This document shows positions 1-64,000 of a stretch of DNA of 64,000 nucleotides, in pieces. The stretch comes from an uncultured candidatus Brocadiaceae bacterium (GTDB lineage Bacteria > Planctomycetota > UBA11346), in contig CAZZAM010000004.1 of assembly GCA_964652775.1 (NCBI GenBank), positions 112,947 through 176,946 on the forward strand. The letters are read 5' to 3'. Both the position numbers and the translations under genes were made by a program. Every line of letters begins with the position of its first letter. Within the stretch, counting starts at the first letter, position 1. Below the pieces are notes generated by a model, which saw nothing but the letters and a program-made list of their open reading frames with translations, was not told the DNA's origin and did not search any database.

Positions 1-190
1 TGTTGCCCGGCGAGTTCGGCCCTCAGTGTGATTGTTTTCGTTGCCTTGGGATCCGTGGTGGGGACCAACGCCAAATTCGCTTGGTAATCAACCGGCTTTC
101 CCTTTCGTGCTGCTTTGTCCTCGGCCGCAGCAAACCCCATCGTTAGGATAAGTGCGAAACAGGTTGAGATAAAGCGCACGCTGATCGTCA
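1..190 (-). CDS. Hypothetical secreted protein, N-terminal fragment running off the window edge
   Basis: Reverse-strand ATG at 188-190 with a GGGAG Shine-Dalgarno about 6 nt upstream. Translation MTISVRFISTCFALILTMGFAAAEDKAARKG... has a signal-peptide-like N-terminus. The frame is open to position 1; absent from the ORF track, presumably because it has no in-window stop. Confidence 0.4.
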
Positions 191-315
191 TGGAATGCTC
201 CCTACGGCCGCGATGGACCGGATTGGTGACCCAAGTACTCGAGCGGGACTATTGGCGAACACTATATTCGTCCACGAAGAAGCACGCCAACGGCTAGGCG
301 GTGTCTCACCGGATG

Positions 316-615
316 CTAAGACTCGATGTCTCGGGCGTGGCGTTCTGCAACCTGCTTAATTCGGGCGTAGAGCCACAACGGGCAGGCGATACAGGTGCAG
401 AAGAGATTGACGACGATGATGTTTACGCACGTGAGGATGTGGTAGGGATCATGGACCACGTGGGTGACCTCGTCTGCGCTCACGGATGCGCCCATGCCCA
501 TGACGACGGCAAGGTAGATGCAGCCAATCACTGCGATGGCCAGGAAGGTCAGGGTCAGGATGCCTGAGATGCGCAGCATGCCCTGGCGATTGGATTCACC
601 TGACTCAGGACGCAA
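316..615 (-). CDS. Small hypothetical membrane protein (2-3 predicted TM helices)
   Basis: 99-aa ORF with hydrophobic stretches (ILTLTFLAIAVIGCIYLAVVMG; IIVVNLFCTCIACPLWLY). The start could be the internal Met at ~579. No recognisable family. Confidence 0.3.
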   Translation of the reverse strand: MRPESGESNRQGMLRISGILTLTFLAIAVIGCIYLAVVMGMGASVSADEVTHVVHDPYHILTCVNIIVVNLFCTCIACPLWLYARIKQVAERHARDIES

Positions 616-623
616 GCCCAGGA

Positions 624-1010
624 TCAGTGACTCGAATGGATCTCAGGGGTCTTGTCAGTTGGATTGGTATTCGTCGGCTGATTGGTGAAGCGCGTGAACT
701 CCTTGTTGTCGATAAAACCCGCAATGGCGACTACAGAGTCCAATGGAACATAGAGAACGCCGGGAACCGTTGTGCCCTCACCGGCCATCATCTCGCGGGA
801 TCCGAGACGAACGATTACGGGATTTTTCATGTAATAACGTATGACCCGCTTGGTGACGCTGTTGGTCTTGGTGTCGGTTACTTCCTCGCGATAGGCATCA
901 ATTGCCACATAGCGGGTAGAGAGGTCTCTGTCCCGGGGAATCGTTTGTTCTTCTGACCACAGCGGGGCGAGGGCGGTGACGGCGAACAGACAGAGGAAGA
1001 GGTGGCGCAT
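624..1010 (-). CDS. Small secreted hypothetical protein
   Basis: N-terminal signal peptide MRHLFLCLFAVTALAPLWS, 128 aa, no recognisable domain. Confidence 0.45.
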   Translation of the reverse strand: MRHLFLCLFAVTALAPLWSEEQTIPRDRDLSTRYVAIDAYREEVTDTKTNSVTKRVIRYYMKNPVIVRLGSREMMAGEGTTVPGVLYVPLDSVVAIAGFIDNKEFTRFTNQPTNTNPTDKTPEIHSSH

Positions 1011-1091
1011 AGGTGCTCCGTGATGAGGTGGGGTACGCGGAAATGACTCCGCTCATTGATGAGTGATAACCAGTAAAAACGTGACAATTTG

Positions 1092-1319
1092 TCATCTACC
1101 GTCGTTGTTAACCTCCTGTTGCCGACATTTGGCTACAAATTCTTGAACCAGTAGCGTGGCGATGACCAGCAAGAGGACCTGCTGATTGACGGCGCTATCG
1201 GCGTAGCCGTACTTTTGAATCTGAAGGCCGATCGAAATCCCGGATGACAACAAAACGACTGTACCGATGAATCGCCAAGTATACATGTTCGACTTCGTGT
1301 AGGGGAACGTGGGTTTCAT
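1092..1319 (-). CDS. Small hypothetical membrane protein
   Basis: 75-aa ORF with two hydrophobic segments (FIGTVVLLSSGISIGL; VLLLVIATLLV). Confidence 0.3.
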   Translation of the reverse strand: MKPTFPYTKSNMYTWRFIGTVVLLSSGISIGLQIQKYGYADSAVNQQVLLLVIATLLVQEFVAKCRQQEVNNDGR

Positions 1320-1375
1320 GGGGTGTCCTTCTGCGGTGAACAGACTGAGTCAGGGCTGCAGGTGGGAACATCCTG

Positions 1376-2149
1376 ATGAATCTGGTGAAAGACCAAGATC
1401 AGTTGTGTCGCCGCCATCATCACTTCGAATCAGCCATCATGCCCCATCGTCGCACGTTGAGTCTTGCCCGTGTTCAGGAAACGATCGCGCAACTCCAGTT
1501 ACGGGTCGAGGAGCGCTTCCCGGGCTCGGGTCTTTCTGCGCTTATTGCAGAAGTGGGGGCGGTTGGTCGGGAGGTGGAACGCGAATCTGCTAGTATTATG
1601 CGGCCAATTTGGTGGGTATGGGCCTTGATCGCCGTGACCGTGTTGATTCTTGGCACAGTCATTGTCTTGTTAATCGCAAAGGCACCGACGGCCGCGGTTG
1701 TGCCCACCTGGACCGAGTTGGCCCAGGGAATCAACGCCATATCGAGTGAATTGGTGTTGCTTGTTGGTTTGCTGGTGTTTCTTGCCAGTTGGCAGATGCG
1801 GATCCGGCGTGGGCGGGTTGTGGCAGCTGTACGGCAGCTGCGCGAATTGGCGCATATCGTCGATATGCTGCAGTTGACCAAGGATCCCGATGGCATGGCC
1901 GGTGTATCGCTGCCAAGTACTGCGCATAGTCCGCGCCGTGAATTGACCTTAGCTGAATTGGCCCGCTATCTCGATTACTGCTCGGAATTACTTTCTCTGA
2001 TCGCCAAGGTGTCGCAGTTCTATGTCGAGAAATTTGACGATCCGGATGCGACAGCTGCGGTGAATGATCTTGAAGACCTTACCAACGGTCTATCGCGGAA
2101 GATCTGGCAGAAGATTATGATCACGCACCAAATGACATCCCAGAAGTAA
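1376..2149 (+). CDS. Hypothetical membrane-anchored protein
   Basis: 257-aa ORF with one strong TM segment (IWWVWALIAVTVLILGTVIVLLIA) and a second hydrophobic stretch. No recognisable catalytic motif. Confidence 0.5.
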   Translation: MNLVKDQDQLCRRHHHFESAIMPHRRTLSLARVQETIAQLQLRVEERFPGSGLSALIAEVGAVGREVERESASIMRPIWWVWALIAVTVLILGTVIVLLIAKAPTAAVVPTWTELAQGINAISSELVLLVGLLVFLASWQMRIRRGRVVAAVRQLRELAHIVDMLQLTKDPDGMAGVSLPSTAHSPRRELTLAELARYLDYCSELLSLIAKVSQFYVEKFDDPDATAAVNDLEDLTNGLSRKIWQKIMITHQMTSQK

Positions 2150-2155
2150 CGCGCG

Positions 2156-3115
2156 TCAGCTCGCTGCTTGCAGGTCGGCGCGACAACGGGCAATGATCTC
2201 ATCGACACGATCAACTTGCTTCTGTTTGAGTGGCAGGGCGAGATCACCAATAGCTGCTCCCTGGGCCGCATTGCGCGCTCCGACGATGACCGCCGTACAG
2301 CCTTCGGTACAGAGCAGCCAGCCGATCGCCAACTGAGCCACGGTTTGCTCATCTTCTTCGGCAAGAACTCGTAGTTCGTCGACTGCGGTCAGCCAGCGAG
2401 CGAGATGCTTGCCGCGGAATTCGTCGCGTTCATTGCGATGATCTCCTGTAGGGAATGTCTTATCTTTGTTCCATGTTCCGGACAGCAGACCGCGAAACAG
2501 CGGTGAATAGGCTAAGAATCCGACGCTGTGTTCGGCGCACCATGGCAACACGTCAGCGGCGACTTCAGGCTTCACCAAGGAAAACGAATTCTGCACACTG
2601 TGCAAAGGAACTTCGGTGGCCTTCCATGCAGCGAGCTGCGCGGCAGAGAAATTACTGACGCCGATGGCGCGGATCTTGCCAGCTGCGAGGAGCTCGGCAC
2701 AGGCGGCAGCGGTTTCGGCTACTGGCTGTGGTGCTGGCCAATGGAGTTGGAACAGATCAATGCGCTCGACGCCAAGTCTGCTTAGTTCTTCATCGCAATC
2801 ACGCAGAACCTGGGCCCGAGATCCGTCGGTTACCCGTTTCCCATCAACCACATGATGGCCGAATTTTGTGAACACGTATGGCCGACGATCTGCTGGAAGT
2901 GAAGCCAGTACCCGACCAACGACGCTGCTGGCGCGTCCTTCGCCATAGATCGGTGCCGTATCGATCCAGTTGACACCCGCATCAAGTGCAGCACGAAGTG
3001 CCGCTTCGCTGTCGGCATCGTTCTGATCTCCCCACATCCATCCGCCGATGGCGAAGGCGCCAACTCCGACGGCGGAGATGGTCATATCGGTGGAGCTGAA
3101 TGCGCGTTTGATCAT
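2156..3115 (-). CDS. Aldo/keto reductase family oxidoreductase
   Basis: The translation from the internal Met (MIKRAFSSTDMTISAVGVGAFAIGGWMWGD...GVNWIDTAPIYGEG...) matches AKR N-terminal and catalytic-region motifs over ~320 aa. The track ORF extends to 3316 through the inverted repeat; the ATG at 3113-3115 is the more plausible start. Confidence 0.85.
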   Translation of the reverse strand: MIKRAFSSTDMTISAVGVGAFAIGGWMWGDQNDADSEAALRAALDAGVNWIDTAPIYGEGRASSVVGRVLASLPADRRPYVFTKFGHHVVDGKRVTDGSRAQVLRDCDEELSRLGVERIDLFQLHWPAPQPVAETAAACAELLAAGKIRAIGVSNFSAAQLAAWKATEVPLHSVQNSFSLVKPEVAADVLPWCAEHSVGFLAYSPLFRGLLSGTWNKDKTFPTGDHRNERDEFRGKHLARWLTAVDELRVLAEEDEQTVAQLAIGWLLCTEGCTAVIVGARNAAQGAAIGDLALPLKQKQVDRVDEIIARCRADLQAAS

Positions 3116-3141
3116 GGGGAGGCTCTTTGTGGGATTTCCCA

Positions 3142-3294
3142 AAGGCAACCGCAGAGGCGCAGAGGCCGCTGAGATCGCTGAGGAGAGCGGTGGAAGGCGT
3201 TCGTGATTACGCGAATTGCTGGGAATAATCCCTGAAAAAAAAGAACTCAAATTCTCTGCGACCTCAGCGGCCTCTGCGCCTCTGCGGTTGCCTT
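3142..3294. repeat. 32-bp perfect inverted repeat pair (3142-3173 / 3263-3294) flanking an 89-nt spacer
   Basis: Read directly: aaggcaaccgcagaggcgcagaggccgctgag versus ctcagcggcctctgcgcctctgcggttgcctt, an exact reverse complement. It lies between the helicase stop and the reductase start on the same transcribed strand. Confidence 0.8.
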
Positions 3295-3312
3295 GAAGCG
3301 AGCAATGAAACT

Positions 3313-5607
3313 TCATAGGACGGTGATCTTGTTCATCGCGAACGCGAGCTGCAGTTCTTTGTCGCCGTGTTTCTCGAATCCGATCACTGCGACGCGGGCT
3401 GTGACTGGACCGCGCAGGGCTTGAACGATGCCGCGACCAAACGTTTGATGGATGATCCGTTGGCCAACGGTCAACGGATCATCGGGTAGGGCGCGATCAT
3501 CGCCAGGTTGGGTCCCAGGGCGGAGGGAGCTGCCTTTTTTCAAGAGTCCACTGGCAAGCGCAGCGACCATGCCGGCTTGCGCTGCGCGGGCTTGCGCTGG
3601 CGATGTCGCTCGTCCCGGTGGTGGACTTGGATCGGGAACTGCATGGCGACCAGTTGCGTCCTTGGCAGTGAAACAGTCAGCAGGCATTTCACTGAGGAAC
3701 ATGCTTGGTTCAAAATGGAACGTCTGGCCATACAGCATGCGGCAGCGTGCGCGTGAGAGGTAGAGTTCCTGCATGGCGCGAGTGATGCCCACGTACATCA
3801 AGCGGCGTTCTTCCTCGAGCTTGGTCTTCTCCATCGTGCCGATGGCTTCTTTGCCGCGCAGCAGCGGCAGCAATCCGTTTTCAAGTCCGGTGATGAATAC
3901 GACGGGGAATTCCAAGCCCTTTGCCGAATGCAGCGTCATCATTTGAACCCGGTCGCTGCCTGCTTCGCGTTCTTCGCGGGCATTCGCACCGGTATTCAAG
4001 GCGACCGTTTCGAGGAATCCGGCCAGACCGCCTGCAGGTTCGGTTTCACGATATTGTTCAGCGGCAGTGATCACTTCCTGCATGTTGCCCAGGCGTTCTT
4101 CGGCTTCGCCTTCTGGCCGATCACTATAGTGCCCAGCCAATCCGGTGAGATCGATAGCTCCACGTACGCACGCAGGCGGATCGCCCATCGGCAGTGTGCG
4201 CAGTAAGCGCCATAATCGCGCAAGATCGTTGAGCGGTGCGGCTGCACGACCGGCCGCAACCTGGGTCAACAACTCTGGCTGTTCAAGGATTGCGGTGGCG
4301 GCAACCAGCCGTTCTTCGGCAAATTCCAGGATCTGATCACGGGTGCTGTCGCCGATGCCTCGACGAGGAACATTGATGATGCGTCGCAGGGCACCGGTGT
4401 CGCGCGGATTAACAAGTAATTTGAGGTAGGCGATGACGTGCTGGACTTCTTCACGGTCGTAAAAACGCGTGCCGCCGTGCAGTTGATACGGTACAGCGCG
4501 ACGGCGTAGGGCGTCTTCAAGAACGCGGCTTTGGGCGTTAGTGCGATAAAATACCGCCATGTCGCCCCAGGCCTTACCGCCATCGTGAAAGCGGGCGAGC
4601 GCAGCTGCGACAGCGTGGCTTTCATCCAGTTCGTCATCGACGGCGAGCAGGGTGACCGGCCGGCCATCGTCACGATCGGTTCGGATCGTCTTTTCTTTTC
4701 GTTCAGAATTATTCTGAATGACGCCTTGTGCGGCACGGAGGATGATTTTGGTTGAGCGGTAATTGCGCTCGAGGAGGATTGACGTCACTGGTTCGCCGGG
4801 CTTGTCGAAGTCGCGTTCGAAATTCAGGATGTTGCTGATGTCAGCGCCGCGCCAGCCGTAGATCGCCTGATCGGGATCGCCAGTCGCACAAACGTTGCGA
4901 TGTTCGCCAAGCAAACGGATCAGGCGATACTGGGCTGCGTTGGTGTCCTGGTATTCGTCGATCAGGATGTAGGGGAAGCGTTCTTGCCAGCGTTTGCGCG
5001 TAATCGGATCTTTCTCGAGCATCCGCACCGGCTTGACCAGCAGATCGTCAAAGTCGAGTTTGTTCTCAGCGTCGAGTCGGCGTTGATACTCAAGCGCAAC
5101 CTGCAGCGTCACCGTGTCAAAGTCGTCGTTGGGTGTCAGGGTCGCCAGCACTGCCAGGTTGTTCTTCCAATGACTGATGCGATCGCAGACCCGACGCGGT
5201 TCGAACTGCTTGGGGTCATGGGCCAGATCTTTGAGGATCTGTTTCACGTACTTTTCCGGCTCGTCAGCACTGCAGATAGAGAAGTCGGCTTCACCACCGT
5301 CGCGGGCGCGTTCAATTTTGAGCATGCGCAGGCCAGCGGAGTGAAACGTGCATATCCACGGCGTGCCCAGTCCGAGCAAGCGCTCAACGCGCTCCTTCAT
5401 TTCGCCTGCTGCCTTATTGGTAAAGGTGATCGCCAGGATGCGATCGGGACGGCAGCCCGCAGACTGAATCAGATTGGCAATGCGGTGGGTAATGACGCGT
5501 GTTTTCCCAGACCCGGCACCGGCGATCACCAACAGCGGACCTTTGACGTGCGCGACAGCGGCACGTTGTTCGTCATTTAATCCAGCAAAAACGTCAACGA
5601 GAGGCAT
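3313..5607 (-). CDS. uvrD: ATP-dependent DNA helicase, UvrD/PcrA/Rep family
   Basis: N-terminus LNDEQRAAVAHVKGPLLVIAGAGSGKTRVITHRIANLI (Walker A), ILAITFTNKAAGEMKERV, DEYQDTN, and the length (764 aa) are typical of the UvrD/PcrA SF1 family. Confidence 0.9.
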   Translation of the reverse strand: MPLVDVFAGLNDEQRAAVAHVKGPLLVIAGAGSGKTRVITHRIANLIQSAGCRPDRILAITFTNKAAGEMKERVERLLGLGTPWICTFHSAGLRMLKIERARDGGEADFSICSADEPEKYVKQILKDLAHDPKQFEPRRVCDRISHWKNNLAVLATLTPNDDFDTVTLQVALEYQRRLDAENKLDFDDLLVKPVRMLEKDPITRKRWQERFPYILIDEYQDTNAAQYRLIRLLGEHRNVCATGDPDQAIYGWRGADISNILNFERDFDKPGEPVTSILLERNYRSTKIILRAAQGVIQNNSERKEKTIRTDRDDGRPVTLLAVDDELDESHAVAAALARFHDGGKAWGDMAVFYRTNAQSRVLEDALRRRAVPYQLHGGTRFYDREEVQHVIAYLKLLVNPRDTGALRRIINVPRRGIGDSTRDQILEFAEERLVAATAILEQPELLTQVAAGRAAAPLNDLARLWRLLRTLPMGDPPACVRGAIDLTGLAGHYSDRPEGEAEERLGNMQEVITAAEQYRETEPAGGLAGFLETVALNTGANAREEREAGSDRVQMMTLHSAKGLEFPVVFITGLENGLLPLLRGKEAIGTMEKTKLEEERRLMYVGITRAMQELYLSRARCRMLYGQTFHFEPSMFLSEMPADCFTAKDATGRHAVPDPSPPPGRATSPAQARAAQAGMVAALASGLLKKGSSLRPGTQPGDDRALPDDPLTVGQRIIHQTFGRGIVQALRGPVTARVAVIGFEKHGDKELQLAFAMNKITVL

Positions 5608-5618
5608 GGACTGTGACG

Positions 5619-6495
5619 CTATTTATCGACATCGACCGGAATCGCCTCGCCGCCGAGGGGAATGTGATCAATCAAGCGGATGCCATCGACAAACACGGCG
5701 GCGGCAAGAACGCAGGAGTCGTCAGCGTGTTCAACTTCCTTGAATCCCCGCAATGAAATGACGTCGCCGTAATCAAGGGCAACATTTTCAAGAACCAGTA
5801 GTTCTTCAGCCAGGATTTCGATCAACTTGAGACTGGTGACCTCTCCGGCGCGGTAGGCGCGACGTGCCAGTTCAAGTCCGCGCGGAAGGCCAAGTGCTTT
5901 TTCGCGCATGACTGGACTCAGTCGCTTGTTGCGGCTACTCATCGCAAGTCCATCCGGATCGCGCACGGTTGGTGCGACCACGATCTCGGTGCCCAGGTCG
6001 AGGTCCTGGCTCATCCGCGAGATGATCAACGCTTGCTGGAGATCCTTCTGGCCGAATACCGCCACGTCAGGGCGGACGACGCTCAGCAACTTGGTCACCA
6101 CGGTGCAGACGCCGCGGAAGTGCCCAGGTCGGGCCACGGCGCACAGCTTGTCGGTCAACGGGCCGACCATTTCGATAAAGGTGCAGTGGCCGTCGGCGTA
6201 CATGTCACTGGTGGCTGGCGTCCACACCACAGCGACTCCGGCCTTGCGACAGAGCTCCAGGTCGGCCTCAAGCGGTTGTGGGTACTTGGCGAGGTCCTCA
6301 GGGTTGTCGAACTGGGTAGGGTTGACGTAGATCGACACGACGACGAGGTCGGCGAGGGTCTTGGCCTTCGCGACCAGGCTCAGGTGCCCAGCGTGGAGCG
6401 CACCCATGGTTGGTACGAAAGCGACGCGTTTATCCGCCCGATGTTGTTTGCGGATCCAGGTGCGGACGTCGGCTTTGCTGGTGATGATGTCCAAG
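5619..6495 (-). CDS. panC: Pantoate--beta-alanine ligase
   Basis: VAFVPTMGALHAGHLSLV HIGH-type motif; FGQKDLQQ, SSRNKRL and the cytidylyltransferase-like fold are characteristic of PanC. The start is uncertain: the track ORF runs to 6671, but no in-frame ATG exists near the expected N-terminus. A TTG at ~6495 is proposed; the FHA gene starting at 6555 on the other strand limits the upstream extent. Confidence 0.8.
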
Positions 6496-6554
6496 AGAAC
6501 TCCATATCTTGCAGCACGAGGGCGGCTTGGGAGGATGCACGGCGGAGGCCAACC

Positions 6555-7046
6555 ATGGCGTTCCTGACCGTCCGAGTGAAGGGGACCGAAGGCTACACCC
6601 GCCACGACCTGGGCAAGGATCGTACGGTGGTTGGGCGTGCTTCGGCCTGCGACCTGTCCGTGCAGGGACAAAACATCTCACGCGAGCACTGTCTGATCGT
6701 GCGCAAAGAGGGCAATTGGTGGGTTGAGGATATGGGTTCTTCGAATGGTACGTATGTAAACAAAGAGAAAATCAGCGCACCTAAACAGCTCAACGAGAAG
6801 GACATCATCAAGGCCGGAGCCATTCGCCTGACTTTTCATGGCGGTGACATAAGCCAAGTTGAAGCAATCGACATCCACTCTGATCGCGCGCATTCCGAAC
6901 ACGATGATGCTTCCGAGCAAGCGACCGCGGATGGTTTAGAAGCAGCCCTGTCGTGTCCCGCCTGTTCGTTGTGGGTCAGCGTGGCGCATCGTCAACGCGG
7001 TGATCAGGCGATCTGCCCACGCTGTACGGGAAAAGTAGCGGTCTAA
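6555..7046 (+). CDS. FHA-domain protein with C-terminal zinc-ribbon
   Basis: The internal Met of the track ORF begins MAFLTVRVKGTEGYTRHDLGKDRTVVGRASACDLSVQGQNISREHCLIVRKEGNWWVEDMGSSNGTYVN, classic FHA motifs (GR...S..H, SSNGT). The C-terminus has CPACS...CPRCTG, a zinc-ribbon-like CxxC pair. Confidence 0.75.
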   Translation: MAFLTVRVKGTEGYTRHDLGKDRTVVGRASACDLSVQGQNISREHCLIVRKEGNWWVEDMGSSNGTYVNKEKISAPKQLNEKDIIKAGAIRLTFHGGDISQVEAIDIHSDRAHSEHDDASEQATADGLEAALSCPACSLWVSVAHRQRGDQAICPRCTGKVAV

Positions 7047-7064
7047 ACTGTGCTTCTCTGGTCG

Positions 7065-8846
7065 TTACTGTTTGTCCGGAAAGACAACCAATGATCCCGA
7101 TGTCGTTGCTGAACTGCCATTAGCGAGCGCGGGCTGCCCGTGCGAGTCACGATACCAGACTGGTTGGTTGAGTCGGGAAGCGTGTGGTGCGGCCTGGGAT
7201 TTGTTCGGTAGCCGCGCAGTACCAAGTCGAGCCAACACGGCATCAACCAAATCAGCTTTCAGTTTTAAGGCAGGCTGCGAAGGACGTTGACCCTGCTCGA
7301 CCCAGCCCGGTGGCTCAGGCAGATTGATTGCGGAGCGTACCTGCTCGGCCTCCCACCAGCAAATCACGTGGTAGGGCTCGACCGCTTTGCCATCGCCATC
7401 ACTGCGTCGCCACCACGCATCACCATCCGGACGTTCGCGGACGCCGCCGCGGCCGATTTCCTTTTTTGCGCCATTGATGCCGACTTCGTAGGTCAGTGTC
7501 TTCCATTGCGTACCTTCCCAACGTGCCAGCGGCCAGGTACCAGCGAAGGTTACTGAGGCGGCGGATTCAAGGCCTAGGGCTTCACCCGCGACATAGAGCA
7601 TGCCGGCGCCATCAAATTCGAGGCGAACCTCAGGGACTGGAACCGATTCCAAATGAATGGGTATCTCCATTGGTGCCGAGGGAGCCACGTCAACTTGGCC
7701 ATACCAACGCAGCAATGGTCCAGGTTGTACGGCCTCGACTTCCAACTGATGCCGACCAGGAACGACAACTGTGCCACCTGGCTTTGATTCTTGCCACGCC
7801 TTGGAATCCAGGCGCAACCGGAGGTGCGGATGCGAGCATTTCAGCAGCAGTAAGCCCGTCGCTTGTGGCGTACTGATCATGGCCTCTCTCTGATGGATGG
7901 ACCACCAGGTGGCACCGGCACCGCCACCGACCGCGATGACTCCAAGAACGACCAGCGCAGCAAGGCCAATACGCGGCCGCGCACGCAGGGTGGCACCACT
8001 GCCAAGTGCCTCGGCAACGGCGAGTGCGGTTGGCCGACGCTTGGGATCCTTATCTAGGCAGAGCGACACCAGATTGGACAGCGATACCGGCGTTCCCGGA
8101 ACGAGGTCTCGTAAATCGCGTGGTCGATCCTCAAGATGCGCGCGCATGACCTCGTATGCGGTGGGCGCTTCGAACGGTGGACGCCCGGCGATCATGTGGA
8201 ACAGGGTTGCGCCCAGGCTGTAAATGTCGGCGGGCGGACCGATGCTTTGCGGATCGCGGATTGCCTCGGGTGCGCAGTAGAGCGGCGTGCCGACGACCAT
8301 CCCGGTGCCGGTAAGACGCAGGGCGTCGGGATCGGCGACCTCTTTGGCGAGGCCAAGATCGGCGACTTTGGGCGTGCGGTCCGCTGACACCATCACGTTG
8401 TCAGGCTTGATGTCGCGATGAACGATGCCCACCGCATGAATGGCTTGGATGCCCAGGGCGATGCCGGTGCCGAGCGAGATGACTGACTTGGGTGGCAGAC
8501 CGGTTGGCTTGCCTGACTTACGGGAGACCTCATCAAGCAAGCTGCCCAGGCTGTGGCCAACGACGAGTTCCATAACCAGATACGGTGTATTCTGGTGGAC
8601 TCCGGCTTCGAAGACTTGGACCACATTGGCGTGGCTGATTTTTGCTGCGGCCTGACCCTCGCGCAGGAAGCGCTGGCGCGCGTGGCCCTGGTCACCACGC
8701 GCATGCGACAGGATTTTGACCGCCACGTCCTTGGCGAGGACATCGTGGCGTCCACGGTACACGACGCCCATCGCACCCGCGCCCAGCTTGGCTTGAATGC
8801 GGATCGAGCCGATCAACTTGCCGATCAAGGGGTCGGGGGCGGACAT
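7065..8846 (-). CDS. Hanks-type serine/threonine protein kinase with TM segment and extracytoplasmic C-terminal domain
   Basis: GxGxxG glycine loop (LGAGAMGVVYRG), VAVK, HRDIKPDN catalytic loop, DLGLAK (DFG-equivalent), GTPLYCAPE. A hydrophobic stretch (LAALVVLGVIAVGGGAGATWW) follows the kinase domain; 593 aa. Confidence 0.9.
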   Translation of the reverse strand: MSAPDPLIGKLIGSIRIQAKLGAGAMGVVYRGRHDVLAKDVAVKILSHARGDQGHARQRFLREGQAAAKISHANVVQVFEAGVHQNTPYLVMELVVGHSLGSLLDEVSRKSGKPTGLPPKSVISLGTGIALGIQAIHAVGIVHRDIKPDNVMVSADRTPKVADLGLAKEVADPDALRLTGTGMVVGTPLYCAPEAIRDPQSIGPPADIYSLGATLFHMIAGRPPFEAPTAYEVMRAHLEDRPRDLRDLVPGTPVSLSNLVSLCLDKDPKRRPTALAVAEALGSGATLRARPRIGLAALVVLGVIAVGGGAGATWWSIHQREAMISTPQATGLLLLKCSHPHLRLRLDSKAWQESKPGGTVVVPGRHQLEVEAVQPGPLLRWYGQVDVAPSAPMEIPIHLESVPVPEVRLEFDGAGMLYVAGEALGLESAASVTFAGTWPLARWEGTQWKTLTYEVGINGAKKEIGRGGVRERPDGDAWWRRSDGDGKAVEPYHVICWWEAEQVRSAINLPEPPGWVEQGQRPSQPALKLKADLVDAVLARLGTARLPNKSQAAPHASRLNQPVWYRDSHGQPALANGSSATTSGSLVVFPDKQ

Positions 8847-8961
8847 GGTCGCAGTATTGTCAGCGGGACTCCCCGCTGCAACGGGGTGATTGGGAGGGCG
8901 CTACGTTTGCGCATTGCTACCGCATAAATTAAGACACTCTGCCGCGCTCGCACCGAGACCC

Positions 8962-10797
8962 ATGCCGCATCCCCAGAACCTGATCCGCAACTTCTGCATC
9001 ATCGCCCATATCGATCATGGTAAGTCGACGTTGGCCGAGCGTTTGCTCCAGGCGACTGGGGCAATGGCGGTCAAAGAGGACAAGGAGTTAGAGGTCCTCG
9101 ACAGCATGGATCTCGAGCGCGAGCGCGGAATCACGATCAAGGCCAAAGCGGTGTGCTTGTCCTACAAGCACGACGATGGCCAGATCTATCAACTCAACCT
9201 GATCGACACGCCGGGACACGTTGATTTCAGTTATGAAGTGACGCGCAGCCTCCAGGCGTGTGAGGGCTGCTTGCTGGTCGTCGATGCGTCGCAGGGGGTC
9301 CAGGCCCAGACCGTGGCGAATTACATGCTCGCCGACCACCTCAAACTCGCAGTGATTCCCGTTATCAATAAAATTGATCTGCCCAGTGCGCGACCGGATG
9401 TTGTGAAGGCCGAAATTGAAGAGAGCCTCGCGCATCCCGCCGACGATGCGATTTTGGCCAGCGCCAAGGCTGGCATCGGCATCGACGAGATTTTACGTTC
9501 GGTAGTCAAGCATGTGCCGTCACCGGTTGGTGATCGCACTGCTCCAGCCCAGGCGCTGATTTTCGATGCGATCTACGATGATTACCGTGGCATCATTCTG
9601 TACACACGGGTCAAGAACGGCGTCCTCAAGCGCGGTGATAAGATCCGTTTCATTCGCAGTGACCGCACGTTTGAGATTACCGATATCGGTCGCCTAGGGC
9701 CGAAGATGCAGAGTAGTGAAGACGGTCTGGCTGCTGGTGAGGTAGGCTATATCTGCGCTTCGATCAAGACCCTCCACGACGTCAAGGTTGGCGACACGAT
9801 TACTTTGGAATCGCGTCCGGCCGATCCGCTGCCCGGCTTCCGTGAAATGAAGCCGATGGTCTATTGCGGTCTGTATCCATCAGGCGAAACGACCTACGAT
9901 CAGTTGCGTGAAGCAGTCGAAAAACTGAGCCTCAATGATGCGTCCTTCGTCTGGCAGCCGGAAAGCGGAGGTGCGCTCGGCCACGGCTTCCGCTGCGGTT
10001 TTCTGGGCATGCTGCACATGGAAATTTGTCAGGAGCGCTTGGAGCGCGAGCACGATCTCGATATGGTGCAGACCGCACCGACCGTGACTTATCGAGTGAA
10101 CTTGCGTGGCATCATGTTCCCCGATGGTGTGTCAAAGGTCATCGATATCACCACACCCGGTGAATTGCCCAAAGACGGTTATGATTCGATTGAGGAACCC
10201 CTGGTCGAGATCCACTTCTTTGTGCCTGCTGACCGTATCGGCAGCTTGATGCAGTTGGTACAGGAACGACGCGGTGAGTTCCTTAGGCAGGAATATCTTG
10301 GTCAGCACCGCTGTCGTTTGACCTACAAGATGCCGCTTGCCGAAGTCATTTTCGATCTGTTTGACCGCCTGAAATCGGTGACCCAGGGTTACGGTACGAT
10401 GGACTATGAATTCGCCGGCTATCAGGTCGCTGATTTGGTGAAGGTGGACATCCTCGTCCATAACACGTCGTGTGAAGCGTTAGCGTTCATTTGCCACCGT
10501 ACGGTCGCGGAACGCCGTGGCCGTTCGATTATCAAGAGTCTCAAGGAAGAGATTCCCAAGCATCTTTTCGAGGTCGCCCTGCAAGCGGCGATCGGCACCC
10601 GCGTGGTTGCGCGTGAGACGATCAAGAGCTACGGAAAAAACGTGACAGCGAAGTGCTACGGCGGCGATATCTCACGTAAACGTAAGCTCCTCGAGAAACA
10701 GAAAGAGGGCAAGAAGCGTATGAAGATGGTCGGCAGCGTCGAGGTGCCACAGGAAGCGTTCATGGCAGTGCTCAAGAGTCGATCAGACGAGACCTGA
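8962..10797 (+). CDS. lepA: Elongation factor 4 (LepA) translational GTPase
   Basis: NFCIIAHIDHGKSTLAERLL G1 motif, LIDTPGHVDF, NKIDL, and a LepA-specific C-terminal region (ARETIKSYGKNVTAKCYGGDISRKRKLLEKQKEGKKRMK). The start is taken at the internal ATG (MPHPQNLIRNF), not the upstream track ORF start. Confidence 0.95.
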   Translation: MPHPQNLIRNFCIIAHIDHGKSTLAERLLQATGAMAVKEDKELEVLDSMDLERERGITIKAKAVCLSYKHDDGQIYQLNLIDTPGHVDFSYEVTRSLQACEGCLLVVDASQGVQAQTVANYMLADHLKLAVIPVINKIDLPSARPDVVKAEIEESLAHPADDAILASAKAGIGIDEILRSVVKHVPSPVGDRTAPAQALIFDAIYDDYRGIILYTRVKNGVLKRGDKIRFIRSDRTFEITDIGRLGPKMQSSEDGLAAGEVGYICASIKTLHDVKVGDTITLESRPADPLPGFREMKPMVYCGLYPSGETTYDQLREAVEKLSLNDASFVWQPESGGALGHGFRCGFLGMLHMEICQERLEREHDLDMVQTAPTVTYRVNLRGIMFPDGVSKVIDITTPGELPKDGYDSIEEPLVEIHFFVPADRIGSLMQLVQERRGEFLRQEYLGQHRCRLTYKMPLAEVIFDLFDRLKSVTQGYGTMDYEFAGYQVADLVKVDILVHNTSCEALAFICHRTVAERRGRSIIKSLKEEIPKHLFEVALQAAIGTRVVARETIKSYGKNVTAKCYGGDISRKRKLLEKQKEGKKRMKMVGSVEVPQEAFMAVLKSRSDET

Positions 10798-10798
10798 A

Positions 10799-12031
10799 TC
10801 AGCGTGTTGGTGCTAAGCGGGTGGCGAGATGAAACCCGATAACGCCAGGAACTAATAGTCCATCGCGCAGTGGAACCCGATATAAGGCGGGATCAGGAAT
10901 ACGTTTTGTGCCCCAGGCGCCGTAGAAAAGGTGATCAACACCATGGTGCCGGACCACCGCGCAGCCGGTGAGAAGACCGTAGGCTTCGGAGGCTGCTGTT
11001 GTATCGCGGGTTAAATCGAGGGATCTGTAATTGGGTTTCCAGATCAGGCCATCGTCCGATATGGCATGCCAGAATCCATAGGTCGAGAACCAGTCGGTGG
11101 GAATGCGCTGGCGTTCGACTACGCTATCATTGCGAAACCACATGTCGAACCGACGCAGTTTGGCGTCGTACACGACGGCTGGCTGCTCACCGCCACCGAG
11201 TTCGCCGGTCTTGAACAAACTTGGCAGCGGGTTCACGGTTGGGAGGGTCAGATTCCAGCCGTTGTTGGTGTGCGCATAGCCGATACCAAAGCCGAGGGGA
11301 CTGCGCGCCGCCGTTTCGGCATAACAGGTAAAATAGAGATGGATGCGACCATCCTTGATTACCGCGTCGGGATCGGCGACGGCACCATCAGCAAACCCGG
11401 CCATTGCGTGGAACGCCTGTGGTGCCGTCAGGATTAGACCGGCTTTGCCCTCCAGGCCCGGATGATGCCGGACGAACGTGCGGCCATCTGAGCTCCAGGC
11501 CAAGCCAATCGAATAGTATGGCGTGCCACGTCGGTCGGGACGTCTGGCGGCGGTATCGGTCTCGCGATTGCCGCCTGAGTAGAACATGAGGAAGCGTCGG
11601 TCGGGTTGGGCGCGCGGGTCTGGATTGCGAATGACCGATGGTGTTTCGACCTGTGTGTAGTCCCAATCGCCTGGATTGAGCCGCGATATGAGGACTGGCT
11701 TTTCCTGCGGAGTCCAGTGTACGGCATCACGACTTTCGGCGTATTTTATGACGATGCGGCCCTGGGTTCCAGGTGCGCTGGTATCCCAAATCGATGTTGA
11801 ATACCAGGCCTTCCAGAGATTGTCGCTATCGTCGTAGAGGACACAGGGATCGGCTATCGCCAACTCGTAGGTGGTCCGTGGTGCGGTGTGTTTGATGGGA
11901 ACCAGCAGTGGATTCATGGCGGACCGTTGCCACGTACAGGGTGTCGCGCTGACAGTGGTTTCCTCCACTGCCATGAGTGGCCATGCGGAAATGGAGGCAA
12001 CGAAGACGAGTATGGTAGGTAGCACGTTCAT
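10799..12031 (-). CDS. Secreted glycoside-hydrolase-like five-bladed beta-propeller protein (GH43/GH130-like)
   Basis: Signal peptide MNVLPTILVFVASISAWPLMA, then IADPCVLYDDSDNLWKAWYS and repeated Asp/Trp-containing blades resembling GH43-superfamily propellers. The family is uncertain without a search. The stop lies 1 nt from the convergent lepA stop. Confidence 0.55.
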   Translation of the reverse strand: MNVLPTILVFVASISAWPLMAVEETTVSATPCTWQRSAMNPLLVPIKHTAPRTTYELAIADPCVLYDDSDNLWKAWYSTSIWDTSAPGTQGRIVIKYAESRDAVHWTPQEKPVLISRLNPGDWDYTQVETPSVIRNPDPRAQPDRRFLMFYSGGNRETDTAARRPDRRGTPYYSIGLAWSSDGRTFVRHHPGLEGKAGLILTAPQAFHAMAGFADGAVADPDAVIKDGRIHLYFTCYAETAARSPLGFGIGYAHTNNGWNLTLPTVNPLPSLFKTGELGGGEQPAVVYDAKLRRFDMWFRNDSVVERQRIPTDWFSTYGFWHAISDDGLIWKPNYRSLDLTRDTTAASEAYGLLTGCAVVRHHGVDHLFYGAWGTKRIPDPALYRVPLRDGLLVPGVIGFHLATRLAPTR

Positions 12032-12130
12032 AGTCCTTCTACGCAGTGTACGTAGGATCGTTACCGCGCAGGCGATGGCGATGCTGGGGCTGTGCTGTAT
12101 GGCGAGGTTGGATGCGTCGGCCCAGTTGCT

Positions 12131-13240
12131 ATGGTTTTGGCCGAGGCCGACATGATCACTGGACGGGTCGCCTATCTCTGCGCGTTCGATATCGCTCACG
12201 ATGTTCCGCGTCCGTGGCCGACACGACTGCTGGGCTGCGATCTCAAGCCGTGGAAGATCGAATCGGGCAAACGTGTGCCGCGTACGTTGTCTTTTGATCG
12301 TCCGTTGTCGGCGGTGTTGCCGAATGCGAGTCGTCGTCTTGCCAATGGCGAGATGATCCAGATCGATCGCGTGGTGCGCTTGCTGCCGATTGGGGCGTTG
12401 TCAGTCGTGGTACTGGTGCCATTCCGCGTCGAACAGCTGTCAGACCTCGTCGTCTGGCACGACCTGTCTTTGGATGGGCGTCCGGTCTATGACGAAATTA
12501 CCGCCCTCGCCACCGAGGCGCTGAGCGAACTGCGACCGCATCTTATCCGACCAGTCGAGCGTCTGGAAGACGGAGAGGCGTACACGGTCTTCTGCGTTGA
12601 TTCCGCTAGTATGGGCGGATTTGATGGTCCCCCGTGGCTGGAAACCAACCGCCGGATGGTGGCGTCATTGCTGACCCAAGAAGAAAACGAAGAGGCGCTC
12701 TCGAGTGCTGAGGTTGATGAATCGACGACGCGATGGGTGAGTTACTATCGCCGTGATCTAACGGTGGTCGATTGGGATGCGGCATTGCTCGTTGATGAAG
12801 CGCCGGCTCTGGATGACGCTCTGCTGGTGCTGGAAGTTGCCAACGTCGAATTAACCGAGCTAGAATGTTACGATCGCATGCTCGATCGCGCTGTTGCGCA
12901 TTGTTATCCAGATATTGGTGGCAGCTGGACGCGATCACGTGGCGAGGTCGTTCGTGAGCTAGGCGAGATCAGCGTCGATCTGGCGCGCATGCAGGACGAG
13001 CTCGAGAACGCCAGTAAGTTTCATGGTGACTTTCACCTCGCTCGTATCCATCGTTTAGCTACTGAACGGTTTCACCTACACGACTGGCAACATACCGTCG
13101 AATCGAAGCTCCGGACCGTCGATGGCATCTATCAACATCTCAAGAGTGATCTCAATGCGCGCTGGATGCTGGTGCTGGAAATCGCGATTGTTTTGCTGTT
13201 TATCATTGACGTGATCCTGATCTTTGCCGGGCCTCGGTGA
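12131..13240 (+). CDS. Hypothetical protein with C-terminal transmembrane anchor
   Basis: Long ORF with an acidic central region and a terminal hydrophobic helix (WMLVLEIAIVLLFIIDVILIFAG). The start is ambiguous (GTG 12092, ATG 12131 or ATG 12152). Confidence 0.45.
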   Translation: MVLAEADMITGRVAYLCAFDIAHDVPRPWPTRLLGCDLKPWKIESGKRVPRTLSFDRPLSAVLPNASRRLANGEMIQIDRVVRLLPIGALSVVVLVPFRVEQLSDLVVWHDLSLDGRPVYDEITALATEALSELRPHLIRPVERLEDGEAYTVFCVDSASMGGFDGPPWLETNRRMVASLLTQEENEEALSSAEVDESTTRWVSYYRRDLTVVDWDAALLVDEAPALDDALLVLEVANVELTELECYDRMLDRAVAHCYPDIGGSWTRSRGEVVRELGEISVDLARMQDELENASKFHGDFHLARIHRLATERFHLHDWQHTVESKLRTVDGIYQHLKSDLNARWMLVLEIAIVLLFIIDVILIFAGPR

Positions 13241-13278
13241 CGTGGTTGCCTAGACTGACTTGGCACTAGCCTGCGCGT

Positions 13279-14691
13279 ATGCGCATCAGTGTTTCGGCGA
13301 AGCTGCCCTCCAAGATCCAAGCCCAGGTATGGTTCTTGCTGCCAGGGGGGAAAGGACCGCCTGGAATTGCCGAGCCGTTGCGTGAGGCGTTGAACGAACG
13401 GTTGCAACACAGCCCGTGTGCCGTTTTGCCAAGCTTGGGATTAGCGCCAACCCCATTCGTTGCTTTGGTAAAAATGCCGAACTGGTCGGATGCTGTCGAA
13501 TGCAGGCGTCGTGGGGGTGCGATCGCCCGCCTGCTTGCCGCTGAACGTTGTGTTTCCGCTGCGCTGCATGTACCGACAGGATCGGAACCAGCCAAGATTG
13601 AACCGTTATTAATCGGTTTCGATCAGGGTTCATATGCGTGGGATCGCTACCAGGCTAAACCAACGACTCGGGTCACTGAATTGACGCTGATTGCGCCGGG
13701 TGGCTGGATCGCGGTTGCAAAATCTGCCACGGTAATGGCAGGTTGGATCGCCATGTGCCGTGATCTCATCAACGCTCCGGCGGCAGATCTGGGGCCGGAT
13801 GAATTTGAAGCCGAGGCGCGGTGGGTAGCCAAAAACACCGGTCTACGCCTGCGTGTTCTCGACGAGGATGCATGTGCTCGTTTTGGCATGGGTTGTCTGT
13901 TGGCCGTTGGTCGTGCCAGTCCGCGGCGGCCGCGCATGCTCGTGCTCGAGCTTCCGGGAACGAAATCAGCCCAGCCGCTTGCGTTGTGTGGTAAAGGCGT
14001 CTGTTTCGATACGGGTGGTCTCAACATCAAACCGGCTGACGGCATGCTGCTCATGCGCAAAGATATGGGCGGGGCAGCCACGGTGCTGTGTGCTCTGGCC
14101 GCTGCAGCAGCTCATGGTCGTCCGACGCGCACGGTTCGCGCGTACCTGCCATTAGTTGAAAACTCCATTTCGGGTAATGCCTTCCGTCCTGGCGACGTGC
14201 TCAAAGCCATGGATGGAACCACCGTGGAGATTGCCAATACCGATGCGGAAGGGCGATTGATCTTGGCCGATGCTGTGTGTTTGGCGCGCAAAGAAGGGGC
14301 TGGAACGATCATCAGCGTTGCGACGCTCACGGGTGCCGCCATGACCGCCTTGGGGCGTATTCATGTTCCGCTGATGACGAGTGATGACGGATTGGCTCAA
14401 AGCCTGTTGGCATCGGCACTGAAGACGGGCGAAAAAATGTGGCGTTTGCCAATGGATGCTGAGCACCGCGCTTTGAATCGTGGCCAGGTTGCCCAGTTGA
14501 CGAATGCGCCGTCTGGCGGTGAGGCTGGATGCATCACTGCGGGTGCATTTGTTGCTCATTTTGCCGGCGATGTGCCATTCGCCCATCTAGATATTTCCCC
14601 GACCTGTTGGATGGCGAAAGCCTGGGAATTGGGTCCGGTTGGTGCTACTGGCACGGCTGTAACAACACTCACCGACCGAATCCTGGAGTAG
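13279..14691 (+). CDS. pepA: Leucyl aminopeptidase (M17 family)
   Basis: M17 signature NTDAEGRLILADAVCLA, GKGVCFDTGGLNIKP, MRKDMGGAA. 470 aa. Confidence 0.85.
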   Translation: MRISVSAKLPSKIQAQVWFLLPGGKGPPGIAEPLREALNERLQHSPCAVLPSLGLAPTPFVALVKMPNWSDAVECRRRGGAIARLLAAERCVSAALHVPTGSEPAKIEPLLIGFDQGSYAWDRYQAKPTTRVTELTLIAPGGWIAVAKSATVMAGWIAMCRDLINAPAADLGPDEFEAEARWVAKNTGLRLRVLDEDACARFGMGCLLAVGRASPRRPRMLVLELPGTKSAQPLALCGKGVCFDTGGLNIKPADGMLLMRKDMGGAATVLCALAAAAAHGRPTRTVRAYLPLVENSISGNAFRPGDVLKAMDGTTVEIANTDAEGRLILADAVCLARKEGAGTIISVATLTGAAMTALGRIHVPLMTSDDGLAQSLLASALKTGEKMWRLPMDAEHRALNRGQVAQLTNAPSGGEAGCITAGAFVAHFAGDVPFAHLDISPTCWMAKAWELGPVGATGTAVTTLTDRILE

Positions 14692-14693
14692 TC

Positions 14694-15311
14694 ATGACAG
14701 TTCGGGTCAAGGTATGTGGTTTCACGCGGGCTGAGGACGTGCAGGCAGCGCTCGACGCTGGTGTCGATGCCATCGGTTTGAACTTAGCACGCGGCCCGCG
14801 ACGGATCGAACTTGGGCATGCGGCGGGATTAGCGGCGCTGGTTCCACCGCTGGTGACTGCGGTGGCGTTGTTTGTCGATGCCACCGAAGATGCTATTTTA
14901 CAAGCGATGCGGGTTACGCGTTGCTCTGCCGTACAATTGCACGGTGACGAGCCGGCTGAACTTGCCGAGCGCCTCCGTGAGTGGTATCCGGTCATCAAAG
15001 CTTTCCGCGTAGGCAGCGCAGCCGATGTCCTGCGCATCCGTGGTTACCCAGCCGATGCGTATCTGTTGGATGCTCAAGTGACGGGTCTGCATGGAGGTAC
15101 TGGAGTTGGTTGGGATCACCGCTGGTTGGACGGGATTGATCTCGGAGCGCCGATCGTGCTGGCTGGTGGTCTGACACCGGTCAATATTGGCGCTGCAGTT
15201 GCTGCGGTGCGACCGTGGGCAGTCGACGTTGCATCGGGAGTTGAGAGTGCTGCGGGGATTAAAGATGCCGACGCCGTACGTCGGTTTATCGCCGCTGCGC
15301 GATCGGCCTGA
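14694..15311 (+). CDS. trpF: Phosphoribosylanthranilate isomerase
   Basis: MTVRVKVCGFTRAEDVQAALDAGVDAIGLN... TIM-barrel PRAI N-terminal motif (KxCG). ~205 aa; the ATG lies 3 nt after the pepA stop. Confidence 0.8.
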   Translation: MTVRVKVCGFTRAEDVQAALDAGVDAIGLNLARGPRRIELGHAAGLAALVPPLVTAVALFVDATEDAILQAMRVTRCSAVQLHGDEPAELAERLREWYPVIKAFRVGSAADVLRIRGYPADAYLLDAQVTGLHGGTGVGWDHRWLDGIDLGAPIVLAGGLTPVNIGAAVAAVRPWAVDVASGVESAAGIKDADAVRRFIAAARSA

Positions 15312-15345
15312 CTCGGTCCGATGCAATCGATACAGTCGCCTCCTC

Positions 15346-16428
15346 CTATTCCCCGAGACAAATCCCCAAATCCCGTGCCGTGGCAACCGTATCGCCATCG
15401 AGTGGGACGCTCTTCATGACGCTGATCGCCATCTTGATCGGTATGGCTTCCATGCGTGAGGGGGTGAAGCCGACCATGCAGCCGAATTTCTTTTCTTCGA
15501 CCATGCGGATGGCGGCGGCGCCGTAGCGCAGGGCGATGAGGCGATCGAAGGTGGTTGGGCTGCCGCCGCGTTGCAGATGGCCCAGGACGAGCGAGCGGGT
15601 CTCGATGCCGGTACGTTCGTTGATGGCTTTGGCAACTTGTTCAGCGATGCCGCCGAGGCGGACTTCGCGGCCGAGCTCGGTGCCGACGGTTGCCATCGAT
15701 CCACCGACCGGAGTTGCGCCTTCGGCGACGATGACCAGGCCCCAGCGTCGTTTGGTGGCGTAGCGGTGTTCGAGTGACTTGCAGACCGCGTCGATGCTGA
15801 AGGGGATCTCGGGCATGAGAATGACATGCGCGTTGCCGGCGATGCCGGAATGCAGGGCGATCCAACCGGCGTAGCGGCCCATCACTTCGACGACGAAGAC
15901 GCGTTCGTGGGCTTCGGCGGTCGAGGTCAGTCGATCGATGGCTTCGGTGGCGACGGATACGGCGGAGTCGAAACCGAAGGTGACGGTGGTGCACGACACG
16001 TCGTTGTCGATCGTCTTTGGCACGCAGACCACGGGCATGCCTTTTTCGACGAAGCGCTGCGCGATCCGCATACTGCCGTCGCCACCAACCGCGATTAGGG
16101 CGTCGGCGCCGGTAGCTTTGAAGCGATCGATGACGCGGTCACTAATGTCGGCGAGAATCGTTTTGCCGTCCGGTGTGGCTGATGGATATTCGAAAGGATT
16201 ACCCTTGTTGATGGTGCCCAGCATGGTGCCGCCCATAGCCGCGATGCCGCGCACCGACTCACGCGACAACGGGATGAGGCCACCGGGTTCGTCCGAGAGC
16301 AGACCGCTGTAGCCCTTGCGGATGCCGGTGACTTTCCAGCCTCGACGGATCGCCGACAGCGTGGCGGCACGGATGACGGCGTTGAGGCCAGGGGCGTCGC
16401 CGCCGCCGGTATTGATCATGATGTGCAT
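15346..16428 (-). CDS. pfkA: 6-phosphofructokinase (PfkA family; ATP- or PPi-dependent not resolvable)
   Basis: MINTGGGDAPGLNAVIRAA, GGDGS, MGRYAGWIALHSGIAG, PKTIDND are canonical PFK motifs. Confidence 0.9.
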   Translation of the reverse strand: MHIMINTGGGDAPGLNAVIRAATLSAIRRGWKVTGIRKGYSGLLSDEPGGLIPLSRESVRGIAAMGGTMLGTINKGNPFEYPSATPDGKTILADISDRVIDRFKATGADALIAVGGDGSMRIAQRFVEKGMPVVCVPKTIDNDVSCTTVTFGFDSAVSVATEAIDRLTSTAEAHERVFVVEVMGRYAGWIALHSGIAGNAHVILMPEIPFSIDAVCKSLEHRYATKRRWGLVIVAEGATPVGGSMATVGTELGREVRLGGIAEQVAKAINERTGIETRSLVLGHLQRGGSPTTFDRLIALRYGAAAIRMVEEKKFGCMVGFTPSRMEAIPIKMAISVMKSVPLDGDTVATARDLGICLGE

Positions 16429-16742
16429 GTGCGATGGTTACTCGTAGAGTACAAAACCTGCAGGTGGTTGCGGAGTTCTGTTTGGGTGATGATACGGTGC
16501 GCGTTCTTGGTTAGCACAGGATCCGTGCGCATACAGGCTTGGCAGTATGTGAGTGGCAAGCAGTCCGCCAAGAGGTCGGTGTCAGGACGGATGAGCGTTG
16601 GGTGGCCAACTGCCTGTGGACAGTACGGCATGACCGTGATCAATGCAGTCATGCGGACGCCGGAACATCCACTATCGCATCGTATGGCCTGGTTCATGTA
16701 TCGCAGCGGGCTAGTACGATCTGCGTTTATACGGATTCTTGC

Positions 16743-17978
16743 ATGCGCATAGCCTGGATTGCTGCTGGTGCCGGCCGCCTCTGGTGCGGAGCCTGTGCCC
16801 GCGACCTAGCCCTCGTGCGGGCGCTGACGGCTGTTGGCCATGAAGTCACCGTCATTCCCGTGTATTTGCCGCTGCGAACAGAGGGTGTTGATCCGAGTGC
16901 GGGGCAGCCGGTGATCTCCGGCGGGTTAGGAACCTGGCTACGTGAGCAGATGCCGCTGTACGATCGTTTGCCTCACTGGATTCATCGACTGCTGGCGGAG
17001 CGTGCTGTTTTGCGCGCTGTTTCTGCCTATGCAGGCGCGACCCAGCCAACGAAATTAGGACGGCTAACCGTCTCCATGTTGGAGGGCATGCACGGTCGGC
17101 AACGTGCTGGGGTGGATGAGTTGGTTGAGCATCTGCTGACGTTGCGACCCGAACGCATCCATCTCAGCAATAGTCTACTGCTCGGTTACGCGCCGACGTT
17201 ACGTGAACGTCTTGGTGTTCCGGTGGACTGTTCACTTCAAGGCGAAGAGGTTTTTGTTCACGACCTTGGTTCGCCGTGGTCAGCGCAGGCTCAGCAGTTG
17301 ATGCAGCTACATGCAGGCGCCATAGCGCGTTTTTGGTCGCCGCATCCGCGTCACGCTGCGGCCATGTCGGCGTGGCTGAGTGTCCCGCGTGACCGGATCA
17401 GCATCGTGCCACCAAGTGTCGAGCTCACGCAGCCGAGCGGAGTGGCCAGGCCACCGTCTGCCATCATCGGCCACCTCGGCGTGATGATCTGGAAGAAGGG
17501 GGCGGATGTGCTCGCGGCGGCGGCGCGGCAGTTGCCATCGCCTTGTCGCCTGCGCTTTGCAGGCCAAGAACCCGATCGTCGCTACGCACGCAGTCTGCGT
17601 CGCAGCTGTGCTGGACTCAGCGTCGAGTTTTTGGGTGAATTGTCTCCAGCAGCCAAGCGGCGGTTCTTTGCCGACTGCCGCATCGTGGTGATTGGTAGTC
17701 GTCATCCCGAAGAGCGTGGGATGGTGGCGCTCGAAGCTTTGGCTATGGGTGTGCCGGTGATTGCGCCACATGCCGGCATCATGCCTGACCTCGTGGCCAG
17801 CGGTGCGCTGCGGACGTATCGTCCCAGTGATGCCAAGGATCTCGCCCGGGTGTTGGCGACGGCGTTGGCCGATCCTGAATTGGATGCTCAGGTGTTGGCG
17901 GCACCGGATTGGATCGCGGCTCATCATGGACCAACCGTGGCGGCAGCGGCAGCGAGTGCGGCGTTGGGCAGAAATTAG
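16743..17978 (+). CDS. Glycosyltransferase family 4 (GT-B fold)
   Basis: C-terminal GT1/GT4 donor-binding motif VIGSRHPEERGMVALEALAMGVPVIAP (E-x7-E region). The start is taken at the internal ATG (MRIAWIAAGAG). Confidence 0.7.
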   Translation: MRIAWIAAGAGRLWCGACARDLALVRALTAVGHEVTVIPVYLPLRTEGVDPSAGQPVISGGLGTWLREQMPLYDRLPHWIHRLLAERAVLRAVSAYAGATQPTKLGRLTVSMLEGMHGRQRAGVDELVEHLLTLRPERIHLSNSLLLGYAPTLRERLGVPVDCSLQGEEVFVHDLGSPWSAQAQQLMQLHAGAIARFWSPHPRHAAAMSAWLSVPRDRISIVPPSVELTQPSGVARPPSAIIGHLGVMIWKKGADVLAAAARQLPSPCRLRFAGQEPDRRYARSLRRSCAGLSVEFLGELSPAAKRRFFADCRIVVIGSRHPEERGMVALEALAMGVPVIAPHAGIMPDLVASGALRTYRPSDAKDLARVLATALADPELDAQVLAAPDWIAAHHGPTVAAAAASAALGRN

Positions 17979-18148
17979 AAATGAGAAGGAAGAAGGAAGG
18001 AATCGCTAGCAAAGCAACCAAACGCGTTTTCGTCCTTAATCCTTCATCATTTCGCCCCAACTCGCATGGTCCACGTAGGCTTAGACTAGCTTGCTACTAA
18101 GGGGTTGTTTGCCTCGTTGTGCGGTAAATAATTCCGTGGGGTAATCAC

Positions 18149-19567
18149 ATGGCTGTCGTCGGCTCAGTTGCCGTCGCGTCTTCGGTGGTGGTCCGCTGGT
18201 TGTTGCCAGTGGTCATTGCCGCAGCGGCATCGTGGGCTGGCTGGTGGTTTTTTGCGCACCAAACCGTGACGCTGGATCCTCGACTGCCGGGAAGCGATCG
18301 TCCAGCCGGCATGGCGGTGGTCGCACGAGTGAATCTGATGGGCAGCTTTACGCAGGGTACTGGCATACCGTTGGTCGAGTCTGAACCGCATACGTGGCCA
18401 GGCTTCCGTGGCAGTGCGGGCGACAACGTGGCGCGGAGCAACGCACTCGGCACGACGTTCCCACCCACTGGTCCACGCAAGGTCTGGTCATTGCCACTTG
18501 GTTTTGGTTATGCTGGTCCGGCGGTGGCCGAGGGTCGAGTCTATATTCTCGACTACGACCAGAAACGACAGGCCGACGCATTGCGCTGTTTGTCACTTGC
18601 CGATGGAGTCGAAATCTGGCGGCGTAGTTACGCCGTGAAGGTGAAATTCAATCACGGGATGTCGCGCACGGTGCCGGCGATCGGTGGTGGGTGCGTGGTT
18701 ACTATTGGACCGAAGTGTCATGTTCTCTGCGTCGATGCGCGGAGTGGTGATTTTCGTTGGGGCATTGATCTCGTGCGGGATGTCGGAACCAAAGAGCCAC
18801 CGTGGTACGCTGGCCAGTGTCCGCTCATTGATGGCAATCGGGTGATTCTTGCTCCGGCCGGGCCTGATGTACTGCTGATGGCGGTGGACCTCGGCACGGG
18901 AAAGCCGCTGTGGACTACGGCGAACACGCAGGGTTGGTCGATGACGCACTCGTCGGTGGTCAAAGCGACGTTATGCGGCCGCGAGGAGTTCATCTATTGT
19001 GGAAGCGGCGGTGTGGTTGGTGTCGATGCCCGTGATGGCCAGGTGTTGTGGCAGACCAACGCGTGGAAGATTAATATCGCCACCGTTCCGACACCAATTC
19101 CCTGCGGTAATGACCGTGTTTTTGTGTGCGGTGGTTACAATGCTGGTTCGGCCATGCTGAACATGCGCGAACAGGGCGGAAAGCTGGAGGCAGCGGTGCA
19201 GTGGCGTCTTCCGGCCAAAGAATTCGGCAGCGATCAGCAAACGCCGGTGCTGTTCGGCGACCGTATCTACGGTGTCATTCCCGATGGCCAACTCGTCTGC
19301 CTTGGTCTTGACGGCACCCGACTCTGGAGCAGTGGCATGAGCAACCGTTTTGGTCTGGGGCCATATCTGATCGCCTCCCAAGCCGTGTGGCTCTTGGATG
19401 ACAACGGCACGCTGAGTGTGGCAGCAACCACCACGGATCATTTCGAACGCCTGGCCACAGCCAAGGTCCTCACTGGTCACGATGCATGGGGACCGATGGC
19501 TGTCGTGGGCAACCGCCTACTGGCGCGTGATCTTGACACCCTGGTTTGTTTGGAGGTGAACCCATGA
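18149..19567 (+). CDS. PQQ-like (BamB-type) beta-propeller repeat protein with N-terminal membrane anchor
   Basis: N-terminal TM (WLLPVVIAAAASWAGWWFFA), then repeated blade motifs (G.VYILD..., LWQTNAW, G.DGTRLWSS) of the PQQ-enzyme-repeat superfamily. First gene of the long coupled operon. Confidence 0.75.
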   Translation: MAVVGSVAVASSVVVRWLLPVVIAAAASWAGWWFFAHQTVTLDPRLPGSDRPAGMAVVARVNLMGSFTQGTGIPLVESEPHTWPGFRGSAGDNVARSNALGTTFPPTGPRKVWSLPLGFGYAGPAVAEGRVYILDYDQKRQADALRCLSLADGVEIWRRSYAVKVKFNHGMSRTVPAIGGGCVVTIGPKCHVLCVDARSGDFRWGIDLVRDVGTKEPPWYAGQCPLIDGNRVILAPAGPDVLLMAVDLGTGKPLWTTANTQGWSMTHSSVVKATLCGREEFIYCGSGGVVGVDARDGQVLWQTNAWKINIATVPTPIPCGNDRVFVCGGYNAGSAMLNMREQGGKLEAAVQWRLPAKEFGSDQQTPVLFGDRIYGVIPDGQLVCLGLDGTRLWSSGMSNRFGLGPYLIASQAVWLLDDNGTLSVAATTTDHFERLATAKVLTGHDAWGPMAVVGNRLLARDLDTLVCLEVNP

Positions 19568-20541
19568 GCGAAACTCCAGCGCCACCCAACAACGTCCCGC
19601 GACGAAAATTGCTGCAGATCGGCATTGCTGGCCTTGGCATCGGCATTGCCAGTGCAGCTGCGTGGGCCGCCGGACGGCGTGAGCCGGATGGCGAAGTGTT
19701 GTACAACGACACCGCCTGGCGGCGCACCGATCCAGCGCTCATCCGCTATCGTGAAGTCGAGCGCATTCCCACCGGTTTGCAGCGTCCACGCGCTCTGGCG
19801 ATTGCGCACGACGGCACACTGTACATCGCCGGAGACCGTTGCGTCGTATCGATTGCCCCCGAGGGCAAACGCCGCTCCGAAGTGGCCTGTGCGGACGCTC
19901 CGCGTTCATTGGCGATCACCACGGATGGCACCGTTCTGGTTGGATTGCGTGATCGCGTCCAGCCGATCAGTAGGGATACTGCGGGTCCGACCTGGGAGGC
20001 CTTGGCTGTCGATGCGCAGATCACCGGTCTTGCAGCACATCCATCCGGTGATGTGTATGCCGCTGATGCCGGTGGGCGGGCATTGTGGCGTTTCCGTGAT
20101 GGCAAGGCGCTCAACCGGATTGGCGGTGAAGGTGATCACGAGTTTATTATCCCCAGCCCGTACATGGATGTGCAGATTGGCCCCGATGGCTTGGTCTGGG
20201 TGGCCAACACCGGTCGCCATCGCTTGGAGGCCTACGATCAGCAGGATCATCGCGTGCGCATGTGGGGAGCCGAAGGCTTCGCGATCGAACGTTTCTGTGG
20301 CTGCTGTAATCCCGCTGATTTTTCCGTGTTACCAGATGGTCGTTTCATCACCAGCGAGAAGGGACTGCCACGGGTGAAGCGTTACGCCGCAGATGGTCGC
20401 TTTGAGTGCGTGGTCGCAGCGGTTGAGACGTTTGCGCCGCAAACCGTCGGGCTGGATATCGCGGTGGCTGCTGACGGTCGCGTGCTGATCCTCGATCCGA
20501 TTGAAAAGGCCGTACGGATCTATGTGGAGAAGAACGCATGA
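19564..20541 (+). CDS. TAT-exported NHL-repeat beta-propeller protein
   Basis: Twin-arginine signal (VPRRKLLQIGIAGLGIGIASAAAWA); repeated DG.LYIAG / DGTVLVG / SGDVYAAD / DGLVWVAN / DGRFITS / DGRVLILD blades typical of NHL/SMP-30-like 6-bladed propellers; unusual CGCC motif (ERFCGCCNPADF). Its ATG overlaps the previous stop (ATGA). Confidence 0.65.
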   Translation: MSETPAPPNNVPRRKLLQIGIAGLGIGIASAAAWAAGRREPDGEVLYNDTAWRRTDPALIRYREVERIPTGLQRPRALAIAHDGTLYIAGDRCVVSIAPEGKRRSEVACADAPRSLAITTDGTVLVGLRDRVQPISRDTAGPTWEALAVDAQITGLAAHPSGDVYAADAGGRALWRFRDGKALNRIGGEGDHEFIIPSPYMDVQIGPDGLVWVANTGRHRLEAYDQQDHRVRMWGAEGFAIERFCGCCNPADFSVLPDGRFITSEKGLPRVKRYAADGRFECVVAAVETFAPQTVGLDIAVAADGRVLILDPIEKAVRIYVEKNA

Positions 20542-20735
20542 AGGATCGCCGCAGTTTCTTGCGTTGGTTTGCGCTCGGCGCTCTGGCCACCGGCCTGGCG
20601 ACGTTAATCACCAGACGTGGCACAACCCCATCGAGTGAGACCTGTGTAAATCAGGGGCTCTGTCGTGGTTGTGGTGCTTACGATGGCTGTCATCTGCCAC
20701 AGGCCTTGTCTATGAAGCAGGAGCTGCGGCGATGA
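20538..20735 (+). CDS. Small (65 aa) twin-arginine-signal Cys-rich protein
   Basis: MKDRRSFLRWFALGALATGLATLI matches the TAT consensus (RRxFL + hydrophobic region), followed by CVNQGLCRGCGAYDGCH (C-x5-C-x2-C-x5-C-H). Its start overlaps the NHL-protein stop (ATGA) and its stop overlaps the ferredoxin start, consistent with translational coupling. Confidence 0.45.
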   Translation: MKDRRSFLRWFALGALATGLATLITRRGTTPSSETCVNQGLCRGCGAYDGCHLPQALSMKQELRR

Positions 20736-21274
20736 ACTTCACCCGCCGCGACATGCTGCGAGGCATTGGCATCCTGGCAGTGGCGTCGGGAGTTGGCGCT
20801 GCGGCGCATGGCGTACCAGGACCACGGACCGTGTGGCAGATCGATCCGCACAAGTGCACCCAGTGCGGACGCTGTGCTCATACGTGCGTGCTGACACCAT
20901 CAGCGGTGAAATGCGTTCACGCGTATGCGGTATGTGGTTACTGCGACCTGTGCACCGGATTCTTCGAGGCCGAAGCCAATGGACTCAACACTGGCGCCGA
21001 GAATCAACTCTGCCCAACCAACGCGATCCAACGCCGTTTTGTCGAAGATCCGTATTTCGCTTATCACATTGACGAAAGCGCCTGCATCGGTTGCGCGCGC
21101 TGCGTGAAGGGCTGTTCATCGTACGGAAACGGCTCGATGTTTTTGCAGATCCGCCATGATCGCTGCGTCAACTGCAACCAATGCTCGATCGCCAGTGACT
21201 GTCCAGCGCAGGCCATTCACCGCGTCCCAGCCGATCAGCCCTACATCCTCAAGACGAAACCGGGGAAGGCGTGA
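20732..21274 (+). CDS. TAT-exported poly-ferredoxin (NapG/MauM/NosG-like, 4x[4Fe-4S])
   Basis: TAT signal MNFTRRDMLRGIGILAVASGVGAAAHG, then four Cys clusters (CTQCGRCAHTC; CGYCDLC...CP; CIGCARCVKGC; CVNCNQCSIASDCP). Confidence 0.8.
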   Translation: MNFTRRDMLRGIGILAVASGVGAAAHGVPGPRTVWQIDPHKCTQCGRCAHTCVLTPSAVKCVHAYAVCGYCDLCTGFFEAEANGLNTGAENQLCPTNAIQRRFVEDPYFAYHIDESACIGCARCVKGCSSYGNGSMFLQIRHDRCVNCNQCSIASDCPAQAIHRVPADQPYILKTKPGKA

Positions 21275-22554
21275 GCCGAATTGCGACGCTCAGCAAGTGG
21301 CGTTGCTCCGCCGTGCGCTGGGTCGCATTGCTGATGCTGGTGGCGTTTGCTTGTGCCGAGGAACGTTTCCCGCCGCCTGACTTCAGTCCCGGATATACGA
21401 TTCCATCGACCACCGTTCCTGGGCCACGCGCCGAGTGGCTGGCGGTTCTCGATGTGGTACTGCTTGCCCTGGCACTTGGCCTCGCGGGTTGGGCAACCTT
21501 GGTCAAACGCTCGCGCACTGCCGCGGTCTGGATCGCCGTTGGCTCCTTGCTGTGGTTTGGTTTTATGCGCCAAGGCTGCGTCTGTTCGATCGGTTCGATC
21601 CAAGATGTGACCCGAGCCGCGGCTCAAGGCGGGGGACTGAGTTGGGTTGCGGCGGCATTCTTTTTTCTGCCGCTGGCGACCGCCTTGATTGCTGGCCGCT
21701 TGTTTTGCAGCGGCGTCTGTCCGCTCGGCGCGATCCAGGATTTGGTCCTCGTGCAACCGTTGCGGCTGCCGAGTTGGCTGAGCGGATTTCTCAGCCTGTT
21801 TCCCTACGTCTATCTGGCATTGGCCGTCGTGTGGGCCGCAACTGGAGCCGCCTATGTCATCTGTGCGTACGATCCGTTTGTCGGCTTCTTCCGCTTCGGT
21901 GGACCGGCGTGGCTGTTGATTGCCGGTGGTGGTCTCTTGTTATTGGGCACGGTAGTTGGTCGGCCATACTGCCGTTTTTTGTGTCCGTATAGCGTGCTGT
22001 TGCGCTGGTTATCCCCGTTATCGCGCTGGCGCATCCGCATTCATCCGAGTGCCTGTACGAACTGCCGTCTGTGTGAAAATTCCTGCCCATTTGATGCGAT
22101 AGCCATGCCTGTGCAGACTGCTGCGCCGCGTCCATCGCGTGTGCTGTTGGCGGTACTAGTGCTCGCCGCCCCGCTGTTGGTTGCGCTTGGTGGATGGCTG
22201 GGTTGGCGCTCGGGTGACACGCTTGCTGGTCGCCATGCGACGGTTGCGTTGGCGGAGCGTATCCGTGCAGAGGACGCCGGCACCGCTATGAGCGCAAACG
22301 ATGCGGCCGAATCCTTCCGCCGAACCGGTAAACCGACGGAAGCACTGTTTGCCGCCGCTGCGGACGTTCGCCAACAGACCAATATGTACGCAGCCGCCGC
22401 CGGTGCGTTCCTGGGACTCGTCGTCGCCGTGGGATTAATTCGCCGCAGCCGACGTCAGCACCAGACCACCTACGAAGCCGAGCCAGGAACTTGTTTGTCG
22501 TGTGCTCGTTGCCTTCCCGATTGTCCAGGCGGACTTCCAGCGGTGACCACATGA
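21271..22554 (+). CDS. Membrane-bound Fe-S protein, NapH/MauN/NosH/CcoG-like
   Basis: Multiple TM helices with the paired C-x3-CP motifs typical of NapH (CSGVCPLG, CRFLCPYS), plus a ferredoxin motif CTNCRLCENSCP. GTG start overlaps the previous stop. Confidence 0.8.
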   Translation: MSRIATLSKWRCSAVRWVALLMLVAFACAEERFPPPDFSPGYTIPSTTVPGPRAEWLAVLDVVLLALALGLAGWATLVKRSRTAAVWIAVGSLLWFGFMRQGCVCSIGSIQDVTRAAAQGGGLSWVAAAFFFLPLATALIAGRLFCSGVCPLGAIQDLVLVQPLRLPSWLSGFLSLFPYVYLALAVVWAATGAAYVICAYDPFVGFFRFGGPAWLLIAGGGLLLLGTVVGRPYCRFLCPYSVLLRWLSPLSRWRIRIHPSACTNCRLCENSCPFDAIAMPVQTAAPRPSRVLLAVLVLAAPLLVALGGWLGWRSGDTLAGRHATVALAERIRAEDAGTAMSANDAAESFRRTGKPTEALFAAAADVRQQTNMYAAAAGAFLGLVVAVGLIRRSRRQHQTTYEAEPGTCLSCARCLPDCPGGLPAVTT

Positions 22555-24212
22555 GGCGCATTCCCTGGCTAGTTATCGCGGTTATTGCTGGGCTTTTCTC
22601 GGTTATGATCACAGCGGCGATGATCGCCAATCTGAGTCACCTGCGCAGTGCAGATCCGCTCCGGAACGGTGATCTAGCGGCTTTGAAAGCGGAGCTCGCC
22701 CAGCATCCCAAAGACGAAGCGCTGAAGACCAAGATCCGTGAACACGATGCCGCGGTTCGCAGTCGTTGGTTTAGTAGCGTTGCGGTCGGCCAACGCGGAG
22801 CTTGGTTGTTATTGCTTGGTGTCGCACTGACCGTGCTGGCAGTAAAACAGGGTCTCCGTGCGCAGGAGGCTCCATTTGACCCGCGACCAGTCCCGCCGCC
22901 GAATCCCACCCGCGTTGTGGCGATGTCACGCTGGGGCTTGGCCGCCGGTGGGATCGTGCTCGCCATAGGACTGTTGCTACTCGGTGGCCAACCAACACCG
23001 GAGTCACAGTCAAGCGGCGAGGTCACAGTACGCTCGCAGCCGTCGCCCGCAGAGTTGGCGCGGAATTGGCCAAGCTTTCGTGGCTCGGCGTCCGGGCTAG
23101 CCGCTGGTGCGGCGCCAATTGCATGGGACGCAGTCGCTGGCACCGGAGTTCTTTGGAAAATTGAACCACCACTGCCGGGACTTTCATCTCCAGTAGTCTG
23201 GGGCGATACCGTGTATGTGAGTGGATCAGATGGTAAAAACCAGGAGATATCAGCGTATGCCAGCGCCACTGGCGACCGGCGTTGGTCGTGTCGAATTCCG
23301 CTGCCAGCGGGCGCTGTCGTCGAAGCCTACGAGGCAACTGGGCATGCGGCACCAACGCCAGTAACTGACGGACAGGTGGTGGTTGGCGTGTTTGCTTCTG
23401 GGGTGCTTGCTGCGGTATCCTGTGATGGCCGTCTCCTGTGGAGTCAGTCGCTCGGCATACCAGATAATTCGTACAGTCTCGCTGCGTCGCCGGTGATTTG
23501 GCAGGACCGCGTGATTATGCAACTGGATCAGGGCGCGGTCGAAGACGGTCGCTCGGCTCTATTGGCATTCGATCTCAGCAACGGACGGAAATTATGGCGC
23601 ACGGCGCGACCGGTTGCCGCTTCATGGGCTTCTCCGTTGGTGACAACATTGGCTGGGCGCGCGCAAGTAATCACCTGTTCTGATCCGTGGGTAATTTCCT
23701 ATGACCCTGCGCAAGGACGAGAATGGTGGCGAGCCAAAGTTCTTTCCGGCGAGGTGTCGTCGTCGCCCACGGTTGCCGGTGGATGTGTCATCGCCGTAAA
23801 ACCCAATGCTGAATTGGTGGCGATTCGTCCTGATGGCAGCGGCGATGTGACGGCAAGTCACATCGCATGGCGTGGCGAAGACTCAGTTCCTGATATGTCG
23901 AGTCCAACTGGTGACGCAACAATGTTGGCATTATTCAATGGTGACATGTTGTGCTGTGACGCCGTGACAGGGACAAAACTCTGGCAGCATCCAGGCACTA
24001 ACGCGGTGATTGCATCGCCGATTATTGCCGACGGAAGACTCTACGTCATCGACGAGACTGGTTCGACGACTATCTTTGCTTGGGACCGGAGCTTGAAAGT
24101 CCTCGGTACGGCGCACTTCGGCGAGAAGATTTCATCAACACCGGCGGTGGTGGATGGGCGCATCTATGTACGCGGCGACAAGCATCTCTTTTGCATCGGT
24201 TCAGCGCCGTGA
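22551..24212 (+). CDS. PQQ-like beta-propeller repeat protein with N-terminal membrane anchor
   Basis: TM helix (IPWLVIAVIAGLFSVMITAAMIA), a long linker, then PQQ-like blades (WPSFRGS, DTVYVSGSDG, GRKLWRT, GTKLWQH, DGRLYVIDETG, DGRIYVRGD). ATGA overlap with the previous gene. Confidence 0.75.
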   Translation: MRRIPWLVIAVIAGLFSVMITAAMIANLSHLRSADPLRNGDLAALKAELAQHPKDEALKTKIREHDAAVRSRWFSSVAVGQRGAWLLLLGVALTVLAVKQGLRAQEAPFDPRPVPPPNPTRVVAMSRWGLAAGGIVLAIGLLLLGGQPTPESQSSGEVTVRSQPSPAELARNWPSFRGSASGLAAGAAPIAWDAVAGTGVLWKIEPPLPGLSSPVVWGDTVYVSGSDGKNQEISAYASATGDRRWSCRIPLPAGAVVEAYEATGHAAPTPVTDGQVVVGVFASGVLAAVSCDGRLLWSQSLGIPDNSYSLAASPVIWQDRVIMQLDQGAVEDGRSALLAFDLSNGRKLWRTARPVAASWASPLVTTLAGRAQVITCSDPWVISYDPAQGREWWRAKVLSGEVSSSPTVAGGCVIAVKPNAELVAIRPDGSGDVTASHIAWRGEDSVPDMSSPTGDATMLALFNGDMLCCDAVTGTKLWQHPGTNAVIASPIIADGRLYVIDETGSTTIFAWDRSLKVLGTAHFGEKISSTPAVVDGRIYVRGDKHLFCIGSAP

Positions 24213-26527
24213 CGGCAACCATTGATCTCACAGCAGTCGATTCGGCCATCGCGCGTCACGGTGGAAAACCGGATGCGTTGATTCCATTGTTACAGGATCT
24301 CCAGCGCCATTACCGTTGGCTGCCACCGCCAGCATTGGCGCGACTGTCCGAGTTGACCGGCATTCATCCGGTATCCGTTGCCGGAGTCTCGACATTTTAC
24401 GATCAATTCCGCCATCGGCCGGCTGGACGTCATCTCATTCATATTTGCCACGGCACTGCCTGCCACGTCAAGGGTTCGCAACAAATTGAAGCCTCGTTGC
24501 GCCGTCACCTGAAACTCAGCGATGATGCCGACACCGACGCCAAGGGCGTGTTTACCATCCAGCCGGTTGCGTGTTTGGGATGTTGCACGTTGGCGCCGGT
24601 CGTGCAGTGCGCTGGCGCGACCTATGGCCATCTGACTCCGGAAAAAGTCAGCGGCATACTTGACGATGTCTTGGCGCGGGAACGTGCCGGTGTGATCGTG
24701 CCACAGGCATCTGCGATCGGTGGTGGCGGCGGACCTGAATTGCGGGTTGGTTGTGGCTCGTGCTGTCTCGCCAATGGCAGTGGCGAGGTGAAGCAGGAAA
24801 TGGAACGCGAGTTGACCCGCCTCGGTCGCCAGGCGATCGTGCGTCCGGTTGGCTGTGTCGGTATGTGTCACCGCACGCCGCTGGTCGAAGTCGCTGATGC
24901 ACATGGTGTGGTCAGTAGCTATGGCAATGTCGCGGCAGCAGATGTTGCGGCGATCGTACGTCGCCACCTGCCCCCGCGTAGTTTTGCCGAGCGAATCAGG
25001 CGTATTGCCGTTGCCATGATCGATAAACTCGCTGGCGAAGAAGGTTCGGCTACTGTTGATCGTTTGGCGTTAGATCAGCGCGATCCGCATTTGTGCGGAT
25101 TTCTTGGCCCGCAGCGACGTATCGCAACGGAGCACAGCGGTGAGATCGAGCCGCTTAACCTCGAAGCATGGTTGGCGAAGGGGGCGTTCTCGGCGTTACG
25201 TCAGGCTCTGGCGACCGATCCAACGGCGATCATTACGTGCATCAGTGCGTCTGGATTGCGTGGTCGCGGCGGCGCTGGATTTCCCACTGGCCGCAAATGG
25301 GCGGCAGCGCGGGCGGCGGCCGATCCGCTGCGTTATGTGGTGTGCAACGGTGACGAAGGCGACCCCGGCGCATTTATGGACCGGATGATTCTTGAGTCGT
25401 TCCCATTCCGTGTCCTGGAAGGGTTGGCTATCGCCGCCCATGCGGTCGGTGCGCGGGAGGGAATTCTCTATATCCGTGCTGAGTATCCGTTGGCGGTGAC
25501 GCGGATCCGCGAGGCGATTGAGCGCTGTGCCTCATTACTTGCGCCGCTCCGCCTGCGGGTCGTCGAAGGCGCTGGTGCCTTCGTGTGTGGCGAAGAAACA
25601 GCGCTGATTGCATCGGTTGAAGGTCAACGTGGCACACCGCGTCTGCGTCCGCCGTTTCCAGTTGAATCGGGGCTGTGGGGCCATCCGACCTGCGTCAACA
25701 ATGTTGAAACTCTGGCCCTGGTGCCGTGGATTGTGACCAACGGCAGTGCGGCATTTGCCGCGGTCGGAACGAAAGGTAGCACCGGAACCAAGGTGTTCGC
25801 GTTGGCGGGCAAGATTAAACACGGCGGCCTGATCGAAGTACCGATGGGCACTAGTCTGCGCACGATCGTCGAGGACATCGGTGGTGGCGTTGCCAATGGT
25901 GGGCAATTCAAGGCGGTGCAAATAGGTGGGCCGAGTGGAGGTTGTATACCGGCAGAACTGTGCGATTTGCCGGTGGATTATGACGCCCTTGCTGGAGCTG
26001 GTGCGATCATGGGCTCCGGCGGATTGGTCGTGCTTGATCAGCGTGACTGCATGGTCGACATCAGTCGCTACTTTCTCCACTTCACCCAAGAGCAATCGTG
26101 CGGCAAATGCACGTTCTGTCGCTTGGGTACCAAGCGCATGCTCGATATCCTTGATCGCCTATGCACCGGTCACGGCAAAGCTGCCGACCTAGTCAAGCTT
26201 GAAGAGTTGGCCGGACAGGTACAGGCATCCAGTCTGTGTGGACTTGGTCAAACCGCGCCGAATCCGGTGCTGACGACGCTACGTCATTTCCGCAGTGAAT
26301 ATGAGGCACATATCGCCGGGCGCTGTCCGGCGGGACGTTGTACGGCGCTGATTCGCTATCAGGTCACAGATACTTGTACCGGCTGCAGTAAATGCGCCCA
26401 AGTGTGTCCGGTTGCGGCAATTCCGTTCACGCCCTATCAGCGTCACCGCATCGACGTCGCGGCCTGCACCCGTTGTGATCAATGTCGGACGATCTGCCCC
26501 GAACGCGCCATCGAGGTGGTCTCATGA
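24209..26527 (+). CDS. Fused NuoE-like [2Fe-2S] / NuoF-like NAD(P)H-FMN / ferredoxin flavoprotein (HoxF/HydB/FdsB-like)
   Basis: NuoE-type thioredoxin-like 2Fe-2S motifs (CHGTACH...CLGCC), a second 2Fe-2S-like region (GCGSCCLANG...VGCVGMCH), NuoF 51-kDa motifs (GLRGRGGAGFPTGRKW; the 4Fe-4S region CGKCTFCR) and a C-terminal 2x[4Fe-4S] ferredoxin (CTGCSKCAQVCP, CTRCDQCRTICP). GTG start overlaps the previous stop (GTGA). Confidence 0.85.
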   Translation: MTATIDLTAVDSAIARHGGKPDALIPLLQDLQRHYRWLPPPALARLSELTGIHPVSVAGVSTFYDQFRHRPAGRHLIHICHGTACHVKGSQQIEASLRRHLKLSDDADTDAKGVFTIQPVACLGCCTLAPVVQCAGATYGHLTPEKVSGILDDVLARERAGVIVPQASAIGGGGGPELRVGCGSCCLANGSGEVKQEMERELTRLGRQAIVRPVGCVGMCHRTPLVEVADAHGVVSSYGNVAAADVAAIVRRHLPPRSFAERIRRIAVAMIDKLAGEEGSATVDRLALDQRDPHLCGFLGPQRRIATEHSGEIEPLNLEAWLAKGAFSALRQALATDPTAIITCISASGLRGRGGAGFPTGRKWAAARAAADPLRYVVCNGDEGDPGAFMDRMILESFPFRVLEGLAIAAHAVGAREGILYIRAEYPLAVTRIREAIERCASLLAPLRLRVVEGAGAFVCGEETALIASVEGQRGTPRLRPPFPVESGLWGHPTCVNNVETLALVPWIVTNGSAAFAAVGTKGSTGTKVFALAGKIKHGGLIEVPMGTSLRTIVEDIGGGVANGGQFKAVQIGGPSGGCIPAELCDLPVDYDALAGAGAIMGSGGLVVLDQRDCMVDISRYFLHFTQEQSCGKCTFCRLGTKRMLDILDRLCTGHGKAADLVKLEELAGQVQASSLCGLGQTAPNPVLTTLRHFRSEYEAHIAGRCPAGRCTALIRYQVTDTCTGCSKCAQVCPVAAIPFTPYQRHRIDVAACTRCDQCRTICPERAIEVVS

Positions 26528-26552
26528 CTGCTTCACATGCTGTGGCCGCTCC

Positions 26553-28118
26553 ATGAAACTGCGCATCGACAACCGGGACGTTGAAGTCGCTGAAGGCGCG
26601 ACCGTGTTGGAGGCCGCTACCAAGGCTGGCATCGCCATTCCCACGTTGTGTCATCTTCCGGGTAAACCCTGTCAAACGTCGTGTTTGGTGTGCGTGGTGC
26701 GCATTGACGGCGGCAAACGGCTGGTGCCGTCATGCGCGACCAAGGCGCGTGAGGGGATGCATGTGGATAGCTCGGGTCCGCAGATCCGCGCCGCTCGCCG
26801 CACGGCGCTCGAGTTACTGTTCGGCTATCATTACGGCGATTGCCTGGCCCCATGTGAAACGGTGTGCCCGACGCAATTCGATGTGCCCGAGTTGATCCGC
26901 TTGGCCAAGTCGTGGCAGCTTGAAGAAGCCATGTTGGTGATGTTGGAGCGTGCCGCTTTACCTGGTGTTTTGGCCCGGGTATGCCCAGCACCCTGCGAGC
27001 GTAGTTGTCGCCGTCAGCAAGGTGATGGTTCGCTGGCAGTTCGTTCGGTCGAACGCTTAGTGGCAGACGCGGACCTGGCGGCTGGGTGCGTGTTGCCGAT
27101 ATGCCGGAAAGACAGCGGTAAGCGCGTCGCCATCGTTGGTGCTGGCCCAGCGGGATTGGCCACCGCATTTCATCTGCGTCGTTTCGGTCATGCCTGTGCG
27201 CTCTTCGATGCGGCACCGGTTGCTGGCGGCGCGTTACGCAATGCGCTGCCCGAGGAAGTGCTGCCAGCCGCCGTACTGGATGCCGAAGTATCGCGGATTC
27301 TCCGCCTTGGTGCCACGTTCCATGGAGGTCGTCGGTTGGGCAGCGATCTTGTGCTGAGCGATCTGCGCCGCGATTATGATGCGGTAGTCCTAGCGCTGGG
27401 CGTGATTGACGCCGAGCAGGCAAAGGCGCTTGGACTCGCCTACGCCAAGAACGGTTTGGCCGCAGCCAGCGGCAGTGGCGCAACGGCACAGCCAGGCATT
27501 TTCGTAACCGGATCGGCGATGTTGCCAGCTCAACAAGCTGTGCGTGCGATTGCGTCCGGACGCGGTGTCGCCGTGGCGGTGGATCGTTTCCTGGCTGGTG
27601 CCGAGCCGCAGGCTGAAGGCCGCGGTTGGTCTGTGCGGGTGGGCAAGATTCCTGCTCCTGATCTCCAACACATGATTCGTTTGGCTTCAGCGAGTCCTCG
27701 CCACGAACCTTCGCCCGGTGGTTGTTTGGAGGAAGATGCGGCCAAGGACGAAGCCTCGCGTTGTCTTGCGTGCTCCTGTTCCAGCCGACATGACTGCACG
27801 CTGCGTCGCTACGGTGATGAGTACCAGGCCGAACCGGCTCGATTCCGCTCGCCTTTGCCGCCACTCCAGCGTGATGACAGCCATCCCTTGGTAAGTTATG
27901 AACCGGGTAAGTGCATCGCCTGTGGAATTTGCGTGAGCATTGCTGCTGATTATGGTGAACAACTCGGACTCGGCTTTGCCGGTCGCGGTTACACCATCCA
28001 GGTTGCCGTGCCGCTGGGCGGCTCGATGCGCGAGGCGCTGCAGGTGTCAGCCGTCGCCTGTGCGGCAGCTTGTCCAACCGGTGCCATTGCGGTAAAAGCC
28101 CAGGCATGCCCACCCTGA
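26553..28118 (+). CDS. Fe-S flavoprotein: N-terminal NuoG/HoxU-like 2Fe-2S ferredoxin fused to GltD-like FAD/NAD(P)H oxidoreductase
   Basis: MKLRIDNRDVEVAEGATVLEAA...CHLPG...C..C.VCVV (NuoG-N 2Fe-2S), CPAPCERSC (GltD-type 4Fe-4S), VAIVGAGPAGLATAF (Rossmann GxGxxG), and further C-terminal Cys clusters (CLACSCSS..C, CIACGICV). Confidence 0.75.
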   Translation: MKLRIDNRDVEVAEGATVLEAATKAGIAIPTLCHLPGKPCQTSCLVCVVRIDGGKRLVPSCATKAREGMHVDSSGPQIRAARRTALELLFGYHYGDCLAPCETVCPTQFDVPELIRLAKSWQLEEAMLVMLERAALPGVLARVCPAPCERSCRRQQGDGSLAVRSVERLVADADLAAGCVLPICRKDSGKRVAIVGAGPAGLATAFHLRRFGHACALFDAAPVAGGALRNALPEEVLPAAVLDAEVSRILRLGATFHGGRRLGSDLVLSDLRRDYDAVVLALGVIDAEQAKALGLAYAKNGLAAASGSGATAQPGIFVTGSAMLPAQQAVRAIASGRGVAVAVDRFLAGAEPQAEGRGWSVRVGKIPAPDLQHMIRLASASPRHEPSPGGCLEEDAAKDEASRCLACSCSSRHDCTLRRYGDEYQAEPARFRSPLPPLQRDDSHPLVSYEPGKCIACGICVSIAADYGEQLGLGFAGRGYTIQVAVPLGGSMREALQVSAVACAAACPTGAIAVKAQACPP

Positions 28119-28747
28119 CAGCGAGCGGATTAGTTAAACGGCACCTTGGTGCAGGCCGTGATATCCTTTCGCATCTCGACCTGACGGTACATTCCGGCGA
28201 GACGGTGGCGATTCTTGGCCCATCGGGCTCAGGCAAGAGTACGCTGCTGCATTGTCTGGGCACGCTGGATCGTCCCGACGCTGGCTGCATTCGCCTTGGC
28301 GATACCGATCTGCTCGCTTTGACCGGCGAAGATCTGCGGCGGTTTCGTGCGCAACGACTGGGCCTTATTTTTCAAGAGCATCATTTGCTGCCGCATCTGA
28401 GTGCGCTTGAAAATGTGCTGGTGCCGCCAGGTGCTCAGCTGGGATCTGCCCAGCGTTTGTTGAACCGTCTTGGCCTGACCCATCGCGCCAATGCGTTTCC
28501 AGCGCACTTGTCTGGCGGTGAACGTCAACGCGTGGCCGTGGCCCGGGCGTTGATCAATGCGCCGCACATGCTGCTGTGCGACGAACCGACCGGCAGCCTG
28601 GATCGGGCCACTGGAGTTGAAGTCGCTGGGATCATCTTCGAGTTGGCTGCCGAGGTAGGTGCGGTTGTAGTAATTGCGACACACGACGACGTGCTGGGGT
28701 CACGCTGCGCACGTCGCCTGCATCTGAACGACGGCGCGTTGGCATGA
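28106..28747 (+). CDS. ABC transporter ATP-binding protein (MacB/LolD/FtsE-like)
   Basis: Walker A GPSGSGKST, Q-loop, LSGGERQRVAVARAL signature, Walker B LLCDEPTGSLD. The ATG lies 13 nt inside the previous gene. Confidence 0.85.
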   Translation: MPTLTASGLVKRHLGAGRDILSHLDLTVHSGETVAILGPSGSGKSTLLHCLGTLDRPDAGCIRLGDTDLLALTGEDLRRFRAQRLGLIFQEHHLLPHLSALENVLVPPGAQLGSAQRLLNRLGLTHRANAFPAHLSGGERQRVAVARALINAPHMLLCDEPTGSLDRATGVEVAGIIFELAAEVGAVVVIATHDDVLGSRCARRLHLNDGALA

Positions 28748-31700
28748 AGATCATCACCCTTGCCTGGCGAGCGGCGCGGTACCACCGTGGCCTCGCCGGA
28801 GCTGCCGCAGTTGGCGTGGCGATCAGCACCGCGGTAATTACTGGGGCATTGTTGTTGGGGGACAGCCTGCGTGCGACCCTGAGACAGCAGTTGGATGCGC
28901 GTCTGGGCAATGTGGGTCAAGCGATCATTGCGCCGCGATCAGTAAGTCCGTCATTGGCAGACACACCCGGCGCCGCTGGCATCCGTTATCTTGATGGCAC
29001 TGCGGCCAGTGAAGATGGAGCAACGATTCCGGCCCGCGTATTGGGTGTTGATGAACGCAGTCATCTGTTGTTTTCTGATTTACCACCGTTGCCTCCACGC
29101 ACTGCGGCGGTCAGTCCTGCTCTGGCTCGTGATCTGCATCTCCACGTTGGTGATGGGTTGTTGGTCGCTGTGCGGATTGGTCAGCAGTTACCGGCTGGGT
29201 CCGCATTTGCTGAAACGCGTCACGAACGCCTGCAGCGGCGCATGCGCGTCACCATTGCTGCGATCTTGCCCGATCCCGGCGTTGGCGGATTCAGTCTTGA
29301 TCCCGGCCTCGATGCGCCGCGCAGCGTGTGGCTTGATCGTACCTGGCTTGCCGGCGTTCTCGGTGAAGACCGTATCGATGTCATCCTTGGCGATGCCGAT
29401 ACGCGACTTGATCTAGCGGCGCAGGTTGCGTTGACCGATCTCGGAATCCGTCTCGTCAACGATGTGAAACTCGGACAGGTGACCGTACAGAGCGATGGGC
29501 TGGTCATGGCGCCGGGATTGGCTTCGGCCGTACGCGGTGCGGCAAAGGCGTGTGGTAGTACTGCCGAAGCGAACGCGATTCATCTGGCCGATCGTATCGT
29601 GCGCGATGGTGGTGGTGAAGCGTCGTACGCGTTGATCGCTGCGCGTGAACGTACGGGGATTACCAAGCCAGCATCTGACAGCATCGATCTGTCAGCCTTG
29701 CTGTCCGACAGCATCACTCTGTCAGCCTGGCTGGCGGAAGATCTTGGCGCTGCAGTTGGCGATCAGTTACGCGTGCAATTTCCACTCGCTGGCGACCGCA
29801 TGGAAGAGGTGCGTCTGCGGGTGGGATTGATAATTCCCGACGACCTAGCCGCCAACGATCCCGCCATCGTTCCAGTCGTTCCTGGTCTCACCGACGCCGA
29901 GCGCATCGAGAATTGGGATCTGCCGTATGCCATTGCATCGACGCGCATCACGTCTCGGGACGATGCGTGGTGGGCCGCACATCACACCGCCCCCAAAGCG
30001 TTCGTGCATCCGTCGGTGTTACAACGATTGTGGGCCATGGGACCACTCGGCAGTGCTGGACCGTGGATTTCTGGTCTGCGCGTGCGTCCGCCAGCCGGCG
30101 AAGATCTAACGGCATTTTCTGATCGTTTATCATCTGCAGTGCGATGCGCTGTGGCGCCAGCAGATGCCGGCCTGTCGGCGCAGCAGGTGCGGCGACATGC
30201 TGAGTCTCGTGCACAGGGTAACGCTGATCTCGGAGGGTTGTTTCTCGGTCTCGGTATCGTGGTGATCTGCGCTGGACTCGCGCTAACTGCGGCTCTGGTT
30301 CGCTTACAGATTTGTCAACGCGCAACTGAAGTCGGCGTTCTCTTGGCGTGTGGTTGGAGTACCGCCGCGGTGCGTTGTTTGTTGCTCATGGAGGCAGTGA
30401 CCATCAGTGCGTTTGGTGCGGTGCTCGGCACGATGCTGGGTGTGGGATGGGCTCGTCTGCTCATTCTGTTGCTGTCCTCTGATTGGGCAGGCACAGCGGT
30501 TGCCGTGCCGTTGACCCTGTACCTCAGTCCGAGTTCCATGCTGATCGGTGGATTCATCGGTCTGGTGACGGGAACAATGGCTGCAGCGTGGGGTCTGCGT
30601 GCGCTGTTGCGGCAAGAACCTGGGACCTTGCTGATTGGATCCCGTACGCCGTCCGCCAACACGGAGCGGCGTTGGCGTGTGCCACTCGTTTTCGCTGAAG
30701 CACTGCGCTTTCCTGGGCGCAGTTTCCTGGCCATCGGCTTGATGGCTGCTTCAGCAGCAATCCTGATTCTCGTAGCGGCACAGCGACGCGGCGTGAGTGA
30801 GGTCGGCCGCGATGGTCCGACCGGCGGCTACGCGATGCGCGTCACCACGGCCTTACCGATTCCTGAAAATCTCGCGAGTCCGACTGGGCGCGCACGCCTC
30901 GGTTGCACGCCTGAAGAAGAACGTGTCTTAGCCGACATGCAGGTTGCTGCATTCCTGGTCGGTCCCGGTGAAGATATCTCGTGTCGTAATCCTGCGCGTC
31001 CATCCCAGCCACGCATGCTGGGATGTTTGTCGGCAATGAGTGGCTTTGGTGTAACGGCCACGGCTTGGGAATCGTTGTCTGTAGGAGGTGATCCAATTCC
31101 GGTTCTTGGTGATGCCGATAGTTTACGTTGGACGCTGGGCATTGGTTCCAGTGGCACGGCTCGGGTGACGATCCGAGGCAGCGAACGCGAAGTGCGGATC
31201 GTTGGCGCGTTTCCAGGCAGCGTATTTGCGGGCGAGTTGGTTATGGGTGAAGCTGCATTTCGCCGGTGTTTTCCGTCCGTTACTGCGCCAACCTATTTTC
31301 TGCTCCAGCTTCCTGCCGAGCAGACTGTCGCGGCGGCCACGATCCTACGCCGTCGGCTGGCTGGTTTTGGGGTCGAGGTGCGAGCGACGGTCGACGTCGT
31401 GACCGCCCAACTCGCGGTCCGCGATGCGTACCTGTCGCTGTTTCTGGCGCTGGGCAGCCTCGGCTTATTGATTGGTGCCGGTGGTCTTGCGGTCGTGTTT
31501 GCACGTAGTGCTTTGGAACGGCGTGCAGAACTAGCCTTGTTGGCTGCCCTTGGTCATCGTCCTAGTCTGATCCTGTTTGCCGGTCATACGTTGTTGTTGG
31601 GCCTTGGCCTGGTCGTCGGTCTCATCCTGGCAGCAGGTGCAGTTGCGCTTGGTCCTCCGACCCACGGGGCTTGGATGGCGGCTTGTCCAGCTGTTGTAGC

Positions 31701-31788
31701 CGTGGTGCTGACCGCCGTGCTGACCGCAGCCGTGGCAGCACGGCGTTGCGCAGATCAGGATTTGGTGCAGGAATTGCGACGTGAGTAA
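28744..31788 (+). CDS. FtsX-family ABC permease, large MacB-like with extended periplasmic domains
   Basis: 1014 aa; N-terminal TM then a long periplasmic region, two blocks of clustered TM helices (around 30.2-30.7 kb and 31.4-31.75 kb), consistent with duplicated FtsX domains. ATGA overlap with the ATPase. Confidence 0.8.
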   Translation: MKIITLAWRAARYHRGLAGAAAVGVAISTAVITGALLLGDSLRATLRQQLDARLGNVGQAIIAPRSVSPSLADTPGAAGIRYLDGTAASEDGATIPARVLGVDERSHLLFSDLPPLPPRTAAVSPALARDLHLHVGDGLLVAVRIGQQLPAGSAFAETRHERLQRRMRVTIAAILPDPGVGGFSLDPGLDAPRSVWLDRTWLAGVLGEDRIDVILGDADTRLDLAAQVALTDLGIRLVNDVKLGQVTVQSDGLVMAPGLASAVRGAAKACGSTAEANAIHLADRIVRDGGGEASYALIAARERTGITKPASDSIDLSALLSDSITLSAWLAEDLGAAVGDQLRVQFPLAGDRMEEVRLRVGLIIPDDLAANDPAIVPVVPGLTDAERIENWDLPYAIASTRITSRDDAWWAAHHTAPKAFVHPSVLQRLWAMGPLGSAGPWISGLRVRPPAGEDLTAFSDRLSSAVRCAVAPADAGLSAQQVRRHAESRAQGNADLGGLFLGLGIVVICAGLALTAALVRLQICQRATEVGVLLACGWSTAAVRCLLLMEAVTISAFGAVLGTMLGVGWARLLILLLSSDWAGTAVAVPLTLYLSPSSMLIGGFIGLVTGTMAAAWGLRALLRQEPGTLLIGSRTPSANTERRWRVPLVFAEALRFPGRSFLAIGLMAASAAILILVAAQRRGVSEVGRDGPTGGYAMRVTTALPIPENLASPTGRARLGCTPEEERVLADMQVAAFLVGPGEDISCRNPARPSQPRMLGCLSAMSGFGVTATAWESLSVGGDPIPVLGDADSLRWTLGIGSSGTARVTIRGSEREVRIVGAFPGSVFAGELVMGEAAFRRCFPSVTAPTYFLLQLPAEQTVAAATILRRRLAGFGVEVRATVDVVTAQLAVRDAYLSLFLALGSLGLLIGAGGLAVVFARSALERRAELALLAALGHRPSLILFAGHTLLLGLGLVVGLILAAGAVALGPPTHGAWMAACPAVVAVVLTAVLTAAVAARRCADQDLVQELRRE

Positions 31789-32995
31789 GCTTCGCCTCAG
31801 CGCGCTTATCGTTGCTATCCTCCTGGCAGCATGGATAGGCGTGGTGATGACGCGCTCTGAGCCTGTTCTTCCGACGCCGCGCTCCACGCTGCCGACCCAT
31901 CAGCCGCCGACGGCGTCGTTGCCTGCTACGGTTGCGCCATGTGAACGGGTTGATTGGCCGTCCTATCGCGGTTCTCCAGCCCTAGCGGGCACAGCGAGAT
32001 CTCTTCCTGGAATTCCAGTGCGAAAATGGTCCTGGGAGGCTGGAGCCTCCGTCATTGCCACGGCGGCTATTGTCGGTGATGGCGTCTTTGTTGCGACCCA
32101 GCGCGGCGTTTTGGCGCGATTACGCTTGCGGGACGGCCACGAAATGTGGCGACTGCCCGGCGGAGCTCCGTATGTCGGCAGTCCGCTTGTCGTAGACGGT
32201 ACAGTCTATGTCGGGGATGAAGACGGAGTTGTTCGTGCCGTTGATGCTGCGAGTGGCGCTCTCCGCTGGTCACGTGACCTTGAAGCAAAAATCATGGGCT
32301 CGCCGACGGCTGCTCCGACATCGATACTGATTGGCACATACGGGAATGTCCTGTTGCGACTCGCCGTCAATGACGGACACACGTTGTGGTCGGTCAACAG
32401 CGATAGCTACGTGCACGCGACTGCGGCGGTGGTCGGCGACTGGGTTGTATTTGCTGGATGTGATGCCGATGTGCATTGCCTGGACATGTCCGATGGCAGT
32501 CAACGTGGTCACTATCCAGGAAAGGATCCTTACGCAGCTGCGCCAGCATGCGTGGGCAACACAGCCTGGGTTGCATCGCACAGCGGAACCGTTGCGGCCC
32601 TGACGTTGCCTGCGGTCACGGTGCGTTGGCACAAGCCAGGCGGGATAGGCGAGATTACCGAGGCCGCAGCCGCAGATGGCATTCATGCCGTATTTGCGGG
32701 AGGTGCTGGCGCCTTGGTGTGCTTAGCCGCTCGTGATGGCGCGTTGCGTTGGACGGTTCGTCTGGGAACCGGAGTTCGAGCGCCGCCGGTGATCTGTGGC
32801 GATCAGGTCATCCAGGGTGCCGAGGATGGCGTGCTACGTGGCTTGGACCTGAGCGATGGCAAGGAACGCTGGCGCTTTGCTGCTGGCGGAGCAATCCGCG
32901 CTGGGGCAGCGATCGCTGGCCCGTGGTTGATTATTCCGACTACCGATGGAGCGGTGCACGGTTTGTGCGCTGAATCAACATCGTCTGGGCCCTAG
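31781..32995 (+). CDS. Secreted PQQ-like beta-propeller repeat protein
   Basis: Signal/anchor (LSALIVAILLAAWIGVV), a Pro/Thr linker, then WPSYRGS and repeated DG.VYVGDEDG / LRWS / GHTLWS blades. GTG start overlaps the permease stop by 8 nt. Confidence 0.7.
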   Translation: MSKLRLSALIVAILLAAWIGVVMTRSEPVLPTPRSTLPTHQPPTASLPATVAPCERVDWPSYRGSPALAGTARSLPGIPVRKWSWEAGASVIATAAIVGDGVFVATQRGVLARLRLRDGHEMWRLPGGAPYVGSPLVVDGTVYVGDEDGVVRAVDAASGALRWSRDLEAKIMGSPTAAPTSILIGTYGNVLLRLAVNDGHTLWSVNSDSYVHATAAVVGDWVVFAGCDADVHCLDMSDGSQRGHYPGKDPYAAAPACVGNTAWVASHSGTVAALTLPAVTVRWHKPGGIGEITEAAAADGIHAVFAGGAGALVCLAARDGALRWTVRLGTGVRAPPVICGDQVIQGAEDGVLRGLDLSDGKERWRFAAGGAIRAGAAIAGPWLIIPTTDGAVHGLCAESTSSGP

Positions 32996-33088
32996 CCTGG
33001 GATCGCGGCGTCCGGGGTTTGATGTAGCCCACTTGCGCAGTCGGTTACGAGACGAATGGTTGCCGCTCCTAGCAGCTGAGAGGCTTCC

Positions 33089-33358
33089 ATGCTTGCGTCA
33101 TTTAATGCATTCGTCCTGCGCCATATCGCCACGATTGAAATGATCGGTGTGCTCATGCGAATTACCTGTTTTGGCATGATGAGCTTTATGAACAAGGATA
33201 GCCCCTTTCTCTTCGTGTGGATATTCAATACCATTGACGCAATTATGTTGTCATGGTGCTCGGTGCTGCGACGAGACCGAGCCTACACCACGCTCAATGT
33301 TTTTTGGATACTCGTTGGCATTAACGGCATCGTGCAGGTGACGCGGGCGGCGCACTGA
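33089..33358 (+). CDS. Small hypothetical 3-TM membrane protein within an AT-rich islet
   Basis: 89-aa ORF with three hydrophobic segments. Local base composition (~33.06-33.36 kb) is visibly less GC-rich than the flanks. Confidence 0.35.
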   Translation: MLASFNAFVLRHIATIEMIGVLMRITCFGMMSFMNKDSPFLFVWIFNTIDAIMLSWCSVLRRDRAYTTLNVFWILVGINGIVQVTRAAH

Positions 33359-33507
33359 GAACCGTGGCGATGATTACGGCATCAAGTTGCTGAATGGGGC
33401 AAGTGACGTTGCGCGGCTCACCAGCAACAATGTTTTTTCGCTGACGGCAGACTAGCGAATGCTGTGGGTTTCTGTCTCGAAGCGGGACTGTCGCGTCAGT
33501 AACTGCG

Positions 33508-34704
33508 CTATTTGATTTCTACCGCGACCACGTCCCCTTTGGCGTTGCGGCAGAAGATGCGGCCACCGGCAATGGCAGGGGGTGTCCAGCATCTACCGGT
33601 CAATACCTGACCGCGGGTGACTTCTTTGAATGCGTCTGGGCTGGCATTAGCGATGACGAGTTCTCCTTTTTCACTGAGGATTACCAGGCGGTTTTCGTTA
33701 GCGACTAAGGTGCCCTGGCCGATGCCTTTTTGCTCCCACTTCACGGTGCCATCGGTCCACGATACGCAACGCAGCATGTTTTCGTCATAGCCATAGATGT
33801 AATCGCCAATGAGTACCGACGGACTCATTTTGGTACGCAGTGATTGATTCTTCCAAATTTCTTTTGGTGTGCCGCTGGCGAAATCAAACATGCCGCTGCC
33901 AATGCCATAGCCGGTGCTGATGCAAATCTGGGTTCCGCGAATGAGTGGGTCAGCTGCGTTGACATCATATTTCGACTTCCAGGGAATATCCCACAAGATG
34001 CCGCCGTCTGATTTGAGCATGAAGAGTTTATCAGCGGAAAATACGGCGAATTGACGGTTGGCTGGCGTGCCAAGCGCAACCACAGTTGCGTAACCGGCCT
34101 TACCGGGTCCACTCTTCCACGCCACTGCTCCGGTTGCAGCGTCAAGACAAACGCCGGCCTTACCGACGTTCAAATACACTTTACCGTCCAGTACGAGTGG
34201 CGAGCTGGCAAAGCCCCAGGCCGGTTTCTCGGCGCCCAGTGATGAGGCGAGGTTGACATTCCAGGCAACGGCTCCGGTCGTGGCATCCAGGCAGTACGCG
34301 GCACCATCCTTGCTGAGTCCGTAGACTTTGCCGTTGCTGCATGTCGGAGTAGCGTTGGGACCACCTTCATAGCCATTCGCTGACAGCTTGGCTGGAAAGG
34401 TAAAGTTCTTCCAACCGGCAGCGGGTTTACCGGTGGCGGCATCAAAACAACATACTGAATCTTGATCGTCCGTGTTACCGACTGTGTACGCGCGTCCTTT
34501 GGCGATGGCGATCGCGGCGAAGCCGGTTCCTACGTTCGCCTTCCAAGCAACAGCGGGCCCGTCCTTGAGTTTCGCAAACAGTCCGGCATCTGCGGAAATA
34601 CCCGTGTGGTGGGGACCCCGGTATTGGGGCCAGTCTAGCTCGGCGGTGGTTGCAGCAGACAGAGAAACCACACAGACCGTGGAAGTTAGCAGTATGCGCA
34701 ACAT
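33508..34704 (-). CDS. Secreted PQQ-like beta-propeller repeat protein
   Basis: Signal peptide MLRILLTSTVCVVSLSAATTA, then WPQYRGPHHTG and repeated GKVYGLSKDG / GAVAWN / GKVYLNVG blades. Start set at the internal Met that has the signal peptide. Confidence 0.75.
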   Translation of the reverse strand: MLRILLTSTVCVVSLSAATTAELDWPQYRGPHHTGISADAGLFAKLKDGPAVAWKANVGTGFAAIAIAKGRAYTVGNTDDQDSVCCFDAATGKPAAGWKNFTFPAKLSANGYEGGPNATPTCSNGKVYGLSKDGAAYCLDATTGAVAWNVNLASSLGAEKPAWGFASSPLVLDGKVYLNVGKAGVCLDAATGAVAWKSGPGKAGYATVVALGTPANRQFAVFSADKLFMLKSDGGILWDIPWKSKYDVNAADPLIRGTQICISTGYGIGSGMFDFASGTPKEIWKNQSLRTKMSPSVLIGDYIYGYDENMLRCVSWTDGTVKWEQKGIGQGTLVANENRLVILSEKGELVIANASPDAFKEVTRGQVLTGRCWTPPAIAGGRIFCRNAKGDVVAVEIK

Positions 34705-34783
34705 GAGATGCTCCTGGCGGTGCGAGATTGCGGCAGTTGATCGGGTCAAGACCGAAATGGAAGCCACGGTCGACAGATGAAAG

Positions 34784-35284
34784 TCAGTGCCGTCGTGCAC
34801 GTTGGGCGGCACGTTCGACGAGTGCCATTTCCCGACCAGCGTCTGCAATCCGACCCAAGTTGACAAGAAAAGCGGCTCTTTCGTCGGCTGGAATGCTGGC
34901 CATTAATTGATTTTGCAGGGCCATCGCTATTGGCTTAACGCGTTTATAGACTTCCTGACCCTGAGTGGTGGCAACCAAGACGTTACAGCGTCCATCGAGT
35001 TCGTGGTTGGTGCGTGCAATCAACTTGGCGCCTTCCATACGCGACACCAGCGAAGCGATGGTGTTTTCGTCACTTGCCATGAGTTCGGCCAGGATGCGTT
35101 GAGTGACGTCTGTGGGATGCTCGACCAGCCAACGCAGGACGGTGAACTGATCAGGGGTGCAGGTATGTTCGCTAATCCGCCGGCGAAATACCTGGTTGAG
35201 TTGAAACCAGCATCGCCGCAACGTCGGAGCCAGACGATGGACCTGTGGGGGGTCGGCAATAGTGACAGGGGATGCCATAGACAT
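34784..35284 (-). CDS. MarR-family transcriptional regulator
   Basis: 166 aa; winged-HTH region LTPDQFTVLRWLVEHPTDVTQRILAELMASDENTIASLVSRMEGAKLIAR typical of MarR. Confidence 0.85.
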   Translation of the reverse strand: MSMASPVTIADPPQVHRLAPTLRRCWFQLNQVFRRRISEHTCTPDQFTVLRWLVEHPTDVTQRILAELMASDENTIASLVSRMEGAKLIARTNHELDGRCNVLVATTQGQEVYKRVKPIAMALQNQLMASIPADERAAFLVNLGRIADAGREMALVERAAQRARRH

Positions 35285-35300
35285 ACGTATACATATAGAT
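35279..35300. promoter_or_regulatory. Candidate MarR operator / divergent promoter region (AT-rich palindromic segment)
   Basis: acatacgtatacatatagat contains the overlapping palindromes ATACGTAT and GTATAC. It sits immediately upstream of the marR start, in the ~230-nt AT-richer gap before the propeller operon. Confidence 0.25.
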
Positions 35301-35513
35301 TAATCCATTCGTCGCAATCCTGGTGTTGCGGTCACATGGTGTGGCGCATTAACCATGCGTGACAATTGTCCTGTATAATTCCGTCATACGGCCATTTGTT
35401 CTTTGTTGTGGCTTCCTCAATTTGCGGTTGCTTCATTATCATCACTACGTACAGGTAGCATGTTCTCTCGTTTCAAACTTCGCCCATTTAGCACACCTAC
35501 GGAGCGCAGCATA

Positions 35514-37811
35514 ATGATACGTGCTTACACTCGTCATATACAAACCTGGCCGATCAACACGTGGCTACTGATGGTGCTGATGGTCACTGGGGCGGCAGCT
35601 GCCGATGGCGATTGGCTGCGTTGGCGCGGTCCGCAGCAGAATGGGACCAGTGACGAAACCGGTCTGCCATCCACGTGGACGCCGGGCGGTGCCGGCCAAG
35701 TCTGGGAAGTGCCTCTGGCTGGACGCGGCACGCCGGTCATCCGTGGAGAGCGGGTGTACGCCTTCGGGTATCGCGGTGAGGGACAGGATCTCCAGGAAGT
35801 GTTGGCCTGTTTCGATGCTGGAACCGGTAAGGAACTGTGGGCTTATGGCTTCAATGATTTTCTGTCTGACATCATTTACGGCCGTTACGCGATTGGCTCT
35901 CCGGCAATTGATGGTGAGACGGGCAACGTCTATGTGACGTCGGCGGCCGGCATCCTGTCGGCATTCACTGCGGACGGAAAGGTGCTTTGGCAGCATTCGC
36001 TGATGGAGGAACTGGGACGGATGACGTTTCCGAACGGCCGCAACGGCGCGCCCGCCATCCATCGCAATCTGGTCATCATCCACTGCATGACCTCCAACTG
36101 GGGCGCACATGGCCCGGCCCAGGATCGCTTTTATGCGTACGACAAGCGCAGTGGTGCACTGGTGTGGTCATCGTCTCCGGGTGTGCGGCCAAAGGACAAT
36201 TCGTTTTCCTCGCCGGTATTCGGTATCCTGCACAACCGCGAGGTTTTCTATGCCGGCACTGGATGCGGCAACGTGGTCTGCATCAATGCCAACACCGGCG
36301 AACCGATCTGGCGCTTCCCGTTGTCGCAAGGTGGCGTGAATACCTCATTGCTGCTCTCCGGCCCCGAAAGTCTGATCGCTGTCCACGCCAAAGAGAACAT
36401 CGACAGTTCAGATAGTGGTCGCATGGTCTCGCTGCTGGTGAGCCAGACGCCGGCGCAGGCGAAAGACGGCGGCACGTCGATGCTGGAAAAATCAGCCGAG
36501 CAATGGCGCAATAACGAGGCGGTCGCCTATTCCAGCTCTCCGGTCAAGGTTGGTAATCGTGTATATATTACGAGTGAAACCGGCGAATTGTGCGCATTGG
36601 ATGTTGCTGGCGGCCGTCTGCTGTGGCGTGAAAAGCTGGGTATTGAACAGTTGCACTCCTCGTTGGTCTATGGCGATGGCAAACTCTACGTGCCGATCAA
36701 GGACGGCGTATTTGCTATCGTTAAGCCGAACGATGAGCGACCTGAGATCCTGTGCAAAGTGCAAGTCGAAGGCGAGTGCAATGGTGCACCGGCGATCAGT
36801 CATGGTCGGGTATATCTCTTTACGACCAAGAAGCTCTATTGCTTCGGCACCGTGCGAGTTGCACCTGCGTCAGCTCCGGTGGTAGCCTTGCCGATGAGTA
36901 ACGCTGCTGCGGTCAAGCTCATGGCGGTTCCGGCCGAAGTGCTGTTGCGTCCGGGTGAAAAGCTGCCCGTGCAATTACATGGCGTGGATAGCAACGGTAT
37001 TCCGACAACGGCTATGCCAACCGGAGCGGCAACGTGGGCCAGTTTCATTCCTCCGACTGCCAAGGTGAAGAGTCTGTTAGGTGCGATTTTCCCGGATCCA
37101 GCAACCATCCAGGCTAAGCCAGAGTCAATCCCTTCGGCGGGCATGTTCGAGGCAACCGCAGATGGGCTGAAGGGGTACTTGCGCGGACGCGTGCTGCCCG
37201 CCTTGCCCCTGAGTCAGGATTTCGAATCGTTCAAGGTCGAGGTTGATCACGCTACGGAGCAGGGCGTGAAGTTCGCCTATCCGCCGTTGCCGTGGATCGG
37301 TGCCCGCTCGAAGTGGGAAGTGCGTGAAGTCGGTGGCAGCAAGGTTCTCGCCAAGACGCTCGACAATAAAATATTCCAGCGTGCGATGACGTTTGTCGGC
37401 ACGCCCGACATGACCAACTACACGATCGTGGCCGATGTGATGACAGACGGCAATAAACGCCGGATGAGTGAAGTGGGTGTCATCAATCAGCGCTATGTGG
37501 TGATCCTCAAGGGCAACGCGCAGGAGTTGGAAGTGAACTCCAATCTGGAGCGAGTCCGCGCCAGCGTACCGTTCGTGATCAAGCCAAGTGCATGGTATCG
37601 GCTCAAGGCTCGCGTTGATGTGGCAGCTGATGGCAGTGGCGTGGTACGCGTGAAAGCGTGGCCGCGCGCGGATGCGGAACCGGCAGCGTGGACGTTGGAA
37701 GTGCCGCACAGCCATGCCCACACCCATGGTTCACCTGGCCTGTTTGCCTTTACGCCCACCGACATGCGCGTGTACGTTGATCATCTTACCGTTACCTCCA
37801 ACGCTCAGTGA
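35514..37811 (+). CDS. Secreted PQQ-like beta-propeller protein with C-terminal DUF1080-like (concanavalin-like) domain
   Basis: Signal peptide (WPINTWLLMVLMVTGAAAA), WLRWRGPQQNG and PQQ-like blades over ~450 aa. The C-terminal ~230 aa are homologous to the 204-aa secreted protein at 50419 (W.RL...V.V.AW...EP..WT). Confidence 0.7.
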   Translation: MIRAYTRHIQTWPINTWLLMVLMVTGAAAADGDWLRWRGPQQNGTSDETGLPSTWTPGGAGQVWEVPLAGRGTPVIRGERVYAFGYRGEGQDLQEVLACFDAGTGKELWAYGFNDFLSDIIYGRYAIGSPAIDGETGNVYVTSAAGILSAFTADGKVLWQHSLMEELGRMTFPNGRNGAPAIHRNLVIIHCMTSNWGAHGPAQDRFYAYDKRSGALVWSSSPGVRPKDNSFSSPVFGILHNREVFYAGTGCGNVVCINANTGEPIWRFPLSQGGVNTSLLLSGPESLIAVHAKENIDSSDSGRMVSLLVSQTPAQAKDGGTSMLEKSAEQWRNNEAVAYSSSPVKVGNRVYITSETGELCALDVAGGRLLWREKLGIEQLHSSLVYGDGKLYVPIKDGVFAIVKPNDERPEILCKVQVEGECNGAPAISHGRVYLFTTKKLYCFGTVRVAPASAPVVALPMSNAAAVKLMAVPAEVLLRPGEKLPVQLHGVDSNGIPTTAMPTGAATWASFIPPTAKVKSLLGAIFPDPATIQAKPESIPSAGMFEATADGLKGYLRGRVLPALPLSQDFESFKVEVDHATEQGVKFAYPPLPWIGARSKWEVREVGGSKVLAKTLDNKIFQRAMTFVGTPDMTNYTIVADVMTDGNKRRMSEVGVINQRYVVILKGNAQELEVNSNLERVRASVPFVIKPSAWYRLKARVDVAADGSGVVRVKAWPRADAEPAAWTLEVPHSHAHTHGSPGLFAFTPTDMRVYVDHLTVTSNAQ

Positions 37812-37825
37812 ATCGCGGAACCACT

Positions 37826-39379
37826 ATGCACCACTCTCTCTGTCGCCTCGTTGTTGCCTTGGTCATCTGTGCGCCTGCGGCCGTTCATGCCGCTGATTGG
37901 CCGCAATGGGGCGGTACGAATCAACGCAACATGGTGAGCCCCGAGGCCAAGAACGTCCCAGACAGTTTCGCGCCCGGCAAGGCGTTGCCCAATAGCGAAG
38001 AGATTGACCTCGCGACCACCAAGCGTGTCCGCTGGGTCGCGAAGTTGGGTTCGCAGACCTACGGCAATCCGGTGATTGCCAACGGGAAGATCTATATCGG
38101 CACCAACAATGCCTCGCCGCGTGATGCCAAGCACCAGGGTGATCGCGGCATCCTCATGTGTTTGGATGAACAAACCGGCAAGCTGCAATGGCAGTTGGTC
38201 GTTCCCAAGCTGGAGAGTGGCAAGGTGAATGACTGGGAATATCTGGGAATAACCGCCTCACCGACGGTCGATGGCGATAAGGTCTATGTGGTCAGTAATC
38301 GCTGCGAGGTCTTGTGCCTTGACGTCAAGGGCCTGAGCGACGGCAACCAGGGTTATCAGGATGAAGCCAAGTATTTCGCCGGAGTTGCCAACCCACCGAA
38401 TCCGCCGGTGACGCCGGGCCCACTCGACGCTGATATTCTCTGGCGCTACGACATGATGGAGGAGCTAGGCGTATTCCCACATAATGCGAGCAACTGCTCA
38501 GTCCTGATCATCGGTGATCTGCTGTATGTTGGCACCTCGAACGGACAGGATTGGACGCACGTCAATGTCCCATCGCCCAAAGCGCCCAGTTTCGTTGCGT
38601 TGAACAAGAACACCGGGGCATTTGTTGCCGAGGATGAGTGTGGCATCGGTCCGCGCATTTTTCACGGTCAGTGGTCCTCGCCGTCATCCAGTCCCGTGAA
38701 CGGGAAGCAGCAGATCTTCTTTGGTGGTGGTGATGGCGTTTGCTACGGGTTGGATCCGACGCCGACTCCGGATGGTGACACCTCGCGACTCCGCACGATC
38801 TGGTCCTACGACTGCAATCCGCCCGATCGCAAGGTGCGCCATGGCAAGCCGATCCGGTATCCGGCCTCGGATGGCCCCAGCGAAATCATCGCCACGCCGA
38901 TTCTCTACAAGAACCGCGTCTATGTCGCCGTTGGTCAAGATCCCGAGCACGGTGAGGGCATAGGAATCCTGCAATGCATCGACGCGACTAAGACCGGAGA
39001 CGTGACCGCCAGTGCGCGGATCTGGTCGTATGACCGCATCCAACGCAGTATTTCCACCGTCGCTATTGCTGATGGTTTGCTGTACATCGGTGACTTCTCT
39101 GGCTTCTTCTATTGTCTCGACGCCGAAACCGGAGCGGAGGTATGGAAGCATAACCTGGAGGCGCACATCTGGGGTTCGGCTTACGTCGCTGATGGCAAGG
39201 TGTTCATCGGTGATGAGAGTGGCCACCTCACCATCTTCGCTGCGCAGCGTGACAAGAAGGTCATCAATCGCATCGACCTTGGCTCACCGGTGTACGCCAC
39301 GCCGGTGTTCGCCAACGGCACGCTCTACGTCGCTTGTCAGACGCAACTCTACGCAGTGCAGGCCGGAGACGGCAAATGA
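37826..39379 (+). CDS. Secreted PQQ-like beta-propeller repeat protein
   Basis: Signal peptide (LVVALVICAPAAVHA), WPQWGG, and repeated GKIYIGT / DKVYVVSN / DLLYVGTSNG / NRVYVAVG / GLLYIGDFSG / GKVFIGDESG / GTLYVACQ blades. Confidence 0.75.
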   Translation: MHHSLCRLVVALVICAPAAVHAADWPQWGGTNQRNMVSPEAKNVPDSFAPGKALPNSEEIDLATTKRVRWVAKLGSQTYGNPVIANGKIYIGTNNASPRDAKHQGDRGILMCLDEQTGKLQWQLVVPKLESGKVNDWEYLGITASPTVDGDKVYVVSNRCEVLCLDVKGLSDGNQGYQDEAKYFAGVANPPNPPVTPGPLDADILWRYDMMEELGVFPHNASNCSVLIIGDLLYVGTSNGQDWTHVNVPSPKAPSFVALNKNTGAFVAEDECGIGPRIFHGQWSSPSSSPVNGKQQIFFGGGDGVCYGLDPTPTPDGDTSRLRTIWSYDCNPPDRKVRHGKPIRYPASDGPSEIIATPILYKNRVYVAVGQDPEHGEGIGILQCIDATKTGDVTASARIWSYDRIQRSISTVAIADGLLYIGDFSGFFYCLDAETGAEVWKHNLEAHIWGSAYVADGKVFIGDESGHLTIFAAQRDKKVINRIDLGSPVYATPVFANGTLYVACQTQLYAVQAGDGK

Positions 39380-39588
39380 AGTGGGTGATCGCGTGCTGGT
39401 TGGTGCTGCTCATCGCCTTGCATCAAGATTTCTGGCTATGGACCGACCGAACCTTGCTGTGGGGCGTGTTGCCCATCGGTCTGGCGTACCACGTTGGCTA
39501 CGCGGTGGTTGCTGCGCTGACTATGGCGTTGCTGGTCCGCTATGCTTGGCCGAAGGGAGTTGATGATCAACCGGAGTCGAAATCGTGA
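39376..39588 (+). CDS. DUF3311-like small membrane protein (symporter-associated)
   Basis: 70 aa, two TM helices (MKWVIACWLVLLIALHQDFWLW...). It sits directly upstream of a sodium:solute symporter and overlaps it, the typical genomic context of DUF3311. ATGA overlap with the previous gene. Confidence 0.6.
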   Translation: MKWVIACWLVLLIALHQDFWLWTDRTLLWGVLPIGLAYHVGYAVVAALTMALLVRYAWPKGVDDQPESKS

Positions 39589-41228
39589 TTCCTGCTATCT
39601 GTATTTTCGTTTATTTGGCCCTGGTGTTGTGGATCGGAATTTTTGCCTTCCGCCGCAGCACGGGCTCGGGCGAGGATTTCTTCCTCGCCAATCGTTCGCT
39701 TGGTCCATGGGTCTTCCTGTTGTCGCTCTTCGGCACGAACATGACGGCATTCGCTATCCTCGGCAGTTCAGGGATGTCCTATCAGCGCGGGATAGGCGTC
39801 TTTGGATTGATGGCCTCGTCGTCGGCGATCATCATTCCGCTGACTATTTTCTTCATCGGCACCCGCCTGTGGTCGTTAGGCAAGCGTTTTGGTCACATGA
39901 CGCAGGTGCAATACTTTCGTGATCGTTGGTCGAGTCCCGCGCTGGGAACGCTGATATTTGCGCTCACGGCGACGATGCTGGTGCCCTACATCATCATTGG
40001 CGTGATGGGTGGCGGCGAGGTGATGGAATCATTGACCACGATCACCGGACCTGATGGCAAGCCGATCCTGTTTGATGTGTTAGTGGACGGCAAGACCGTC
40101 CAAGAGCAGCACCATTGGATCTCGTATGAGTTCGGTGGCGCGTTGGTCGCGTTAGTGGTCATGAGCTACGTCTTCTTTGGCGGCATGCGCGGAACGGCTT
40201 GGGTCAATGCATTCCAGGTCGTTCTCTTTCTCAGCTTTGGTGGCGTCGCCGTGGTCTTGATCAGCAACGCACTCGGTGGTTTCGATCAGATGATGGCGCA
40301 GATTACGTCGAGTAAGAGCTTGGGCTCTCTCCTGTCGCGTGAACGCATCAGTCAGCAGGAGTTCTTCAGCTACATGTTTATTCCGCTCTCGGCGATTATG
40401 TTTCCGCACATGGCGATCATGTGCATGACCGCTGAGAAAGTGGGACACTTCCGCAAAACGGTGGTGTTCTATCCGCTCTGTATTGCTGCCATTTGGCTGC
40501 CCTGCGTCTATCTCGGTGTGGTCTCGACCCAGGTGTTTCCGGGCCTCGCTGCCGGCGATAGCAACGATGTGATTCCACGCCTCCTCACCGAGTACACCAA
40601 TCTGTGGGTGGCCGGAATTCTTGGCGCCGGTGTGATGGCTTGCGTCATGGCCTCGGACAGCCAGATCATGGCCCTCAGCACCATGTTCACCCAAGACATC
40701 TACAAACACTACGGCGGTCGCGAACGCTTCGGAGAACGCTCGGAGGTGTGGGTTGGCCGTGCGTTCATCATCGGCATCTGCGTGATCAGCTACCTCATCG
40801 CCATCGCTCTGCACAAGCAGGAGGGCATTTTTGAGTTGGCCATTCGCTTTGCCTTCTCGGGTTACGCCGCACTCGCGCCGATCATGCTGGCGGCGATGTT
40901 CTGGCGGCGCTCAACCGCGGCCGGGGCGTGGGCAGCCGTGGTGTGGGTGGCGGTGGCAATGATTGCGTGCTGGTGGCTCCATGACTTTAGCAGTGAAATG
41001 GCAAAGACGCTGAAACCTGGCGCAACGGCGCAGATATTCCCAGCTCTCGGAGATCTGTTCCTGCGCAGCAAGGGTGGAGTCACCGTCTATGGCTACCTCC
41101 CAGTGATGCCGATGGTGCTGATCTCGGCCGCGCTGGTCGTCATCGTTTCATGGTGTACGCGACCACCAGCTCAGGCCGTCATTGCCAAGTATTTCCCCGC
41201 TAAGAACGATGGATCGACTACCCCATGA
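39585..41228 (+). CDS. Sodium:solute symporter (SSS) family transporter
   Basis: ~13 TM helices; N-terminal FFLANRSLGPWVFLLSLFGTNMTAFAILGSSGMSYQRGIG matches the SSS signature (putP/actP-like). Confidence 0.85.
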   Translation: MIPAICIFVYLALVLWIGIFAFRRSTGSGEDFFLANRSLGPWVFLLSLFGTNMTAFAILGSSGMSYQRGIGVFGLMASSSAIIIPLTIFFIGTRLWSLGKRFGHMTQVQYFRDRWSSPALGTLIFALTATMLVPYIIIGVMGGGEVMESLTTITGPDGKPILFDVLVDGKTVQEQHHWISYEFGGALVALVVMSYVFFGGMRGTAWVNAFQVVLFLSFGGVAVVLISNALGGFDQMMAQITSSKSLGSLLSRERISQQEFFSYMFIPLSAIMFPHMAIMCMTAEKVGHFRKTVVFYPLCIAAIWLPCVYLGVVSTQVFPGLAAGDSNDVIPRLLTEYTNLWVAGILGAGVMACVMASDSQIMALSTMFTQDIYKHYGGRERFGERSEVWVGRAFIIGICVISYLIAIALHKQEGIFELAIRFAFSGYAALAPIMLAAMFWRRSTAAGAWAAVVWVAVAMIACWWLHDFSSEMAKTLKPGATAQIFPALGDLFLRSKGGVTVYGYLPVMPMVLISAALVVIVSWCTRPPAQAVIAKYFPAKNDGSTTP

Positions 41229-42346
41229 AAACATCTTCCAAGAGTTCTGACGCCAAAGCCGGATTCGCGCTCGCCAATTCGAGCCAGATTGCTGCGGCGC
41301 GACATGCACTCGACGCTCAGGTGCGTTTTGTCGTGAAATGGCATTTTTCCAAAGCGACCGGCTCGCCATTCTGGATCGACTGGGCGCGCAAGGCTGGATG
41401 GGATCCAGCGAATGAGGTGAAGGGGGTCGCCGATCTGCTGCGCTTCCCGAACTTCAATGACGAATGGCTGCGCGACGAGCAGCCTGCGTGTTGGGTGCCC
41501 AAGGCCTACGCCGGTAAGCCGTTCATGATTTTTGAAACTGGCGGCACGACCGGCATGCCGAAGCAGCGCGTGAGTTGGACCGACCATAATACCGATTACA
41601 CGGAGTTTTCCGATACGCTGGATGACAAGTTCTTTCCCCGTGGCGCTGACTGGCTGATGGCTGGTCCGACCGGTCCGCGTCGTTTGCGCTTGGCAATCGA
41701 ACATCTCGCCAACGTGCGCGGTGGTTCCTGCTATCATCTCGATCTCGATCCGCGTTGGGTGAAGCGCTGCATCAGCAAGGGCGATTACGCCCAGGCCGAG
41801 GCGTACAAAGAACACGTCGTCGATCAGGCGATCACCATTCTGCGCCATCGTCGCAACATCAACTGTCTGTTCACCACGCCGAAAATTCTCGAGGCGATGG
41901 CCGAACGCACCTCGTTGGTTGGCCTTGGCATCAAGGGCGTGTTCTGCGGTGGTACCTCGATGACACCCCAAGTGGTTCGCTTCCTGGCCGAAGAAGTGCT
42001 GGAAGGCAAGGCGCAGTTCGTCCCGACCTACGGCAATACGCTGATGGGTCTGGCCTGCAGCCGACCACTCTCGGCCAAAGATGGTTGGAGCGTCACCTAT
42101 CACGCTCCGCAACCGCGTGCGTTATTGCGTGTAGTCGATCCGCAGGACTCGACCAAGGACGTTGCCTATGGCGCATGGGGACGGGTGGAGTTGACCACGC
42201 TGACCAAAGAGTTTTTTATGCCGCGTTTGCTGGAGCGTGACGAGGCCATGCGGCGCGAACCGATTGTCCGTTTCCCCTGGGACGGGGTTGCAGATGTTAG
42301 ACCATTCGGTGCGCAGAGCGGGAAGATCATCGAAGGCGTCTATTAA
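41225..42346 (+). CDS. Adenylate-forming enzyme, LuxE acyl-protein synthetase / short PaaK-like family
   Basis: 373 aa (LuxE-sized); P-loop-like ETGGTTGMPKQRV and a later GVFCGGTSMT motif. Assignment to LuxE is supported mainly by the adjacent LuxC-like reductase; a search is needed to separate LuxE from a short PaaK-like ligase. Confidence 0.6.
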   Translation: MKTSSKSSDAKAGFALANSSQIAAARHALDAQVRFVVKWHFSKATGSPFWIDWARKAGWDPANEVKGVADLLRFPNFNDEWLRDEQPACWVPKAYAGKPFMIFETGGTTGMPKQRVSWTDHNTDYTEFSDTLDDKFFPRGADWLMAGPTGPRRLRLAIEHLANVRGGSCYHLDLDPRWVKRCISKGDYAQAEAYKEHVVDQAITILRHRRNINCLFTTPKILEAMAERTSLVGLGIKGVFCGGTSMTPQVVRFLAEEVLEGKAQFVPTYGNTLMGLACSRPLSAKDGWSVTYHAPQPRALLRVVDPQDSTKDVAYGAWGRVELTTLTKEFFMPRLLERDEAMRREPIVRFPWDGVADVRPFGAQSGKIIEGVY

Positions 42347-42353
42347 GGCCACC

Positions 42354-43769
42354 ATGACCAGTACCATCCACATTCCAGCACTGCGCTTCGGACAGATCTA
42401 TCGCAGCATGGACACAATGACAACCGCCGGAGCGGAAGTTAGTCAAGTGAATAGCGGATTGTTGCGTCGTGATCTGTTAGGAGTTGAAGCGGCCGCTGCG
42501 TCCTTGCGCGACATCCCGATGGTACGCCTGTTTGCTATCTGTGCTGAATCTGGTCGACGGTTTCTTGATGGTGATTTGCCAGTTGGTGACCTGGGACAAA
42601 CGCAATCGGCTGAGGACTATGTGCGTCAGTGTTCAGCCAGCACCGGTCTGCCGCTTGCGTTGGTGCGCAACAACATGGGAAAAATCGCCCACGTGTTGAC
42701 CCACATGCCTGAGATCCTACGCGGACTAACGCGTGGTCTTGATCCGGCGGTGATTGATGCTGGTTTGGGTGAGCAGGCTGGCGTTCCGGTGAGCTACTTT
42801 CCGACCACCAATGTGCTTGGTGTGGTTCTACCCTCCAACTCGCCAGGTGTGAATTCGCTGTGGATTCCTGCGTTGGCATTGAAGATTCCCGTCGTGCTCA
42901 AGCCTGGTCGCGACGATCCGTGGACACCGTGGCGCATCATCCAGGCGCTGACCGCTGCGGGCTGTCCGCGTCAGGCGTTTGGTTTTTACCCGACCGGTCA
43001 CGACGGTGCCCACGCGCTGCTTGCCAGTTGCGGTCGTTCATTGTTGTTTGGTGACGCAGCGATTGCCAAGCGCTACACCGGCGATCCACGGGTTGAAGTC
43101 CATGGGCCTGGTTACAGTAAGGTGTTGATCGGTGAAGATCGCATCGACTCATGGCGTGAGTTTATTCCCATCCTGGCTGATTCAGTGGCGGCAAATGGCG
43201 GACGCAGTTGCGTTAACGCCTCGTGCATCGTGGTGCCACGGTATGGCCGCGAGATTGCCGCTGCTCTTGCTGAACGCTTGGCCACTGTCGTTCCGCGTAA
43301 TGCAGACGATCCTACGGCCACGCTTGCCGGATTTGCCAATGCTGCTGTCGCTGAGTCGATCTCGGCGGCGATTGATGCTGGGCTGGCCGAGCCAGGTGCC
43401 GACGATTGTAGCGCCCGTATTCGTGGCACACCGCGTCTGGTGCAGCACCAAGGCCGCAGCTTCTTGAATCCGACCGTCGTGCGCTGCGATAGTTTCGCGC
43501 ATCCGCTGAGTAACCGTGAATTCCTATTTCCATACGCCAGTGTCGTTGAAGTGCCGCAGCGCGACATGCTTAAACGGATTGGTCAATCGCTCGTGGTCAG
43601 CGCCATCACCAACGATCCATCATGGAAGCGCGAGTTGTTGGCATCGAAACTCATTCATCGTCTGAATCTCGGTGCGATGCCGACTTGTCACGTGCAATGG
43701 GATCAGCCGCACGAAGGCAACCTCTTTGAATCGCTCTATTGTCGCCGCGCAGTTCAGGTTGTGGGCTAG
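42354..43769 (+). CDS. Aldehyde-dehydrogenase-superfamily acyl-CoA reductase (LuxC-like)
   Basis: VVLPSNSPGVNSLWIPALALKIPVVLKPG (ALDH NAD-binding region, LuxC-like spacing) and GGRSCVNASCIVV (catalytic Cys region). 471 aa from the internal ATG. Confidence 0.6.
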   Translation: MTSTIHIPALRFGQIYRSMDTMTTAGAEVSQVNSGLLRRDLLGVEAAAASLRDIPMVRLFAICAESGRRFLDGDLPVGDLGQTQSAEDYVRQCSASTGLPLALVRNNMGKIAHVLTHMPEILRGLTRGLDPAVIDAGLGEQAGVPVSYFPTTNVLGVVLPSNSPGVNSLWIPALALKIPVVLKPGRDDPWTPWRIIQALTAAGCPRQAFGFYPTGHDGAHALLASCGRSLLFGDAAIAKRYTGDPRVEVHGPGYSKVLIGEDRIDSWREFIPILADSVAANGGRSCVNASCIVVPRYGREIAAALAERLATVVPRNADDPTATLAGFANAAVAESISAAIDAGLAEPGADDCSARIRGTPRLVQHQGRSFLNPTVVRCDSFAHPLSNREFLFPYASVVEVPQRDMLKRIGQSLVVSAITNDPSWKRELLASKLIHRLNLGAMPTCHVQWDQPHEGNLFESLYCRRAVQVVG

Positions 43770-43771
43770 CA

Positions 43772-44971
43772 ATGAGCGCGAGTCCGACCATCGCTATTGA
43801 TTTTGCAGCTCGGCCTCGCCTCGTAGTCGGTGCTGGCGTGCTTGCGTGCATCGGCGATCTGGTGGTTGAACTCGGTGGAACGCGTGTGTTGCTGGTCACT
43901 GACCCCGGCATCGTTGCTGCTGGTCATGCTGAGCGAGCCTGTGGATTCCTCCGCAACGCTGGTCTCGTTGTCACCGTCCACGATCAGGTGCGGGCGAATC
44001 CCGGCACCGTCGATGTCGATGCGTGTCTCGCCGTCGCGCGTACATTCAAGCCCGATATTATCGTCGGCCTTGGTGGCGGCAGTGCTATGGATACTGCTAA
44101 GGGCTGCAATCTGCTGCTGACAAATGGCGGCAAGATGGTCGATTACTGGCACACTGGCGCAGCGAAAAAACCGTTGCTGCCGTTTATTGCCGTGCCGACT
44201 ACCGCCGGAACCGGCAGCGAATGTCAGTCGTTCGCATTAATAGTCGATGAGGGGACGCATCGTAAGATGGCGTGTGGCGATGCCAAAGCGTTGGCGCGCG
44301 TGGCGCTCCTTGACCCTGAATTGACGGCGTCGCTACCGCGCACGGTTGCCGCGCTTACAGGACTTGATGCATTGGTGCACGCAGTCGAGACCTTGGTGAC
44401 GACGCGTCGTACGCCGGTGTCGCACCTCTTTGCGCGTGAAGCGTTTGTGCTCATTCACGAACATCTTCCACGCGTGTTGAGCGGTGCGCCGGATCTCGCA
44501 GTGCGCCAGGCCATGCTGCTGGGCGCCGCGTATGCCGGACTTGCGATTGAAAACAGCATGCTCGGTGCTGCGCACGCCTGTGCGAATCCGCTGACCGCGC
44601 ACCACGGCATCGTGCATGGCCAAGCGGTGGCGATGATGTTACCGGCGGTCATGCGGTGGAATGCCCAGGATCCCGCGACCGCGAAGCTCTATGCTGAGCT
44701 GGCAACTCACGCGGGTCTGACTTTGTCGTCGGCTGATCAATCGGTTGCCGTCGCGGCCTTGCAGAGACGCGTTGCAGAACTGATTCGACTCGCCGGACTG
44801 CCGGTCGGACTTGCCGCCTGTGGTGTAAGCGCGGCCGATCTGCCCAAGCTGGCCAGCGATGCGGCAACCCAGTGGACTGGTCGTTACAATCCGCGTCCAC
44901 TGCACGGTGATGACATCCTCAACCTATATCGTGCGGCGTTGGTCGCTGAGGAGGCCCGCCATGACCACTGA
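43772..44971 (+). CDS. Iron-containing (group III) alcohol dehydrogenase
   Basis: GGGSAMDTAKG, VPTTAGTGSE and the His-rich metal site region (HAVETLV...H) are typical of Fe-ADH/DHQ-like enzymes. Confidence 0.85.
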   Translation: MSASPTIAIDFAARPRLVVGAGVLACIGDLVVELGGTRVLLVTDPGIVAAGHAERACGFLRNAGLVVTVHDQVRANPGTVDVDACLAVARTFKPDIIVGLGGGSAMDTAKGCNLLLTNGGKMVDYWHTGAAKKPLLPFIAVPTTAGTGSECQSFALIVDEGTHRKMACGDAKALARVALLDPELTASLPRTVAALTGLDALVHAVETLVTTRRTPVSHLFAREAFVLIHEHLPRVLSGAPDLAVRQAMLLGAAYAGLAIENSMLGAAHACANPLTAHHGIVHGQAVAMMLPAVMRWNAQDPATAKLYAELATHAGLTLSSADQSVAVAALQRRVAELIRLAGLPVGLAACGVSAADLPKLASDAATQWTGRYNPRPLHGDDILNLYRAALVAEEARHDH

Positions 44972-46268
44972 AACCACGACGACGGTCGGCAACTATTTCG
45001 TTTCCAATTATCCGCCGTATTCGTTCTGGTCGCCGGATCATGTCGCTGAGGTGCAGTCTGCGCTTGCTCGGTCTGCGAAACCGGGCACCGACCTGGGCGT
45101 CTACCTGCACATTCCGTTCTGCCGCAAGCGCTGCCATTTCTGTTATTTCCGCGTTTATACCGACAAAAAGAATGACGAGATCCAAGGCTACCTCGACGCT
45201 GCACTGGCTGAATTGGCGATCTACGCCAAACAGCCACTCATCGCCGGACGTAAACCGCGCTTCGTGTATTTCGGCGGTGGTACGCCGTCGTTTTTGTCAC
45301 CCGAGCAATTGCTGATCTTGGGCAATGGCATGAAGGCTTTGCTGCCATGGGATGCGGCCGAGGAAGTGACGTTCGAATGCGAGCCCGGCACGCTGTCTGA
45401 GCGGAAGCTCAAAACCATCCGCGAACTCGGCGTCACCCGCCTCAGTCTGGGCGTCGAGAACTTCGACGATCACATTTTGGAAAGTAATGGCCGCGCCCAC
45501 TTGTCGAAGCAGGTCTATGCCGCCTACGCCACGGCCCGAGCGCTCAACTTTCCGCAGATCAACATTGATCTCATTGCCGGCATGATGAACGAGACCGAAT
45601 CGAAATGGCGGGATACGGTTGCCAAGACGATCGAATTGGCACCGGACAGCGTCACCGTCTATCAGATGGAAGTGCCCTACAACACGACGATCTACAAACA
45701 GATGAAGGCCGAAGGCAAGGTAACCGCGCCAGTTGCCGATTGGGAGACCAAGCGTGGTTGGGTGGATTACGCTTTCAGTGAAATGGAGAAATCCAGTTAC
45801 ACGGTGAAGAGTGCCTACACCGCGGTACGCAATCCCGAGCGCACGCAGTTTATCTATCGCGACAGTCTATGGGCCGGTGCCGATCTGCTGAGTCTCGGCG
45901 TCGCGTCGTTCGGGTATCTCGACGGTGTTCATTATCAGAACGAGCACGATTTCGCGCCTTACGTTGATGGTGTTCGCACAGGGAAGCTGCCGATTAGGCG
46001 TGCGTTGACCCCCGATGCCGATGAACGTCTGATTCGTGAGTTTATTTTACAACTCAAACTTGGGCGCGTGGATGTTGGCTACTTCGCTAAGAAATTCGGC
46101 GTTGATCCGTTGGTTCGTTTCAAGCCGCAGCTTGACGATTTGGTGCGTGACGGGCATCTCTCTATTTCTGGCAGTACGCTCACGTTCACCCGCGCAGCGC
46201 TGCTCCAGGTTGATCGGTTGCTCCACGCATTCTTCCTGCCCAAGCACAGCGGAGCCCGCTATGCCTGA
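44961..46268 (+). CDS. HemN-like radical SAM protein (coproporphyrinogen III oxidase-like / class C radical SAM family)
   Basis: LGVYLHIPFCRKRCHFCYF has the C-x3-C-x2-C radical SAM motif in the HemN arrangement; GGGTPS SAM-binding motif; ~435 aa. ATG is preceded by GAGGAGG and overlaps the ADH stop. Confidence 0.8.
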   Translation: MTTETTTTVGNYFVSNYPPYSFWSPDHVAEVQSALARSAKPGTDLGVYLHIPFCRKRCHFCYFRVYTDKKNDEIQGYLDAALAELAIYAKQPLIAGRKPRFVYFGGGTPSFLSPEQLLILGNGMKALLPWDAAEEVTFECEPGTLSERKLKTIRELGVTRLSLGVENFDDHILESNGRAHLSKQVYAAYATARALNFPQINIDLIAGMMNETESKWRDTVAKTIELAPDSVTVYQMEVPYNTTIYKQMKAEGKVTAPVADWETKRGWVDYAFSEMEKSSYTVKSAYTAVRNPERTQFIYRDSLWAGADLLSLGVASFGYLDGVHYQNEHDFAPYVDGVRTGKLPIRRALTPDADERLIREFILQLKLGRVDVGYFAKKFGVDPLVRFKPQLDDLVRDGHLSISGSTLTFTRAALLQVDRLLHAFFLPKHSGARYA

Positions 46269-46809
46269 TGTGGCCATCTCTTCGGCGTGCTTCGCTCCAC
46301 TGGTCGAGGCGGTTGGAGGTAACCAGCAGCTTGGTCTTCAGGTGATTGACGGCACCAACATGCCCGAGCCGTACCGCGCCCTGCTGGTGAATCATGGCGA
46401 TATGACCACGACGCTTGAGCGGTTTCACGGCTGTCGTTTGCACATCGCCGTCCTTGGCCGCGTCCAGGATGGCGACATCTATAGCCGCCAGGTGATCTTG
46501 CTCGATGAACACGAAAACGCGGTGGAATATGGAGCGATTCGCATCCACTTGGCGGCGTTGCCGTTGCTCGCCCGCCAGGAGGTGTTGGCCGGACAACGCC
46601 CGTTGGGTGGAGTATTGGTCAATCACGGCGTCCCCCATACCAGTCACCCCAGCGCGTTCTTTGCGCTCATGCCCAATGCGGCAATTCTCGCCGCCCTGCA
46701 TCTCCAGCAGCCATTGACACTCTACGGACGTTGCAACACCCTCGTCCATGGCGACGGCCAGACCATCGCCGAGGTGGTCGAGATCCTCCCCCCGCATCCA
46801 CGTTCCTGA
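46261..46809 (+). CDS. Hypothetical protein (182 aa)
   Basis: Overlaps the preceding stop by 8 nt; no motif recognised with confidence. A chorismate-lyase/UTRA-like fold (DUF98-type) is only a weak guess. Confidence 0.45.
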   Translation: MPDVAISSACFAPLVEAVGGNQQLGLQVIDGTNMPEPYRALLVNHGDMTTTLERFHGCRLHIAVLGRVQDGDIYSRQVILLDEHENAVEYGAIRIHLAALPLLARQEVLAGQRPLGGVLVNHGVPHTSHPSAFFALMPNAAILAALHLQQPLTLYGRCNTLVHGDGQTIAEVVEILPPHPRS

Positions 46810-46821
46810 CAGGATCATGCC

Positions 46822-48108
46822 ATGAGTAGTCAACCGGAAGTCATCATTGTCGGCGCTGGCCCCGCAGGAACCACGGCGGCTGCCGTGCTTGCCATGCATC
46901 GACGCCGCGTCGTCGTCTTGGACAAGGCTGCGTTTCCACGCTACCACATCGGCGAATCGCTGATTCCGTATACGTGGTTCACGCTCAAGCGTATCGGGAT
47001 GCTGGAGAAGCTGGAGAAGTCACATTTCACCAAGAAATACTCGATCTGCTTCATCAGCCAGACCGGCAAACAATCGCAGCCATTCTTTTTCGACAGCCAC
47101 TTCGATCACCCGGCAACCCAGACGTGGCAGGTGCGCCGCAGCGAGTTCGATCAGATGCTGCGCGACAATGCCCGCGAAAAAGGCGCTGAGATTCGTCACG
47201 GCATCCAGGCCGAGCGACTGATCATGGAGCAGAACCGCGTCGTCGGCGTCGCGGGCAAAGACGAATCTGGTAAGCCGTTCGAGCTGCGTGCGCCTATAGT
47301 GATTGATGCCAGTGGTCGCGACTGCCTGGCGGTCAACCAGTTCGGCTGGCGCGTGTGGGACAAGCCACTCGACCGCTTTGCCATCTGGACCTATTGGAAA
47401 GGCGCGGTGCGCGATCCCGGTCGCGCCGGTGGCGCTACGACCGTTGCCTACGTTCCCAACAAAGGTTGGTTCTGGTATATCCCGCTCCACGACGACATCA
47501 TGAGCGTTGGCGTGGTGGCGAAGAAAGAATACCTATTCCGCGACACCCAGGATCTCGCCACGATCTACCAGCGCGAGGTCAACGAGAACGTCTGGCTGAT
47601 GGAACACCTCAAACCGGCCACGCAATGTGATGGGATGCATGTTACCAACGAATACAGCTATCGTTCACGCCACTGCGCCACTGACGGATTGGTGCTAGCA
47701 GGTGACGCGTTCAACTTCCTCGATCCGGTGTTTTCCAGCGGCGCGTTCTTTGCGCTTTGGAGTGGCGAGCGTGCTGGCGACGCCGTGCATGCCGCGTTAT
47801 CCGCGAACAACACCAGCGCAGAGGCATTCAGTACGTACGGCAAGACCTACTGCACTGGCGTCGAGGCGATGCGTAAACTGGTCTATGGATTCTACGACGA
47901 GAATACCAACTACGGCCAGTTCATCCGCCAACATCCAGATCTGAAAGCAGATCTGACCGACTGCATCATCGGTGCGGTGGAGAAAGATTTCCGTCCACTG
48001 TTCGATGCGTTCCGCAACTTCGCTACGATTCCACCGGATCTGGACTTCGGTGGTCCATTGGTTCCGCAGCGTGATCAGGCATCAGCCAGCACAAAGCAGT
48101 CACCATGA
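46822..48108 (+). CDS. FAD-dependent oxidoreductase with flavin-dependent halogenase signatures
   Basis: N-terminal VIIVGAGPAGTTAA (GxGxxG) and HIGESLIP; GWFWYIP matches the halogenase WxWxIP motif; FLDPVFSSG matches Fx.Px.Sx.G. Confidence 0.65.
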   Translation: MSSQPEVIIVGAGPAGTTAAAVLAMHRRRVVVLDKAAFPRYHIGESLIPYTWFTLKRIGMLEKLEKSHFTKKYSICFISQTGKQSQPFFFDSHFDHPATQTWQVRRSEFDQMLRDNAREKGAEIRHGIQAERLIMEQNRVVGVAGKDESGKPFELRAPIVIDASGRDCLAVNQFGWRVWDKPLDRFAIWTYWKGAVRDPGRAGGATTVAYVPNKGWFWYIPLHDDIMSVGVVAKKEYLFRDTQDLATIYQREVNENVWLMEHLKPATQCDGMHVTNEYSYRSRHCATDGLVLAGDAFNFLDPVFSSGAFFALWSGERAGDAVHAALSANNTSAEAFSTYGKTYCTGVEAMRKLVYGFYDENTNYGQFIRQHPDLKADLTDCIIGAVEKDFRPLFDAFRNFATIPPDLDFGGPLVPQRDQASASTKQSP

Positions 48109-48578
48109 CAACTCCGGTTCATGCCTTTGTCCATCGGCGGCGGGTGGAGTTTTACGAAACCGACATGGCGGGAATGGTGCATTTCTCGGTGTTCTTCCGG
48201 TATATGGAGGCCTGCGAACACGCGTTCGTTCGCTCGCTCGGCGGCAATATCCATCCTGGCGAGGGGGGCGGTGAGGGTTCGCTGCTTGGCTGGCCGCGAG
48301 TCCATGCGTCGTGTGATTACCAACGACCACTGCGTTACGACGAAGAAATTGACGTTCGTTTGTTAGTTCGTGAAAAACGCGAACGCGCCGTGCATTACGA
48401 TTTTCGTTTTCACCGCATTGGCGACACCGATCCACGACCGCTGGCGACCGGCAAGTTGGTTGTTGTTCCGGTGGCGCGCATCAAGGGCGTGGTGAAGTCC
48501 ATTCCGTTGCCTGCATTCACCCAGCTGATCGCCGTCGCTCCGGCTGATCTGTTGGATCATCCCACTCCGAGGTCGTGA
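48105..48578 (+). CDS. Acyl-CoA thioesterase, hotdog fold (4HBT/YbgC-like)
   Basis: RVEFYETDMAGMVHFSVFFRYMEACEHAF is the typical 4HBT N-terminal region with the catalytic Asp. 157 aa; ATGA overlap with the previous gene. Confidence 0.8.
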   Translation: MTTPVHAFVHRRRVEFYETDMAGMVHFSVFFRYMEACEHAFVRSLGGNIHPGEGGGEGSLLGWPRVHASCDYQRPLRYDEEIDVRLLVREKRERAVHYDFRFHRIGDTDPRPLATGKLVVVPVARIKGVVKSIPLPAFTQLIAVAPADLLDHPTPRS

Positions 48579-49126
48579 TGTCTGCTGACTCGAACTCACC
48601 GGCTCTGTGGTTGTTCTTCACGTTAACCACTGTGGTCTCATGGGGGCTCTACGGTGTACTGCTGCACACCGGCCAGCTCAGCATGGCGGATCCGGTGCAC
48701 GGACGCACGAAGGCATTTCTCGTCGTCGGCGTGGCGTATTTTCTGACTGCCGTGCTAGCACCACTCGCCTTATTGTGGTTCGGCGGTGCGGAGTGGAATT
48801 TCCCGGGCAAAGGTCTGTGGTGGTCGCTGGCAGCAGGCATTGTTGGAGCGATTGGTGCCCTCTGTGTACTGCTGGCGTTTGGCGCAAAGGGTAGCCCGAT
48901 CACGGTCATGACGATCGTCTTCGCTGGCGCGCCGTTAGTGAATGCGCTGGTCGCGATCATCCTGCATCCACCGGCAGGCGGATGGGGCGAATTGCGCTGG
49001 CAGTTCATGCTTGGGATGGTGCTCGCGATTACCGGAGGAGCGTTGGTGACGTTGTATAAGCCAGCGCCAGGAGCCGGGCCAAAACCAATGCCAGTGAGCG
49101 AATCGCCGGTAGAACCAGCGAAGTGA
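48575..49126 (+). CDS. Hypothetical integral membrane protein (about 4-5 TM)
   Basis: Hydrophobic helices throughout; GTGA overlaps at both ends. Confidence 0.5.
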   Translation: MMSADSNSPALWLFFTLTTVVSWGLYGVLLHTGQLSMADPVHGRTKAFLVVGVAYFLTAVLAPLALLWFGGAEWNFPGKGLWWSLAAGIVGAIGALCVLLAFGAKGSPITVMTIVFAGAPLVNALVAIILHPPAGGWGELRWQFMLGMVLAITGGALVTLYKPAPGAGPKPMPVSESPVEPAK

Positions 49127-50400
49127 CTAGCGTGGCAGAATCGGTGGCGGCAGCGCGACAGCATATCGTACTTGTTCAAGATGGACACCTGCGCGACATG
49201 TTGTCGATCATCGTCGGACGTAATCAGTTTTATTCCGCCCGACTGCGTGCGGCTGGGCTGGATAGCACGAGTGACCGTGCCGACTTTCTGGCGTGCTGTC
49301 CTTTTACCACCAAGGCGGAAATCGTTGCCGATCAACAGGCGCATCCGCCATTTGGCACCAACCTGACCTGGCCGATGGCGCGTTACGTGCGCTTCAGCCA
49401 GACCAGCGGAACCAACGGCGCACCACTGCGTTGGATGGATACTCTTGAAAACTGGACATGGATGTTGGACTCGTGGGATCATTTCTTCAATGCCTATCAG
49501 ATCACCAGTGCCGATCGCATCTTCGCTGCGTTTTCATTCGGTCCGTTTCTGGGTTTTTGGACTGCGTACGAAGCAGCTGTCCGCCGTGGATGCCTCAGTA
49601 TTCCCGGCGGTGGTTTGGGCACGCGTAGTCGGTTGGAGGTGATGCGTGATACCGGCAGCACCGTGTTACTGGCAACGCCGACCTACGTAATCCGCATGGG
49701 TGAAGCAGCTCGCGACGCTGGCATCGCGGTGTCGACGCTGCGTTACATCATCGTCGGCGGTGAACCTGGTGGCAGTATCCCCGCAACGCGGGATCGGATC
49801 AAGGAGCTGTGGCCGAGCAGCCAACTGATCGATCACCACGGCATGACTGAAATCGGTCCGGTTTCATGGCAGAACCCCCATGATCCACGCTATCTGCACA
49901 TCTATGAAGATGCCTACATCGTCGAAATCATTGATCCATCTACAGGCGCTGCGGCGAATCCTGGCACAACCGGCGAACTCGTGCTGACCAACCTTGGACG
50001 AACGGGCTCTCCGCTGCTGCGCTATCGCACCGGCGATCTCGTGCGCGCCACCACAACACCTTTGAACGAGCCATATATCGCACTTGATGGTGGCATCCTT
50101 GGTCGGGTCGATGACATGGCGATCGTGCGCGGAGTAAACGTCTGGCCCGCGGCCATTGAGGCGATTGTGCGGCGCTTTCCTGAGGTTGCCGAGTATCGCT
50201 GCTTGCTGAGCACGGATCGCGGTATGACCGAATTACGTCTTGTCGTTGAATTGATTCCCGGTGTTATGGCCGAGTCGATGCCAAACCGTATTCGCGACGC
50301 TCTTGCTACTGCCTTGGCCCTGCGCATTCCGGTGGACATTACCGCCGCTGGCACCTTGCCGCGGCCCGAAATGAAATCGCAGCGTTGGCTGCGCGTCTGA
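49123..50400 (+). CDS. Phenylacetate-CoA ligase-like (PaaK / coenzyme F390 synthetase family) adenylate-forming enzyme
   Basis: FSQTSGTNGAPLRW (PaaK P-loop SSGTTGKP-equivalent); the hinge/C-terminal motif LVLTNLGRTGSPLLRYRTGDLVR closely resembles PaaK-family enzymes. Confidence 0.8.
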   Translation: MTSVAESVAAARQHIVLVQDGHLRDMLSIIVGRNQFYSARLRAAGLDSTSDRADFLACCPFTTKAEIVADQQAHPPFGTNLTWPMARYVRFSQTSGTNGAPLRWMDTLENWTWMLDSWDHFFNAYQITSADRIFAAFSFGPFLGFWTAYEAAVRRGCLSIPGGGLGTRSRLEVMRDTGSTVLLATPTYVIRMGEAARDAGIAVSTLRYIIVGGEPGGSIPATRDRIKELWPSSQLIDHHGMTEIGPVSWQNPHDPRYLHIYEDAYIVEIIDPSTGAAANPGTTGELVLTNLGRTGSPLLRYRTGDLVRATTTPLNEPYIALDGGILGRVDDMAIVRGVNVWPAAIEAIVRRFPEVAEYRCLLSTDRGMTELRLVVELIPGVMAESMPNRIRDALATALALRIPVDITAAGTLPRPEMKSQRWLRV

Positions 50401-50418
50401 CCTCCTCCTGAGACCATT

Positions 50419-51033
50419 ATGCCTTATGCCTCGTTACTGATCTTGCTGTGTGCTGGTGTCGTATCGGCGGGCGATCCGCTCTACCTCCAAGACTTCGACA
50501 AGGCCAAGGCCATGCCGGAGGACTTGATGCTCAATGGAGAGTTTAGCCTCAAGGAGGATGGCACCGGCAAGGTTCTCGCGTTGGTAACGCAGCCCTTAGA
50601 AACCTACAACGTTACTTTCGGACCAAGTCGTAAGGAGCCGACATCGGTCAGTGCGCGTATCCGTGGCGACTCCAAGGGGCGTTTGTATCCGGCGTTCGGT
50701 ATCGGATTGAACGGCGTCAGTGGGGTTATCATGCGGATATCGCCTTCCAAAGATGCGGTCGAACTTCTGCTCGGTGAAACGATTCTGATGACCAAGCCGT
50801 TCACCTGGAAGACCGGAACCTGGACCCGCCTTCGACTCAGTCTTGAGAAGACCGGGGATAAGTGGACGGTCAGTGGTCGAGCCTGGCGCTCCGATACGGA
50901 TGAGCCCAAAGAGTGGACAATTACGTGTAACCTAGAGCAGGCGCCTCCAGTTGGTCGGGCAACCGCGTGGGGTATCCCGTACGGAGGCAATCCGATCCTG
51001 TTTGACGATCTCCGCATTGATGCAGTGCATTAA
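50419..51033 (+). CDS. Secreted DUF1080-like (concanavalin-like lectin/glucanase fold) protein
   Basis: Signal peptide MPYASLLILLCAGVVSAG; homologous to the C-terminal domain of the 35514-37811 protein (WTRLRLSLEKTGDKWTVSGRAWRSDTDEPKEWTI versus WYRLKARVDVAADGSGVVRVKAWPRADAEPAAWTL). Confidence 0.55.
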   Translation: MPYASLLILLCAGVVSAGDPLYLQDFDKAKAMPEDLMLNGEFSLKEDGTGKVLALVTQPLETYNVTFGPSRKEPTSVSARIRGDSKGRLYPAFGIGLNGVSGVIMRISPSKDAVELLLGETILMTKPFTWKTGTWTRLRLSLEKTGDKWTVSGRAWRSDTDEPKEWTITCNLEQAPPVGRATAWGIPYGGNPILFDDLRIDAVH

Positions 51034-51126
51034 GTTCTGGTCGCGGGGGTTGTTTTTTCAGACGTTCCACAAAGCTCCGCCTCGCACCGAACAACCCCGC
51101 ATACCCATAACCGCCGTAACCAGTCG

Positions 51127-53289
51127 TTGAGAGATCACATGCATCGCCATCTTCTCGCTCCTACCCTGCTTGCCATTGCCGCGTTATGTGCCGCGGAGGA
51201 CACGCCCAGCGAGACGCCGAAGGTCGAGAGTGAACGCGGTGTAGTGCGCCTTCCAGAAATCACCGTGGTCGCAGAGAAAGTGCGTTCACCGGAGCAGATC
51301 GTACCGGTGAGCGTCAGTGCTATCGACCAGGCGAAACTGGATGCCATTGATGCGCAGTCGGTGAAAGATGCGGCGATGTCCGTCCCCAATGTACACGTTG
51401 TCGAATTCACAGCGCGGATCGTGAGTCAACCCTATTTCCGTGGCATCGGATCAAGCCCCGGCAATCCGGCGGTGACAACCTATTATGACGGTGTTCCGCA
51501 GTTGCACGGATACACCTCCAATCTTGGATTGCTGGATGTTGAGCAGGTCGAATTTGTGCGTGGATCGCAAGGGCTCTTCTATGGGCGCAATACCATCGGT
51601 GGTGCGATCAATGTGCTCAGCCGCGCGCCTGGAGAGCAATGGCATGGCGCCGTCTCGGCTGGCTATGGTTCCTCCGAGGCCAGCGAAGGAAACTTCCATG
51701 TCAGCGGTCCCCTGATTCAGGGCAAGCTGGGCTTGAGTATCGCTGGAAGGTATGAGGACCGAGACGGGTTTACCAAGAACGACACGACTGGAAATACGTT
51801 GGATGATCGCGAAGCACGGTTCTTCAAGTCGCAAATGCAGTGGGCGCCTGCTGACCGGCTATCTGTGCGCTTCATCTTCACCAACGAGCACGACCACGAT
51901 GGTGATTACGCACTCGGTGATCTCGCCGCGATCCGCAACCGGCCATTCCATGTGCAGCGTGATTCAGAGGGTTTCGTCAATCGCGACGTCTTGGCTCCAA
52001 CCCTGATCGTGCGCTATATGGATCCCAAGTTCGAACTCACCTCGACCAGCGGCATCGTCGATTGGCGAACTTCAGAGGCGACTGATCTGGATTATTCTGC
52101 CGTCGCAGCAGCACGGCGTGAAAACCGTCAGAACGGCACTCAGATCACTCAGGAGCTGCGCCTGACATCGCCGCAAGATCATCCGGTCGTGGTTGGCAAT
52201 GATCTGAAGCTGAAGTGGCAAGTTGGCGCGTTTGGATTCTCTCAGCGCTATGAACAAGACGCCGTCAATCACTACGCGCCATTTGTCCTTAGTCCGTTTA
52301 TTGGCTTCGCCGTCGATCAAGCATCATCGGCGCGCTTGAGCGATAAAGGTCTTGGCGTTTATGGCCATGCCACGTTGCTGATTGGCGATACGATTGACGT
52401 CGGCGCTGGTCTGCGCGGCGATCGCGAATCCAAGCAGGCTGAACTCGTCACGTCCTATTCGCCGGTCATCGCCGCAGCTACGGTGGTCGATGAGAGTCGT
52501 TCCTATTCCAAGCTGTCGCCGGAACTCAACGTGGCGTATCATGTCGATCAGAACCGCATGGTATATGGTTCAATCAATCGCGGTTATCGTGCTGGCGGTT
52601 TCAATCCGACCTCACCAGTCGGTAGCGAAGCCTACGGAGAAGAGAGTAGTTTGAGCTATGAAGTCGGTGCCAAAGCGGAGTTGCTCGACCATCGGGTGAG
52701 TGTTCATGCAGCCGCCTTCTATGTCGCCTGGGATAACTTGCAGTTGAACCTACCCAACGGTCAGAGCTACTACGTGGCCAACGCTGGTGACGCCAAGAGC
52801 CAAGGCCTCGAACTTGAAGTGAAGGCACAACTCAGCGAAGAGTTCTCTGTTTTTAGCTCTTTCGGCTACGCCGACGCCCGCTTCCGTAATGGAGCAACCA
52901 GCATCAGCACGAGCGCGTCTGGCACGAATAGTACGGTCGATGTCGGTGGAAATAAACTCGTCTACGCGCCTGAGCTGACCTACAGTGCCGGTGTTCAATT
53001 CACCAAAAAGCTCGACCGGGGCCTCACCGTGTACGCCCGTCCTGAATTGGCTGGAACCGGCAGCTACTATTACAATGCCGCCAATACGGAATCCCAGAAA
53101 TCGTATGTTCTCGTCAATGCTCGTGTGGGTGTTGAGGGTCAGCGCTGGTTTACTGAGGGTTGGGTGAAGAATCTGTTCGATACCAGGTACGTGCCAGTCG
53201 CCTTCGAGTATCCCAACAACCAGTCGGGATTCATCGGTGAAGTCGGCAGCCCGCTAACTCTGGGTATTCGGACTGGCTTCAAGTTCTGA
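51127..53289 (+). CDS. TonB-dependent outer-membrane receptor
   Basis: Signal peptide, plug-domain-like N-terminal region, 720 aa with alternating beta-strand pattern, C-terminal GIRTGFKF ending in an aromatic residue (TonB-dependent receptor terminus). Confidence 0.8.
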   Translation: MRDHMHRHLLAPTLLAIAALCAAEDTPSETPKVESERGVVRLPEITVVAEKVRSPEQIVPVSVSAIDQAKLDAIDAQSVKDAAMSVPNVHVVEFTARIVSQPYFRGIGSSPGNPAVTTYYDGVPQLHGYTSNLGLLDVEQVEFVRGSQGLFYGRNTIGGAINVLSRAPGEQWHGAVSAGYGSSEASEGNFHVSGPLIQGKLGLSIAGRYEDRDGFTKNDTTGNTLDDREARFFKSQMQWAPADRLSVRFIFTNEHDHDGDYALGDLAAIRNRPFHVQRDSEGFVNRDVLAPTLIVRYMDPKFELTSTSGIVDWRTSEATDLDYSAVAAARRENRQNGTQITQELRLTSPQDHPVVVGNDLKLKWQVGAFGFSQRYEQDAVNHYAPFVLSPFIGFAVDQASSARLSDKGLGVYGHATLLIGDTIDVGAGLRGDRESKQAELVTSYSPVIAAATVVDESRSYSKLSPELNVAYHVDQNRMVYGSINRGYRAGGFNPTSPVGSEAYGEESSLSYEVGAKAELLDHRVSVHAAAFYVAWDNLQLNLPNGQSYYVANAGDAKSQGLELEVKAQLSEEFSVFSSFGYADARFRNGATSISTSASGTNSTVDVGGNKLVYAPELTYSAGVQFTKKLDRGLTVYARPELAGTGSYYYNAANTESQKSYVLVNARVGVEGQRWFTEGWVKNLFDTRYVPVAFEYPNNQSGFIGEVGSPLTLGIRTGFKF

Positions 53290-53306
53290 GGCTGATCTGA
53301 GTCGCG

Positions 53307-54014
53307 CTACGGTAGCTTCGCCCACGACACTCTGACTACGTGCGTCTGATACCAGGAGTTGTCATATGGAAGGTGATCGATGTACACCCGGTGTCGATGT
53401 GGATCGGCTTGGATAATGTCTTCGGGGCTCAGGCCGACCATGACGTGTACTCCGCCCTTCGTCACGTACAGGGATCCAGGAGTAAGGTGGCCGCAGATTG
53501 ATTGCAGTGAAGAAATGGATTCATGCACCTCCATGCGTCCACCATAGCCGGCAAGCATCTCGCGAGCCGATGCATCGTACCAAGCCAAGAGCAGCGCTTC
53601 GGCCAATGCTCGTGGTCTGGCGTGTCGTACGGAGTACGAAAACAGACTGCACATGCGCGCACGTCGTGGTAATCCAGAACAGTCGATGCCGGTCGTTCGC
53701 TCACCACCCCAGATATAGGCAATGCCGTTAGAACGCCGTAATTCCTCGAGGTACAGACGATCCAGTGCTGCCTCATCGATGGGTCCTCGATCCACGAAGC
53801 ACAACAGTCCCATGAGCGCGACACTGCTGGCACATATGATGTACCACAGACCTGCCCGTGGCAGGAAACTGATAAGTAGGAAAATTACCCCGACACTGTT
53901 GCACGCCAACAGGACGAGGGTGGTCTTGGTGACTACGGGGTAGTAAATGAGCACGACGATCGTCGCTAGGCATCCGATAGCGCAGATGACTCGAAATCCA
54001 CGTGACAACGTCAT
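53307..54014 (-). CDS. NlpC/P60 (C40) family peptidase with N-terminal membrane segments
   Basis: AYIWGGERTTGIDCSGL contains the catalytic Cys motif of NlpC/P60; His in GGVHVMVG. Two N-terminal hydrophobic helices. Confidence 0.75.
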   Translation of the reverse strand: MTLSRGFRVICAIGCLATIVVLIYYPVVTKTTLVLLACNSVGVIFLLISFLPRAGLWYIICASSVALMGLLCFVDRGPIDEAALDRLYLEELRRSNGIAYIWGGERTTGIDCSGLPRRARMCSLFSYSVRHARPRALAEALLLAWYDASAREMLAGYGGRMEVHESISSLQSICGHLTPGSLYVTKGGVHVMVGLSPEDIIQADPHRHRVYIDHLPYDNSWYQTHVVRVSWAKLP

Positions 54015-54787
54015 GACCCAACCGCACCCATTTCCTGTTTACTGAATCCAGCTTGCGTACGTCCTGCCACATCGAGTGGCCAGGGACTCGGGATCTGTTC
54101 AGCAAATCGGTGGCGAATGACGTGGATGAAATGGGTTTCGGGATCCAATCCGTTCATCGTGCACCAATGCCGATGCCAGTGTGTGCCCGTAGCGACGTGG
54201 TTGATCTCGTCGTTATAGATGCGTTTCAAGACAACGTGTGCTGCCGCATCGACTGGCTCTACGCGTGGCAGCAATCCAGCATTCACATCCAGGCCGCGCG
54301 CTTCAAGGAAACGCGGCACGGCGACGAGCTGTTCACCAAGTCCTTCGCATGTACGCGCTGCATCCCACAGTCGATGATGCACGGGTTCTGATCCCGGCGG
54401 CCAACCAGCCTGCCGAAGCCAAGCAGCCAACAGTTGAGCATGTTCGGCTTCTTCGCGAGCGACGCGCAGGCAGTCAGCGTGGAATGCTTGCGGCATATTC
54501 GGCCCACGCAGTGCCATCAGACACGCAAGGTCGATGGCTTCTAATTCAATGTGCCAAATCGCATGCAGAAAACGGCGCAAACCAGCTATGGATTCAACGC
54601 CTTTACGTCGCCGTGTTGGTGATCCTTCAATTACGTGAGCGGGACGTCCGGGCCGGTGCGGAACTACTGGTGGGATCCAGATAGTTCCGTTTGCCGGTGG
54701 AGTAAGTCCCACAAGCACGGCATCTTTGTCAGAGGCGTCTGGTGCGGCAATCGCGGCCAGCAAGCCAACGACGTAGGAATGCACAGT
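54011..54787 (-). CDS. Ferritin-like domain protein (DUF455-like)
   Basis: E...H motifs spaced as in ferritin-like diiron proteins (HAIWHIELEAIDLA; REEAEHAQLLAAW; YNDEINHVATG). The start is uncertain: the track ORF (to 54880) overlaps the upstream methyltransferase, so a GTG near 54787 is proposed. Confidence 0.5.
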   Translation of the reverse strand, partial: TVHSYVVGLLAAIAAPDASDKDAVLVGLTPPANGTIWIPPVVPHRPGRPAHVIEGSPTRRRKGVESIAGLRRFLHAIWHIELEAIDLACLMALRGPNMPQAFHADCLRVAREEAEHAQLLAAWLRQAGWPPGSEPVHHRLWDAARTCEGLGEQLVAVPRFLEARGLDVNAGLLPRVEPVDAAAHVVLKRIYNDEINHVATGTHWHRHWCTMNGLDPETHFIHVIRHRFAEQIPSPWPLDVAGRTQAGFSKQEMGAVGS

Positions 54788-54788
54788 T

Positions 54789-55682
54789 TCAACGCAGTTT
54801 GGTTGCGGTGAGGACCAAGAACAACGGGATCTCACGTGCTGCGAGATCTTCAGCGGCGTAGCGCGAGCCCTTGGTGCCACGGCGGGGATTCGTCAATTCA
54901 TCGCAACCGGTAATACCGAGTCCAACCGCACCGCACGCGTCGATGTAGGCCGACAACGGACGATGGCTCGACAAGGTCTCCATGTCGCCTTCAGCCGTGC
55001 CGCGAGCTGCGCCAGGATGAGTCGCGATGCGCATCTGATATGGCGACAGATAACCATCGATGCGTCGGTATTGCTGACGCTGATCATCATCCCAACCCCA
55101 GCTAGTGCGCTTGGGCTGGCGGAAACATGGATGCGTCAGCGCCATAACCAACCGGCCACCAGGCTGAATAACCGCCGCAGCACCCGCGAGCACCGCGTCG
55201 ATCGGCGACATGTCTTGCAGTACCATGACCGCAGCGGCGTGATCGAAGCGCTCGGCGCCGAGAGCCTCGCCCAGTTTGCGGGCATCACCAAGGAGATGCT
55301 TTTCGTTTGCGCCTGCGCGAGCCTGGGCGGTTGCGATCAGCGTTGGGCTGGCATCGACTCCCAGCGAGGCGACTCCCAAGTGTGCCAGGGCACGACCGAG
55401 AACGCCCTGGCCGCAGCCGATGTCGAGAACACGCTGACCCTTCTTTGCGCCAAGTCGCTTGAGTACAGCCGGCAATAACACCTGCTGGTAAAGATCCGCA
55501 CCGCCTTGGCCTTGGAGTTGATCGTACCAATAGGCCTGATTCTCCCACGCCGTCTCTGCTGCCGGGGCGGCGGATGATTTCGCCGCCGGGCGCGAACGCT
55601 GCTGCGCGGTGTTGGGCGCGTCAGCAGAAACACGGTTTCGACGCGGTGGACCGCTGTAATCGCGACGGGGAAACTGAGCCAT
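54789..55682 (-). CDS. Class I SAM-dependent methyltransferase
   Basis: Motif I VLDIGCGQGVLGRALA and motif II/post-I acidic residue LGVDASP; ~298 aa from the internal Met. Confidence 0.7.
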   Translation of the reverse strand: MAQFPRRDYSGPPRRNRVSADAPNTAQQRSRPAAKSSAAPAAETAWENQAYWYDQLQGQGGADLYQQVLLPAVLKRLGAKKGQRVLDIGCGQGVLGRALAHLGVASLGVDASPTLIATAQARAGANEKHLLGDARKLGEALGAERFDHAAAVMVLQDMSPIDAVLAGAAAVIQPGGRLVMALTHPCFRQPKRTSWGWDDDQRQQYRRIDGYLSPYQMRIATHPGAARGTAEGDMETLSSHRPLSAYIDACGAVGLGITGCDELTNPRRGTKGSRYAAEDLAAREIPLFLVLTATKLR

Positions 55683-55783
55683 GGGCGTGATGGTCGCGCC
55701 TGCACCATGTTCACAAGCGCCATAGTAAACTAGGCATAAGGTGGCGATTGACCAGAGGCTCCCTGGCGGTTGGATGCCGCACC

Positions 55784-56419
55784 ATGCTGCAACGACTAGT
55801 TCGCTGGCTCCTGCCACAAGAAGCCCGCTTTTACGATTTGGTCGAGCGTCAAGCCGCCATTGCCCACGAGGCCGCCAAGGCCATGGCTGGATACCGTGCT
55901 GGTCGCAGTGCGGTTGATATCAAGGCACAAGTGGAATTGCTCGAACGGCAGGGGGACGATGCGGGACGCGCGATGATCGAAGCGCTGGGCCGCACCTTCT
56001 CGACTCCGATAGATCGCGAGGACCTCCAGCGGCTGTCGAAAAAACTGGATGACATTACCGACTTCATCAATCTCGCGGCACGCGACTGTGCGCTTTATGG
56101 TGTAGATCAGCCGACCCAGCCCATGCTGCTACAAGTTGAAAAACTCTGCGCATGCACCGAATTGGTATCTGCGGCAACCCCATGGCTACGCCGGCAGGCT
56201 TATCCTGAGATTATCGACCTGTCACGACGTATCGGCACGCTCAGAGATGAAGCAAACAACGTGTGTACAGCGGCAATTAATCAGCTGTTCCATGACCCCG
56301 CCATCGATGCAAAAACCATTTTACGCGAGAAGGAAGTGCTCGAGGCGCTCGACAAAGCGATCAATCGCTGCGAACAAGTTGGTGAGGTGCTGACCAATAT
56401 CGCAGTTAAGAACGGGTGA
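55784..56419 (+). CDS. DUF47/PhoU-like phosphate transport regulator (PiT accessory protein)
   Basis: ~210 aa all-helical protein with the characteristic PhoU-like repeats; it sits immediately upstream of the PiT transporter, the canonical pairing. Confidence 0.75.
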   Translation: MLQRLVRWLLPQEARFYDLVERQAAIAHEAAKAMAGYRAGRSAVDIKAQVELLERQGDDAGRAMIEALGRTFSTPIDREDLQRLSKKLDDITDFINLAARDCALYGVDQPTQPMLLQVEKLCACTELVSAATPWLRRQAYPEIIDLSRRIGTLRDEANNVCTAAINQLFHDPAIDAKTILREKEVLEALDKAINRCEQVGEVLTNIAVKNG

Positions 56420-56426
56420 TAATTCG

Positions 56427-57710
56427 ATGTTGACCATGCTTGTGCTGGTGGTGGTAGCTGCATTGATCTTCGATTTCATCAATGGCTTTCACGATGCCGC
56501 TAATGCAATTGCTACGTCAGTGGCAACTGGAGTCATGTCGATTCGCACCGCGGTTATCGTTTCAGGCATATTTAATTTCATTGGCGCGTTGTCTGGCACA
56601 GCCGTGGCCAGCTTTATCGCCAGCGGACTTGTTCCCGACATCTCATTGGTCACCCCAACTGTTATCCTCAGTACTTTGATCGGTGCCTCTGCGTGGAATC
56701 TGATTACCTGGTGGTATGGCATCCCATCGAGTTCAAGTCACGCTTTGATTGGCGCCCTGGCCGGAGCAGTCGTGGCGCACGCTGGTTTCGCTGCGTTTTC
56801 CTGGGAAAAAATGACCGACAAGGTGCTTATCCCCTTGGTGCAGTCGCCAGCAATTGGTTTTTTCATTGCCTTCTTGGCGGTGGTGGCAGCCGTATGGATA
56901 TTTCGAAACGCTCGTCCTGCACCAGTTAATCGCGGAGCCAGGGTCCTCCAATTCGTTTCCGCCTGCACGTTATCCTATGCTCATGGACTCAATGATGCGC
57001 AGAAGGTCATGGGCGTTATCACGCTGGGGCTGGTGGCCTTCATGTCAGGGTACGGCTTGAAGCCGCTCTTGGTTCCAGCGAAAGGCCAAGACGCCGCTAC
57101 ATTTCAGGCAAACGTTGCCGCGTTCCACGTTCAATCCGCAGCCAGTAAAAATAAATCCGATGTGGATAAGTCAGTCGTGCCATCAGTCTCGATGAGCCCG
57201 TTGCCGTTGCGTAGTGATGTCCAAGCATACGAAGCCACAATTCAGAGATCAGGGATGTCGGCCTTCATGAAGGAACATGCGCATGAACTTCTACCGACGG
57301 CGCACATCGTTAAGGACAAAAAGGATCCCAAAAAATTAGCTGAGGTGAATAACGTCCCATTCTGGGCCATCTTTACTTGTGCTGCAGCCATGTGCTTGGG
57401 GACGATTGCAGGCGGGAAACGCATTATCAAAACCATGGGCTCTAAAATTGTCCGTATGAGTCCTTTGCAAGGCTTTGCCGCGCAGACCAGTGGTACAGCC
57501 GTGATCATTGGCTTCAGCATGGTGGGCACACCTTTGTCCACGACGCACTGCATCAGTGCGAGTATCCTTGGCGCTGGTTCGTCATTTGGCCTGAGTCGCG
57601 TGCGCTGGAATGTCGCGATTAATATCGTCTTCGCTTGGTTGCTGACCTTGCCGGCCAGTGCGGCCATGGCCTGGTTGGTTGAGAAGGGTCTGGAGTCGAT
57701 GAACTTATAG
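56427..57710 (+). CDS. pitA: Inorganic phosphate transporter, PiT (PHO4) family
   Basis: N-terminal GFHDAANAIATSV signature and its C-terminal repeat (GLNDAQKVMG); ~10 TM helices with a large central hydrophilic loop. Confidence 0.9.
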   Translation: MLTMLVLVVVAALIFDFINGFHDAANAIATSVATGVMSIRTAVIVSGIFNFIGALSGTAVASFIASGLVPDISLVTPTVILSTLIGASAWNLITWWYGIPSSSSHALIGALAGAVVAHAGFAAFSWEKMTDKVLIPLVQSPAIGFFIAFLAVVAAVWIFRNARPAPVNRGARVLQFVSACTLSYAHGLNDAQKVMGVITLGLVAFMSGYGLKPLLVPAKGQDAATFQANVAAFHVQSAASKNKSDVDKSVVPSVSMSPLPLRSDVQAYEATIQRSGMSAFMKEHAHELLPTAHIVKDKKDPKKLAEVNNVPFWAIFTCAAAMCLGTIAGGKRIIKTMGSKIVRMSPLQGFAAQTSGTAVIIGFSMVGTPLSTTHCISASILGAGSSFGLSRVRWNVAINIVFAWLLTLPASAAMAWLVEKGLESMNL

Positions 57711-57812
57711 TGTGCGGCTGGCGTAAGGTGATTTATGGCTCGGCATGACCTCGTTTCGTTGTCCAGTACTTACGACATACCAATGCTGATATTCCACATA
57801 GAGTCTCGCACC

Positions 57813-59015
57813 ATGATGAAACATTGGGTCCTGCTCTTGGCGTGGTTATCCGTTGCGGCGTGTGGCAAGGCGACTGCGCCATCGGTTGCTGCTTCCAGGT
57901 CACCCATTCTTGTCGAAGTAGCCACCGCAAAAATGAACGATGTGCCAATTATTATTCCGGCGATTGGCAGCGTGCTGGCTTCTGAATCAGTACTCGTTCG
58001 CCCACAGGTAACGGCGCTGATTCGTAGCATCCAGTTCACGGAGGGCAGTTCGGTTACGGCAGGCACGCCGCTATTCCAACTTGATGATCGTCCGTTCGTG
58101 GCTGCGTTGCAGCAGGCAGAAGCAGACCTTGTTCGTTCCCGAGCCGCCGAACGCCAAGCTGCGGCTTTTCTTGAACGACAACGATCACAACTTGCGCTTG
58201 CTGAAATCGAAGAGCGACGAACGACGGATTTGGCCGGTAAATCACTCATAACCGAGCAACTTGTCGCGCAAATCCACGCTGCATTGCGCGGGGCCCATGC
58301 AGATGTACTGGCCGCTGACGCGGCCGTTGCTACAGCCCATGCTGGAGTTATCGCTGCTGAATCGGCGGTAGCGAAGGAGCGATTGAATGTCTCCTGGTGT
58401 TCGATTGTCGCCCCGCTGTCGGGACGAACCGGCATTCTTGGAATGACTGCCGGTAATCTCGCAGTCGCCAACCAGACCGAACTCATCACCATTGTCAGAA
58501 TGCAGCCGATCCTGATGGATTTTTCCGTCCCTGGAGCAAATCTCGCAGCGATTCAGGCGGCGCAGCTGCAAGGTCCAGTTGTAGTCGAAGCGAGTTTGGA
58601 ACAAGGAGGCGCAACCGAAACTGGAACGCTCACCATGATTGATAATCAGATCAACTCGGCGTCGGGATCGATTCGCTTACGCGCCATGTTTACCAATGCC
58701 AATATGCGGCTTTGGCCAGGTCAGCAATGTCGGGTTGCCATGCACCTTGGAGTTGAATTGCAGGTTGTGACTGTTCCTGAAAAAGCAGTCCAGGCTGGCC
58801 AGCGTGGGAATATCGTTTGGGTAGTTCAAGCCGATCAATCAGTGGCACCACAGGTAGTCGAAGTACGTCGAAGTAACAACGGACTGGCGGTCATCGGATC
58901 TGGAGTCACTGCCGGTATGCGCGTAGTTATCGATGGGCAGTTTCAATTAACCCAAGGTACCAAGGTCGGAACGAAGGCTGACGCCGCCGGCAAGGTCGAA
59001 TCAGCGCGACGATGA
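57813..59015 (+). CDS. Efflux RND transporter periplasmic adaptor (membrane fusion protein)
   Basis: Lipoprotein-type signal (LAWLSVAACG), coiled-coil region rich in Ala/Gln/Arg, beta-barrel and lipoyl-like motifs; the ATGA overlap with the downstream RND pump is the typical pairing. Confidence 0.8.
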   Translation: MMKHWVLLLAWLSVAACGKATAPSVAASRSPILVEVATAKMNDVPIIIPAIGSVLASESVLVRPQVTALIRSIQFTEGSSVTAGTPLFQLDDRPFVAALQQAEADLVRSRAAERQAAAFLERQRSQLALAEIEERRTTDLAGKSLITEQLVAQIHAALRGAHADVLAADAAVATAHAGVIAAESAVAKERLNVSWCSIVAPLSGRTGILGMTAGNLAVANQTELITIVRMQPILMDFSVPGANLAAIQAAQLQGPVVVEASLEQGGATETGTLTMIDNQINSASGSIRLRAMFTNANMRLWPGQQCRVAMHLGVELQVVTVPEKAVQAGQRGNIVWVVQADQSVAPQVVEVRRSNNGLAVIGSGVTAGMRVVIDGQFQLTQGTKVGTKADAAGKVESARR

Positions 59016-62000
59016 GCTTCACCGGAGTATTCATTCAGCGCCCAGTCATGACCACGCTGGTCATGATCGCTATTTTAGGGGCTGGCCTCATTGGCTGGTC
59101 GCGCTTACCGATCAGTGATTTGCCAAAGATCGATTATCCCACCATCTCAATTTCGGCTTCGCTGCCCGGGGCAGATCCAGAAACCATGGCGGCGACCGTT
59201 GCTGTGCCATTAGAGCGTCAAATCGCCGCTGTCTCCGGTGTCGATTCCCTGTCGTCGACAAGTTCACAGGGAACGACGCAGATCACCGTCCAGTTCCTAC
59301 TTGAGCGGGACATTGACTCGGCTGCCCAGGATATCCAAGCCGCTATTTCTCGCGCACTCAAGCAGTTGCCACCAGAAATGACAGCGCCGCCGACTTGGCA
59401 GAAGGTCAACCCAGCAGATCTTCCGATCTTATTGATCGCACTCCACTCATCCACCTTGCCCATGTCGCAGCTGAATGCTTACGCGGACACATTGATCGCG
59501 CAGCGATTGTCAATGGTGAACGGAGTTGCCCAAGTATCGGTGTTCGGGAACTACAAAAGTGCTGTACGAATCAAGCTTGACCCCGATCGCCTGGCTGGCC
59601 GCAATATATCCATTGATGAGGTCGCGTCGGCAGTTGATCACGAGAACTCTAATCATCCATTAGGCACATTGTGGGGCGCGAACAAGACCTGGACCATGCA
59701 CACCAATGCAGGGCTAAAGAATGCCGATGATTTCAAGGTCCTTACCGTCGCGTGGCGCAATGGATCGCCGGTCAAGCTGAGTGAGGTGGCAAAGGTCATC
59801 GACGGCTACCAGAACGTGAAAACAGCAGCGTGGTTTAATGACATACGGGCAATCGGTCTCGCCATCTATCGTCAACCAGGCAGCAACACAATCGCCATTG
59901 TCGATGCGATTCGTGAGTTGCTCCCGGAGATTCGCCAGCGCTTGCCCAAACAGGCTGAGTTACAAACGAATATCGACCGATCACTGCCCATCCGCGCCTC
60001 GATAGCAGAGGTTCAGTTCACGCTCATCCTCACCGCCGTACTTGTTGTATTGGTTATCTTTGTCTTTTTGCGCCGCTTGTCGGCCACGCTCATTCCGGCG
60101 TTGTCGCTGCCGTTGTCATTGATCGGAACCTTTGCCGTCTTGTCGGCAATGAATTATAGTATCGACAACATCTCCATGGTGGCATTGGTGTTGGTGACTG
60201 GATTCGTGGTCGATGATGCCATTGTTGTGCTGGAGAACATTGTTCGACGCATGGAGACGGGCGAATCGGCGCAGCAAGCGGCACTGAAAGGTTCACAGCA
60301 GATCGCATTCACGGTCCTCTCAATGACGCTGTCGTTGATGGCTGTATTCATCCCGGTCATGTTCATGAGTGGTGTGCTTGGGCGTTTGTTTCAAGAATTT
60401 GCTGTCACCGTCATGGTGGCCATCGCCATTTCAGGCTTCGTTTCCTTGACCTTGATACCAATGATGTGCAGTCGGATGCTGCGTCCTATGCCACGGCATC
60501 CTGGGCGTTTGTATCAACTGGGTGAACATTGGTTCGATGCTTGGAAATCCTGGTATGCATGGACTCTAGATCGGGCATTGGCGCATCGTCGTTGGGTGTT
60601 GGCAACACTCATTGCATCCTTCGTCCTGGTCTGGTATCTACTAGGCCTAGTTCCGCGCGGTATGATTCCCAATGAGGACATCGGTCAAATCCGCCTGCAA
60701 ACCGAATTCGCAGCTGACTCATCGTTCGAGGACATGGTTACCAAACAGTGCGCGGTCGCAGCTATCGTGCAAAAGAATGCGCATATCCGGTCATTTCTTT
60801 CCAGTGTCGGTTCCAGTCAGAGTAATCAGGGAACAATGTTTATTCGCTTGAAAGATGCTCCCGAGCGAAAGGCGCCTCCGGAGATGGTCATTGCTCAATT
60901 GCGCAAAGAGTTGTCCGGTGTGGTTGGGGTCAAGATTTCGCCACAAATCATTCCGCCGATTCGTATTGGCGCCAGGCTCAGCAAGGCGCAATTCCAATAC
61001 ACCCTGCAGGGAACCGACACCAGCGAGCTCTATGCGGCAACGAATGCATTAATGGGGAGACTAGATAACGTTAAGGAGATCACTGACGTTTCATCTGATT
61101 TACAACTCGACTATCCCCGGGTGAACATCGCCATCGACCGTGATCGTGCTGCGTCGCTGGGTGTCTCTGCTAAGCGCATTGAGACTACCCTGGGTATGGC
61201 CTATGGAGGTCGACAGATCTCAACGATCTACACTGATGCTGATCAGTTCAGTGTCATTCTGGAAGTAGATGCCGCTCATCAAGTGAACACGGCCAAGCTG
61301 GCGGAACTACGCATCCGCCCAGATCTATTTCCAAGTAACGCGTTGGTTCAACTCGCTACGATCGCTACGATCACGACCGGCGTCGGTCCAATCTCCATCA
61401 ACCATCAAGGCCAGCTGCCAGCAGTTACACTCGCGTTCAATCTCCGCGATGGCGTTTCCTTAGGGACGGCCGTTGATCGAATTCAAGCGTGCGCTGCGCA
61501 GGTGTTGCCGGCATCAGTTTCCGGAGCCTTCACTGGTGCTGCACAAGCCTATCAGACTTCGTTGGCCAGTATGGGCATTTTGCTGCTGCTTTCCATCGCG
61601 GTGATTTATCTCGTTCTCGGCATATTGTACGAGAGCTTTATTCATCCGCTGACCATTCTGAGCGGATTGCCCTCGGCCGGCATCGGTGCGTTGCTTGCGT
61701 TGCTGATTTTTCGCAACGAGCTGAACGTCTACAGCTTCATCGGTATCATTATGCTGGTCGGCATCGTCAAGAAAAACGCGATTATGATGATCGATTTCGC
61801 CATTGAGGCCCGCAAAGAGCGTGGACTAGATGCGATGCAGGCGATTCGCGAAGGTTGTCTCGCGCGGTTTCGGCCGATCATGATGACCACCGTCGCTGCG
61901 TTGGCTGGCGCTCTGCCACTGGCAATCGGAATCGGCACGGTGTCCCATTCACGCCAGTCACTTGGTATTGCCGTGGTTGGCGGCTTAATTATCTCTCAAT

Positions 62001-62095
62001 TTATCACGCTGTATCTTACTCCGGTTATTTACGTGTATTTGGATCGGCTCCAAGTCTGGATTCAGAGGCGGGTTTGGCTGCATGCTCGGGAGTAA
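59012..62095 (+). CDS. Efflux RND transporter permease (AcrB/CzcA HAE family)
   Basis: 1027 aa, 12 TM in 1+5 / 1+5 topology with two large periplasmic loops; N-terminal MSFTGVFIQRPVMTTLVMIAILGAGLIGWSRLPISDLP matches the AcrB-family start. Confidence 0.9.
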   Translation: MSFTGVFIQRPVMTTLVMIAILGAGLIGWSRLPISDLPKIDYPTISISASLPGADPETMAATVAVPLERQIAAVSGVDSLSSTSSQGTTQITVQFLLERDIDSAAQDIQAAISRALKQLPPEMTAPPTWQKVNPADLPILLIALHSSTLPMSQLNAYADTLIAQRLSMVNGVAQVSVFGNYKSAVRIKLDPDRLAGRNISIDEVASAVDHENSNHPLGTLWGANKTWTMHTNAGLKNADDFKVLTVAWRNGSPVKLSEVAKVIDGYQNVKTAAWFNDIRAIGLAIYRQPGSNTIAIVDAIRELLPEIRQRLPKQAELQTNIDRSLPIRASIAEVQFTLILTAVLVVLVIFVFLRRLSATLIPALSLPLSLIGTFAVLSAMNYSIDNISMVALVLVTGFVVDDAIVVLENIVRRMETGESAQQAALKGSQQIAFTVLSMTLSLMAVFIPVMFMSGVLGRLFQEFAVTVMVAIAISGFVSLTLIPMMCSRMLRPMPRHPGRLYQLGEHWFDAWKSWYAWTLDRALAHRRWVLATLIASFVLVWYLLGLVPRGMIPNEDIGQIRLQTEFAADSSFEDMVTKQCAVAAIVQKNAHIRSFLSSVGSSQSNQGTMFIRLKDAPERKAPPEMVIAQLRKELSGVVGVKISPQIIPPIRIGARLSKAQFQYTLQGTDTSELYAATNALMGRLDNVKEITDVSSDLQLDYPRVNIAIDRDRAASLGVSAKRIETTLGMAYGGRQISTIYTDADQFSVILEVDAAHQVNTAKLAELRIRPDLFPSNALVQLATIATITTGVGPISINHQGQLPAVTLAFNLRDGVSLGTAVDRIQACAAQVLPASVSGAFTGAAQAYQTSLASMGILLLLSIAVIYLVLGILYESFIHPLTILSGLPSAGIGALLALLIFRNELNVYSFIGIIMLVGIVKKNAIMMIDFAIEARKERGLDAMQAIREGCLARFRPIMMTTVAALAGALPLAIGIGTVSHSRQSLGIAVVGGLIISQFITLYLTPVIYVYLDRLQVWIQRRVWLHARE

Positions 62096-62167
62096 CAGGC
62101 CTGCCTTGATCTGGTCCTAGATTTGACTTAGCTTCAACTCGGCCACCGCCATCATACAGGTAGCAGC

Positions 62168-63091
62168 ATGACCGCCTCGGAACCTCCAGCATTCGAAATG
62201 GACATGGGCGAGGAGCCTGCGGCCAAGCCAGCCAGCGACCGAATAGCGCCCGCTGATCAGATAAGCACTCAGGAACGCGACGAGCACCGCCGACTGAGCG
62301 AACTGCGCACACAAATGGTTGCCCACATGGATGAATCGCGGCAAATCCAGAATTTTATTAATCTGGATGCGCTAGCGCTTGCTGGGCTATGCGGTCAGGG
62401 TCTATGTGCAGCCCTCAGGGTCGATTCCTGGGCTGGCTGGGTACCGATGGCGTTCCTGGCTACGTTGGCCTCGCTCGCTTGGGTTGTGTGGATGTGGCGA
62501 CGCACGCTCAACCCAATTCTCAAGATGGCCGCCTTGCCGCTTCCCCTCGATGACACTTCTGCATCGCGTAGCTTTTCCCTCGATGCCGCCCAACGCGATC
62601 AGGCACGCAAACGACGTGAACAAGACATCACCAACATTGAACTCTGCGTTAATGAACTATCGGTGCTCAGACCACGACTGCGTGGCGCAGTTCGCGGTGC
62701 GTGCTGGGGTGCAGTCTGCGGATGGGTCATCGGATTCATGTCCCCGGCAGGCATTGTTCTGTTAGCTGGATCTGCCGCAGCCGGGGTAGCATCCGCCAGC
62801 TTTTGGTTTGCTGCCAAGGGTACCTGGTCCATGCAGCTGATTCGTCAGATCATATTGTTTGGCGTTCCTGGCGTCGCTCTCGTGGTGAGTCTTGCTTGTG
62901 GCCATCGCACGTTGTGGCCTGGTGCTTGGCCTATCATCGGCATGGCCATAGTCGTCGCCGCAGGGTGGCATAAGCAGCGAGAACTTTTGCGGCTCAGTAA
63001 ACTTGTTCCGGCTGACGGGATTCCAGATTATCCTGCTTCGAAAAACGCAGATCCGGTTAGCGGGGACGCGCAAAAAGAAGCAGATCACTAG
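62168..63091 (+). CDS. Hypothetical membrane protein
   Basis: 307 aa; acidic N-terminal region then 5-6 hydrophobic helices; no recognisable family. Confidence 0.45.
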   Translation: MTASEPPAFEMDMGEEPAAKPASDRIAPADQISTQERDEHRRLSELRTQMVAHMDESRQIQNFINLDALALAGLCGQGLCAALRVDSWAGWVPMAFLATLASLAWVVWMWRRTLNPILKMAALPLPLDDTSASRSFSLDAAQRDQARKRREQDITNIELCVNELSVLRPRLRGAVRGACWGAVCGWVIGFMSPAGIVLLAGSAAAGVASASFWFAAKGTWSMQLIRQIILFGVPGVALVVSLACGHRTLWPGAWPIIGMAIVVAAGWHKQRELLRLSKLVPADGIPDYPASKNADPVSGDAQKEADH

Positions 63092-63983
63092 GTTGCGGAT
63101 CAACAGCCAACACCATGCGTTTTGGGGCCGCACCGAGCAGTAATGCAACTGGGACGCCCGGAAGTCGCCAATCAACACTGAGGGAAGGATCTCCCGAGCG
63201 CAGCCAGCGCATGTCGTTCTGCCAGTCAGTCGCCGCCGCTGCGGCCGCAAGCATATTGCCCGCAGTGATAATGACGACGAGTTGAACGCTCCTGCCTATC
63301 AGCGCCTGCTTGTATGGCTCGAGCCATTCCCGCGCGCTGGCATCTGGGGCACCAATAAAGCAGACCAGCACGGGATTGTCGGCTAGTGAATCCGGCCCAA
63401 CGGGCATTCCTGGAATTGACGGAGCGGTGTTGCCAACCAACTCATAAAACTCGACCAACTTCAGCAAACCGGCAACTGGATATTTTTCATCGATGCGTGC
63501 AGCTAGGTTTTTTGCTTCAATCGTTCGACCAAGTCGTAACAGCGCACGGATTCGCAGTTCGGATGCCGGATAGCCACGAAAGGCGTCTATTGAAAGCCGC
63601 TCCAGTCGATCCAGCATAGACAATGTACGATCAGGTCCGTTAGCTCCACCATGGTTCAAGGTCCATGCCGCAAGTTGAAACAGTGGCCAGCTTTCGTGGC
63701 GGGTACCCTGGCATTGGGCCAAATCATGCTCGAGTCGAGGCCCGAAGGCGATTTCAGCCGCGCGCTTTTTCGGACCGGTCAGGTCCCTGAGCGCCTGTAG
63801 ATCAGATTCTAATTTTTTAGCAGTCGCTTCAGCTACTGTGCTTTCGCTCGCCGATGCAGGCGGCAATCGTCGATCCGCACATCCCCCGAGTAGCACAGCG
63901 CATAACCCCATTGTTTGCATTGAAGAAAGCAGAGCACGACGCATGTGCTGCACTAAGATTCCTGATTTATCCGATGTATTCAT
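63057..63983 (-). CDS. Hypothetical lipoprotein
   Basis: Signal peptide with lipobox-like LLGGC; 308 aa; its 3' end overlaps the convergent 62168-63091 ORF by ~35 nt. Confidence 0.45.
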   Translation of the reverse strand: MNTSDKSGILVQHMRRALLSSMQTMGLCAVLLGGCADRRLPPASASESTVAEATAKKLESDLQALRDLTGPKKRAAEIAFGPRLEHDLAQCQGTRHESWPLFQLAAWTLNHGGANGPDRTLSMLDRLERLSIDAFRGYPASELRIRALLRLGRTIEAKNLAARIDEKYPVAGLLKLVEFYELVGNTAPSIPGMPVGPDSLADNPVLVCFIGAPDASAREWLEPYKQALIGRSVQLVVIITAGNMLAAAAAATDWQNDMRWLRSGDPSLSVDWRLPGVPVALLLGAAPKRMVLAVDPQPSDLLLFARPR

Positions 63984-64000
63984 AACTGGTAGGTTGCGGC

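Follow-up and report, generated by a model that had tools for sequence, protein, structure and literature searches.

What does a bacterial operon do that combines iron-sulfur proteins, flavoproteins, an ABC system, and four beta-propellers, and that has no recognizable catalytic subunit? We analyzed such a locus in a 64-kb stretch of DNA, which we call the window. Eleven co-directional genes on the + strand span positions 18149 to 32995. The earlier note had described every gene junction as an overlap of 4 to 13 nt or a gap of at most 25 nt, and recomputed coordinates gave exactly this pattern: from g1 to g10 the junctions are, in order, -4, -4, -4, -4, -4, -4, +25, -13, -4, and -8 nt, with the sole gap falling between g6 and g7. 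The genes of the cluster are translationally coupled, and the count of eleven includes g2b, an open reading frame of 65 aa. All domain calls of the earlier note were confirmed by Pfam, and, as it had stated, none of the cluster genes encodes NosZ, a cytochrome, a molybdoenzyme, or another known catalytic subunit. No cluster protein reached the cut-off of a curated family, and we found no description of the cluster in the searchable literature. The genes, preceded by an upstream glycosyltransferase gene, are the following.

16743 to 17978, + strand: GT4-family glycosyltransferase (GT4) with N-terminal CxxC, accessory, 170 nt upstream of g1 (Pfam Glycos_transf_1, 70 bits)
18149 to 19567, + strand: g1, PQQa, membrane-anchored eight-bladed PQQ_2 beta-propeller (Pfam PQQ_2, 96 bits)
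19564 to 20541, + strand: g2, six-bladed NHL beta-propeller with RR (TAT-type) signal and essentially invariant G-C-C-N-P motif (Pfam NHL)
20538 to 20735, + strand: g2b, 65-aa protein with RRxFLK-like motif, hydrophobic helix, and Cys4 motif, conserved in position
20732 to 21274, + strand: g3, TAT-signal polyferredoxin with four predicted [4Fe-4S] sites (Pfam Fer4 families)
21271 to 22554, + strand: g4, NapH-like integral membrane polyferredoxin (Pfam Fer4_5, CX3CP, 44 bits; ferredoxin motifs)
22551 to 24212, + strand: g5, PQQb, PQQ_2 beta-propeller after three hydrophobic segments (PQQ_2, 99 bits)
24209 to 26527, + strand: g6, BfuC-BfuB fusion (Pfam 2Fe-2S_thioredx, Complex1_51K, NADH_4Fe-4S, and Fer4)
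26553 to 28118, + strand: g7, truncated BfuA, NfnA/StnC-like (Pfam Fer2_4, Fer4_20, Pyr_redox_2, and Fer4_Nqo3)
28106 to 28747, + strand: g8, LolD/MacB-type ABC ATPase, accessory (ABC_tran, 118 bits)
28744 to 31788, + strand: g9, 1014-aa duplicated FtsX-type permease with large periplasmic domains, accessory (FtsX, 52.5 bits)
31781 to 32995, + strand: g10, PQQc, third PQQ_2 beta-propeller, with N-terminal anchor (PQQ_2, 121 bits)

A cluster of approximately twelve genes is conserved in hundreds of bacteria, most of them uncultured. Our linkage statistics refer to the 80 closest of 402 genomic matches to the NHL gene. Among these, a ferredoxin or NapH-like gene follows the NHL gene in 64 of the 65 loci with sufficient flanking sequence, the second propeller gene (PQQb) comes next in 54 of 57, and a NuoEF-like gene is present in 43 of 52, figures that support the idea of one functional unit and make the linkage of the NHL gene to the Fe-S genes strong across phyla. 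The carriers bear about a dozen phylum labels and are chiefly anaerobic, sediment or groundwater lineages. An eight-gene core keeps the order PQQa-NHL-small-Fd-NapH-PQQb-BfuBC-BfuA, which recurs in Planctomycetota, Verrucomicrobiota, Armatimonadota, Anaerolineales, Aminicenantes/Acidobacteriota, Latescibacterota, Calditrichota, Omnitrophota, and Spirochaetota. The recurrence of one gene order in different phyla puts the linkage well outside what chance would give. Gene overlaps are retained in distant relatives, and the Verrucomicrobia form of the cluster lacks Bfu genes altogether.

On the cytoplasmic side, g6 contains a NuoE-like [2Fe-2S] domain, a second [2Fe-2S] domain, a NuoF-like FMN/NADH domain with a [4Fe-4S] cluster, and a C-terminal 2x[4Fe-4S] ferredoxin, consistent with the NuoE-NuoF-ferredoxin fusion reported in the earlier note. 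It matches 9bov_B (E 7e-198), Stn 8oh5_B (1e-192), and NfnB 9n5u_B (7e-192), and every cluster Cys is conserved in 45 relatives. Its partner g7 has an N-terminal [2Fe-2S] domain, two Fer4_20-type clusters, a FAD-type dinucleotide fold, and C-terminal Fe-S clusters. Aligned with 9bov_A (E 1e-92), g7 is collinear with NfnA in two blocks, g7 residues 2-285 with chain residues 5-288 and g7 residues 248-515 with chain residues 399-674, so that g7 lacks the NADPH domain as well as the last 500 residues of the chain. The NADPH Rossmann domain, roughly 110 residues, is also missing in 40 of 41 relatives, and its retention in a single locus (L061) points to ancestry in an Nfn-type enzyme. The GxGxxG...D...GG motif is conserved in all relatives.

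By homology, we identify g6 and g7 as a Bfu-family module closest to NfnABC/Stn (PDB 9bov, 9n5u, 8oh5), with a complete BfuBC core and a BfuA that lacks its NADPH domain; this corrects the NuoEF and GltD-like labels of the earlier note. All domains of BfuC and BfuB are present in g6; unlike in NfnABC/StnABC, these two subunits are fused, the A subunit lacks both the NADPH Rossmann domain and the C-terminal molybdopterin-like domain, and the genes of the module are linked to those for a membrane polyferredoxin and exported proteins. A survey of Bfu enzymes, in which 17 clades are unassigned, contains no membrane-polyferredoxin/exported-protein arrangement (PMC9304861). Given the missing domain in g7, only NADH and probably ferredoxin can be argued as cytoplasmic partners; the use of NAD(P)H at two flavoproteins, as proposed earlier, cannot be argued, and the membrane arm becomes the sole evident third partner of the Bfu module.

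The membrane arm consists of g3 and g4. An RR signal is present in at least 90% of 73 relatives of g3, whose 17 conserved Cys suffice for four clusters and leave one spare (C61); the best PDB match is the four-cluster subunit 9mqx_E. Two CX3CP motifs and two [4Fe-4S] motifs, the latter split by two extra membrane helices, occur in g4, along with a clade-specific Cys triad (C103, C105, C198) on the predicted periplasmic face. Homology to E. coli NapH places both ferredoxin motifs and both CX3CP motifs on the cytoplasmic side and the three conserved Cys on the periplasmic side, with C103/C105 and C198 in loops that match periplasmic loops of NapH, where NapH has no Cys. As in NapGH, NosGH, and MauMN, a TAT-signal four-cluster ferredoxin adjoins a membrane protein with two CX3CP motifs and a cytoplasmic 2x[4Fe-4S] domain, which agrees with the pair described earlier. 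Scores are nonetheless far below the family cut-offs: g4 reaches 40.9 and 38.1 bits against NapH models with cut-offs of 213 and 234, and g3 matches no curated NapG/MauM family model. We conclude that g4 is a distant relative of NapH and that both proteins lie outside the NapG/NapH families by threshold; the earlier reading of a NapGH-like module does not extend to family membership, although the two may work in a NapGH-like manner. Compared to NapH, the N-terminus of g4 is signal-like and includes a conserved FPPPDF segment; the protein also has one additional membrane helix, two more helices that separate the ferredoxin half-motifs, and the three periplasmic-face Cys. The partner here is a Bfu module, instead of or besides quinol, and the cluster has no NapAB, NosZ, or methylamine dehydrogenase.

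An export signal or anchor is present, in the source genome, in the NHL protein, in the small Cys4 protein, and in the PQQ_2 propellers. PQQa has more than 4313 homologues, the best 120 being 50-72% identical. Its AF2 model (pLDDT 92.7) has eight blades, and the closest solved folds in a structure search are BamB and tetrathionate hydrolase; this fold is common to eight-bladed PQQ_2 propellers (TM 0.75-0.78, BamB-normalized). Conserved residues occupy loops running into the innermost strands, including H169, R173, C190, H191, C194, Q223, C224, H267, Q363, and Q364, so that, unlike in BamB-like scaffolds, the loops are polar, aromatic, Cys-rich, and highly conserved. Judged by residue conservation, PQQa rather than the NHL protein is the most constrained periplasmic protein, which contradicts the central place given to the latter in the earlier note. 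The PQQ_2 propellers of the cluster fall below both the BamB and the PQQ-dehydrogenase thresholds and have membrane anchors rather than a lipoprotein signal; PQQc, for example, scores 126 bits against a BamB model with a cut-off of 285. PQQb always follows the NapH-like gene, and in one locus (L001) the two are fused into a 990-aa product. PQQc, which travels with either ABC/FtsX or the glycosyltransferase, occurs in 13 of the 33 loci with full coverage. PQQ_2 genes are abundant in the source genome, with three more just downstream of the cluster.

In the NHL protein, C247, N249, and P250 are invariant and C248 is present in at least 90% of sequences (alignments A1 and A2). The AF2 model (pLDDT 89.9) matches the TRIM2 NHL domain at TM 0.80 and places the vicinal Cys247-Cys248 in a long loop between strands 230-234 and 252-255; charged residues in neighboring loops are conserved. 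We could demonstrate no redox cofactor site in any propeller, and this Cys-Cys is the sole invariant candidate redox site predicted for the periplasmic complex; it could also be structural or metal-binding. The TAT export claimed for the NHL protein is correct for the source genome and does not extend to other lineages, where the protein is a lipoprotein, is signal-anchored, or has no signal. Because the export route varies by lineage, a cofactor loaded in the cytoplasm is unlikely. Signal-less NHL proteins occur beside a small protein with an RR signal, which fits co-export as a complex; in these lineages the NHL protein could instead be cytoplasmic. The small protein g2b overlaps its neighbors on either side at ATGA and has the Cys4 motif C-x6-C-x2-C-x5-C. 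Pfam and NCBIfam searches with g2b gave no match; we consider it a real gene because relatives that share its layout (RRxFLK-like motif, hydrophobic helix, C-x5-6-C-x2-C-x5-6-C) hold the same position in approximately 60 loci from many phyla.

The ABC/FtsX pair is an accessory part of the neighborhood and not of the core, lying in the flanks, on either side of the core, in 9 of the 33 loci with full coverage. Against LolD structures g8 gives E 4e-46, and against the NCBIfam LolD model 198 bits (cut-off 308). The MacB_PCD match of g9 is weak (22.3, under its cut-off of 27), as is its only PDB match, YtrF. The pair resembles type VII ABC systems (LolCDE, MacB, FtsEX, YbbAP) in its LolD/MacB-type ATPase and FtsX-fold permease with large periplasmic domains; in contrast to these, the permease is a 1014-aa duplicated protein with no close solved relative. 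The earlier note had drawn a parallel to clade II nos clusters (NosZ, NosGH, NosDFY), in which a propeller, a NapGH-like pair, and an ABC system are likewise encoded together. Since ABC/FtsX is accessory, the parallel to NosDFY is only an analogy; moreover, this cluster has no NosZ, NosD, NosL, or copper-site motif, and its ABC system is of type VII and dispensable in most relatives.

The only other recurrent non-core neighbors are GT4 and genes for an SHC-like cyclase, a polyprenyl synthase-DUF116 fusion, a prenyltransferase-like protein, and a radical SAM protein. The GT4 gene just upstream belongs to the conserved neighborhood, as do orphan SHC-like terpene cyclase genes in other genomes; the earlier note had overlooked both links. 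GT4 reached no NCBIfam cut-off; its family is found in 27 loci overall, 13 of them among the 33 with full coverage, and in Aminicenantes-type loci the GT4 start typically overlaps the PQQc stop. SHC-like genes occur in 11 of the 33 (about 18 overall), and their products retain the DxDDT motif. In Anaerolineales, Planctomycetota, and Brocadiia, GT4 and SHC-like genes lie on the same strand directly 5' of PQQc-ABC-FtsX-PQQa. The SHC-like proteins form an orphan clade whose taxonomic range matches that of the cluster (PMC12414744, PMC7306690). Taken together, GT4, ABC/FtsX, and the terpenoid genes accompany only 19 of 33 fully covered loci. In the other 14, including the Verrucomicrobia form, the core has no GT4, ABC/FtsX, or terpenoid-type neighbor within 10 kb, and the window, although it has GT4, contains none of the SHC-like, prenyltransferase-like, or DUF116 genes. 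Our neighborhood survey found no thioredoxin-fold, DsbD/CcdA, or sulfur-transferase genes alongside the cluster.

The observation made in the earlier note is thus confirmed, and its interpretation is partly supported. Our tentative proposal, inferred in part, is a conserved redox machine of several subunits that connects the NADH/ferredoxin pool of the cytoplasm with a protein complex at the outside of the cytoplasmic membrane. The FMN of g6 would oxidize NADH, and ferredoxin would probably serve as co-substrate at the C-terminal clusters of the same protein. The Fe-S chain of g7 would hand the electrons to g4 at its cytoplasmic 2x[4Fe-4S] domain; they would cross the membrane via a center ligated by the CX3CP motifs and the periplasmic-face Cys triad, and g3, the exported four-cluster ferredoxin, would pass them on to a complex that unites the NHL protein with the small Cys4 anchor and the propellers. 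Substrate reduction there may be cysteine-based and two-electron, in the manner of ferredoxin:thioredoxin reductase; we propose this because the NHL Cys-Cys is the only invariant candidate redox site in the complex and a Cys4 motif lies beside it. The likeness to ferredoxin:thioredoxin reductase and DsbD/CcdA is one of concept (one-electron Fe-S carriers reducing a disulfide; reducing power exported to the periplasm), with no sequence relationship, and is a mechanistic proposal rather than an assignment of membership. The recurrence of a glycosyltransferase, a Lol/MacB-type ABC-FtsX system, and terpenoid genes suggests that the substrate would be bound to the cell envelope rather than a soluble respiratory acceptor. 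Several points count against this path: to our knowledge, NapH-type electron crossing is unsolved even for NapH and NosR, and we know of no assembly route for a periplasmic-face Fe-S center in a polytopic membrane protein. Further points are the reversibility of Bfu enzymes, the lack of a demonstrable cofactor site in the propellers, the possible cytoplasmic location of signal-less NHL proteins, the missing thioredoxin-fold, DsbD/CcdA, and sulfur-transferase neighbors, and the absence of terpenoid genes from the window.

The same machine could have a biosynthetic job, a reductive step on, or during export of, a polycyclic isoprenoid glycolipid, which we consider possible but rather unlikely. 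The SHC-like cyclase, polyprenyl synthase-DUF116 fusion, prenyltransferase-like protein, radical SAM protein, and GT4 would make the lipid, and the propellers and ABC-FtsX would form a Lol/Bam-like handling apparatus. This would account for the frequency and strand arrangement of GT4 and SHC-like genes, the GT4-PQQc coupling, the DxDDT motif and taxonomic range of the SHC-like clade, and the LolD-type ATPase, and the FAD fold that g7 retains without an NADPH domain could be a catalytic site in its own right. The 14 loci without such neighbors and the gene content of the window argue against it, and we know of no isoprenoid reduction in the periplasm or by a polyferredoxin. Electrons might also flow in reverse, from a low-potential periplasmic donor oxidized at the propellers to a Bfu module that bifurcates them to NAD+ and ferredoxin. 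Such flow seems unlikely: no oxidase-type cofactor site is recognizable, the Verrucomicrobia variant has no Bfu, and the characterized relatives of the membrane module known to us (NapGH, NosGH/NosR, RdhC, CcoG) all feed reductive processes. In its favor, the ferredoxin-side architecture of g6 is complete, and Bfu enzymes, which are reversible, link NAD and ferredoxin to a third substrate (PMC9304861).

Equally doubtful is an electron sink or respiratory reductase for a soluble inorganic acceptor (e.g., polysulfide, thiosulfate, or tetrathionate), through which fermentative anaerobes would dispose of NADH and reduced ferredoxin. The mainly anaerobic, sediment or groundwater carriers would suit this role, vicinal cysteines can carry persulfide sulfur, and among enzymes the cofactor-free tetrathionate hydrolase comes closest to PQQa in fold; this fold match, however, is generic for eight-bladed propellers (TM about 0.6, 13-15% identity), rhodanese, Sud, Psr, and other sulfur genes are not recurrent nearby, and the neighbors that do recur are cell-envelope-related. 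We regard it as improbable that the propellers are BamB-type structural or assembly factors, with the Fe-S module serving an enzyme encoded elsewhere or tapping quinol like NapGH. BamB is the best structural match of PQQa, PQQ_2 genes are numerous in this genome and just downstream, and the Bfu-less Verrucomicrobia form may use quinol, but BamB models score only 39-126 bits (cut-off 285), so that the propellers are not BamB by the curated thresholds, the check that the earlier note had suggested; the conserved polar loop residues of PQQa are enzyme-like, and the NapH-PQQb fusion and near-universal linkage argue for direct partnership. Finally, it is very unlikely that several unrelated systems are merely adjacent in one operon: ABC/FtsX, PQQc, and GT4 do vary in presence and position between genomes, but the eight-gene core has the same order under about a dozen phylum labels, distant relatives still show gene overlaps, and one gene pair is fused.

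Eleven genes lie on the plus strand between 18149 and 32995. They are given here with their Pfam domains, together with the glycosyltransferase gene that precedes them.

16743-17978, GT4 glycosyltransferase with an N-terminal CxxC, immediately upstream of the cluster
18149-19567, plus strand, g1 (PQQa), PQQ_2
19564-20541, plus strand, g2 (NHL protein), NHL
20538-20735, plus strand, g2b (small Cys4 protein), 65-aa ORF whose start and stop overlap its neighbours as ATGA
20732-21274, plus strand, g3 (polyferredoxin), ferredoxin motifs
21271-22554, plus strand, g4 (NapH-like protein), Fer4_5 and ferredoxin motifs
22551-24212, plus strand, g5 (PQQb), PQQ_2
24209-26527, plus strand, g6 (NuoEF-like protein), NuoE, NuoF and 2x[4Fe-4S] domains
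26553-28118, plus strand, g7 (GltD-like protein), Fer2_4, Fer4_20 and Fer4_Nqo3, with Pyr_redox_2 confined to residues 191-224
28106-28747, plus strand, g8 (ABC ATPase), ABC_tran
28744-31788, plus strand, g9 (permease), FtsX
31781-32995, plus strand, g10 (PQQc), PQQ_2

The junctions from g1 to g10 measure, in order, -4, -4, -4, -4, -4, -4, +25, -13, -4, and -8 nt. The earlier note had described an eleven-gene operon with short overlaps and gaps; the junction sizes it claimed match the coordinates of all eleven plus-strand genes, Pfam confirmed each of its domain assignments for g1 to g10, and its count of eleven is reached with the 65-aa ORF g2b. The genes within the span it proposed were borne out, but that span stops short of GT4, a conserved neighbour. 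A scan of the region for sigma-70 promoters and terminators returned counts at or below shuffle expectation, and co-transcription of the cluster is predicted from the gene overlaps.

Searching the protein collection gave more than 2267 relatives of the NHL protein, and 790 of 1.84 billion representatives clustered at 50% identity match it at E <= 1e-30. Scanning one genome per species, we found 402 genomes that encode a relative, and we used phmmer to map all window proteins onto the best 80 of these loci. All locus statistics refer to these 80 closest of the 402 hits, and each feature was counted only in loci with enough flank. The order PQQa-NHL-small protein-ferredoxin-NapH-PQQb-NuoEF-GltD recurs among the 80 loci, in metagenome-assembled genomes (MAGs) labeled Planctomycetota (including Kuenenia- and Brocadiia-labeled bins), Armatimonadota, Anaerolineales, Verrucomicrobiota, Kiritimatiellales, Pontiellaceae, Victivallales/Lentisphaerae, Omnitrophota, Spirochaetaceae, Aminicenantes/Acidobacteriota, Latescibacterota, and Calditrichota. 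A ferredoxin or NapH-like gene follows the NHL gene in 64 of 65 such loci, PQQb is present in 54 of 57, the NuoEF-like gene in 43 of 52, and the GltD-like gene in 39 of 50, while PQQa lies upstream in 57 of 70. The same gene order was seen by independent gene calls with Pfam labels. Conserved linkage of the propeller and Fe-S genes, which the earlier note had set as a check on its proposal, is thereby found in the same order in many phyla.

Partial versions of the cluster also occur: a Verrucomicrobia group has only NHL-small protein-ferredoxin-NapH-PQQb, and one planctomycete has only PQQa-NHL-malectin. Based on the locus counts and these partial versions, we distinguish a core (NHL, with or without the small protein, then ferredoxin, NapH, and PQQb), an extended core that adds PQQa and the two cytoplasmic subunits, and accessory parts, namely ABC/FtsX (9 of 33 fully covered loci) and PQQc (13 of 33). 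In one relative's locus (L001, 4685-7657), the NapH-like protein and PQQb form a single 990-aa product; the top matches of the NHL, PQQa, and NapH-like searches contained no other informative domain fusion. Public databases label the parts in generic or misleading terms ("BamB", "4Fe-4S binding protein", "NosR/NirI regulator"), and we found no prior description of the cluster in the literature searched, a search whose coverage excluded most subscription journals.

The two cytoplasmic proteins point to the Bfu family. Over its length, g6 combines a NuoE-like thioredoxin-fold [2Fe-2S] domain (residues 10-152, 2Fe-2S_thioredx, 162.6 bits), as in BfuC, with the parts of BfuB: a [2Fe-2S] ferredoxin match (residues 186-257, NCBIfam), a NuoF-like FMN/NADH and [4Fe-4S] region (Complex1_51K, 150.6 bits; NADH_4Fe-4S, 110.5 bits), and a C-terminal 2x[4Fe-4S] domain (Fer4, residues 715-771). 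Its PDB matches are the NfnABC B subunits 9bov_B (E 7e-198) and 9n5u_B and the Stn subunit 8oh5_B; HydB of bifurcating hydrogenases is another match, over the full length of g6, and the cluster cysteines of g6 are conserved in relatives. Because g6 has these matches to NfnB, Stn, and HydB and carries the NuoE-like domain fused ahead of the BfuB part, it is a complete BfuBC core. This core is the defining feature of the Bfu family, for which a survey listed 17 BfuB clades with no assigned function or third substrate and made no mention of NapH (PMC9304861). By its BfuBC core, the system belongs to the Bfu family, and bifurcating activity is predicted for it.

The partner g7 matches NfnA and StnC. 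In the alignment with 9bov_A, g7 residues 2-285 correspond to chain residues 5-288, and the alignment resumes at chain residue 399, skipping the NADPH-binding Rossmann domain (289-398), which in 9n5u_A contains the motif GKRVIVVGGGNTAMD. Between the two motifs that flank this position, 36 of 41 relatives have a segment of 76 residues, two have a few residues more, and those of Pontiellaceae and Kiritimatiellales have 31-49. Only one of the 41, from a Verrucomicrobiota MAG (L061, 17761-20085), has a complete NADPH-binding domain, in a 222-residue segment with VIIVGGGNTAMD. The dinucleotide motif GxGxxG...D...GG is kept in all 41, while the later "GD" motif varies. Given the deletion in g7, the retention of the domain in L061, and the kept dinucleotide motif, we conclude that the cytoplasmic module descends from an Nfn-type enzyme and that g7 keeps an FAD-type fold with no pyridine-nucleotide site, leaving the FMN of g6 as the sole nucleotide site of the module. 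We rejected NADPH as a substrate of g7, since the NADPH domain is deleted both in the alignment and in the relatives; the "NAD(P)H side" formerly assigned to g7 does not fit a protein that lacks this domain. The missing domain sets g7 apart from NfnABC/Stn, and so does the lack of a C-terminal molybdopterin-oxidoreductase-like domain, before which g7 ends (at the equivalent of residue 674 of the 1178-residue 9bov_A chain). The L061 relative looks intermediate between NfnA and the truncated form.

The membrane protein g4 resembles NapH in its motifs. Its pair of CX3CP motifs and its C-terminal 2x[4Fe-4S] region follow the NapH/MauN pattern, and 66 relatives share the cysteines involved (C146/C150-P, C234/C238-P, C262-C272, and C408-C418). 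When g4 and nine of its relatives were aligned to E. coli NapH (from NC_000913.3), both CX3CP motifs and both ferredoxin half-motifs matched up; from published NapH topology, we take these to lie on the cytoplasmic side. Nevertheless, we rejected assignment of g4 to the NapH/MauN family: scores against the curated models TIGR02163 and PRK09477 (40.9 and 38.1 bits) are far below the cut-offs (213 and 234), and neither topology nor enzyme association agrees. There are eight hydrophobic segments with clade-specific insertions, compared to the four-helix topology of NapH, and neither the window nor the related loci contain nap, nos, or mau genes. We found no solved structure related to the membrane part.

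Unlike E. coli NapH, proteins of the g4 clade begin with a signal-like N-terminus, after which come a conserved ERFPPPDF..GY segment and one additional helix; they also have G-C-x-C-(S/P)-I-G in the loop matching NapH periplasmic loop 1, I-C-x-Y-D-P-F in the loop matching loop 2, and two extra helices with a 60-residue loop between the [4Fe-4S] half-motifs. At least 90% of the 66 relatives keep C103, C105, and C198, which may form or share a putative redox centre on the outer face, which would need a fourth ligand. The exported ferredoxin g3 carries a TAT signal and four [4Fe-4S] motifs, the NapG/MauM pattern; its RR motif is kept in at least 90% of 73 relatives, and its 17 conserved cysteines fall in four groups. 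Assignment to NapG/MauM was rejected, as no such model was among the 17 NCBIfam hits; its best solved relative is 9mqx_E, a four-cluster subunit of another Bfu-type complex. The 17 cysteines are one more than four [4Fe-4S] clusters need, the extra one being C61. Speculatively, C61 is a candidate ligand for the cysteine triad of g4.

The AF2 model of the NHL protein (pLDDT 89.9) shows the six blades of a canonical NHL domain and has a TM score of 0.80 to the NHL domain of TRIM2; a fold search with this model returned generic NHL domains only and no enzyme match. All 120 relatives compared share F244, C247, N249, P250, T263, E265, K266, and R270, and at least 90% of them also keep C248. In the model, the Cys-Cys pair sits in a long loop between strands 230-234 and 252-255, and a TSEKGLPRVK motif sits in the loop that follows. 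The N-terminus is of TAT type in the window genome and in Verrucomicrobia, has a lipobox in some planctomycetes, and is a signal anchor in Aminicenantes. In Anaerolineales-type loci (L012, L015, L020, L022, L028, L031, L034, L054, L056, and L076), the NHL protein has no signal at all and starts MAQWKPSGLGPEF. The small protein beside this form retains an RREFLR motif; in about 60 loci, the layout of the small protein is RRxFLK, a helix, and C-x5-6-C-x2-C-x5-6-C-x-LP. Because the signal-less NHL protein adjoins an RR-bearing small protein, it may be exported together with a TAT-signal partner, in hitch-hiker fashion. We judged it unlikely that the NHL protein must receive a cofactor in the cytoplasm, since lipoprotein, signal-anchored, and signal-less forms exist.

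By sequence comparison, PQQa is the most constrained periplasmic protein of the system. It has more than 4313 relatives, the best 120 of which are 50-72% identical, and its model is eight-bladed (pLDDT 92.7). Conservation extends to almost all of the loops that run into the innermost strands, including N168-H-G-M-S-R-T; P217..W-Y-x-G-Q-C-P; N259..W..M..H267..S; Q363-Q-T-P; S395..F-G..G-P; and W447..P, and the secondary-structure pattern suggests that the conserved residues cluster on one face. The only nearest folds found were BamB and a cofactor-free tetrathionate hydrolase. That the propellers might prove to be BamB, with no conserved linkage to the Fe-S genes, had been foreseen as an outcome adverse to the original proposal. 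We rejected this identity for PQQa, PQQb, and PQQc: all three fall below the TIGR03300 cut-off (39, 70, and 126 bits against 285), and their N-termini are membrane helices with no lipobox and hence no lipoprotein signal. A PQQ-dependent dehydrogenase was also rejected (best TIGR03075 score 51 bits, cut-off 480).

Among the accessory genes, g8 encodes a LolD/MacB-type ATPase (match to a LolD structure at E 4e-46, below the equivalog cut-off) and g9 a duplicated FtsX permease (FtsX, 52.5 bits; MacB_PCD, 22.3 bits against a cut-off of 27) for which no close solved relative was found. In 12 relatives of g9, G..S-C-x-N..R...P is conserved at residues 742-756, in the second periplasmic domain. We clustered the unassigned ORFs of the loci and named the recurrent families by Pfam. 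Four extra families recur: GT4, a squalene-hopene-cyclase-like (SHC-like) class II terpene cyclase that retains the DxDDT motif, a prenyltransferase alpha-alpha-toroid protein, and a DUF116-polyprenyl synthetase fusion. In several phyla, terpenoid-type genes lie beside the cluster, namely in L007, L012, L015, L021, L023/L086, L024, L026/L087, L031, L034, L036, L038, L042, L048, L076, L077, and L085; the Armatimonadota locus L086 also has a radical SAM protein and a ferredoxin. Genes of the SHC-like, prenyltransferase-like, and DUF116 families are absent from the window itself. Loci of the Aminicenantes, Latescibacterota, Calditrichota, and Spirochaeta types typically have the start of GT4 overlapping the stop of PQQc, and in Aminicenantes-type relatives the two genes are translationally coupled. 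A single strand carries the order prenyltransferase-like, SHC-like, (GT4), PQQc, ABC, FtsX, and PQQa onward in Anaerolineales, several Planctomycetota, and one Brocadiia MAG. A Bipolaricaulota preprint with DUF116 and SHC was considered as a prior description, and the cluster there is unrelated.

Compared to the Bfu family, the system shares the BfuBC core and differs in its third arm, part membrane and part periplasmic, which appears not to have been described for a Bfu member in the literature searched. Compared to NapGH/NosGH, it may work in a similar manner, although it failed the family tests. The layout had been likened to a nitrous-oxide reductase cluster, a comparison that does not stand: Pfam and NCBIfam detected no NosZ, NosD, NosL, or ABC-2 type NosFY among the window proteins, and where a nos cluster has ABC-2 type NosFY, the ABC system here is of LolD/FtsX type.

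In the mechanism that we propose, NADH, and probably also ferredoxin, would feed electrons via g7 to the cytoplasmic clusters of g4. Electrons would then cross the membrane from g4 to g3 and pass on to a complex of the NHL protein, the small protein, and the propellers. We place the terminal chemistry, which is the weakest step, at the vicinal Cys-Cys of the NHL protein, where cysteines would carry out a two-electron reduction; the Cys4 motif of the small protein would serve as an adjacent one-electron relay, a logic modeled on ferredoxin:thioredoxin reductase. As the substrate we propose something attached to the cell envelope, since no genes recur as neighbours other than those of glycolipid, terpenoid, and Lol/MacB type. 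We hold this statement as a whole tentatively and would not be surprised to see it fail. A bolder reading strikes us as doubtful: a haem-free, Fe-S-only, possibly quinone-free transmembrane conduit, powered by an electron-bifurcating Bfu module, that serves a cofactor-free cysteine propeller reductase outside the membrane and acts on an envelope lipid or glycolipid made by SHC-like cyclases. Categorically new periplasmic chemistry seems similarly doubtful.

Several other readings were weighed against this one. The cluster may be a dedicated step in making or exporting a glycolipid derived from the SHC-like product, which we consider unlikely. An orphan SHC-like clade is known from PVC, FCB, Spirochaetota, and Acidobacteriota, and, from its genomic context, a precursor different from squalene has been suggested (PMC12414744, PMC7306690); the taxonomic range of the cluster matches that of this clade. 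Electrons might instead flow in reverse, with bifurcation to NAD+ and ferredoxin, or the system might be an electron sink in the form of a soluble sulfur-compound reductase; we think both distinctly improbable, to the same degree. Among the clustered ORFs of the loci, there was no recurrent thioredoxin-fold, DsbD/CcdA, cytochrome, or sulfur-transferase family near the cluster. That the propellers are scaffolds and the real enzyme is encoded elsewhere is less probable still. Finally, the complete BfuBC core, the BfuA subunit devoid of a nucleotide site, the NapH-like protein, the exported four-cluster ferredoxin, and the exported or anchored propellers are genetically locked together, and we give almost no credence to their being unrelated neighbours.

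Anaerobic energy metabolism relies centrally on Bfu enzymes and NapH-type proteins, and the field has yet to explain how electrons are carried across the membrane by proteins of the NapH and NosR types. The cluster joins this question to that of Bfu third substrates. It would give hundreds of uncultured lineages, which dominate anoxic sediments and groundwater, a conserved, purely Fe-S route by which electrons of the NADH/ferredoxin pool reach the periplasm. In the bolder reading, the conduit would be a previously unrecognized kind of bacterial energy and redox machine delivering low-potential electrons, and the orphan SHC-like cyclases of PVC bacteria and related lineages would make its substrate. 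The cluster offers the first genomic partner for these cyclases, and it marks thousands of proteins that carry the annotation "BamB" or "NosR/NirI regulator" as belonging to something different.

The window holds further genes downstream. In the gap after g10 lies an 89-aa hydrophobic ORF (33089-33358) with no family match, and directly downstream of the cluster are three more PQQ_2 propeller genes (33508-34866, minus strand; 35403-37811, plus strand; 37808-39379, plus strand), one of whose products has 802 aa and a long C-terminal extension. Positions 41225-50400 encode an AMP-binding (LuxE-like) protein, an aldehyde dehydrogenase, an Fe-alcohol dehydrogenase, a radical SAM protein, a tryptophan-halogenase-like flavoprotein, a thioesterase, and a second AMP-binding enzyme, followed by a TonB-dependent receptor at 51127-53289. 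Close to the redox cluster in its Verrucomicrobia form there are likewise LuxC and LuxE genes (L005, 19160-21068), which may be coincidence.

Follow-up and report, generated by a model that had tools for sequence, protein, structure and literature searches.

Enzymes of the Bfu family carry a C-terminal B3/B4 domain that interacts with ferredoxin (PMC11829005, PMC10482914), and a survey of the family left 17 BfuB clades without assignment (Schut et al. 2022, PMC9304861). A modular role in carrying electrons across the membrane to periplasmic redox enzymes has been proposed for NapH-like proteins, and 31 MsrQ-like clusters with a NuoF-like gene have been described (Meheust et al. 2021, PMC8238504). 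In the window (the whole 64-kb stretch of DNA that was analyzed), two genes related to Bfu enzymes, here called genes A and B, share an operon with NapG- and NapH-like genes. The original prediction held this arrangement to be uncharacterized and, in line with that claim, no description of it was found in the literature searched. The cluster suggests an undescribed route by which cytoplasmic electrons enter the periplasm, and we favor, with moderate confidence, the reading that genes A and B encode the cytoplasmic part of a conserved redox system that spans the membrane, a part linked to NAD(H) and probably also to ferredoxin.

Genes A and B were confirmed at their predicted position (24209-28118), within an 11-gene operon on the plus strand (18149..32995; Table 1). 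As had been predicted, the genes are translationally coupled: at seven of the ten junctions, neighboring genes overlap by 4 nt; the GTG start of gene A overlaps the stop of the gene upstream in this way, and a small Cys-containing ORF so overlaps each of its two neighbors. The conserved order is propeller, NHL, small Cys protein, NapG-like, NapH-like, propeller, gene A, and gene B. When every large ORF of the window was scanned with Pfam, no catalytic subunit of a hydrogenase, formate dehydrogenase (FDH), or heterodisulfide reductase (Hdr) was detected, again as predicted.

Table 1. Features of the operon and of the proteins encoded by genes A and B.
Feature	Coordinates	Strand	Size, residues, and evidence
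PQQ_2/BamB-like beta-propeller protein 1, first operon gene	18149..19567	+	472 aa; N-terminal hydrophobic anchor or signal; PQQ_2 2.7e-27
NHL-repeat six-bladed propeller	19564..20541	+	325 aa; RR-type signal or anchor; Pfam NHL 1.7e-12
Small conserved ORF	20538..20735	+	65 aa; RR motif, hydrophobic segment, four invariant Cys (C-x5-C-x2-C-x5-C)
NapG-like exported poly-ferredoxin	20732..21274	+	180 aa; RR signal; Pfam Fer4 families; alignment
NapH-like integral membrane Fe-S protein	21271..22554	+	427 aa; Fer4_5 2e-11; alignment; hydropathy and charge
PQQ_2/BamB-like beta-propeller protein 2, membrane-anchored	22551..24212	+	553 aa; PQQ_2 3.3e-28; alignment
Gene A: fused NuoE/BfuC-like and NuoF/BfuB-like flavoprotein	24209..26527	+	772 aa; Pfam, PDB matches
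Gene A, NuoE/BfuC-like thioredoxin-fold [2Fe-2S] domain	24239..24667	+	C1 site C80, C85, C122, C126; Pfam (2Fe-2S_thioredx/NuoE 7e-48), alignment
Gene A, second thioredoxin-like 4-Cys site, B5 position	24740..24988	+	C185/C186, C216, C220
Gene A, FMN/NAD(H)-binding domain, GLRGRGGAGFPTG loop	25241..25726	+	Complex1_51K 3.9e-44; invariants 351-364
Gene A, [4Fe-4S] site, N3/B1 equivalent	26060..26311	+	C631, C634, C637, C677; NADH_4Fe-4S 3.7e-32
Gene A, C-terminal 2x[4Fe-4S] domain (B3/B4)	26363..26515	+	Fer4_21/Fer4_7; invariant C723-C733, C753-C763
Gene B: truncated NfnA/StnC-like (BfuA-like) subunit	26553..28118	+	521 aa, ATG start; phmmer, AF2, Foldseek
Gene B, NuoG-type N-terminal [2Fe-2S] domain (A1)	26556..26771	+	Fer2_4 1.7e-14; invariant Cys
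Gene B, GltD/NfnL-type 2x[4Fe-4S] domain (A6/A7 equivalents)	26847..27080	+	Fer4_20 1.2e-14
Gene B, FAD-type beta-alpha-beta (GAGPAGL) and GG-LR motif	27123..27242	+	NAD_binding_8 / Pyr_redox_2
Gene B, junction at site of missing ~110-residue NADPH-binding Rossmann subdomain of NfnA/StnC	27405..27452	+	HMMER alignments
Gene B, C-terminal NuoG-type cluster motifs	27762..28088	+	C404, C407, C409, C415; C454, C457, C460, C503/C507; Fer4_Nqo3, invariants
LolD/MacB-type ABC ATPase	28106..28747	+	213 aa; ABC_tran 5.6e-34; NCBIfam LolD 1.3e-58, under cut-off
Large FtsX/MacB-type permease	28744..31788	+	1014 aa; FtsX 6.2e-14, MacB_PCD; TM scan
PQQ_2/BamB-like beta-propeller protein 3, last operon gene	31781..32995	+	404 aa; Beta-prop_ACSF4 9.3e-43, PQQ_2 8.4e-35

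The domain composition of the pair was confirmed by Pfam, which recognized NuoE, NuoF, and NuoG-N modules and the C-terminal 2x[4Fe-4S] dicluster of gene A, with scores well above any chance expectation. In PDB searches, the NuoF part of gene A matched 9bov_B best (7e-198) and also 8oh5_B and 9n5u_B; HydB ranked lower, and FdsB (~1e-107), NuoF (~1e-92), and HoxF (5xf9, 1.7e-90) lay far behind. The best match of the NuoE part (first 184 aa) was 9bov_C (2.3e-39). Across 20 homologs of ~60% identity, there is no or almost no variation in the C1, B1, B3, and B4 ligands or in the residues of the B2 and B5 sites; the region at the B5 position, with invariant Cys, also matches an NCBIfam 2Fe-2S ferredoxin model (residues 186-257). 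Judged by its sequence, gene A thus carries every cofactor ligand of a Bfu-type bifurcating core. That the pair instead serves as diaphorase to a hydrogenase or formate dehydrogenase whose genes lie elsewhere in the genome appears extremely improbable. NuoE/NuoF/NuoG-N modules do serve in this way in HoxEFU and FdsGBA, and in one locus (L085) FeFe-hydrogenase-like genes lie ~6 kb away on the opposite strand; however, gene A is much nearer to Nfn/Stn/HydB than to FdsB or HoxF, gene B lacks a domain that carries or docks a catalytic subunit, the L085 hydrogenase genes have NuoE- and NuoG-like domains of their own, and neither the window nor the other loci examined contained hydrogenase or FDH genes.

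The closest PDB match of gene B by phmmer was 9bov_A (1.3e-92), followed by 9n5u_A and 8oh5_C, and Foldseek aligned its AF2 model (pLDDT 87.5) with the N-terminal ~680 residues of the same three chains (TM 0.83-0.86). The cofactor layout of genes A and B, as read from these alignments, is that of the NfnABC/StnABC branch of the Bfu family. Of the diaphorase and bifurcating layouts originally proposed, the bifurcating one stood; by the PDB and Foldseek matches the layout is not that of HoxFU, FdsBG, NfnAB, or SudAB. Along the protein, Pfam identified Fer2_4, Fer4_20 (the GltD/DPD N-terminal di-cluster domain), one FAD-type Rossmann motif (invariant G196, G198, P199, G201, G225, and G226), and Fer4_Nqo3. 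The predicted NuoG-N and GltD di-cluster parts were thereby upheld, but a complete GltD-like part was not, the Pyr_redox_2 match spanning only profile positions 2-31 of 291.

This shortening is a family trait. HMMER alignments of gene B skip 9bov_A residues 289-398, and the equivalent gap against T. sibiricus NfnA, from 291 to 402, holds the second Rossmann motif (323-348, 'VVGGGNTAMD'). The NADPH subdomain is missing from all 30 aligned homologs and from each of the best 120 database matches, and the short form (~520 aa) is common to most of the closest relatives. Further downstream, the alignment to 9bov_A stops at about residue 674 of 1178. By these alignments, gene B has lost both the NADPH-binding subdomain and the Fdh-like C-terminal domain, which means that the pair cannot be an Nfn/Stn transhydrogenase and that hydride exchange with NADP(H) would no longer be possible. 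The proposal that gene B is an NAD(P)H-reactive GltD-like flavoprotein falls with the deleted domain, and the electron donor, given there as NAD(P)H, narrows to NADH, probably joined by ferredoxin. The FAD 'GD' motif reads G-S/A/N/G in most members of the family, making FAD retention uncertain. In one locus (L054) the NADPH domain is kept (Pyr_redox_2 positions 2-291) and the synteny is unchanged, so loss of the site is not a prerequisite for association with NapG/H-like genes. In P0501, a short homolog of gene B is fused to a NuoE domain, consistent with genes A and B belonging to one complex.

The association on which the original prediction rested was not sporadic. It was kept in 11 of 12 informative loci found with gene A or gene B as seed. 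A second survey, of metagenome loci seeded with the NapH-like protein only and independent of the gene A/B seeds, placed gene A downstream in 40 of 46 loci: 37 within 6.5 kb and three within 10 kb, the latter bearing insertions of RM, transposase, or unrelated (MaoC/RDD) genes. The remaining six had no gene A within the available sequence. Gene B was present in 29 of 39 NapH-seeded loci and an NHL gene in 47 of 52 NapH-seeded metagenome loci; in 59 of 61 metagenome loci the NapH-like gene had a NapG-like gene upstream, and in 59 of 63 it had propeller protein 2 (PQQ2) downstream. The synteny extends to Planctomycetota, Armatimonadota, Bacteroidota, and others, with Chloroherpetonaceae, Prolixibacteraceae, and a 'Bacillota'-labeled MAG among the carriers. 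That order and tight coupling are kept over several phyla at just 36-60% protein identity argues for functional linkage. The same conservation tells against a very unlikely alternative, in which the pair is a self-contained cytoplasmic enzyme (e.g., an NADH:ferredoxin oxidoreductase or a degenerate Nfn/Stn) and the neighbors are co-regulated rather than electron partners; against it, too, the short gene B lacks the NADPH subdomain and any recognizable third substrate site, and electron transfer from NADH to ferredoxin alone is endergonic. In its favor, soluble enzymes are the closest relatives of genes A and B, L054 retains a full NADPH domain in the same context, and an Armatimonadetes genome (L002) has gene B with ABC, FtsX, and propeller genes but neither gene A nor NapG/H-like genes nearby. 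L002, the six NapH-seeded loci without gene A, the NADPH site retained in L054, and the degenerate 'GD' motif all count against the membrane-spanning system that we favor.

On its predicted cytoplasmic side the NapH-like protein has two CX3CP and two CxxCxxCxxxCP motifs, and on its predicted periplasmic side invariant C103, C105, and C198. By alignment and TM analysis (predicted topology), it alone among the membrane proteins encoded in the cluster carries redox cofactors on the cytoplasmic side, and is thus the only plausible docking partner for genes A and B; we infer from synteny that they dock to it and pass electrons to it. Scanning of long and mid-length relatives showed no gene B/NapH-like fusion, which counts against this reading. 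The NapG-like protein has 16 invariant Cys and about four [4Fe-4S] motifs. The small Cys ORF matched no family in Pfam or NCBIfam; equivalents of 74-84 aa were called in four loci (L001, L004, L088, and L089). The prediction of NapH-like and TAT-exported neighbors was borne out by the Fer4_5 match and by RR-type signals (NHL, 'PRRKLLQIG'; NapG-like, 'TRRDMLRGIG'; small ORF, 'DRRSFLRW'), but NapH family models gave the NapH-like protein only 38-41 bits against cut-offs of 213-234, so it failed their thresholds.

NapH is generally described as a quinol-reactive subunit (PMC8238504, PMC9012536), and the view of classical NapH as a quinol dehydrogenase weakens the reading of the NapH-like protein as a conduit. 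Genes A and B with the NapH-like protein could then be an alternative NADH(/ferredoxin):quinone oxidoreductase, in which the NapH-like protein is a quinone-reactive anchor, as proposed for NapH, and the NapG-like protein and propellers draw on the quinol pool. Bfu modules on quinone-reducing membrane arms (Nuo-Bfu) have been predicted (PMC9304861). We nevertheless think this quite unlikely, given the failed NapH family models, the absence of a quinone site identifiable from sequence, and a set of four or five exported proteins that accompanies it almost without exception and that a quinone reductase does not need.

Propeller protein 1 is kept at the operon start in eight loci (L001, L004, L005, L007, L012, L085, L086, and L089). 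The NHL protein has an invariant vicinal Cys pair (GCCNP, C247-C248); its AF2 model (pLDDT 88) matched only generic NHL domains in Foldseek, which also counts against the main reading. The ABC ATPase follows gene B in L001, L002, and L085, and the FtsX/MacB-type permease has about eight TM segments and large periplasmic domains; the ABC/FtsX pair is found in many clusters, but not all. A further possibility, in our judgment unlikely, is that electrons flow in the opposite direction: the propellers would oxidize a periplasmic donor, and electrons would enter by way of the NapG-like protein, the NapH-like protein, and gene B and reach a Bfu core that bifurcates them to NAD+ and ferredoxin, so that cytoplasmic NADH and reduced ferredoxin would be made from an external donor. 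Bfu enzymes are reversible, with the BfuA side as the electron input in Nfn/Stn bifurcation (PMC11829005, PMC10482914), NapH-like clusters have been reported with periplasmic oxidases such as ExaA (PMC8238504), and the PQQ_2 proteins weakly match PQQ alcohol-dehydrogenase models. However, these proteins score far under the quinoprotein cut-offs and are fitted better by the BamB and 'empty quinoprotein' models, the window showed no genes for pqq biosynthesis, and no candidate low-potential donor-oxidizing cofactor site was found. The named hosts are, moreover, presumably mostly organotrophs that are not short of NADH.

The module descends from an NfnABC/StnABC-type Bfu enzyme by fusion of the NuoE-like to the NuoF-like subunit and shortening of the BfuA-like one. 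In the outward direction that we favor, the FMN of gene A would oxidize NADH, with reduced ferredoxin as an optional co-donor at B3/B4, as in other Bfu enzymes. In gene B, clusters A1, A2, and A3 would form the next stretch of the path, leading to the pair of cytoplasmic [4Fe-4S] clusters in the NapH-like protein; from there electrons would cross the membrane to the exported NapG-like poly-ferredoxin and go on to the periplasmic NHL and PQQ_2 propeller proteins, among which the NHL protein, with its vicinal Cys pair, is the best candidate for the terminal redox partner. The ABC/FtsX pair would supply ATP-driven work in the periplasm. Transmembrane transfer, flow direction, bifurcation or confurcation, FAD retention, and the terminal reaction are what we infer from this arrangement.

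Among known systems, NfnABC/StnABC, the Bfu-type NADH-dependent ferredoxin:NADP+ transhydrogenase (compared through structures from C. saccharolyticus, 9BOV/9BP5; T. sibiricus, 9N5U; and S. ovata, 8OH5), is the top sequence and fold match for all three modules of genes A and B. Common to both are the FMN/NAD(H) site, clusters C1, B1, B3, and B4, ligands at the B2 and B5 sites, the [2Fe-2S] cluster A1, the GltD/NfnL-type di-cluster domain, the FAD-type Rossmann motif, and the NuoG-type clusters. Genes A and B differ in (i) the NuoE-NuoF fusion, (ii) the absence from gene B of the NADPH-binding subdomain (~110 residues) and of the Fdh-like domain with A4/A5 (~500 residues), (iii) the degenerate 'GD' motif, and (iv) a gene neighborhood that encodes membrane and periplasmic proteins, where NfnABC/StnABC has a three-gene soluble operon. 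Within the wider Bfu family (HydABC, NiFe-HydABCSL, Fdh-Bfu, and predicted Nuo-Bfu and Mbh-Bfu; PMC9304861), the BfuBC core and full ligand set are shared with gene A, and predicted Nuo-Bfu and Mbh-Bfu would, like genes A and B, set this core on a membrane module. A NapH-like/NapG-like/beta-propeller partner is absent from the third-substrate modules of that survey, the text of which mentions neither NapH nor PQQ. HoxEFU, FdsGBA, and complex I NuoEFG share the NuoE, NuoF, and NuoG-N domain types, FMN, and NADH, but have neither the B2-B5 sites nor the GltD-like insertion, and they adjoin their own catalytic subunits; for gene A, the score against Nfn/Stn is ~300 bits higher than that against these modules. 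On the membrane side, NapGH, NosGH/NosR, and 'NapH-like systems' (PMC8238504) likewise combine an exported poly-ferredoxin with a polytopic Fer4_5 protein that bears two CX3CP motifs and, on the cytoplasmic side, two [4Fe-4S] motifs. Here, however, the NapH-like protein has seven or eight hydrophobic segments rather than the four of NapH and scores far under the NapH cut-offs, the cluster has no NapA/NapC, NosZ, or flavinylated FMN-binding partner, and a cytoplasmic NuoEF-type module before or after the NapH-like gene is unique to it. MsrQ-like clusters also link a cytoplasmic NuoF-type NAD(P)H module to a transmembrane carrier serving an extracytosolic reaction; their carrier is of the di-heme MsrQ/FRD type, whereas here it would be a NapH-like Fe-S protein, and the Bfu-type accessory clusters and GltD-like subunit of genes A and B are not described there.

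Both flavoprotein genes lie where the original prediction had placed them, and gene A, a fused NuoE/BfuC-like and NuoF/BfuB-like protein, carries the features of a Bfu core, the BfuBC unit of a family of electron-bifurcating enzymes. Pfam assigned to it a NuoE-type thioredoxin-like [2Fe-2S] domain (7e-48), Complex1_51K (the Nuo51 FMN/NADH domain; 3.9e-44), NADH_4Fe-4S (3.7e-32), and a C-terminal 2x[4Fe-4S] domain. Conservation was read from an alignment of 20 homologs of about 60% identity, in which the invariant residues include the ligands of cofactor site B1, the N3-equivalent [4Fe-4S] cluster (C631/C634/C637/C677), the glycine loop of the FMN/NAD(H) site, and the ligands of the C-terminal 2x[4Fe-4S] pair, B3/B4 (C723-C733, C753-C763). 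The B5 position (C185/C186, C216, C220) is also invariant, as are H701, C706 and C711 at the B2 position, where C296 is nearly so; judged by these ligands, B2 and B5 are putative Zn or Fe-S sites. The NuoE-like domain, fused to the N-terminus, has the C1 [2Fe-2S] site with C80, C85, C122 and C126 invariant. Gene A therefore combines (i) the FMN/NAD(H) site of BfuB with B1, (ii) the extra sites B2-B5, and (iii) BfuC with C1, which together mark a Bfu core; B2-B5 are absent from the non-bifurcating NuoF, HoxF and FdsB (PMC9304861).

Comparison with solved structures placed the pair more closely. The NuoF part of gene A best matched 9bov_B (NfnB of the Caldicellulosiruptor saccharolyticus NfnABC; 7e-198), 8oh5_B (S. 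ovata StnB) and 9n5u_B (T. sibiricus NfnB), all from transhydrogenase members of the Bfu family, ahead of HydB of the bifurcating hydrogenases and far ahead of FdsB (~1e-107), NuoF (~1e-92) and HoxF (1.7e-90). The top match of the NuoE part was 9bov_C, and gene B, a truncated NfnA/StnC-like (BfuA-like) subunit, matched 9bov_A (1.3e-92), 9n5u_A and 8oh5_C. Because the same complexes top every module, we consider the pair a derivative of the NfnABC/StnABC branch. The bifurcating-type cofactor layout named in the original prediction is upheld, but the pair is not of the HoxFU, NfnAB, SudAB or FdsBG type.

Gene B consists of a NuoG-type N-terminal [2Fe-2S] domain, a GltD/DPD-type di-cluster domain (Fer4_20), one FAD-type Rossmann and a NuoG-type ferredoxin-like domain (Pfam), and its AlphaFold model (pLDDT 87.5) superposes on the N-terminal ~680 residues of 9bov_A, 9n5u_A and 8oh5_C with TM 0.83-0.86. 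Against 9bov_A (1178 residues), the aligned residues pass from 288 straight to 399, skipping 289-398, and gene B ends at the counterpart of about residue 674; the alignment to T. sibiricus NfnA (9n5u_A) leaves out its second Rossmann ('VVGGGNTAMD', residues 323-348). By the skip, gene B lacks the NADPH-binding subdomain; by the early stop, it lacks the entire Fdh-like domain, with sites A4/A5. The original prediction missed both losses. A second Rossmann occurred in none of 30 aligned homologs, and a GltD-type NADPH motif in none of the 120 top matches; a length of ~520 aa is common to all 30, to all 120, and to 124 of the 150 best 50%-identity representatives. The FAD beta-alpha-beta (GxGxxG) and GG-LR motifs are invariant in the 30 homologs. 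The C-terminal 'GD' motif reads G-S in the window, and among the 88 top matches where it was found, its second position is S/A/N/G in 72 and D in 14. Retention of FAD is plausible on these motifs.

Relatives of gene B of middle length form a heterogeneous class. A homolog in L054, a related locus with synteny as in the window, keeps a full Pyr_redox_2 module (profile positions 2-291, compared with only 2-31 in gene B), including 'VIVGGGNTAMD' and 'GGD', and has an apparent reading-frame shift near its 3' end; L054 looks like an evolutionary intermediate that has lost the Fdh-like domain alone. Natural fusions join the short form to a NuoE-like domain (P0501, 697 aa), to a second full-length GltD-like module and a ferredoxin (P0372, 1133 aa), or to a URO-D-like domain (P0365, 951 aa), and none of the 150 best representatives is fused to a NapH-like domain. 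The antisense ORF overlapping gene B, Arg/Pro-rich and with no domain support, is in all likelihood a shadow ORF due to the GC-rich coding sequence.

The pair is part of an 11-gene operon, with 4-nt start/stop overlaps at seven of its 10 junctions. Its first half runs from propeller 1, a PQQ_2/BamB-like beta-propeller protein, through an NHL propeller with an RR signal, a hitherto unnoticed 65-aa ORF and a NapG-like exported poly-ferredoxin to a NapH-like membrane Fe-S protein; the second comprises the membrane-anchored propeller 2, gene A, gene B, a LolD/MacB-type ABC ATPase, a 1014-aa FtsX-type permease, and propeller 3. Promoter and terminator scans gave counts no higher than expected from shuffled sequence. 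No hydrogenase, formate dehydrogenase (FDH) or heterodisulfide reductase turned up when all large ORFs of the 64 kb were scanned with Pfam, in agreement with the earlier remark that no such catalytic subunit is nearby.

Coordinates of features in the window and, where a locus is named, in related loci
Feature	Position	Strand	Remarks
Operon	18149-32995	+	11 genes
Propeller 1	18149-19567	+	PQQ_2/BamB-like
NHL propeller	19564-20541	+	
Small ORF	20538-20735	+	65 aa; between NHL and NapG-like genes, 4-nt overlap with each neighbour
Propeller 2	22551-24212	+	PQQ_2/BamB-like
Gene A	24209-26527	+	GTG start, 772 aa
Gene B	26553-28118	+	521 aa
Antisense ORF	26617-28290	-	557 aa
Propeller 3	31781-32995	+	PQQ_2/BamB-like
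Fourth propeller	33508-34866	-	PQQ_2/BamB-like
Fifth propeller	35403-37811		PQQ_2/BamB-like
Sixth propeller	37808-39379		PQQ_2/BamB-like
Transporter and enzyme gene run	39585-48108	+	
Gene-B homolog, L054	10008-12281		757 aa; uncultured bacterium MFD03726.bin.2.170
Operon interruption, L130	9086-16078		gene A still downstream
Operon interruptions, L163	11311-14802, 19432-20887		gene A still downstream
Operon interruption, L137	13225-15585		gene A still downstream
Radical-SAM and cyclase-fold genes, L001	16418-20331		
Radical-SAM and cyclase-fold genes, L089	65-3030		
Cyclase-fold gene, L087	8677-9762		no radical-SAM gene
FeFe-hydrogenase-like genes, L085	18537-21599	-	Armatimonadota

The linkage of gene A and gene B to NapG/H-like genes, which the original prediction had wished to see checked for being sporadic, is not so. 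With gene A or gene B as the seed, 12 informative loci were obtained, and 11 of them keep the gene order of the window, with the ABC/FtsX genes and propeller 3 present or absent; the sources of these gene-A/B-seeded loci include an ENA metagenome, Chloroherpetonaceae, Bacteroidetes/Prolixibacteraceae, Armatimonadota, Pirellulales and a 'Bacillota'-labelled MAG. All carriers encountered are MAGs or metagenome contigs, and the annotation of proteins identical to those of the window names a Planctomycetota MAG. The exception (L002, Armatimonadetes) has gene B only, with ABC, FtsX and propeller genes. A survey of the genome collection with gene B as the seed used back-translated patterns that proved to be generic GltD motifs; at least about 10 of its loci were true family members. 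An independent metagenome survey, which took motifs distinctive of the NapH-like protein as seeds, gave 80 loci. Among those with enough flank, the NapH-like gene was preceded by a NapG-like gene in 59 of 61 and by an NHL gene in 47 of 52, and was followed by propeller 2 in 59 of 63, by gene A within 6.5 kb in 37 of 46 (and in three more within 10 kb, beyond inserted genes), and by gene B in 29 of 39. The inserts before gene A are a restriction-modification type II/IV pair (L130), transposase/PIN genes (L163), and MaoC and RDD genes (L137). As protein identity across loci is only 36-60%, the gene order has been kept over long divergence. This conserved synteny, together with the missing substrate or docking domains, argues against two readings: that gene A and gene B form a stand-alone soluble enzyme, which we think improbable, and that they are the diaphorase of an unlinked hydrogenase or FDH, for which we see hardly any likelihood.

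Several other genes occur in or around these clusters. The interruptions in L130, L163 and L137 include a further insert type, a NosD-like beta-helix protein with a T9SS sorting domain. Radical-SAM and squalene-hopene-cyclase/prenyltransferase-fold genes adjoin the cluster together in two loci, and a cyclase-fold gene does so in a third; they are a possible further association. In L085, FeFe-hydrogenase-like genes that have NuoE/NuoG-like domains of their own are found on the opposite strand, ~6 kb away from the cluster; they were seen in no other related locus. In the window, the run of genes beyond the propellers (SSF transporter, AMP-binding enzyme, aldehyde-dehydrogenase-like, Fe-ADH, radical SAM, and tryptophan-halogenase-like flavoprotein) resembles a small biosynthetic or catabolic cluster, without evident tie to the gene A/B system.

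The NapH-like protein (21271-22554, + strand) falls well below the NapH family models (TIGR02163, 40.9 bits, cut-off 213; PRK09477, 38.1, cut-off 234), and the Fer4_5 domain is the sole model that it passed. In an alignment of five orthologs from different phyla, two CX3CP motifs (C146/C150-P, C234/C238-P) and two CxxCxxCxxxCP [4Fe-4S] motifs (C262-C272-P, C408-C418-P) are invariant, and hydropathy and positive-inside analysis predicted all four to be on the cytoplasmic side. Also invariant are C103, C105 and C198, in the GCxC and ICxYDPF motifs of predicted periplasm-facing loops; together they may make up a metal site on the periplasmic side that matters for electron transfer across the membrane. 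No other membrane protein of the cluster has redox-cofactor motifs on the cytoplasmic side, so the NapH-like protein would be the obvious docking site for gene A/B.

Among the exported proteins, the NapG-like protein has an RR signal and, in alignment, 16 invariant Cys. The NHL propeller family has an invariant vicinal Cys pair ('GCCNP', residues 246-250), along with D168, D202, D298, E265, K266, R270 and K272, and no invariant His in the alignment. In many NHL homologs a lipobox-like 'LGCS' replaces the RR signal, suggesting that a cytoplasmically inserted cofactor is not obligatory; a fold search with the NHL model matched only generic NHL domains (TRIM2, Thin, Brat) and no known-enzyme fold. 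The 65-aa ORF encodes an RR motif, a hydrophobic segment and four invariant Cys (C-x5-C-x2-C-x5-C), and has counterparts of 74-84 aa in L001, L004, L088 and L089. Pfam and NCBIfam placed it in no known family, with only a sub-threshold TAT-signal match, and gave its L004 ortholog only chance-level PGF-CTERM/MerP matches; possible roles are those of an assembly factor or of a small metal or cluster protein, either exported or anchored. The six PQQ_2/BamB-like propeller genes, three of them beyond the operon proper, fall within 21 kb and share a 'WPxFRG'-type motif, and none reached quinoprotein dehydrogenase thresholds. A vicinal Cys-Cys (C468/C469) was dropped as a feature of propeller 2, where only C468 is conserved.

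On balance, we favor the view that gene A and gene B are the cytoplasmic module, linked to NAD(H) and probably to ferredoxin, of a redox system that spans the membrane, with a mechanism that draws on synteny and domain logic. With the NADP(H) site lost from gene B, the 'third partner' is most plausibly the NapH-like protein, through which electrons would pass from gene A/B to the exported poly-ferredoxin and the propeller proteins; we infer docking, transmembrane transfer, direction of flow, bifurcation and the terminal reaction. Since L054 keeps its NADPH site within the same cluster, gene B would more probably contact the membrane partner via its C-terminal cluster end, the former site of the Fdh-like domain, and less likely via its flavin face. 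More tentatively, the system may be a new Bfu class, widespread in Planctomycetota, Armatimonadota, Bacteroidota and relatives, whose third substrate is the transmembrane NapH-like Fe-S protein: NADH and reduced ferredoxin would be used by confurcation, often with a MacB-type ABC transporter, to send low-potential electrons to the exported poly-ferredoxin and beta-propellers, and the NHL Cys-Cys protein would carry out a periplasmic reduction. The reverse direction, from a periplasmic donor to NAD+ and ferredoxin, seems to us unlikely, and a quinone-mediated version of the gene A/B and NapH-like system less likely still.

The survey of Bfu enzymes describes many third-substrate modules, including predicted membrane-bound Nuo-Bfu and Mbh-Bfu, presents a BfuB phylogeny of 57 clades, and leaves 17 BfuB clades unassigned (PMC9304861); a search of its text found no mention of NapH or PQQ. 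A flavinylation survey proposed NapH-like proteins as modular transmembrane conduits and noted 31 MsrQ-like clusters with a NuoF-like gene (PMC8238504); beyond the general conduit concept, the arrangement of NuoEF/GltD-like with NapH-like genes is absent from it. Full-text searches of a limited literature set found no description of such a linkage, and the system is real and conserved, and apparently uncharacterised. Little is understood of how cytoplasmic reducing power can pass to the periplasm when neither quinones nor cytochromes carry it, and the role of the cytoplasmic Fe-S clusters in NapH- and NosR-type proteins has long been puzzling. In the present case, a large, conserved multi-phylum cluster sets an NADH/ferredoxin-reactive Bfu core, its former soluble substrate site visibly lost, directly beside a NapH-type protein, making gene A/B a concrete, testable candidate for the cytoplasmic electron donor to such a conduit; this role would assign a function to one orphan Bfu lineage. 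The cluster also flags conserved exported proteins: the NHL protein with its Cys-Cys pair, the small 4-Cys protein, and the BamB-like propellers.

Compared with known systems, this one combines a Bfu-family core, its BfuA truncated, with a set of NapH-like and periplasmic partners. Unlike the BfuA of NfnABC/StnABC, gene B has neither the Rossmann subdomain for NADP(H) within the GltD/NfnL-like insertion nor the Fdh/NuoG-like C-terminal domain (A4/A5) that mediates tetramerisation. HoxEFU and FdsGBA have an adjacent hydrogenase or FDH catalytic subunit, whereas gene A has none in the window; their NuoF-type subunit lacks the B2-B5 sites whose ligands gene A has, and PDB scores of gene A against such proteins are ~300 bits below those against Nfn/Stn. 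With NapGH the cluster shares two CX3CP and two cytoplasmic [4Fe-4S] motifs and an exported four-cluster ferredoxin partner, but NapGH is tied to NapAB/NapC nitrate reductase genes, of which there are none in the window or the related loci examined.

Follow-up and report, generated by a model that had tools for sequence, protein, structure and literature searches.

A modular operon from an uncultured Brocadiaceae bacterium encodes a predicted acid-reducing EhpF/EhpG-type pair and a putative aromatic-acid tailoring module

Analysis of a 64,000-nucleotide stretch of a genome assigned to an uncultured Brocadiaceae bacterium (contig CAZZAM010000004.1; here referred to as the window) showed that positions 35514-50400 harbour a real, tightly packed operon, which is modular and consists of a widespread core and an accessory tailoring module. 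Two of its genes, originally taken for LuxE and LuxC, were assigned on the basis of homology to an EhpF/EhpG-type pair. The explanation that best accommodates these observations, to which we attach a probability of roughly 45 %, is that a 4-hydroxybenzoate-type acid, either chorismate-derived or imported, would be halogenated, perhaps methylated, and then reduced to a benzyl alcohol.

Open reading frame listing and junction measurement revealed thirteen genes on one strand, neighbours overlapping by 4-11 nt or lying no more than 12 nt apart, and a divergently oriented MarR gene, in agreement with the initial annotation (all features are on the + strand unless marked -). Overlaps of 4 nt connect the propeller genes PQQ1 and PQQ2, PQQ2 and the DUF3311 gene (if the latter starts with the ATG at 39376), the DUF3311 and SSS genes, and the SSS and EhpF-like genes, as well as the halogenase, 4HBT, membrane protein and PaaK-like genes in succession. 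The Fe-ADH and radical SAM genes overlap by 11 nt and the radical SAM and UbiC-like genes by 8 nt, the remaining gaps being 7, 2 and 12 nt. Inside the operon, terminator-like and promoter-like sites did not exceed shuffled expectation. Pfam matches were obtained for the regulator and core (MarR, PQQ_2 propellers, DUF3311, SSF, AMP-binding, Aldedh and Fe-ADH) and for the tailoring part (weakly Radical_SAM with HemN_C, then Trp_halogenase, 4HBT, and AMP-binding with AMP-binding_C_2), and neither a flavin reductase nor a carrier protein is encoded in the operon.

The acid-reducing trio starts with an EhpF-like adenylating enzyme of the ANL superfamily that is devoid of the C-terminal subdomain (41225..42346). 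A phmmer search against the PDB matched it over its full length to the EhpF crystal structures 3hgu/3l2k (E=3.7e-50), and it shares 35 % identity and an IEGVY C-terminus with Pantoea EhpF. The gene served as the anchor for locus comparison, its orthologues (62-89 % identity) being present in at least 571 species. The adjacent ALDH-superfamily acyl reductase (42354..43769) is homologous to Pantoea EhpG (26 % identity, E=3e-31), with invariant catalytic Cys286 and Asn162 residues, and carries a His where AldA has its general-base (hydrolytic) Glu. The third member is an iron-containing (group III) alcohol dehydrogenase (43772..44971; Pfam Fe-ADH and ADH_Fe_C), for which the top NCBIfam matches, ErcA and FucO, were below cut-off.

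Known EhpF/EhpG pairs were found to reside in aromatic-acid clusters, three of them for phenazines and one with DAHP synthase/PabB genes. The CH2OH group of griseoluteic acid must be derived from a ring COOH group in the phenazine pathway (PMC3175449). The conversion of an aromatic COOH group to CH2OH is there ascribed to an EhpF/EhpG pair together with a reductase. The EhpF/EhpG mechanism of Bera et al. (2010) is reportedly a structural and bioinformatic proposal. Fusions of an EhpF-like domain with a Zn-ADH or a class-III aminotransferase were also observed, which fits acid-to-aldehyde-to-alcohol or -amine routes. A haloarchaeal plasmid carries a syntenic set of SSS, EhpF-like, EhpG-like and SDR genes, in which an SSS of 30 % identity adjoins the EhpF/EhpG-like pair.

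The MarR-family regulator (34784..35284, -; Pfam MarR/MarR_2), which is transcribed away from the operon and in the same direction as a further propeller gene, PQQb, that lies downstream of it, displayed weak NCBIfam matches to aromatic-acid-type MarRs (HpaR and BagL/FevM), all below cut-off. Transport functions are represented by a DUF3311 small membrane subunit (39376..39588; 34.8 bits), whose gene has an ATGA overlap with PQQ2 and a GTGA overlap with that of an SSS-family sodium:solute symporter importer (39585..41228; Pfam SSF, 135 bits; closest NCBIfam families PanF, PutP and MctP, all below cut-off). A transporter gene almost always directly precedes the EhpF-like gene, an MFS transporter replacing the SSS in locus L030. 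Of two proteins originally grouped as membrane or unknown, one indeed has approximately five TM segments, as read from its hydrophobicity, and yielded no Pfam or NCBIfam match (48575..49126); it is a possible half-size exporter, and its orthologues (48-81 % identity) always adjoin the 4HBT gene. The other proved to have a chorismate-lyase fold.

The tailoring genes begin with a HemN-like radical SAM protein, a candidate class C methyltransferase (44961..46268; Pfam Radical_SAM 75 bits, HemN_C 22.7 bits). Its NCBIfam scores were below the cut-offs for ChuW/HutW (188 bits), HemN (169 versus 325) and HemW (154 versus 205), in line with its initial description as HemN-like, and by these cut-offs it is neither HemN nor HemW; PDB matches included HemN 1olt (E=4e-30) and NocN 9p2u (E=1e-25), and CxxxCxxC is retained, whereas the fourth Cys of HemN is absent. 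The chorismate-lyase/UTRA-fold protein (46261..46809), a UbiC/DUF98-like candidate 4-hydroxybenzoate synthase, was assigned by its fold and by profile comparison, in which the match was weak (hhalign probability 17 %); it did not match Pfam Chor_lyase or DUF98 even at E<=10, and its closest structure is a DUF98 protein, itself annotated without a function. The phenol/pyrrole-type flavin-dependent halogenase (46822..48108; Pfam Trp_halogenase, 103 bits) matched PDB 8zop, CndH, PltA, CmlS and Bmp2 (E=1e-53 to 1e-41), and its motifs are genuine, with GxGxxG, catalytic Lys72, GWFWYIP and FLDPVFSSG all kept in nine orthologues. A 4HBT/YbgC-type hotdog acyl-CoA thioesterase (48105..48578; Pfam 4HBT_2/4HBT; NCBIfam YbgC/FadM subfamily, below cut-off; orthologues in 10 loci) and a PaaK-like aryl-acid CoA ligase (49123..50400; Pfam AMP-binding and AMP-binding_C_2) complete the module. 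The ligase matched PaaK 4r1l (E=2e-43), scored 170 bits for NCBIfam PaaK (cut-off 700) and 107 bits for BagE/FevW, and is unrelated to the EhpF-like enzyme, in line with the initial view of two different adenylate-forming enzymes. None of the tailoring enzymes attains a curated family cut-off. For planctomycete 3,5-dibromo-p-anisic acid, a chorismate-lyase-like gene beside a flavin halogenase is the proposed source (bioRxiv 10.1101/723874).

The leading two genes encode secreted PQQ_2/BamB-type beta-propellers. PQQ1 (35514..37811; 102 bits) has a signal-peptide-like N-terminus, a C-terminal beta-sandwich-like domain and many residues that are invariant across 21 orthologues (44-61 % identity), and PQQ2 (37808..39379), with at least 8000 close homologues, is eight-bladed. 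The AF2 model of PQQ2 (pLDDT 85.7) gave BamB as the top Foldseek match (target-normalised TM 0.72-0.79, compared with ~0.5 for quinoproteins). The PQQ-like propellers of the initial annotation, both Pfam PQQ_2 proteins, resemble BamB more closely than quinoproteins. The best explanation leaves at least four conserved secreted propellers without an assigned role.

The operon probably reaches beyond 35514-50400, since orthologues of upstream propellers are intra-cluster in other genomes and a further gene follows PaaK after only 18 nt. The former are PQQb (33508..34704, -; PQQ_2, 99 bits), with similar genes at 26 related loci, and PQQa (31781..32995; PQQ_2/Beta-prop_ACSF4, 147 bits versus a cut-off of 133), 18 loci having a similar gene (25-33 % identity) that separates Fe-ADH from rSAM. 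The latter encodes a secreted 204-aa protein (50419..51033) that matched no family and is 24 % identical to the C-terminal domain of PQQ1 (residues ~600-735; E=3e-5). A TonB-dependent receptor (51127..53289; Plug and TonB_dep_Rec) is a possible member, since in L043 and L047 a receptor of 35-36 % identity is encoded immediately before PQQ1. A GT4 glycosyltransferase (16539..17978) is likely a displaced member, as it resembles the GT4 encoded between halogenase and 4HBT in L007 (35 % identity, E=8e-59), with similar placement in L002, L006, L020, L041 and L060. A membrane polyferredoxin and a NuoE/F-like module are encoded upstream in the window among more propellers.

The gene order was found again in 80 loci of other genomes and recurs in three bacterial phyla (Planctomycetota, Verrucomicrobiota and Armatimonadota); the arrangement is therefore not due to chance. 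Counting only loci with sufficient flank, linkage to the EhpF-like gene was observed for PQQ2 (58/68), PQQ1 (52/62), the ALDH-like gene (47/61), Fe-ADH (36/58), SSS (34/77), rSAM (14/48), the UbiC-like gene (11/47) and the halogenase (8/45), with MarR at the equivalent position in 22/60. The thirteen genes, although coupled here, are thus not the indivisible unit initially envisaged: two propellers, importer, EhpF/G and Fe-ADH form the widespread core, and the chorismate lyase/halogenase/rSAM/thioesterase/PaaK module is mainly confined to Planctomycetota. Both are adjacent in 7/8 planctomycetal and 6/28 verrucomicrobial loci; the module was not near the core in most Verrucomicrobiota, nor in any of nine armatimonadotal loci. 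In L062 it is inverted and still adjoins the core, and L047 and L060 retain rSAM/4HBT/PaaK without lyase and halogenase.

Such modularity lends some weight to an unlikely, though possible, salvage or detoxification system, in which secreted propellers would release or bind an extracellular carboxylate, SSS or MFS would import the acid, and EhpF/G with Fe-ADH would convert it to an alcohol, to be assimilated or as a means of detoxification. The lyase/halogenase/rSAM module would then be a separate pathway that is a mere neighbour in some lineages. The core without this module is the commonest form, the upstream transporter is nearly constant, the haloarchaeal trio lacks propellers and tailoring genes, and TonB-dependent receptors occur close by here and in two other loci. 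However, ATP-dependent acid reduction is an unusual entry into catabolism, the Fe-ADH/rSAM overlap translationally couples both modules here, and they are kept together in two phyla, even after inversion. A rather improbable reading is an extracytoplasmic shuttle or cofactor system, whereby an aryl alcohol would be exported and acted on (e.g. oxidised) by the propellers and the acid returned via the symporter for re-reduction in the cytoplasm, core-only lineages recycling a compound made by others. Fungi possess a comparable cycle of chlorinated anisyl alcohol and aryl-alcohol oxidase. This reading alone finds a use for every component, namely the exporter-like protein, the propellers, the importer, the reductase pair and an optional biosynthetic part, and it would suit the propellers, which have many invariant polar residues and the tightest linkage of all genes to the EhpF-like gene, and the polyferredoxin and NuoE/F-like module; conversely, the propellers are BamB-like rather than quinoprotein dehydrogenase-like, and a redox cofactor site was not found.

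The reading initially suggested, a fatty-acid reductase of Lux type whose product would be a fatty aldehyde, an alcohol or a novel lipid, is highly improbable. Protein sizes (~370 and ~470 aa), the two-protein adenylate/thioester/NAD(P)H logic and an ALDH-like protein whose missing hydrolytic Glu fits an acyl reductase do recall LuxE/LuxC, but neither LuxE (PF04443) nor LuxC (PF05893) was matched in Pfam at E<=10, nor any lux family in NCBIfam. Homology to EhpF/EhpG is clear instead, all annotated homologue contexts are aromatic, and the neighbours are of aromatic type (chorismate-lyase fold, phenol-type halogenase, PaaK and 4HBT). As the pair belongs to a family that is known for reducing aromatic (phenazine) acids, a fatty-acid or lipid product is unlikely. 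Chance-adjacent housekeeping genes for phenylacetate catabolism, a generic ALDH and haem synthesis (HemW/HemN) would account for the top superfamily labels (PaaK, Aldedh and HemN-like); however, all scores fell well short of the curated cut-offs, the vicinity held no further paa or haem genes, and the gene order is kept across phyla, so that HMM annotation and locus comparison effectively refuted this reading.

The preferred explanation builds on observed family assignments, active-site residues, folds and a conserved gene order; its substrate, step order and direction of transport are those that we infer. Within the tailoring module (44961-50400), the UbiC/DUF98-like protein would convert chorismate to 4-hydroxybenzoate, the PaaK-like ligase would form its CoA thioester, the halogenase would chlorinate or brominate the ring ortho to the phenol group, the radical SAM enzyme would introduce a second, radical modification (most plausibly class-C-type C-methylation, the least certain step), and the 4HBT thioesterase would free the tailored acid. 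In the core module (39376-44971), the EhpF-like enzyme would adenylate the acid, and its EhpG-like partner would take the acyl group as a thioester on Cys286. With the hydrolytic Glu missing, this thioester would not be hydrolysed but converted to the aldehyde at the expense of NAD(P)H; Fe-ADH would then yield the benzyl alcohol, preserving the acid-to-aldehyde-to-alcohol logic first proposed. The 5-TM protein may export the product, and MarR probably senses the acid. The DUF3311/SSS pair would take up an acid of this kind from the environment, as initially suggested, although import need not be the sole source, as the chorismate-lyase-fold protein could allow de novo synthesis from chorismate. 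Since most carriers of the core have no tailoring module nearby, the substrate of the core need not be the tailoring product.

Thirteen consecutive plus-strand ORFs were shown by the ORF listing to span positions 35514-50400, with a marR gene (34784-35284) opposite on the minus strand. The successive junctions measure -4, -4, -4, -4, +7, +2, -11, -8, +12, -4, -4 and -4 nt, the second of these (PQQ2/DUF3311) being measured with the ATG at 39376 as the DUF3311 start. Within 35514-50400, no promoter-like or terminator-like sites exceeded the shuffled expectation, and an Rfam scan of the whole 64-kb window returned no match. The domain calls made in the initial annotation were borne out by Pfam, which identified MarR, two PQQ_2 propellers (PQQ1 and PQQ2), DUF3311, SSF, AMP-binding, Aldedh and Fe-ADH domains in the regulator and first operon half, and Radical_SAM with a weak HemN_C, Trp_halogenase, 4HBT and AMP-binding with AMP-binding_C_2 in the second half. 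The 10-nt palindrome ATACGTATACATAT (35283-35296), the sole inverted repeat detected in the divergent intergenic region next to marR, overlaps the marR start codon and, judged from sequence, is a possible MarR operator. The sequence of the locus itself is also present in a Hainich groundwater metagenome contig.

Neither the small membrane protein of the operon nor a 204-aa secreted protein encoded after the last operon gene (50419-51033) matched a Pfam or NCBIfam family. The latter is weakly similar to the C-terminal domain of PQQ1 (36954-37811; 24% identity, E 3e-5), which is likewise devoid of any Pfam match. A TonB-dependent receptor is encoded directly downstream (51127-53289), similar receptors being located upstream of PQQ1 in loci L043 and L047 from other genomes, and a membrane-anchored NlpC/P60-like protein is encoded on the opposite strand at 53307-54014.

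To the 373-aa AMP-binding protein of the operon (41225-42346; here termed EhpF-like), at least 8000 close homologues were identified, mostly without a name or called PaaK-like, which retain 66-70% identity even across phyla. When a single genome of each species was scanned, its gene was observed in at least 571 species, and the best 80 loci of these, from Planctomycetota, Verrucomicrobiota and Armatimonadota, were searched by tblastn with all window proteins. The recurrent order is MarR (minus strand), PQQ1, PQQ2, [DUF3311, SSS], EhpF-like, ALDH-like, Fe-ADH and [propeller], followed by rSAM, UbiC-like, halogenase, [GT4], 4HBT, membrane protein and PaaK. The gene order is therefore conserved in related genomes, and its repetition across three phyla indicates that the operon is real and non-random.

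The operon is modular, consisting of a widespread core and an accessory tailoring module (44961-50400). Among loci with sufficient flanking DNA, the core genes were found at frequencies of 58/68 (PQQ2), 52/62 (PQQ1), 47/61 (ALDH-like), 36/58 (Fe-ADH) and 34/77 (SSS), and the tailoring genes at 14/48 (rSAM), 11/47 (UbiC-like) and 8/45 (halogenase). Of the Planctomycetota loci, 7/8 had the second operon half, compared with 6/28 of the Verrucomicrobiota and 0/9 of the Armatimonadota loci. A GT4 glycosyltransferase gene is placed between the halogenase and 4HBT genes in Planctomycetota and Opitutaceae loci; its best match in the window (16539-17978, plus strand; 35% identity, E 8e-59) is probably a displaced cluster member, hinting at a glycosylated product. 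From sequence reading, without a family-library scan, an MFS-type transporter appears to replace the DUF3311/SSS pair in one locus (L030:8312-10000) and to follow Fe-ADH in another (L062:13855-15696), suggesting a conserved transporter slot that is filled by variable families. Five loci (L013, L015, L039, L042 and L047) carry labels such as 'Actinomycetota', 'Akkermansia muciniphila' (lake samples) and 'Vicinamibacteraceae isolate PLA1', and look like mis-binned or mislabelled MAGs; their gene orders are typical of Armatimonadota, Verrucomicrobiota or Planctomycetota.

The initial annotation had assigned the two central enzymes of the core to LuxE and LuxC. Even at E≤10, the EhpF-like protein matched only PF00501 (AMP-binding, 31.9 bits) in Pfam and the following ALDH-like protein (42354-43769; EhpG-like) only PF00171 (Aldedh, 42.7 bits); membership of LuxE (PF04443) and LuxC (PF05893) was accordingly rejected, and no lux model was present among the NCBIfam matches of the pair. 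A phmmer comparison with the sequence of the EhpF crystal structure aligned residues 31-373 of the EhpF-like protein with residues 25-369 of 369 (E 3.7e-50). EhpF has no ANL C-terminal subdomain, and the full-length similarity extends to this missing part; the two proteins, of which EhpF is encoded on a Pantoea agglomerans plasmid, are 35% identical and have a C-terminal IEGVY in common. The EhpG-like gene begins 7 nt downstream of the EhpF-like gene, and this pairing accounts for the 47/61 loci mentioned for the ALDH-like gene. EhpG is an ALDH-family protein encoded directly after EhpF (gene names per PMC11278526), with 26% identity to the EhpG-like protein across the whole length (E 3e-31). 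When the latter was aligned to E. coli AldA, to EhpG and to eight orthologues, Cys286 (catalytic) and Asn162 (oxyanion) proved invariant, and the general-base Glu of AldA (ELGG) aligns with His in the EhpG-like protein and Gln in EhpG; the missing Glu fits an enzyme that reduces an acyl-thioester instead of hydrolysing it.

Bera et al. in 2010 (Acta Cryst D) reportedly proposed that EhpF and EhpG convert phenazine-1,6-dicarboxylate into the 6-formyl compound via an acyl-adenylate. In griseoluteic acid, the product of the Ehp pathway, position 6 carries a hydroxymethyl group, and a reduction of COOH to CH2OH must therefore take place among EhpF-O (PMC3175449). Like EhpF/EhpG and the SDR EhpK in D-alanylgriseoluteic acid formation, the operon encodes, side by side, an ANL adenylating enzyme devoid of the C-terminal domain and an ALDH-fold protein, with GPGxSKV and GGxxC motifs, followed by an alcohol-forming reductase. 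Unlike the Ehp system, the operon pair lies outside a phenazine cluster, is followed by an Fe-ADH rather than an SDR, and is coupled to an importer and secreted propellers. The EhpF clade of PVC bacteria and Armatimonadota is also far commoner and, at 62-70% identity across phyla, more conserved than the plasmid-borne antibiotic versions. Thus, the acid-to-aldehyde-to-alcohol chemistry initially proposed is retained, whereas the lux family assignment gives way to EhpF/EhpG, for which the precedent substrates are aromatic.

An exhaustive search of 1.84 billion representatives (E≤1e-30) grouped the EhpF-like family into 212 clusters at 50% identity. Two more phenazine clusters, from Burkholderia and E. 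coli, contain EhpF/G-like pairs, as does a Streptomyces cluster, where DAHP synthase and PabB genes adjoin. On plasmid 2 of the haloarchaeon Halalkalicoccus jeotgali (L091:4178-8236), SSS, EhpF-like (35%) and EhpG-like (27%) genes are arranged in the order seen in the window, with an adjoining SDR and without propellers; this import-and-reduce trio is a mobile unit across domains. Two matches are fusions of an EhpF-like domain, with a class-III aminotransferase (P0402, 824 aa) and with a Zn-ADH (P0435, 725 aa), which fit acid-to-aldehyde-to-alcohol or -amine routes. The genomic contexts of homologues suggest an aromatic carboxylate as the substrate of the EhpF-like enzyme, and the other annotated homologous pairs support this kind of substrate as well as a connection with import.

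PQQ1 and PQQ2 represent the genes in tightest linkage with the EhpF-like gene, and their products possess signal-peptide-like N-termini and many invariant polar residues. The quinoprotein model TIGR03075 matched blade-sized stretches only (36-42 bits versus a cut-off of 480), matches of PDB profiles were confined to the repeat level, and the AF2 model of PQQ2 was placed by Foldseek nearer to BamB than to MDH/ADH. As similarity was only blade-level or BamB-like, a PQQ-dependent dehydrogenase nature was rejected, and the family and structure searches singled out no function and gave no support for PQQ binding by either protein. The two 'secreted PQQ-like propellers' of the initial annotation consequently appear BamB-like rather than quinoprotein-like.

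Two further propellers are encoded upstream of the operon, near marR (PQQa, 31781-32995, plus strand; PQQb, 33508-34704, minus strand), and their orthologues are located within the cluster in other genomes. PQQa passed the Pfam cut-off for Beta-prop_ACSF4 (147 versus 133 bits); in eukaryotic ACSF4/AASDH, a propeller of this family is joined to an adenylation domain, which parallels the linkage of adenylating enzyme and propeller in the operon. Further upstream, a run of genes on the same strand as the operon (18149-31788) was observed to have mixed propeller, redox and ABC content. It comprises two PQQ_2 propellers (18149-19567 and 22491-24212), an NHL-repeat protein (19546-20541), a membrane polyferredoxin (21271-22554; Fer4_5), a NuoE+NuoF-like fusion (24080-26527), a GltD/Nqo3-like flavoprotein (26412-28118), an ABC ATPase (~28163-28741) and a 1014-aa FtsX permease (28744-31788), the last overlapping PQQa by 8 nt. 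By appearance, this looks like an electron-transfer/export neighbourhood, and it may belong with the cluster.

The radical SAM enzyme of the tailoring module (44961-46268) contains the CxxxCxxC motif (CRKRCHFC), with Radical_SAM at 75.5 bits and HemN_C at 22.7, slightly under the cut-off of 24, and matched HemN (1olt, E 4e-30 over 350 residues) and NocN (E 1e-25) among PDB sequences. Like HemN, HemW, ChuW/HutW and NosN/NocN, it combines this core with a HemN-type N-terminal segment; unlike these HemN-like/class C enzymes, it falls under every curated cut-off, lacks the fourth Cys of HemN and has no haem genes nearby, in agreement with its initial description as HemN-like. Its gene always precedes the UbiC-like gene or GT4/4HBT in related loci. 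For the 182-aa UbiC-like protein (46261-46809), which lacks any Pfam match, the AlphaFold model (pLDDT 93.6) displays a chorismate-lyase/UTRA fold, and JGI annotates homologues as chorismate-pyruvate lyase. Among 12 family members no match to Chor_lyase or DUF98 in Pfam was found at E≤10, and the sole match of the family profile in the PDB was 2nwi (E 0.057). At 17% probability, hhalign placed the product-binding Arg76 of UbiC on an invariant Arg, the conserved Glu residues of AEVVEIL falling just beyond the aligned stretch (the catalytic residue of UbiC is Glu155).

The halogenase (46822-48108) scored 103 bits against Pfam Trp_halogenase (cut-off 21), and its nearest solved relatives are of the phenol/pyrrole type (8zop, CndH, PltA, CmlS and Bmp2). 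Its best NCBIfam model is CmlS, although at 201 versus 900 bits an authentic CmlS was rejected. The signature motifs GAGPAG, GWFWYIP and FLDPVFSSG (GxGxxG, WxWxIP and FxxPxxSxG) are retained by nine orthologues belonging to two phyla, all of which also possess Lys72; this residue aligns with the Lys in the KRG, KKFG and KKPS segments of CndH, PltA and CmlS, which we take to be the catalytic Lys. No flavin reductase gene was found in the operon. The thioesterase belongs to the 4HBT/YbgC type. The last gene encodes a PaaK-like ligase (PDB 4r1l, E 2e-43) that shares no kinship with the EhpF-like protein beyond the P-loop, and the operon thus encodes two different adenylate-forming enzymes, as was initially recognized.

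Planctomycetales strain 10988, which produces 3,5-dibromo-p-anisic acid, carries a UbiC-like gene, baaA, adjoining the best halogenase candidate, baaB; this proposal is without genetic proof and no methyltransferase was detected in the locus (bioRxiv 10.1101/723874). As with BaaA/BaaB, compared here by gene adjacency, the UbiC-like and flavin halogenase genes of the operon lie side by side on one strand. Unlike BaaA/BaaB, they sit among genes for an rSAM enzyme, a thioesterase, a CoA ligase and a carboxylate reductase, so that the predicted product is an alcohol or aldehyde and not the free acid. In the same comparison, which included Bmp6 and Bmp5, the latter differs in being a single-component decarboxylating brominase.

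Based on family assignments, residues, folds and synteny, a tentative route of aryl-acid tailoring and reduction can be proposed, to which we assign a probability of about 0.45. The UbiC-like protein would convert chorismate into 4-hydroxybenzoate, which the PaaK-like ligase would activate as a CoA thioester; the ring would then be halogenated ortho to the hydroxyl and undergo a radical step, probably methylation, by the rSAM enzyme, before hydrolysis of the thioester by the 4HBT thioesterase. The acid would subsequently be adenylated by the EhpF-like enzyme and its acyl group transferred to Cys286 of the EhpG-like protein, hydride reduction yielding the aldehyde, from which Fe-ADH would form the benzyl alcohol. 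The same kind of acid would be supplied from outside by the symporter; this direction of transport, like the substrate and the order of steps, is what we infer. In the 4-chlorobenzoate pathway and ambigol Ab5-Ab10, ring modification is flanked by an aryl-acid ligase on one side and a hotdog 4HBT thioesterase on the other, the ambigol set additionally having a chorismate lyase and a halogenase. Unlike these sets, the operon has no carrier protein, crotonase-type dehalogenase or P450, so that CoA would have to be the putative handle. The net chemistry of multidomain carboxylic acid reductases (CAR, A-T-R) also leads from an aryl acid through the aldehyde to the alcohol, with consumption of ATP and NAD(P)H; unlike CAR, the operon lacks a phosphopantetheine carrier and an SDR-type R domain.

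The core could instead be a pure uptake-and-reduction system next to an independent tailoring module, a less probable explanation that nonetheless deserves consideration. It accords in content with the haloarchaeal trio; in L062, however, the tailoring module is inverted and located on the other side of the core, and the adjacency surviving this inversion argues for a functional link between the two modules. It is rather unlikely that a small (halogenated) benzyl compound passes, as alcohol, aldehyde and acid, back and forth between the cytoplasm and BamB-like propeller enzymes outside, being re-reduced inside by EhpF/EhpG and Fe-ADH and acting extracellularly as a diffusible cofactor or redox shuttle. 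Some lineages would then make the compound from chorismate and many others merely recycle it, in a newly recognized extracytoplasmic system common to Planctomycetota, Verrucomicrobiota and Armatimonadota. The fungal aryl-alcohol oxidase/chlorinated anisyl alcohol cycle likewise couples acid reduction to extracellular enzymes acting on halogenated benzyl alcohols; unlike in that cycle, the extracellular partners in the operon are BamB-like propellers and not GMC oxidases.

A lux-like lipid route is very improbable. LuxC/LuxE resemble the operon pair in protein sizes and in a two-protein logic whereby an acyl group, activated with ATP, is passed to a Cys in the ALDH-fold partner and there reduced by NAD(P)H to give the aldehyde, but no LuxE or LuxC Pfam match was obtained at E≤10, the operon lacks a LuxD transferase and luciferase, and the acids of the homologues are aromatic. 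That these are ordinary paa and haem genes is scarcely credible despite the PaaK and HemN resemblances, as all scores fall under the curated cut-offs: authentic HemN (169 versus 325), HemW (154 versus 205) and ChuW/HutW (188 versus 400) were rejected for the rSAM enzyme, as was authentic PaaK for the ligase (170 versus 700 and 149 versus 646 bits), the window being without other paa genes.

Every enzyme of the operon is a member of a known superfamily, and two of its sub-pairs have published but unproven precedents. No description of the cluster as a whole was found in the literature searched, in which the assembled, phylum-spanning system with propellers is thus undescribed. If the proposed route is correct, the two-protein EhpF/EhpG carboxylate reductase, for which a single crystal structure and a proposal are all that has been available, would not be an oddity confined to a handful of plasmids for phenazine antibiotics, its largest clade (at least 8000 sequence clusters) being a highly conserved chromosomal system of hundreds of environmental PVC and Armatimonadota species. 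It would also provide a genetic home for planctomycete halogenated aromatic metabolites, expanding the unproven baaA/baaB proposal into a complete pathway whose predicted product is an alcohol or aldehyde, and would place the secreted 'PQQ-like' propellers of these phyla, a very large family still blank as to function, in a testable biochemical context.
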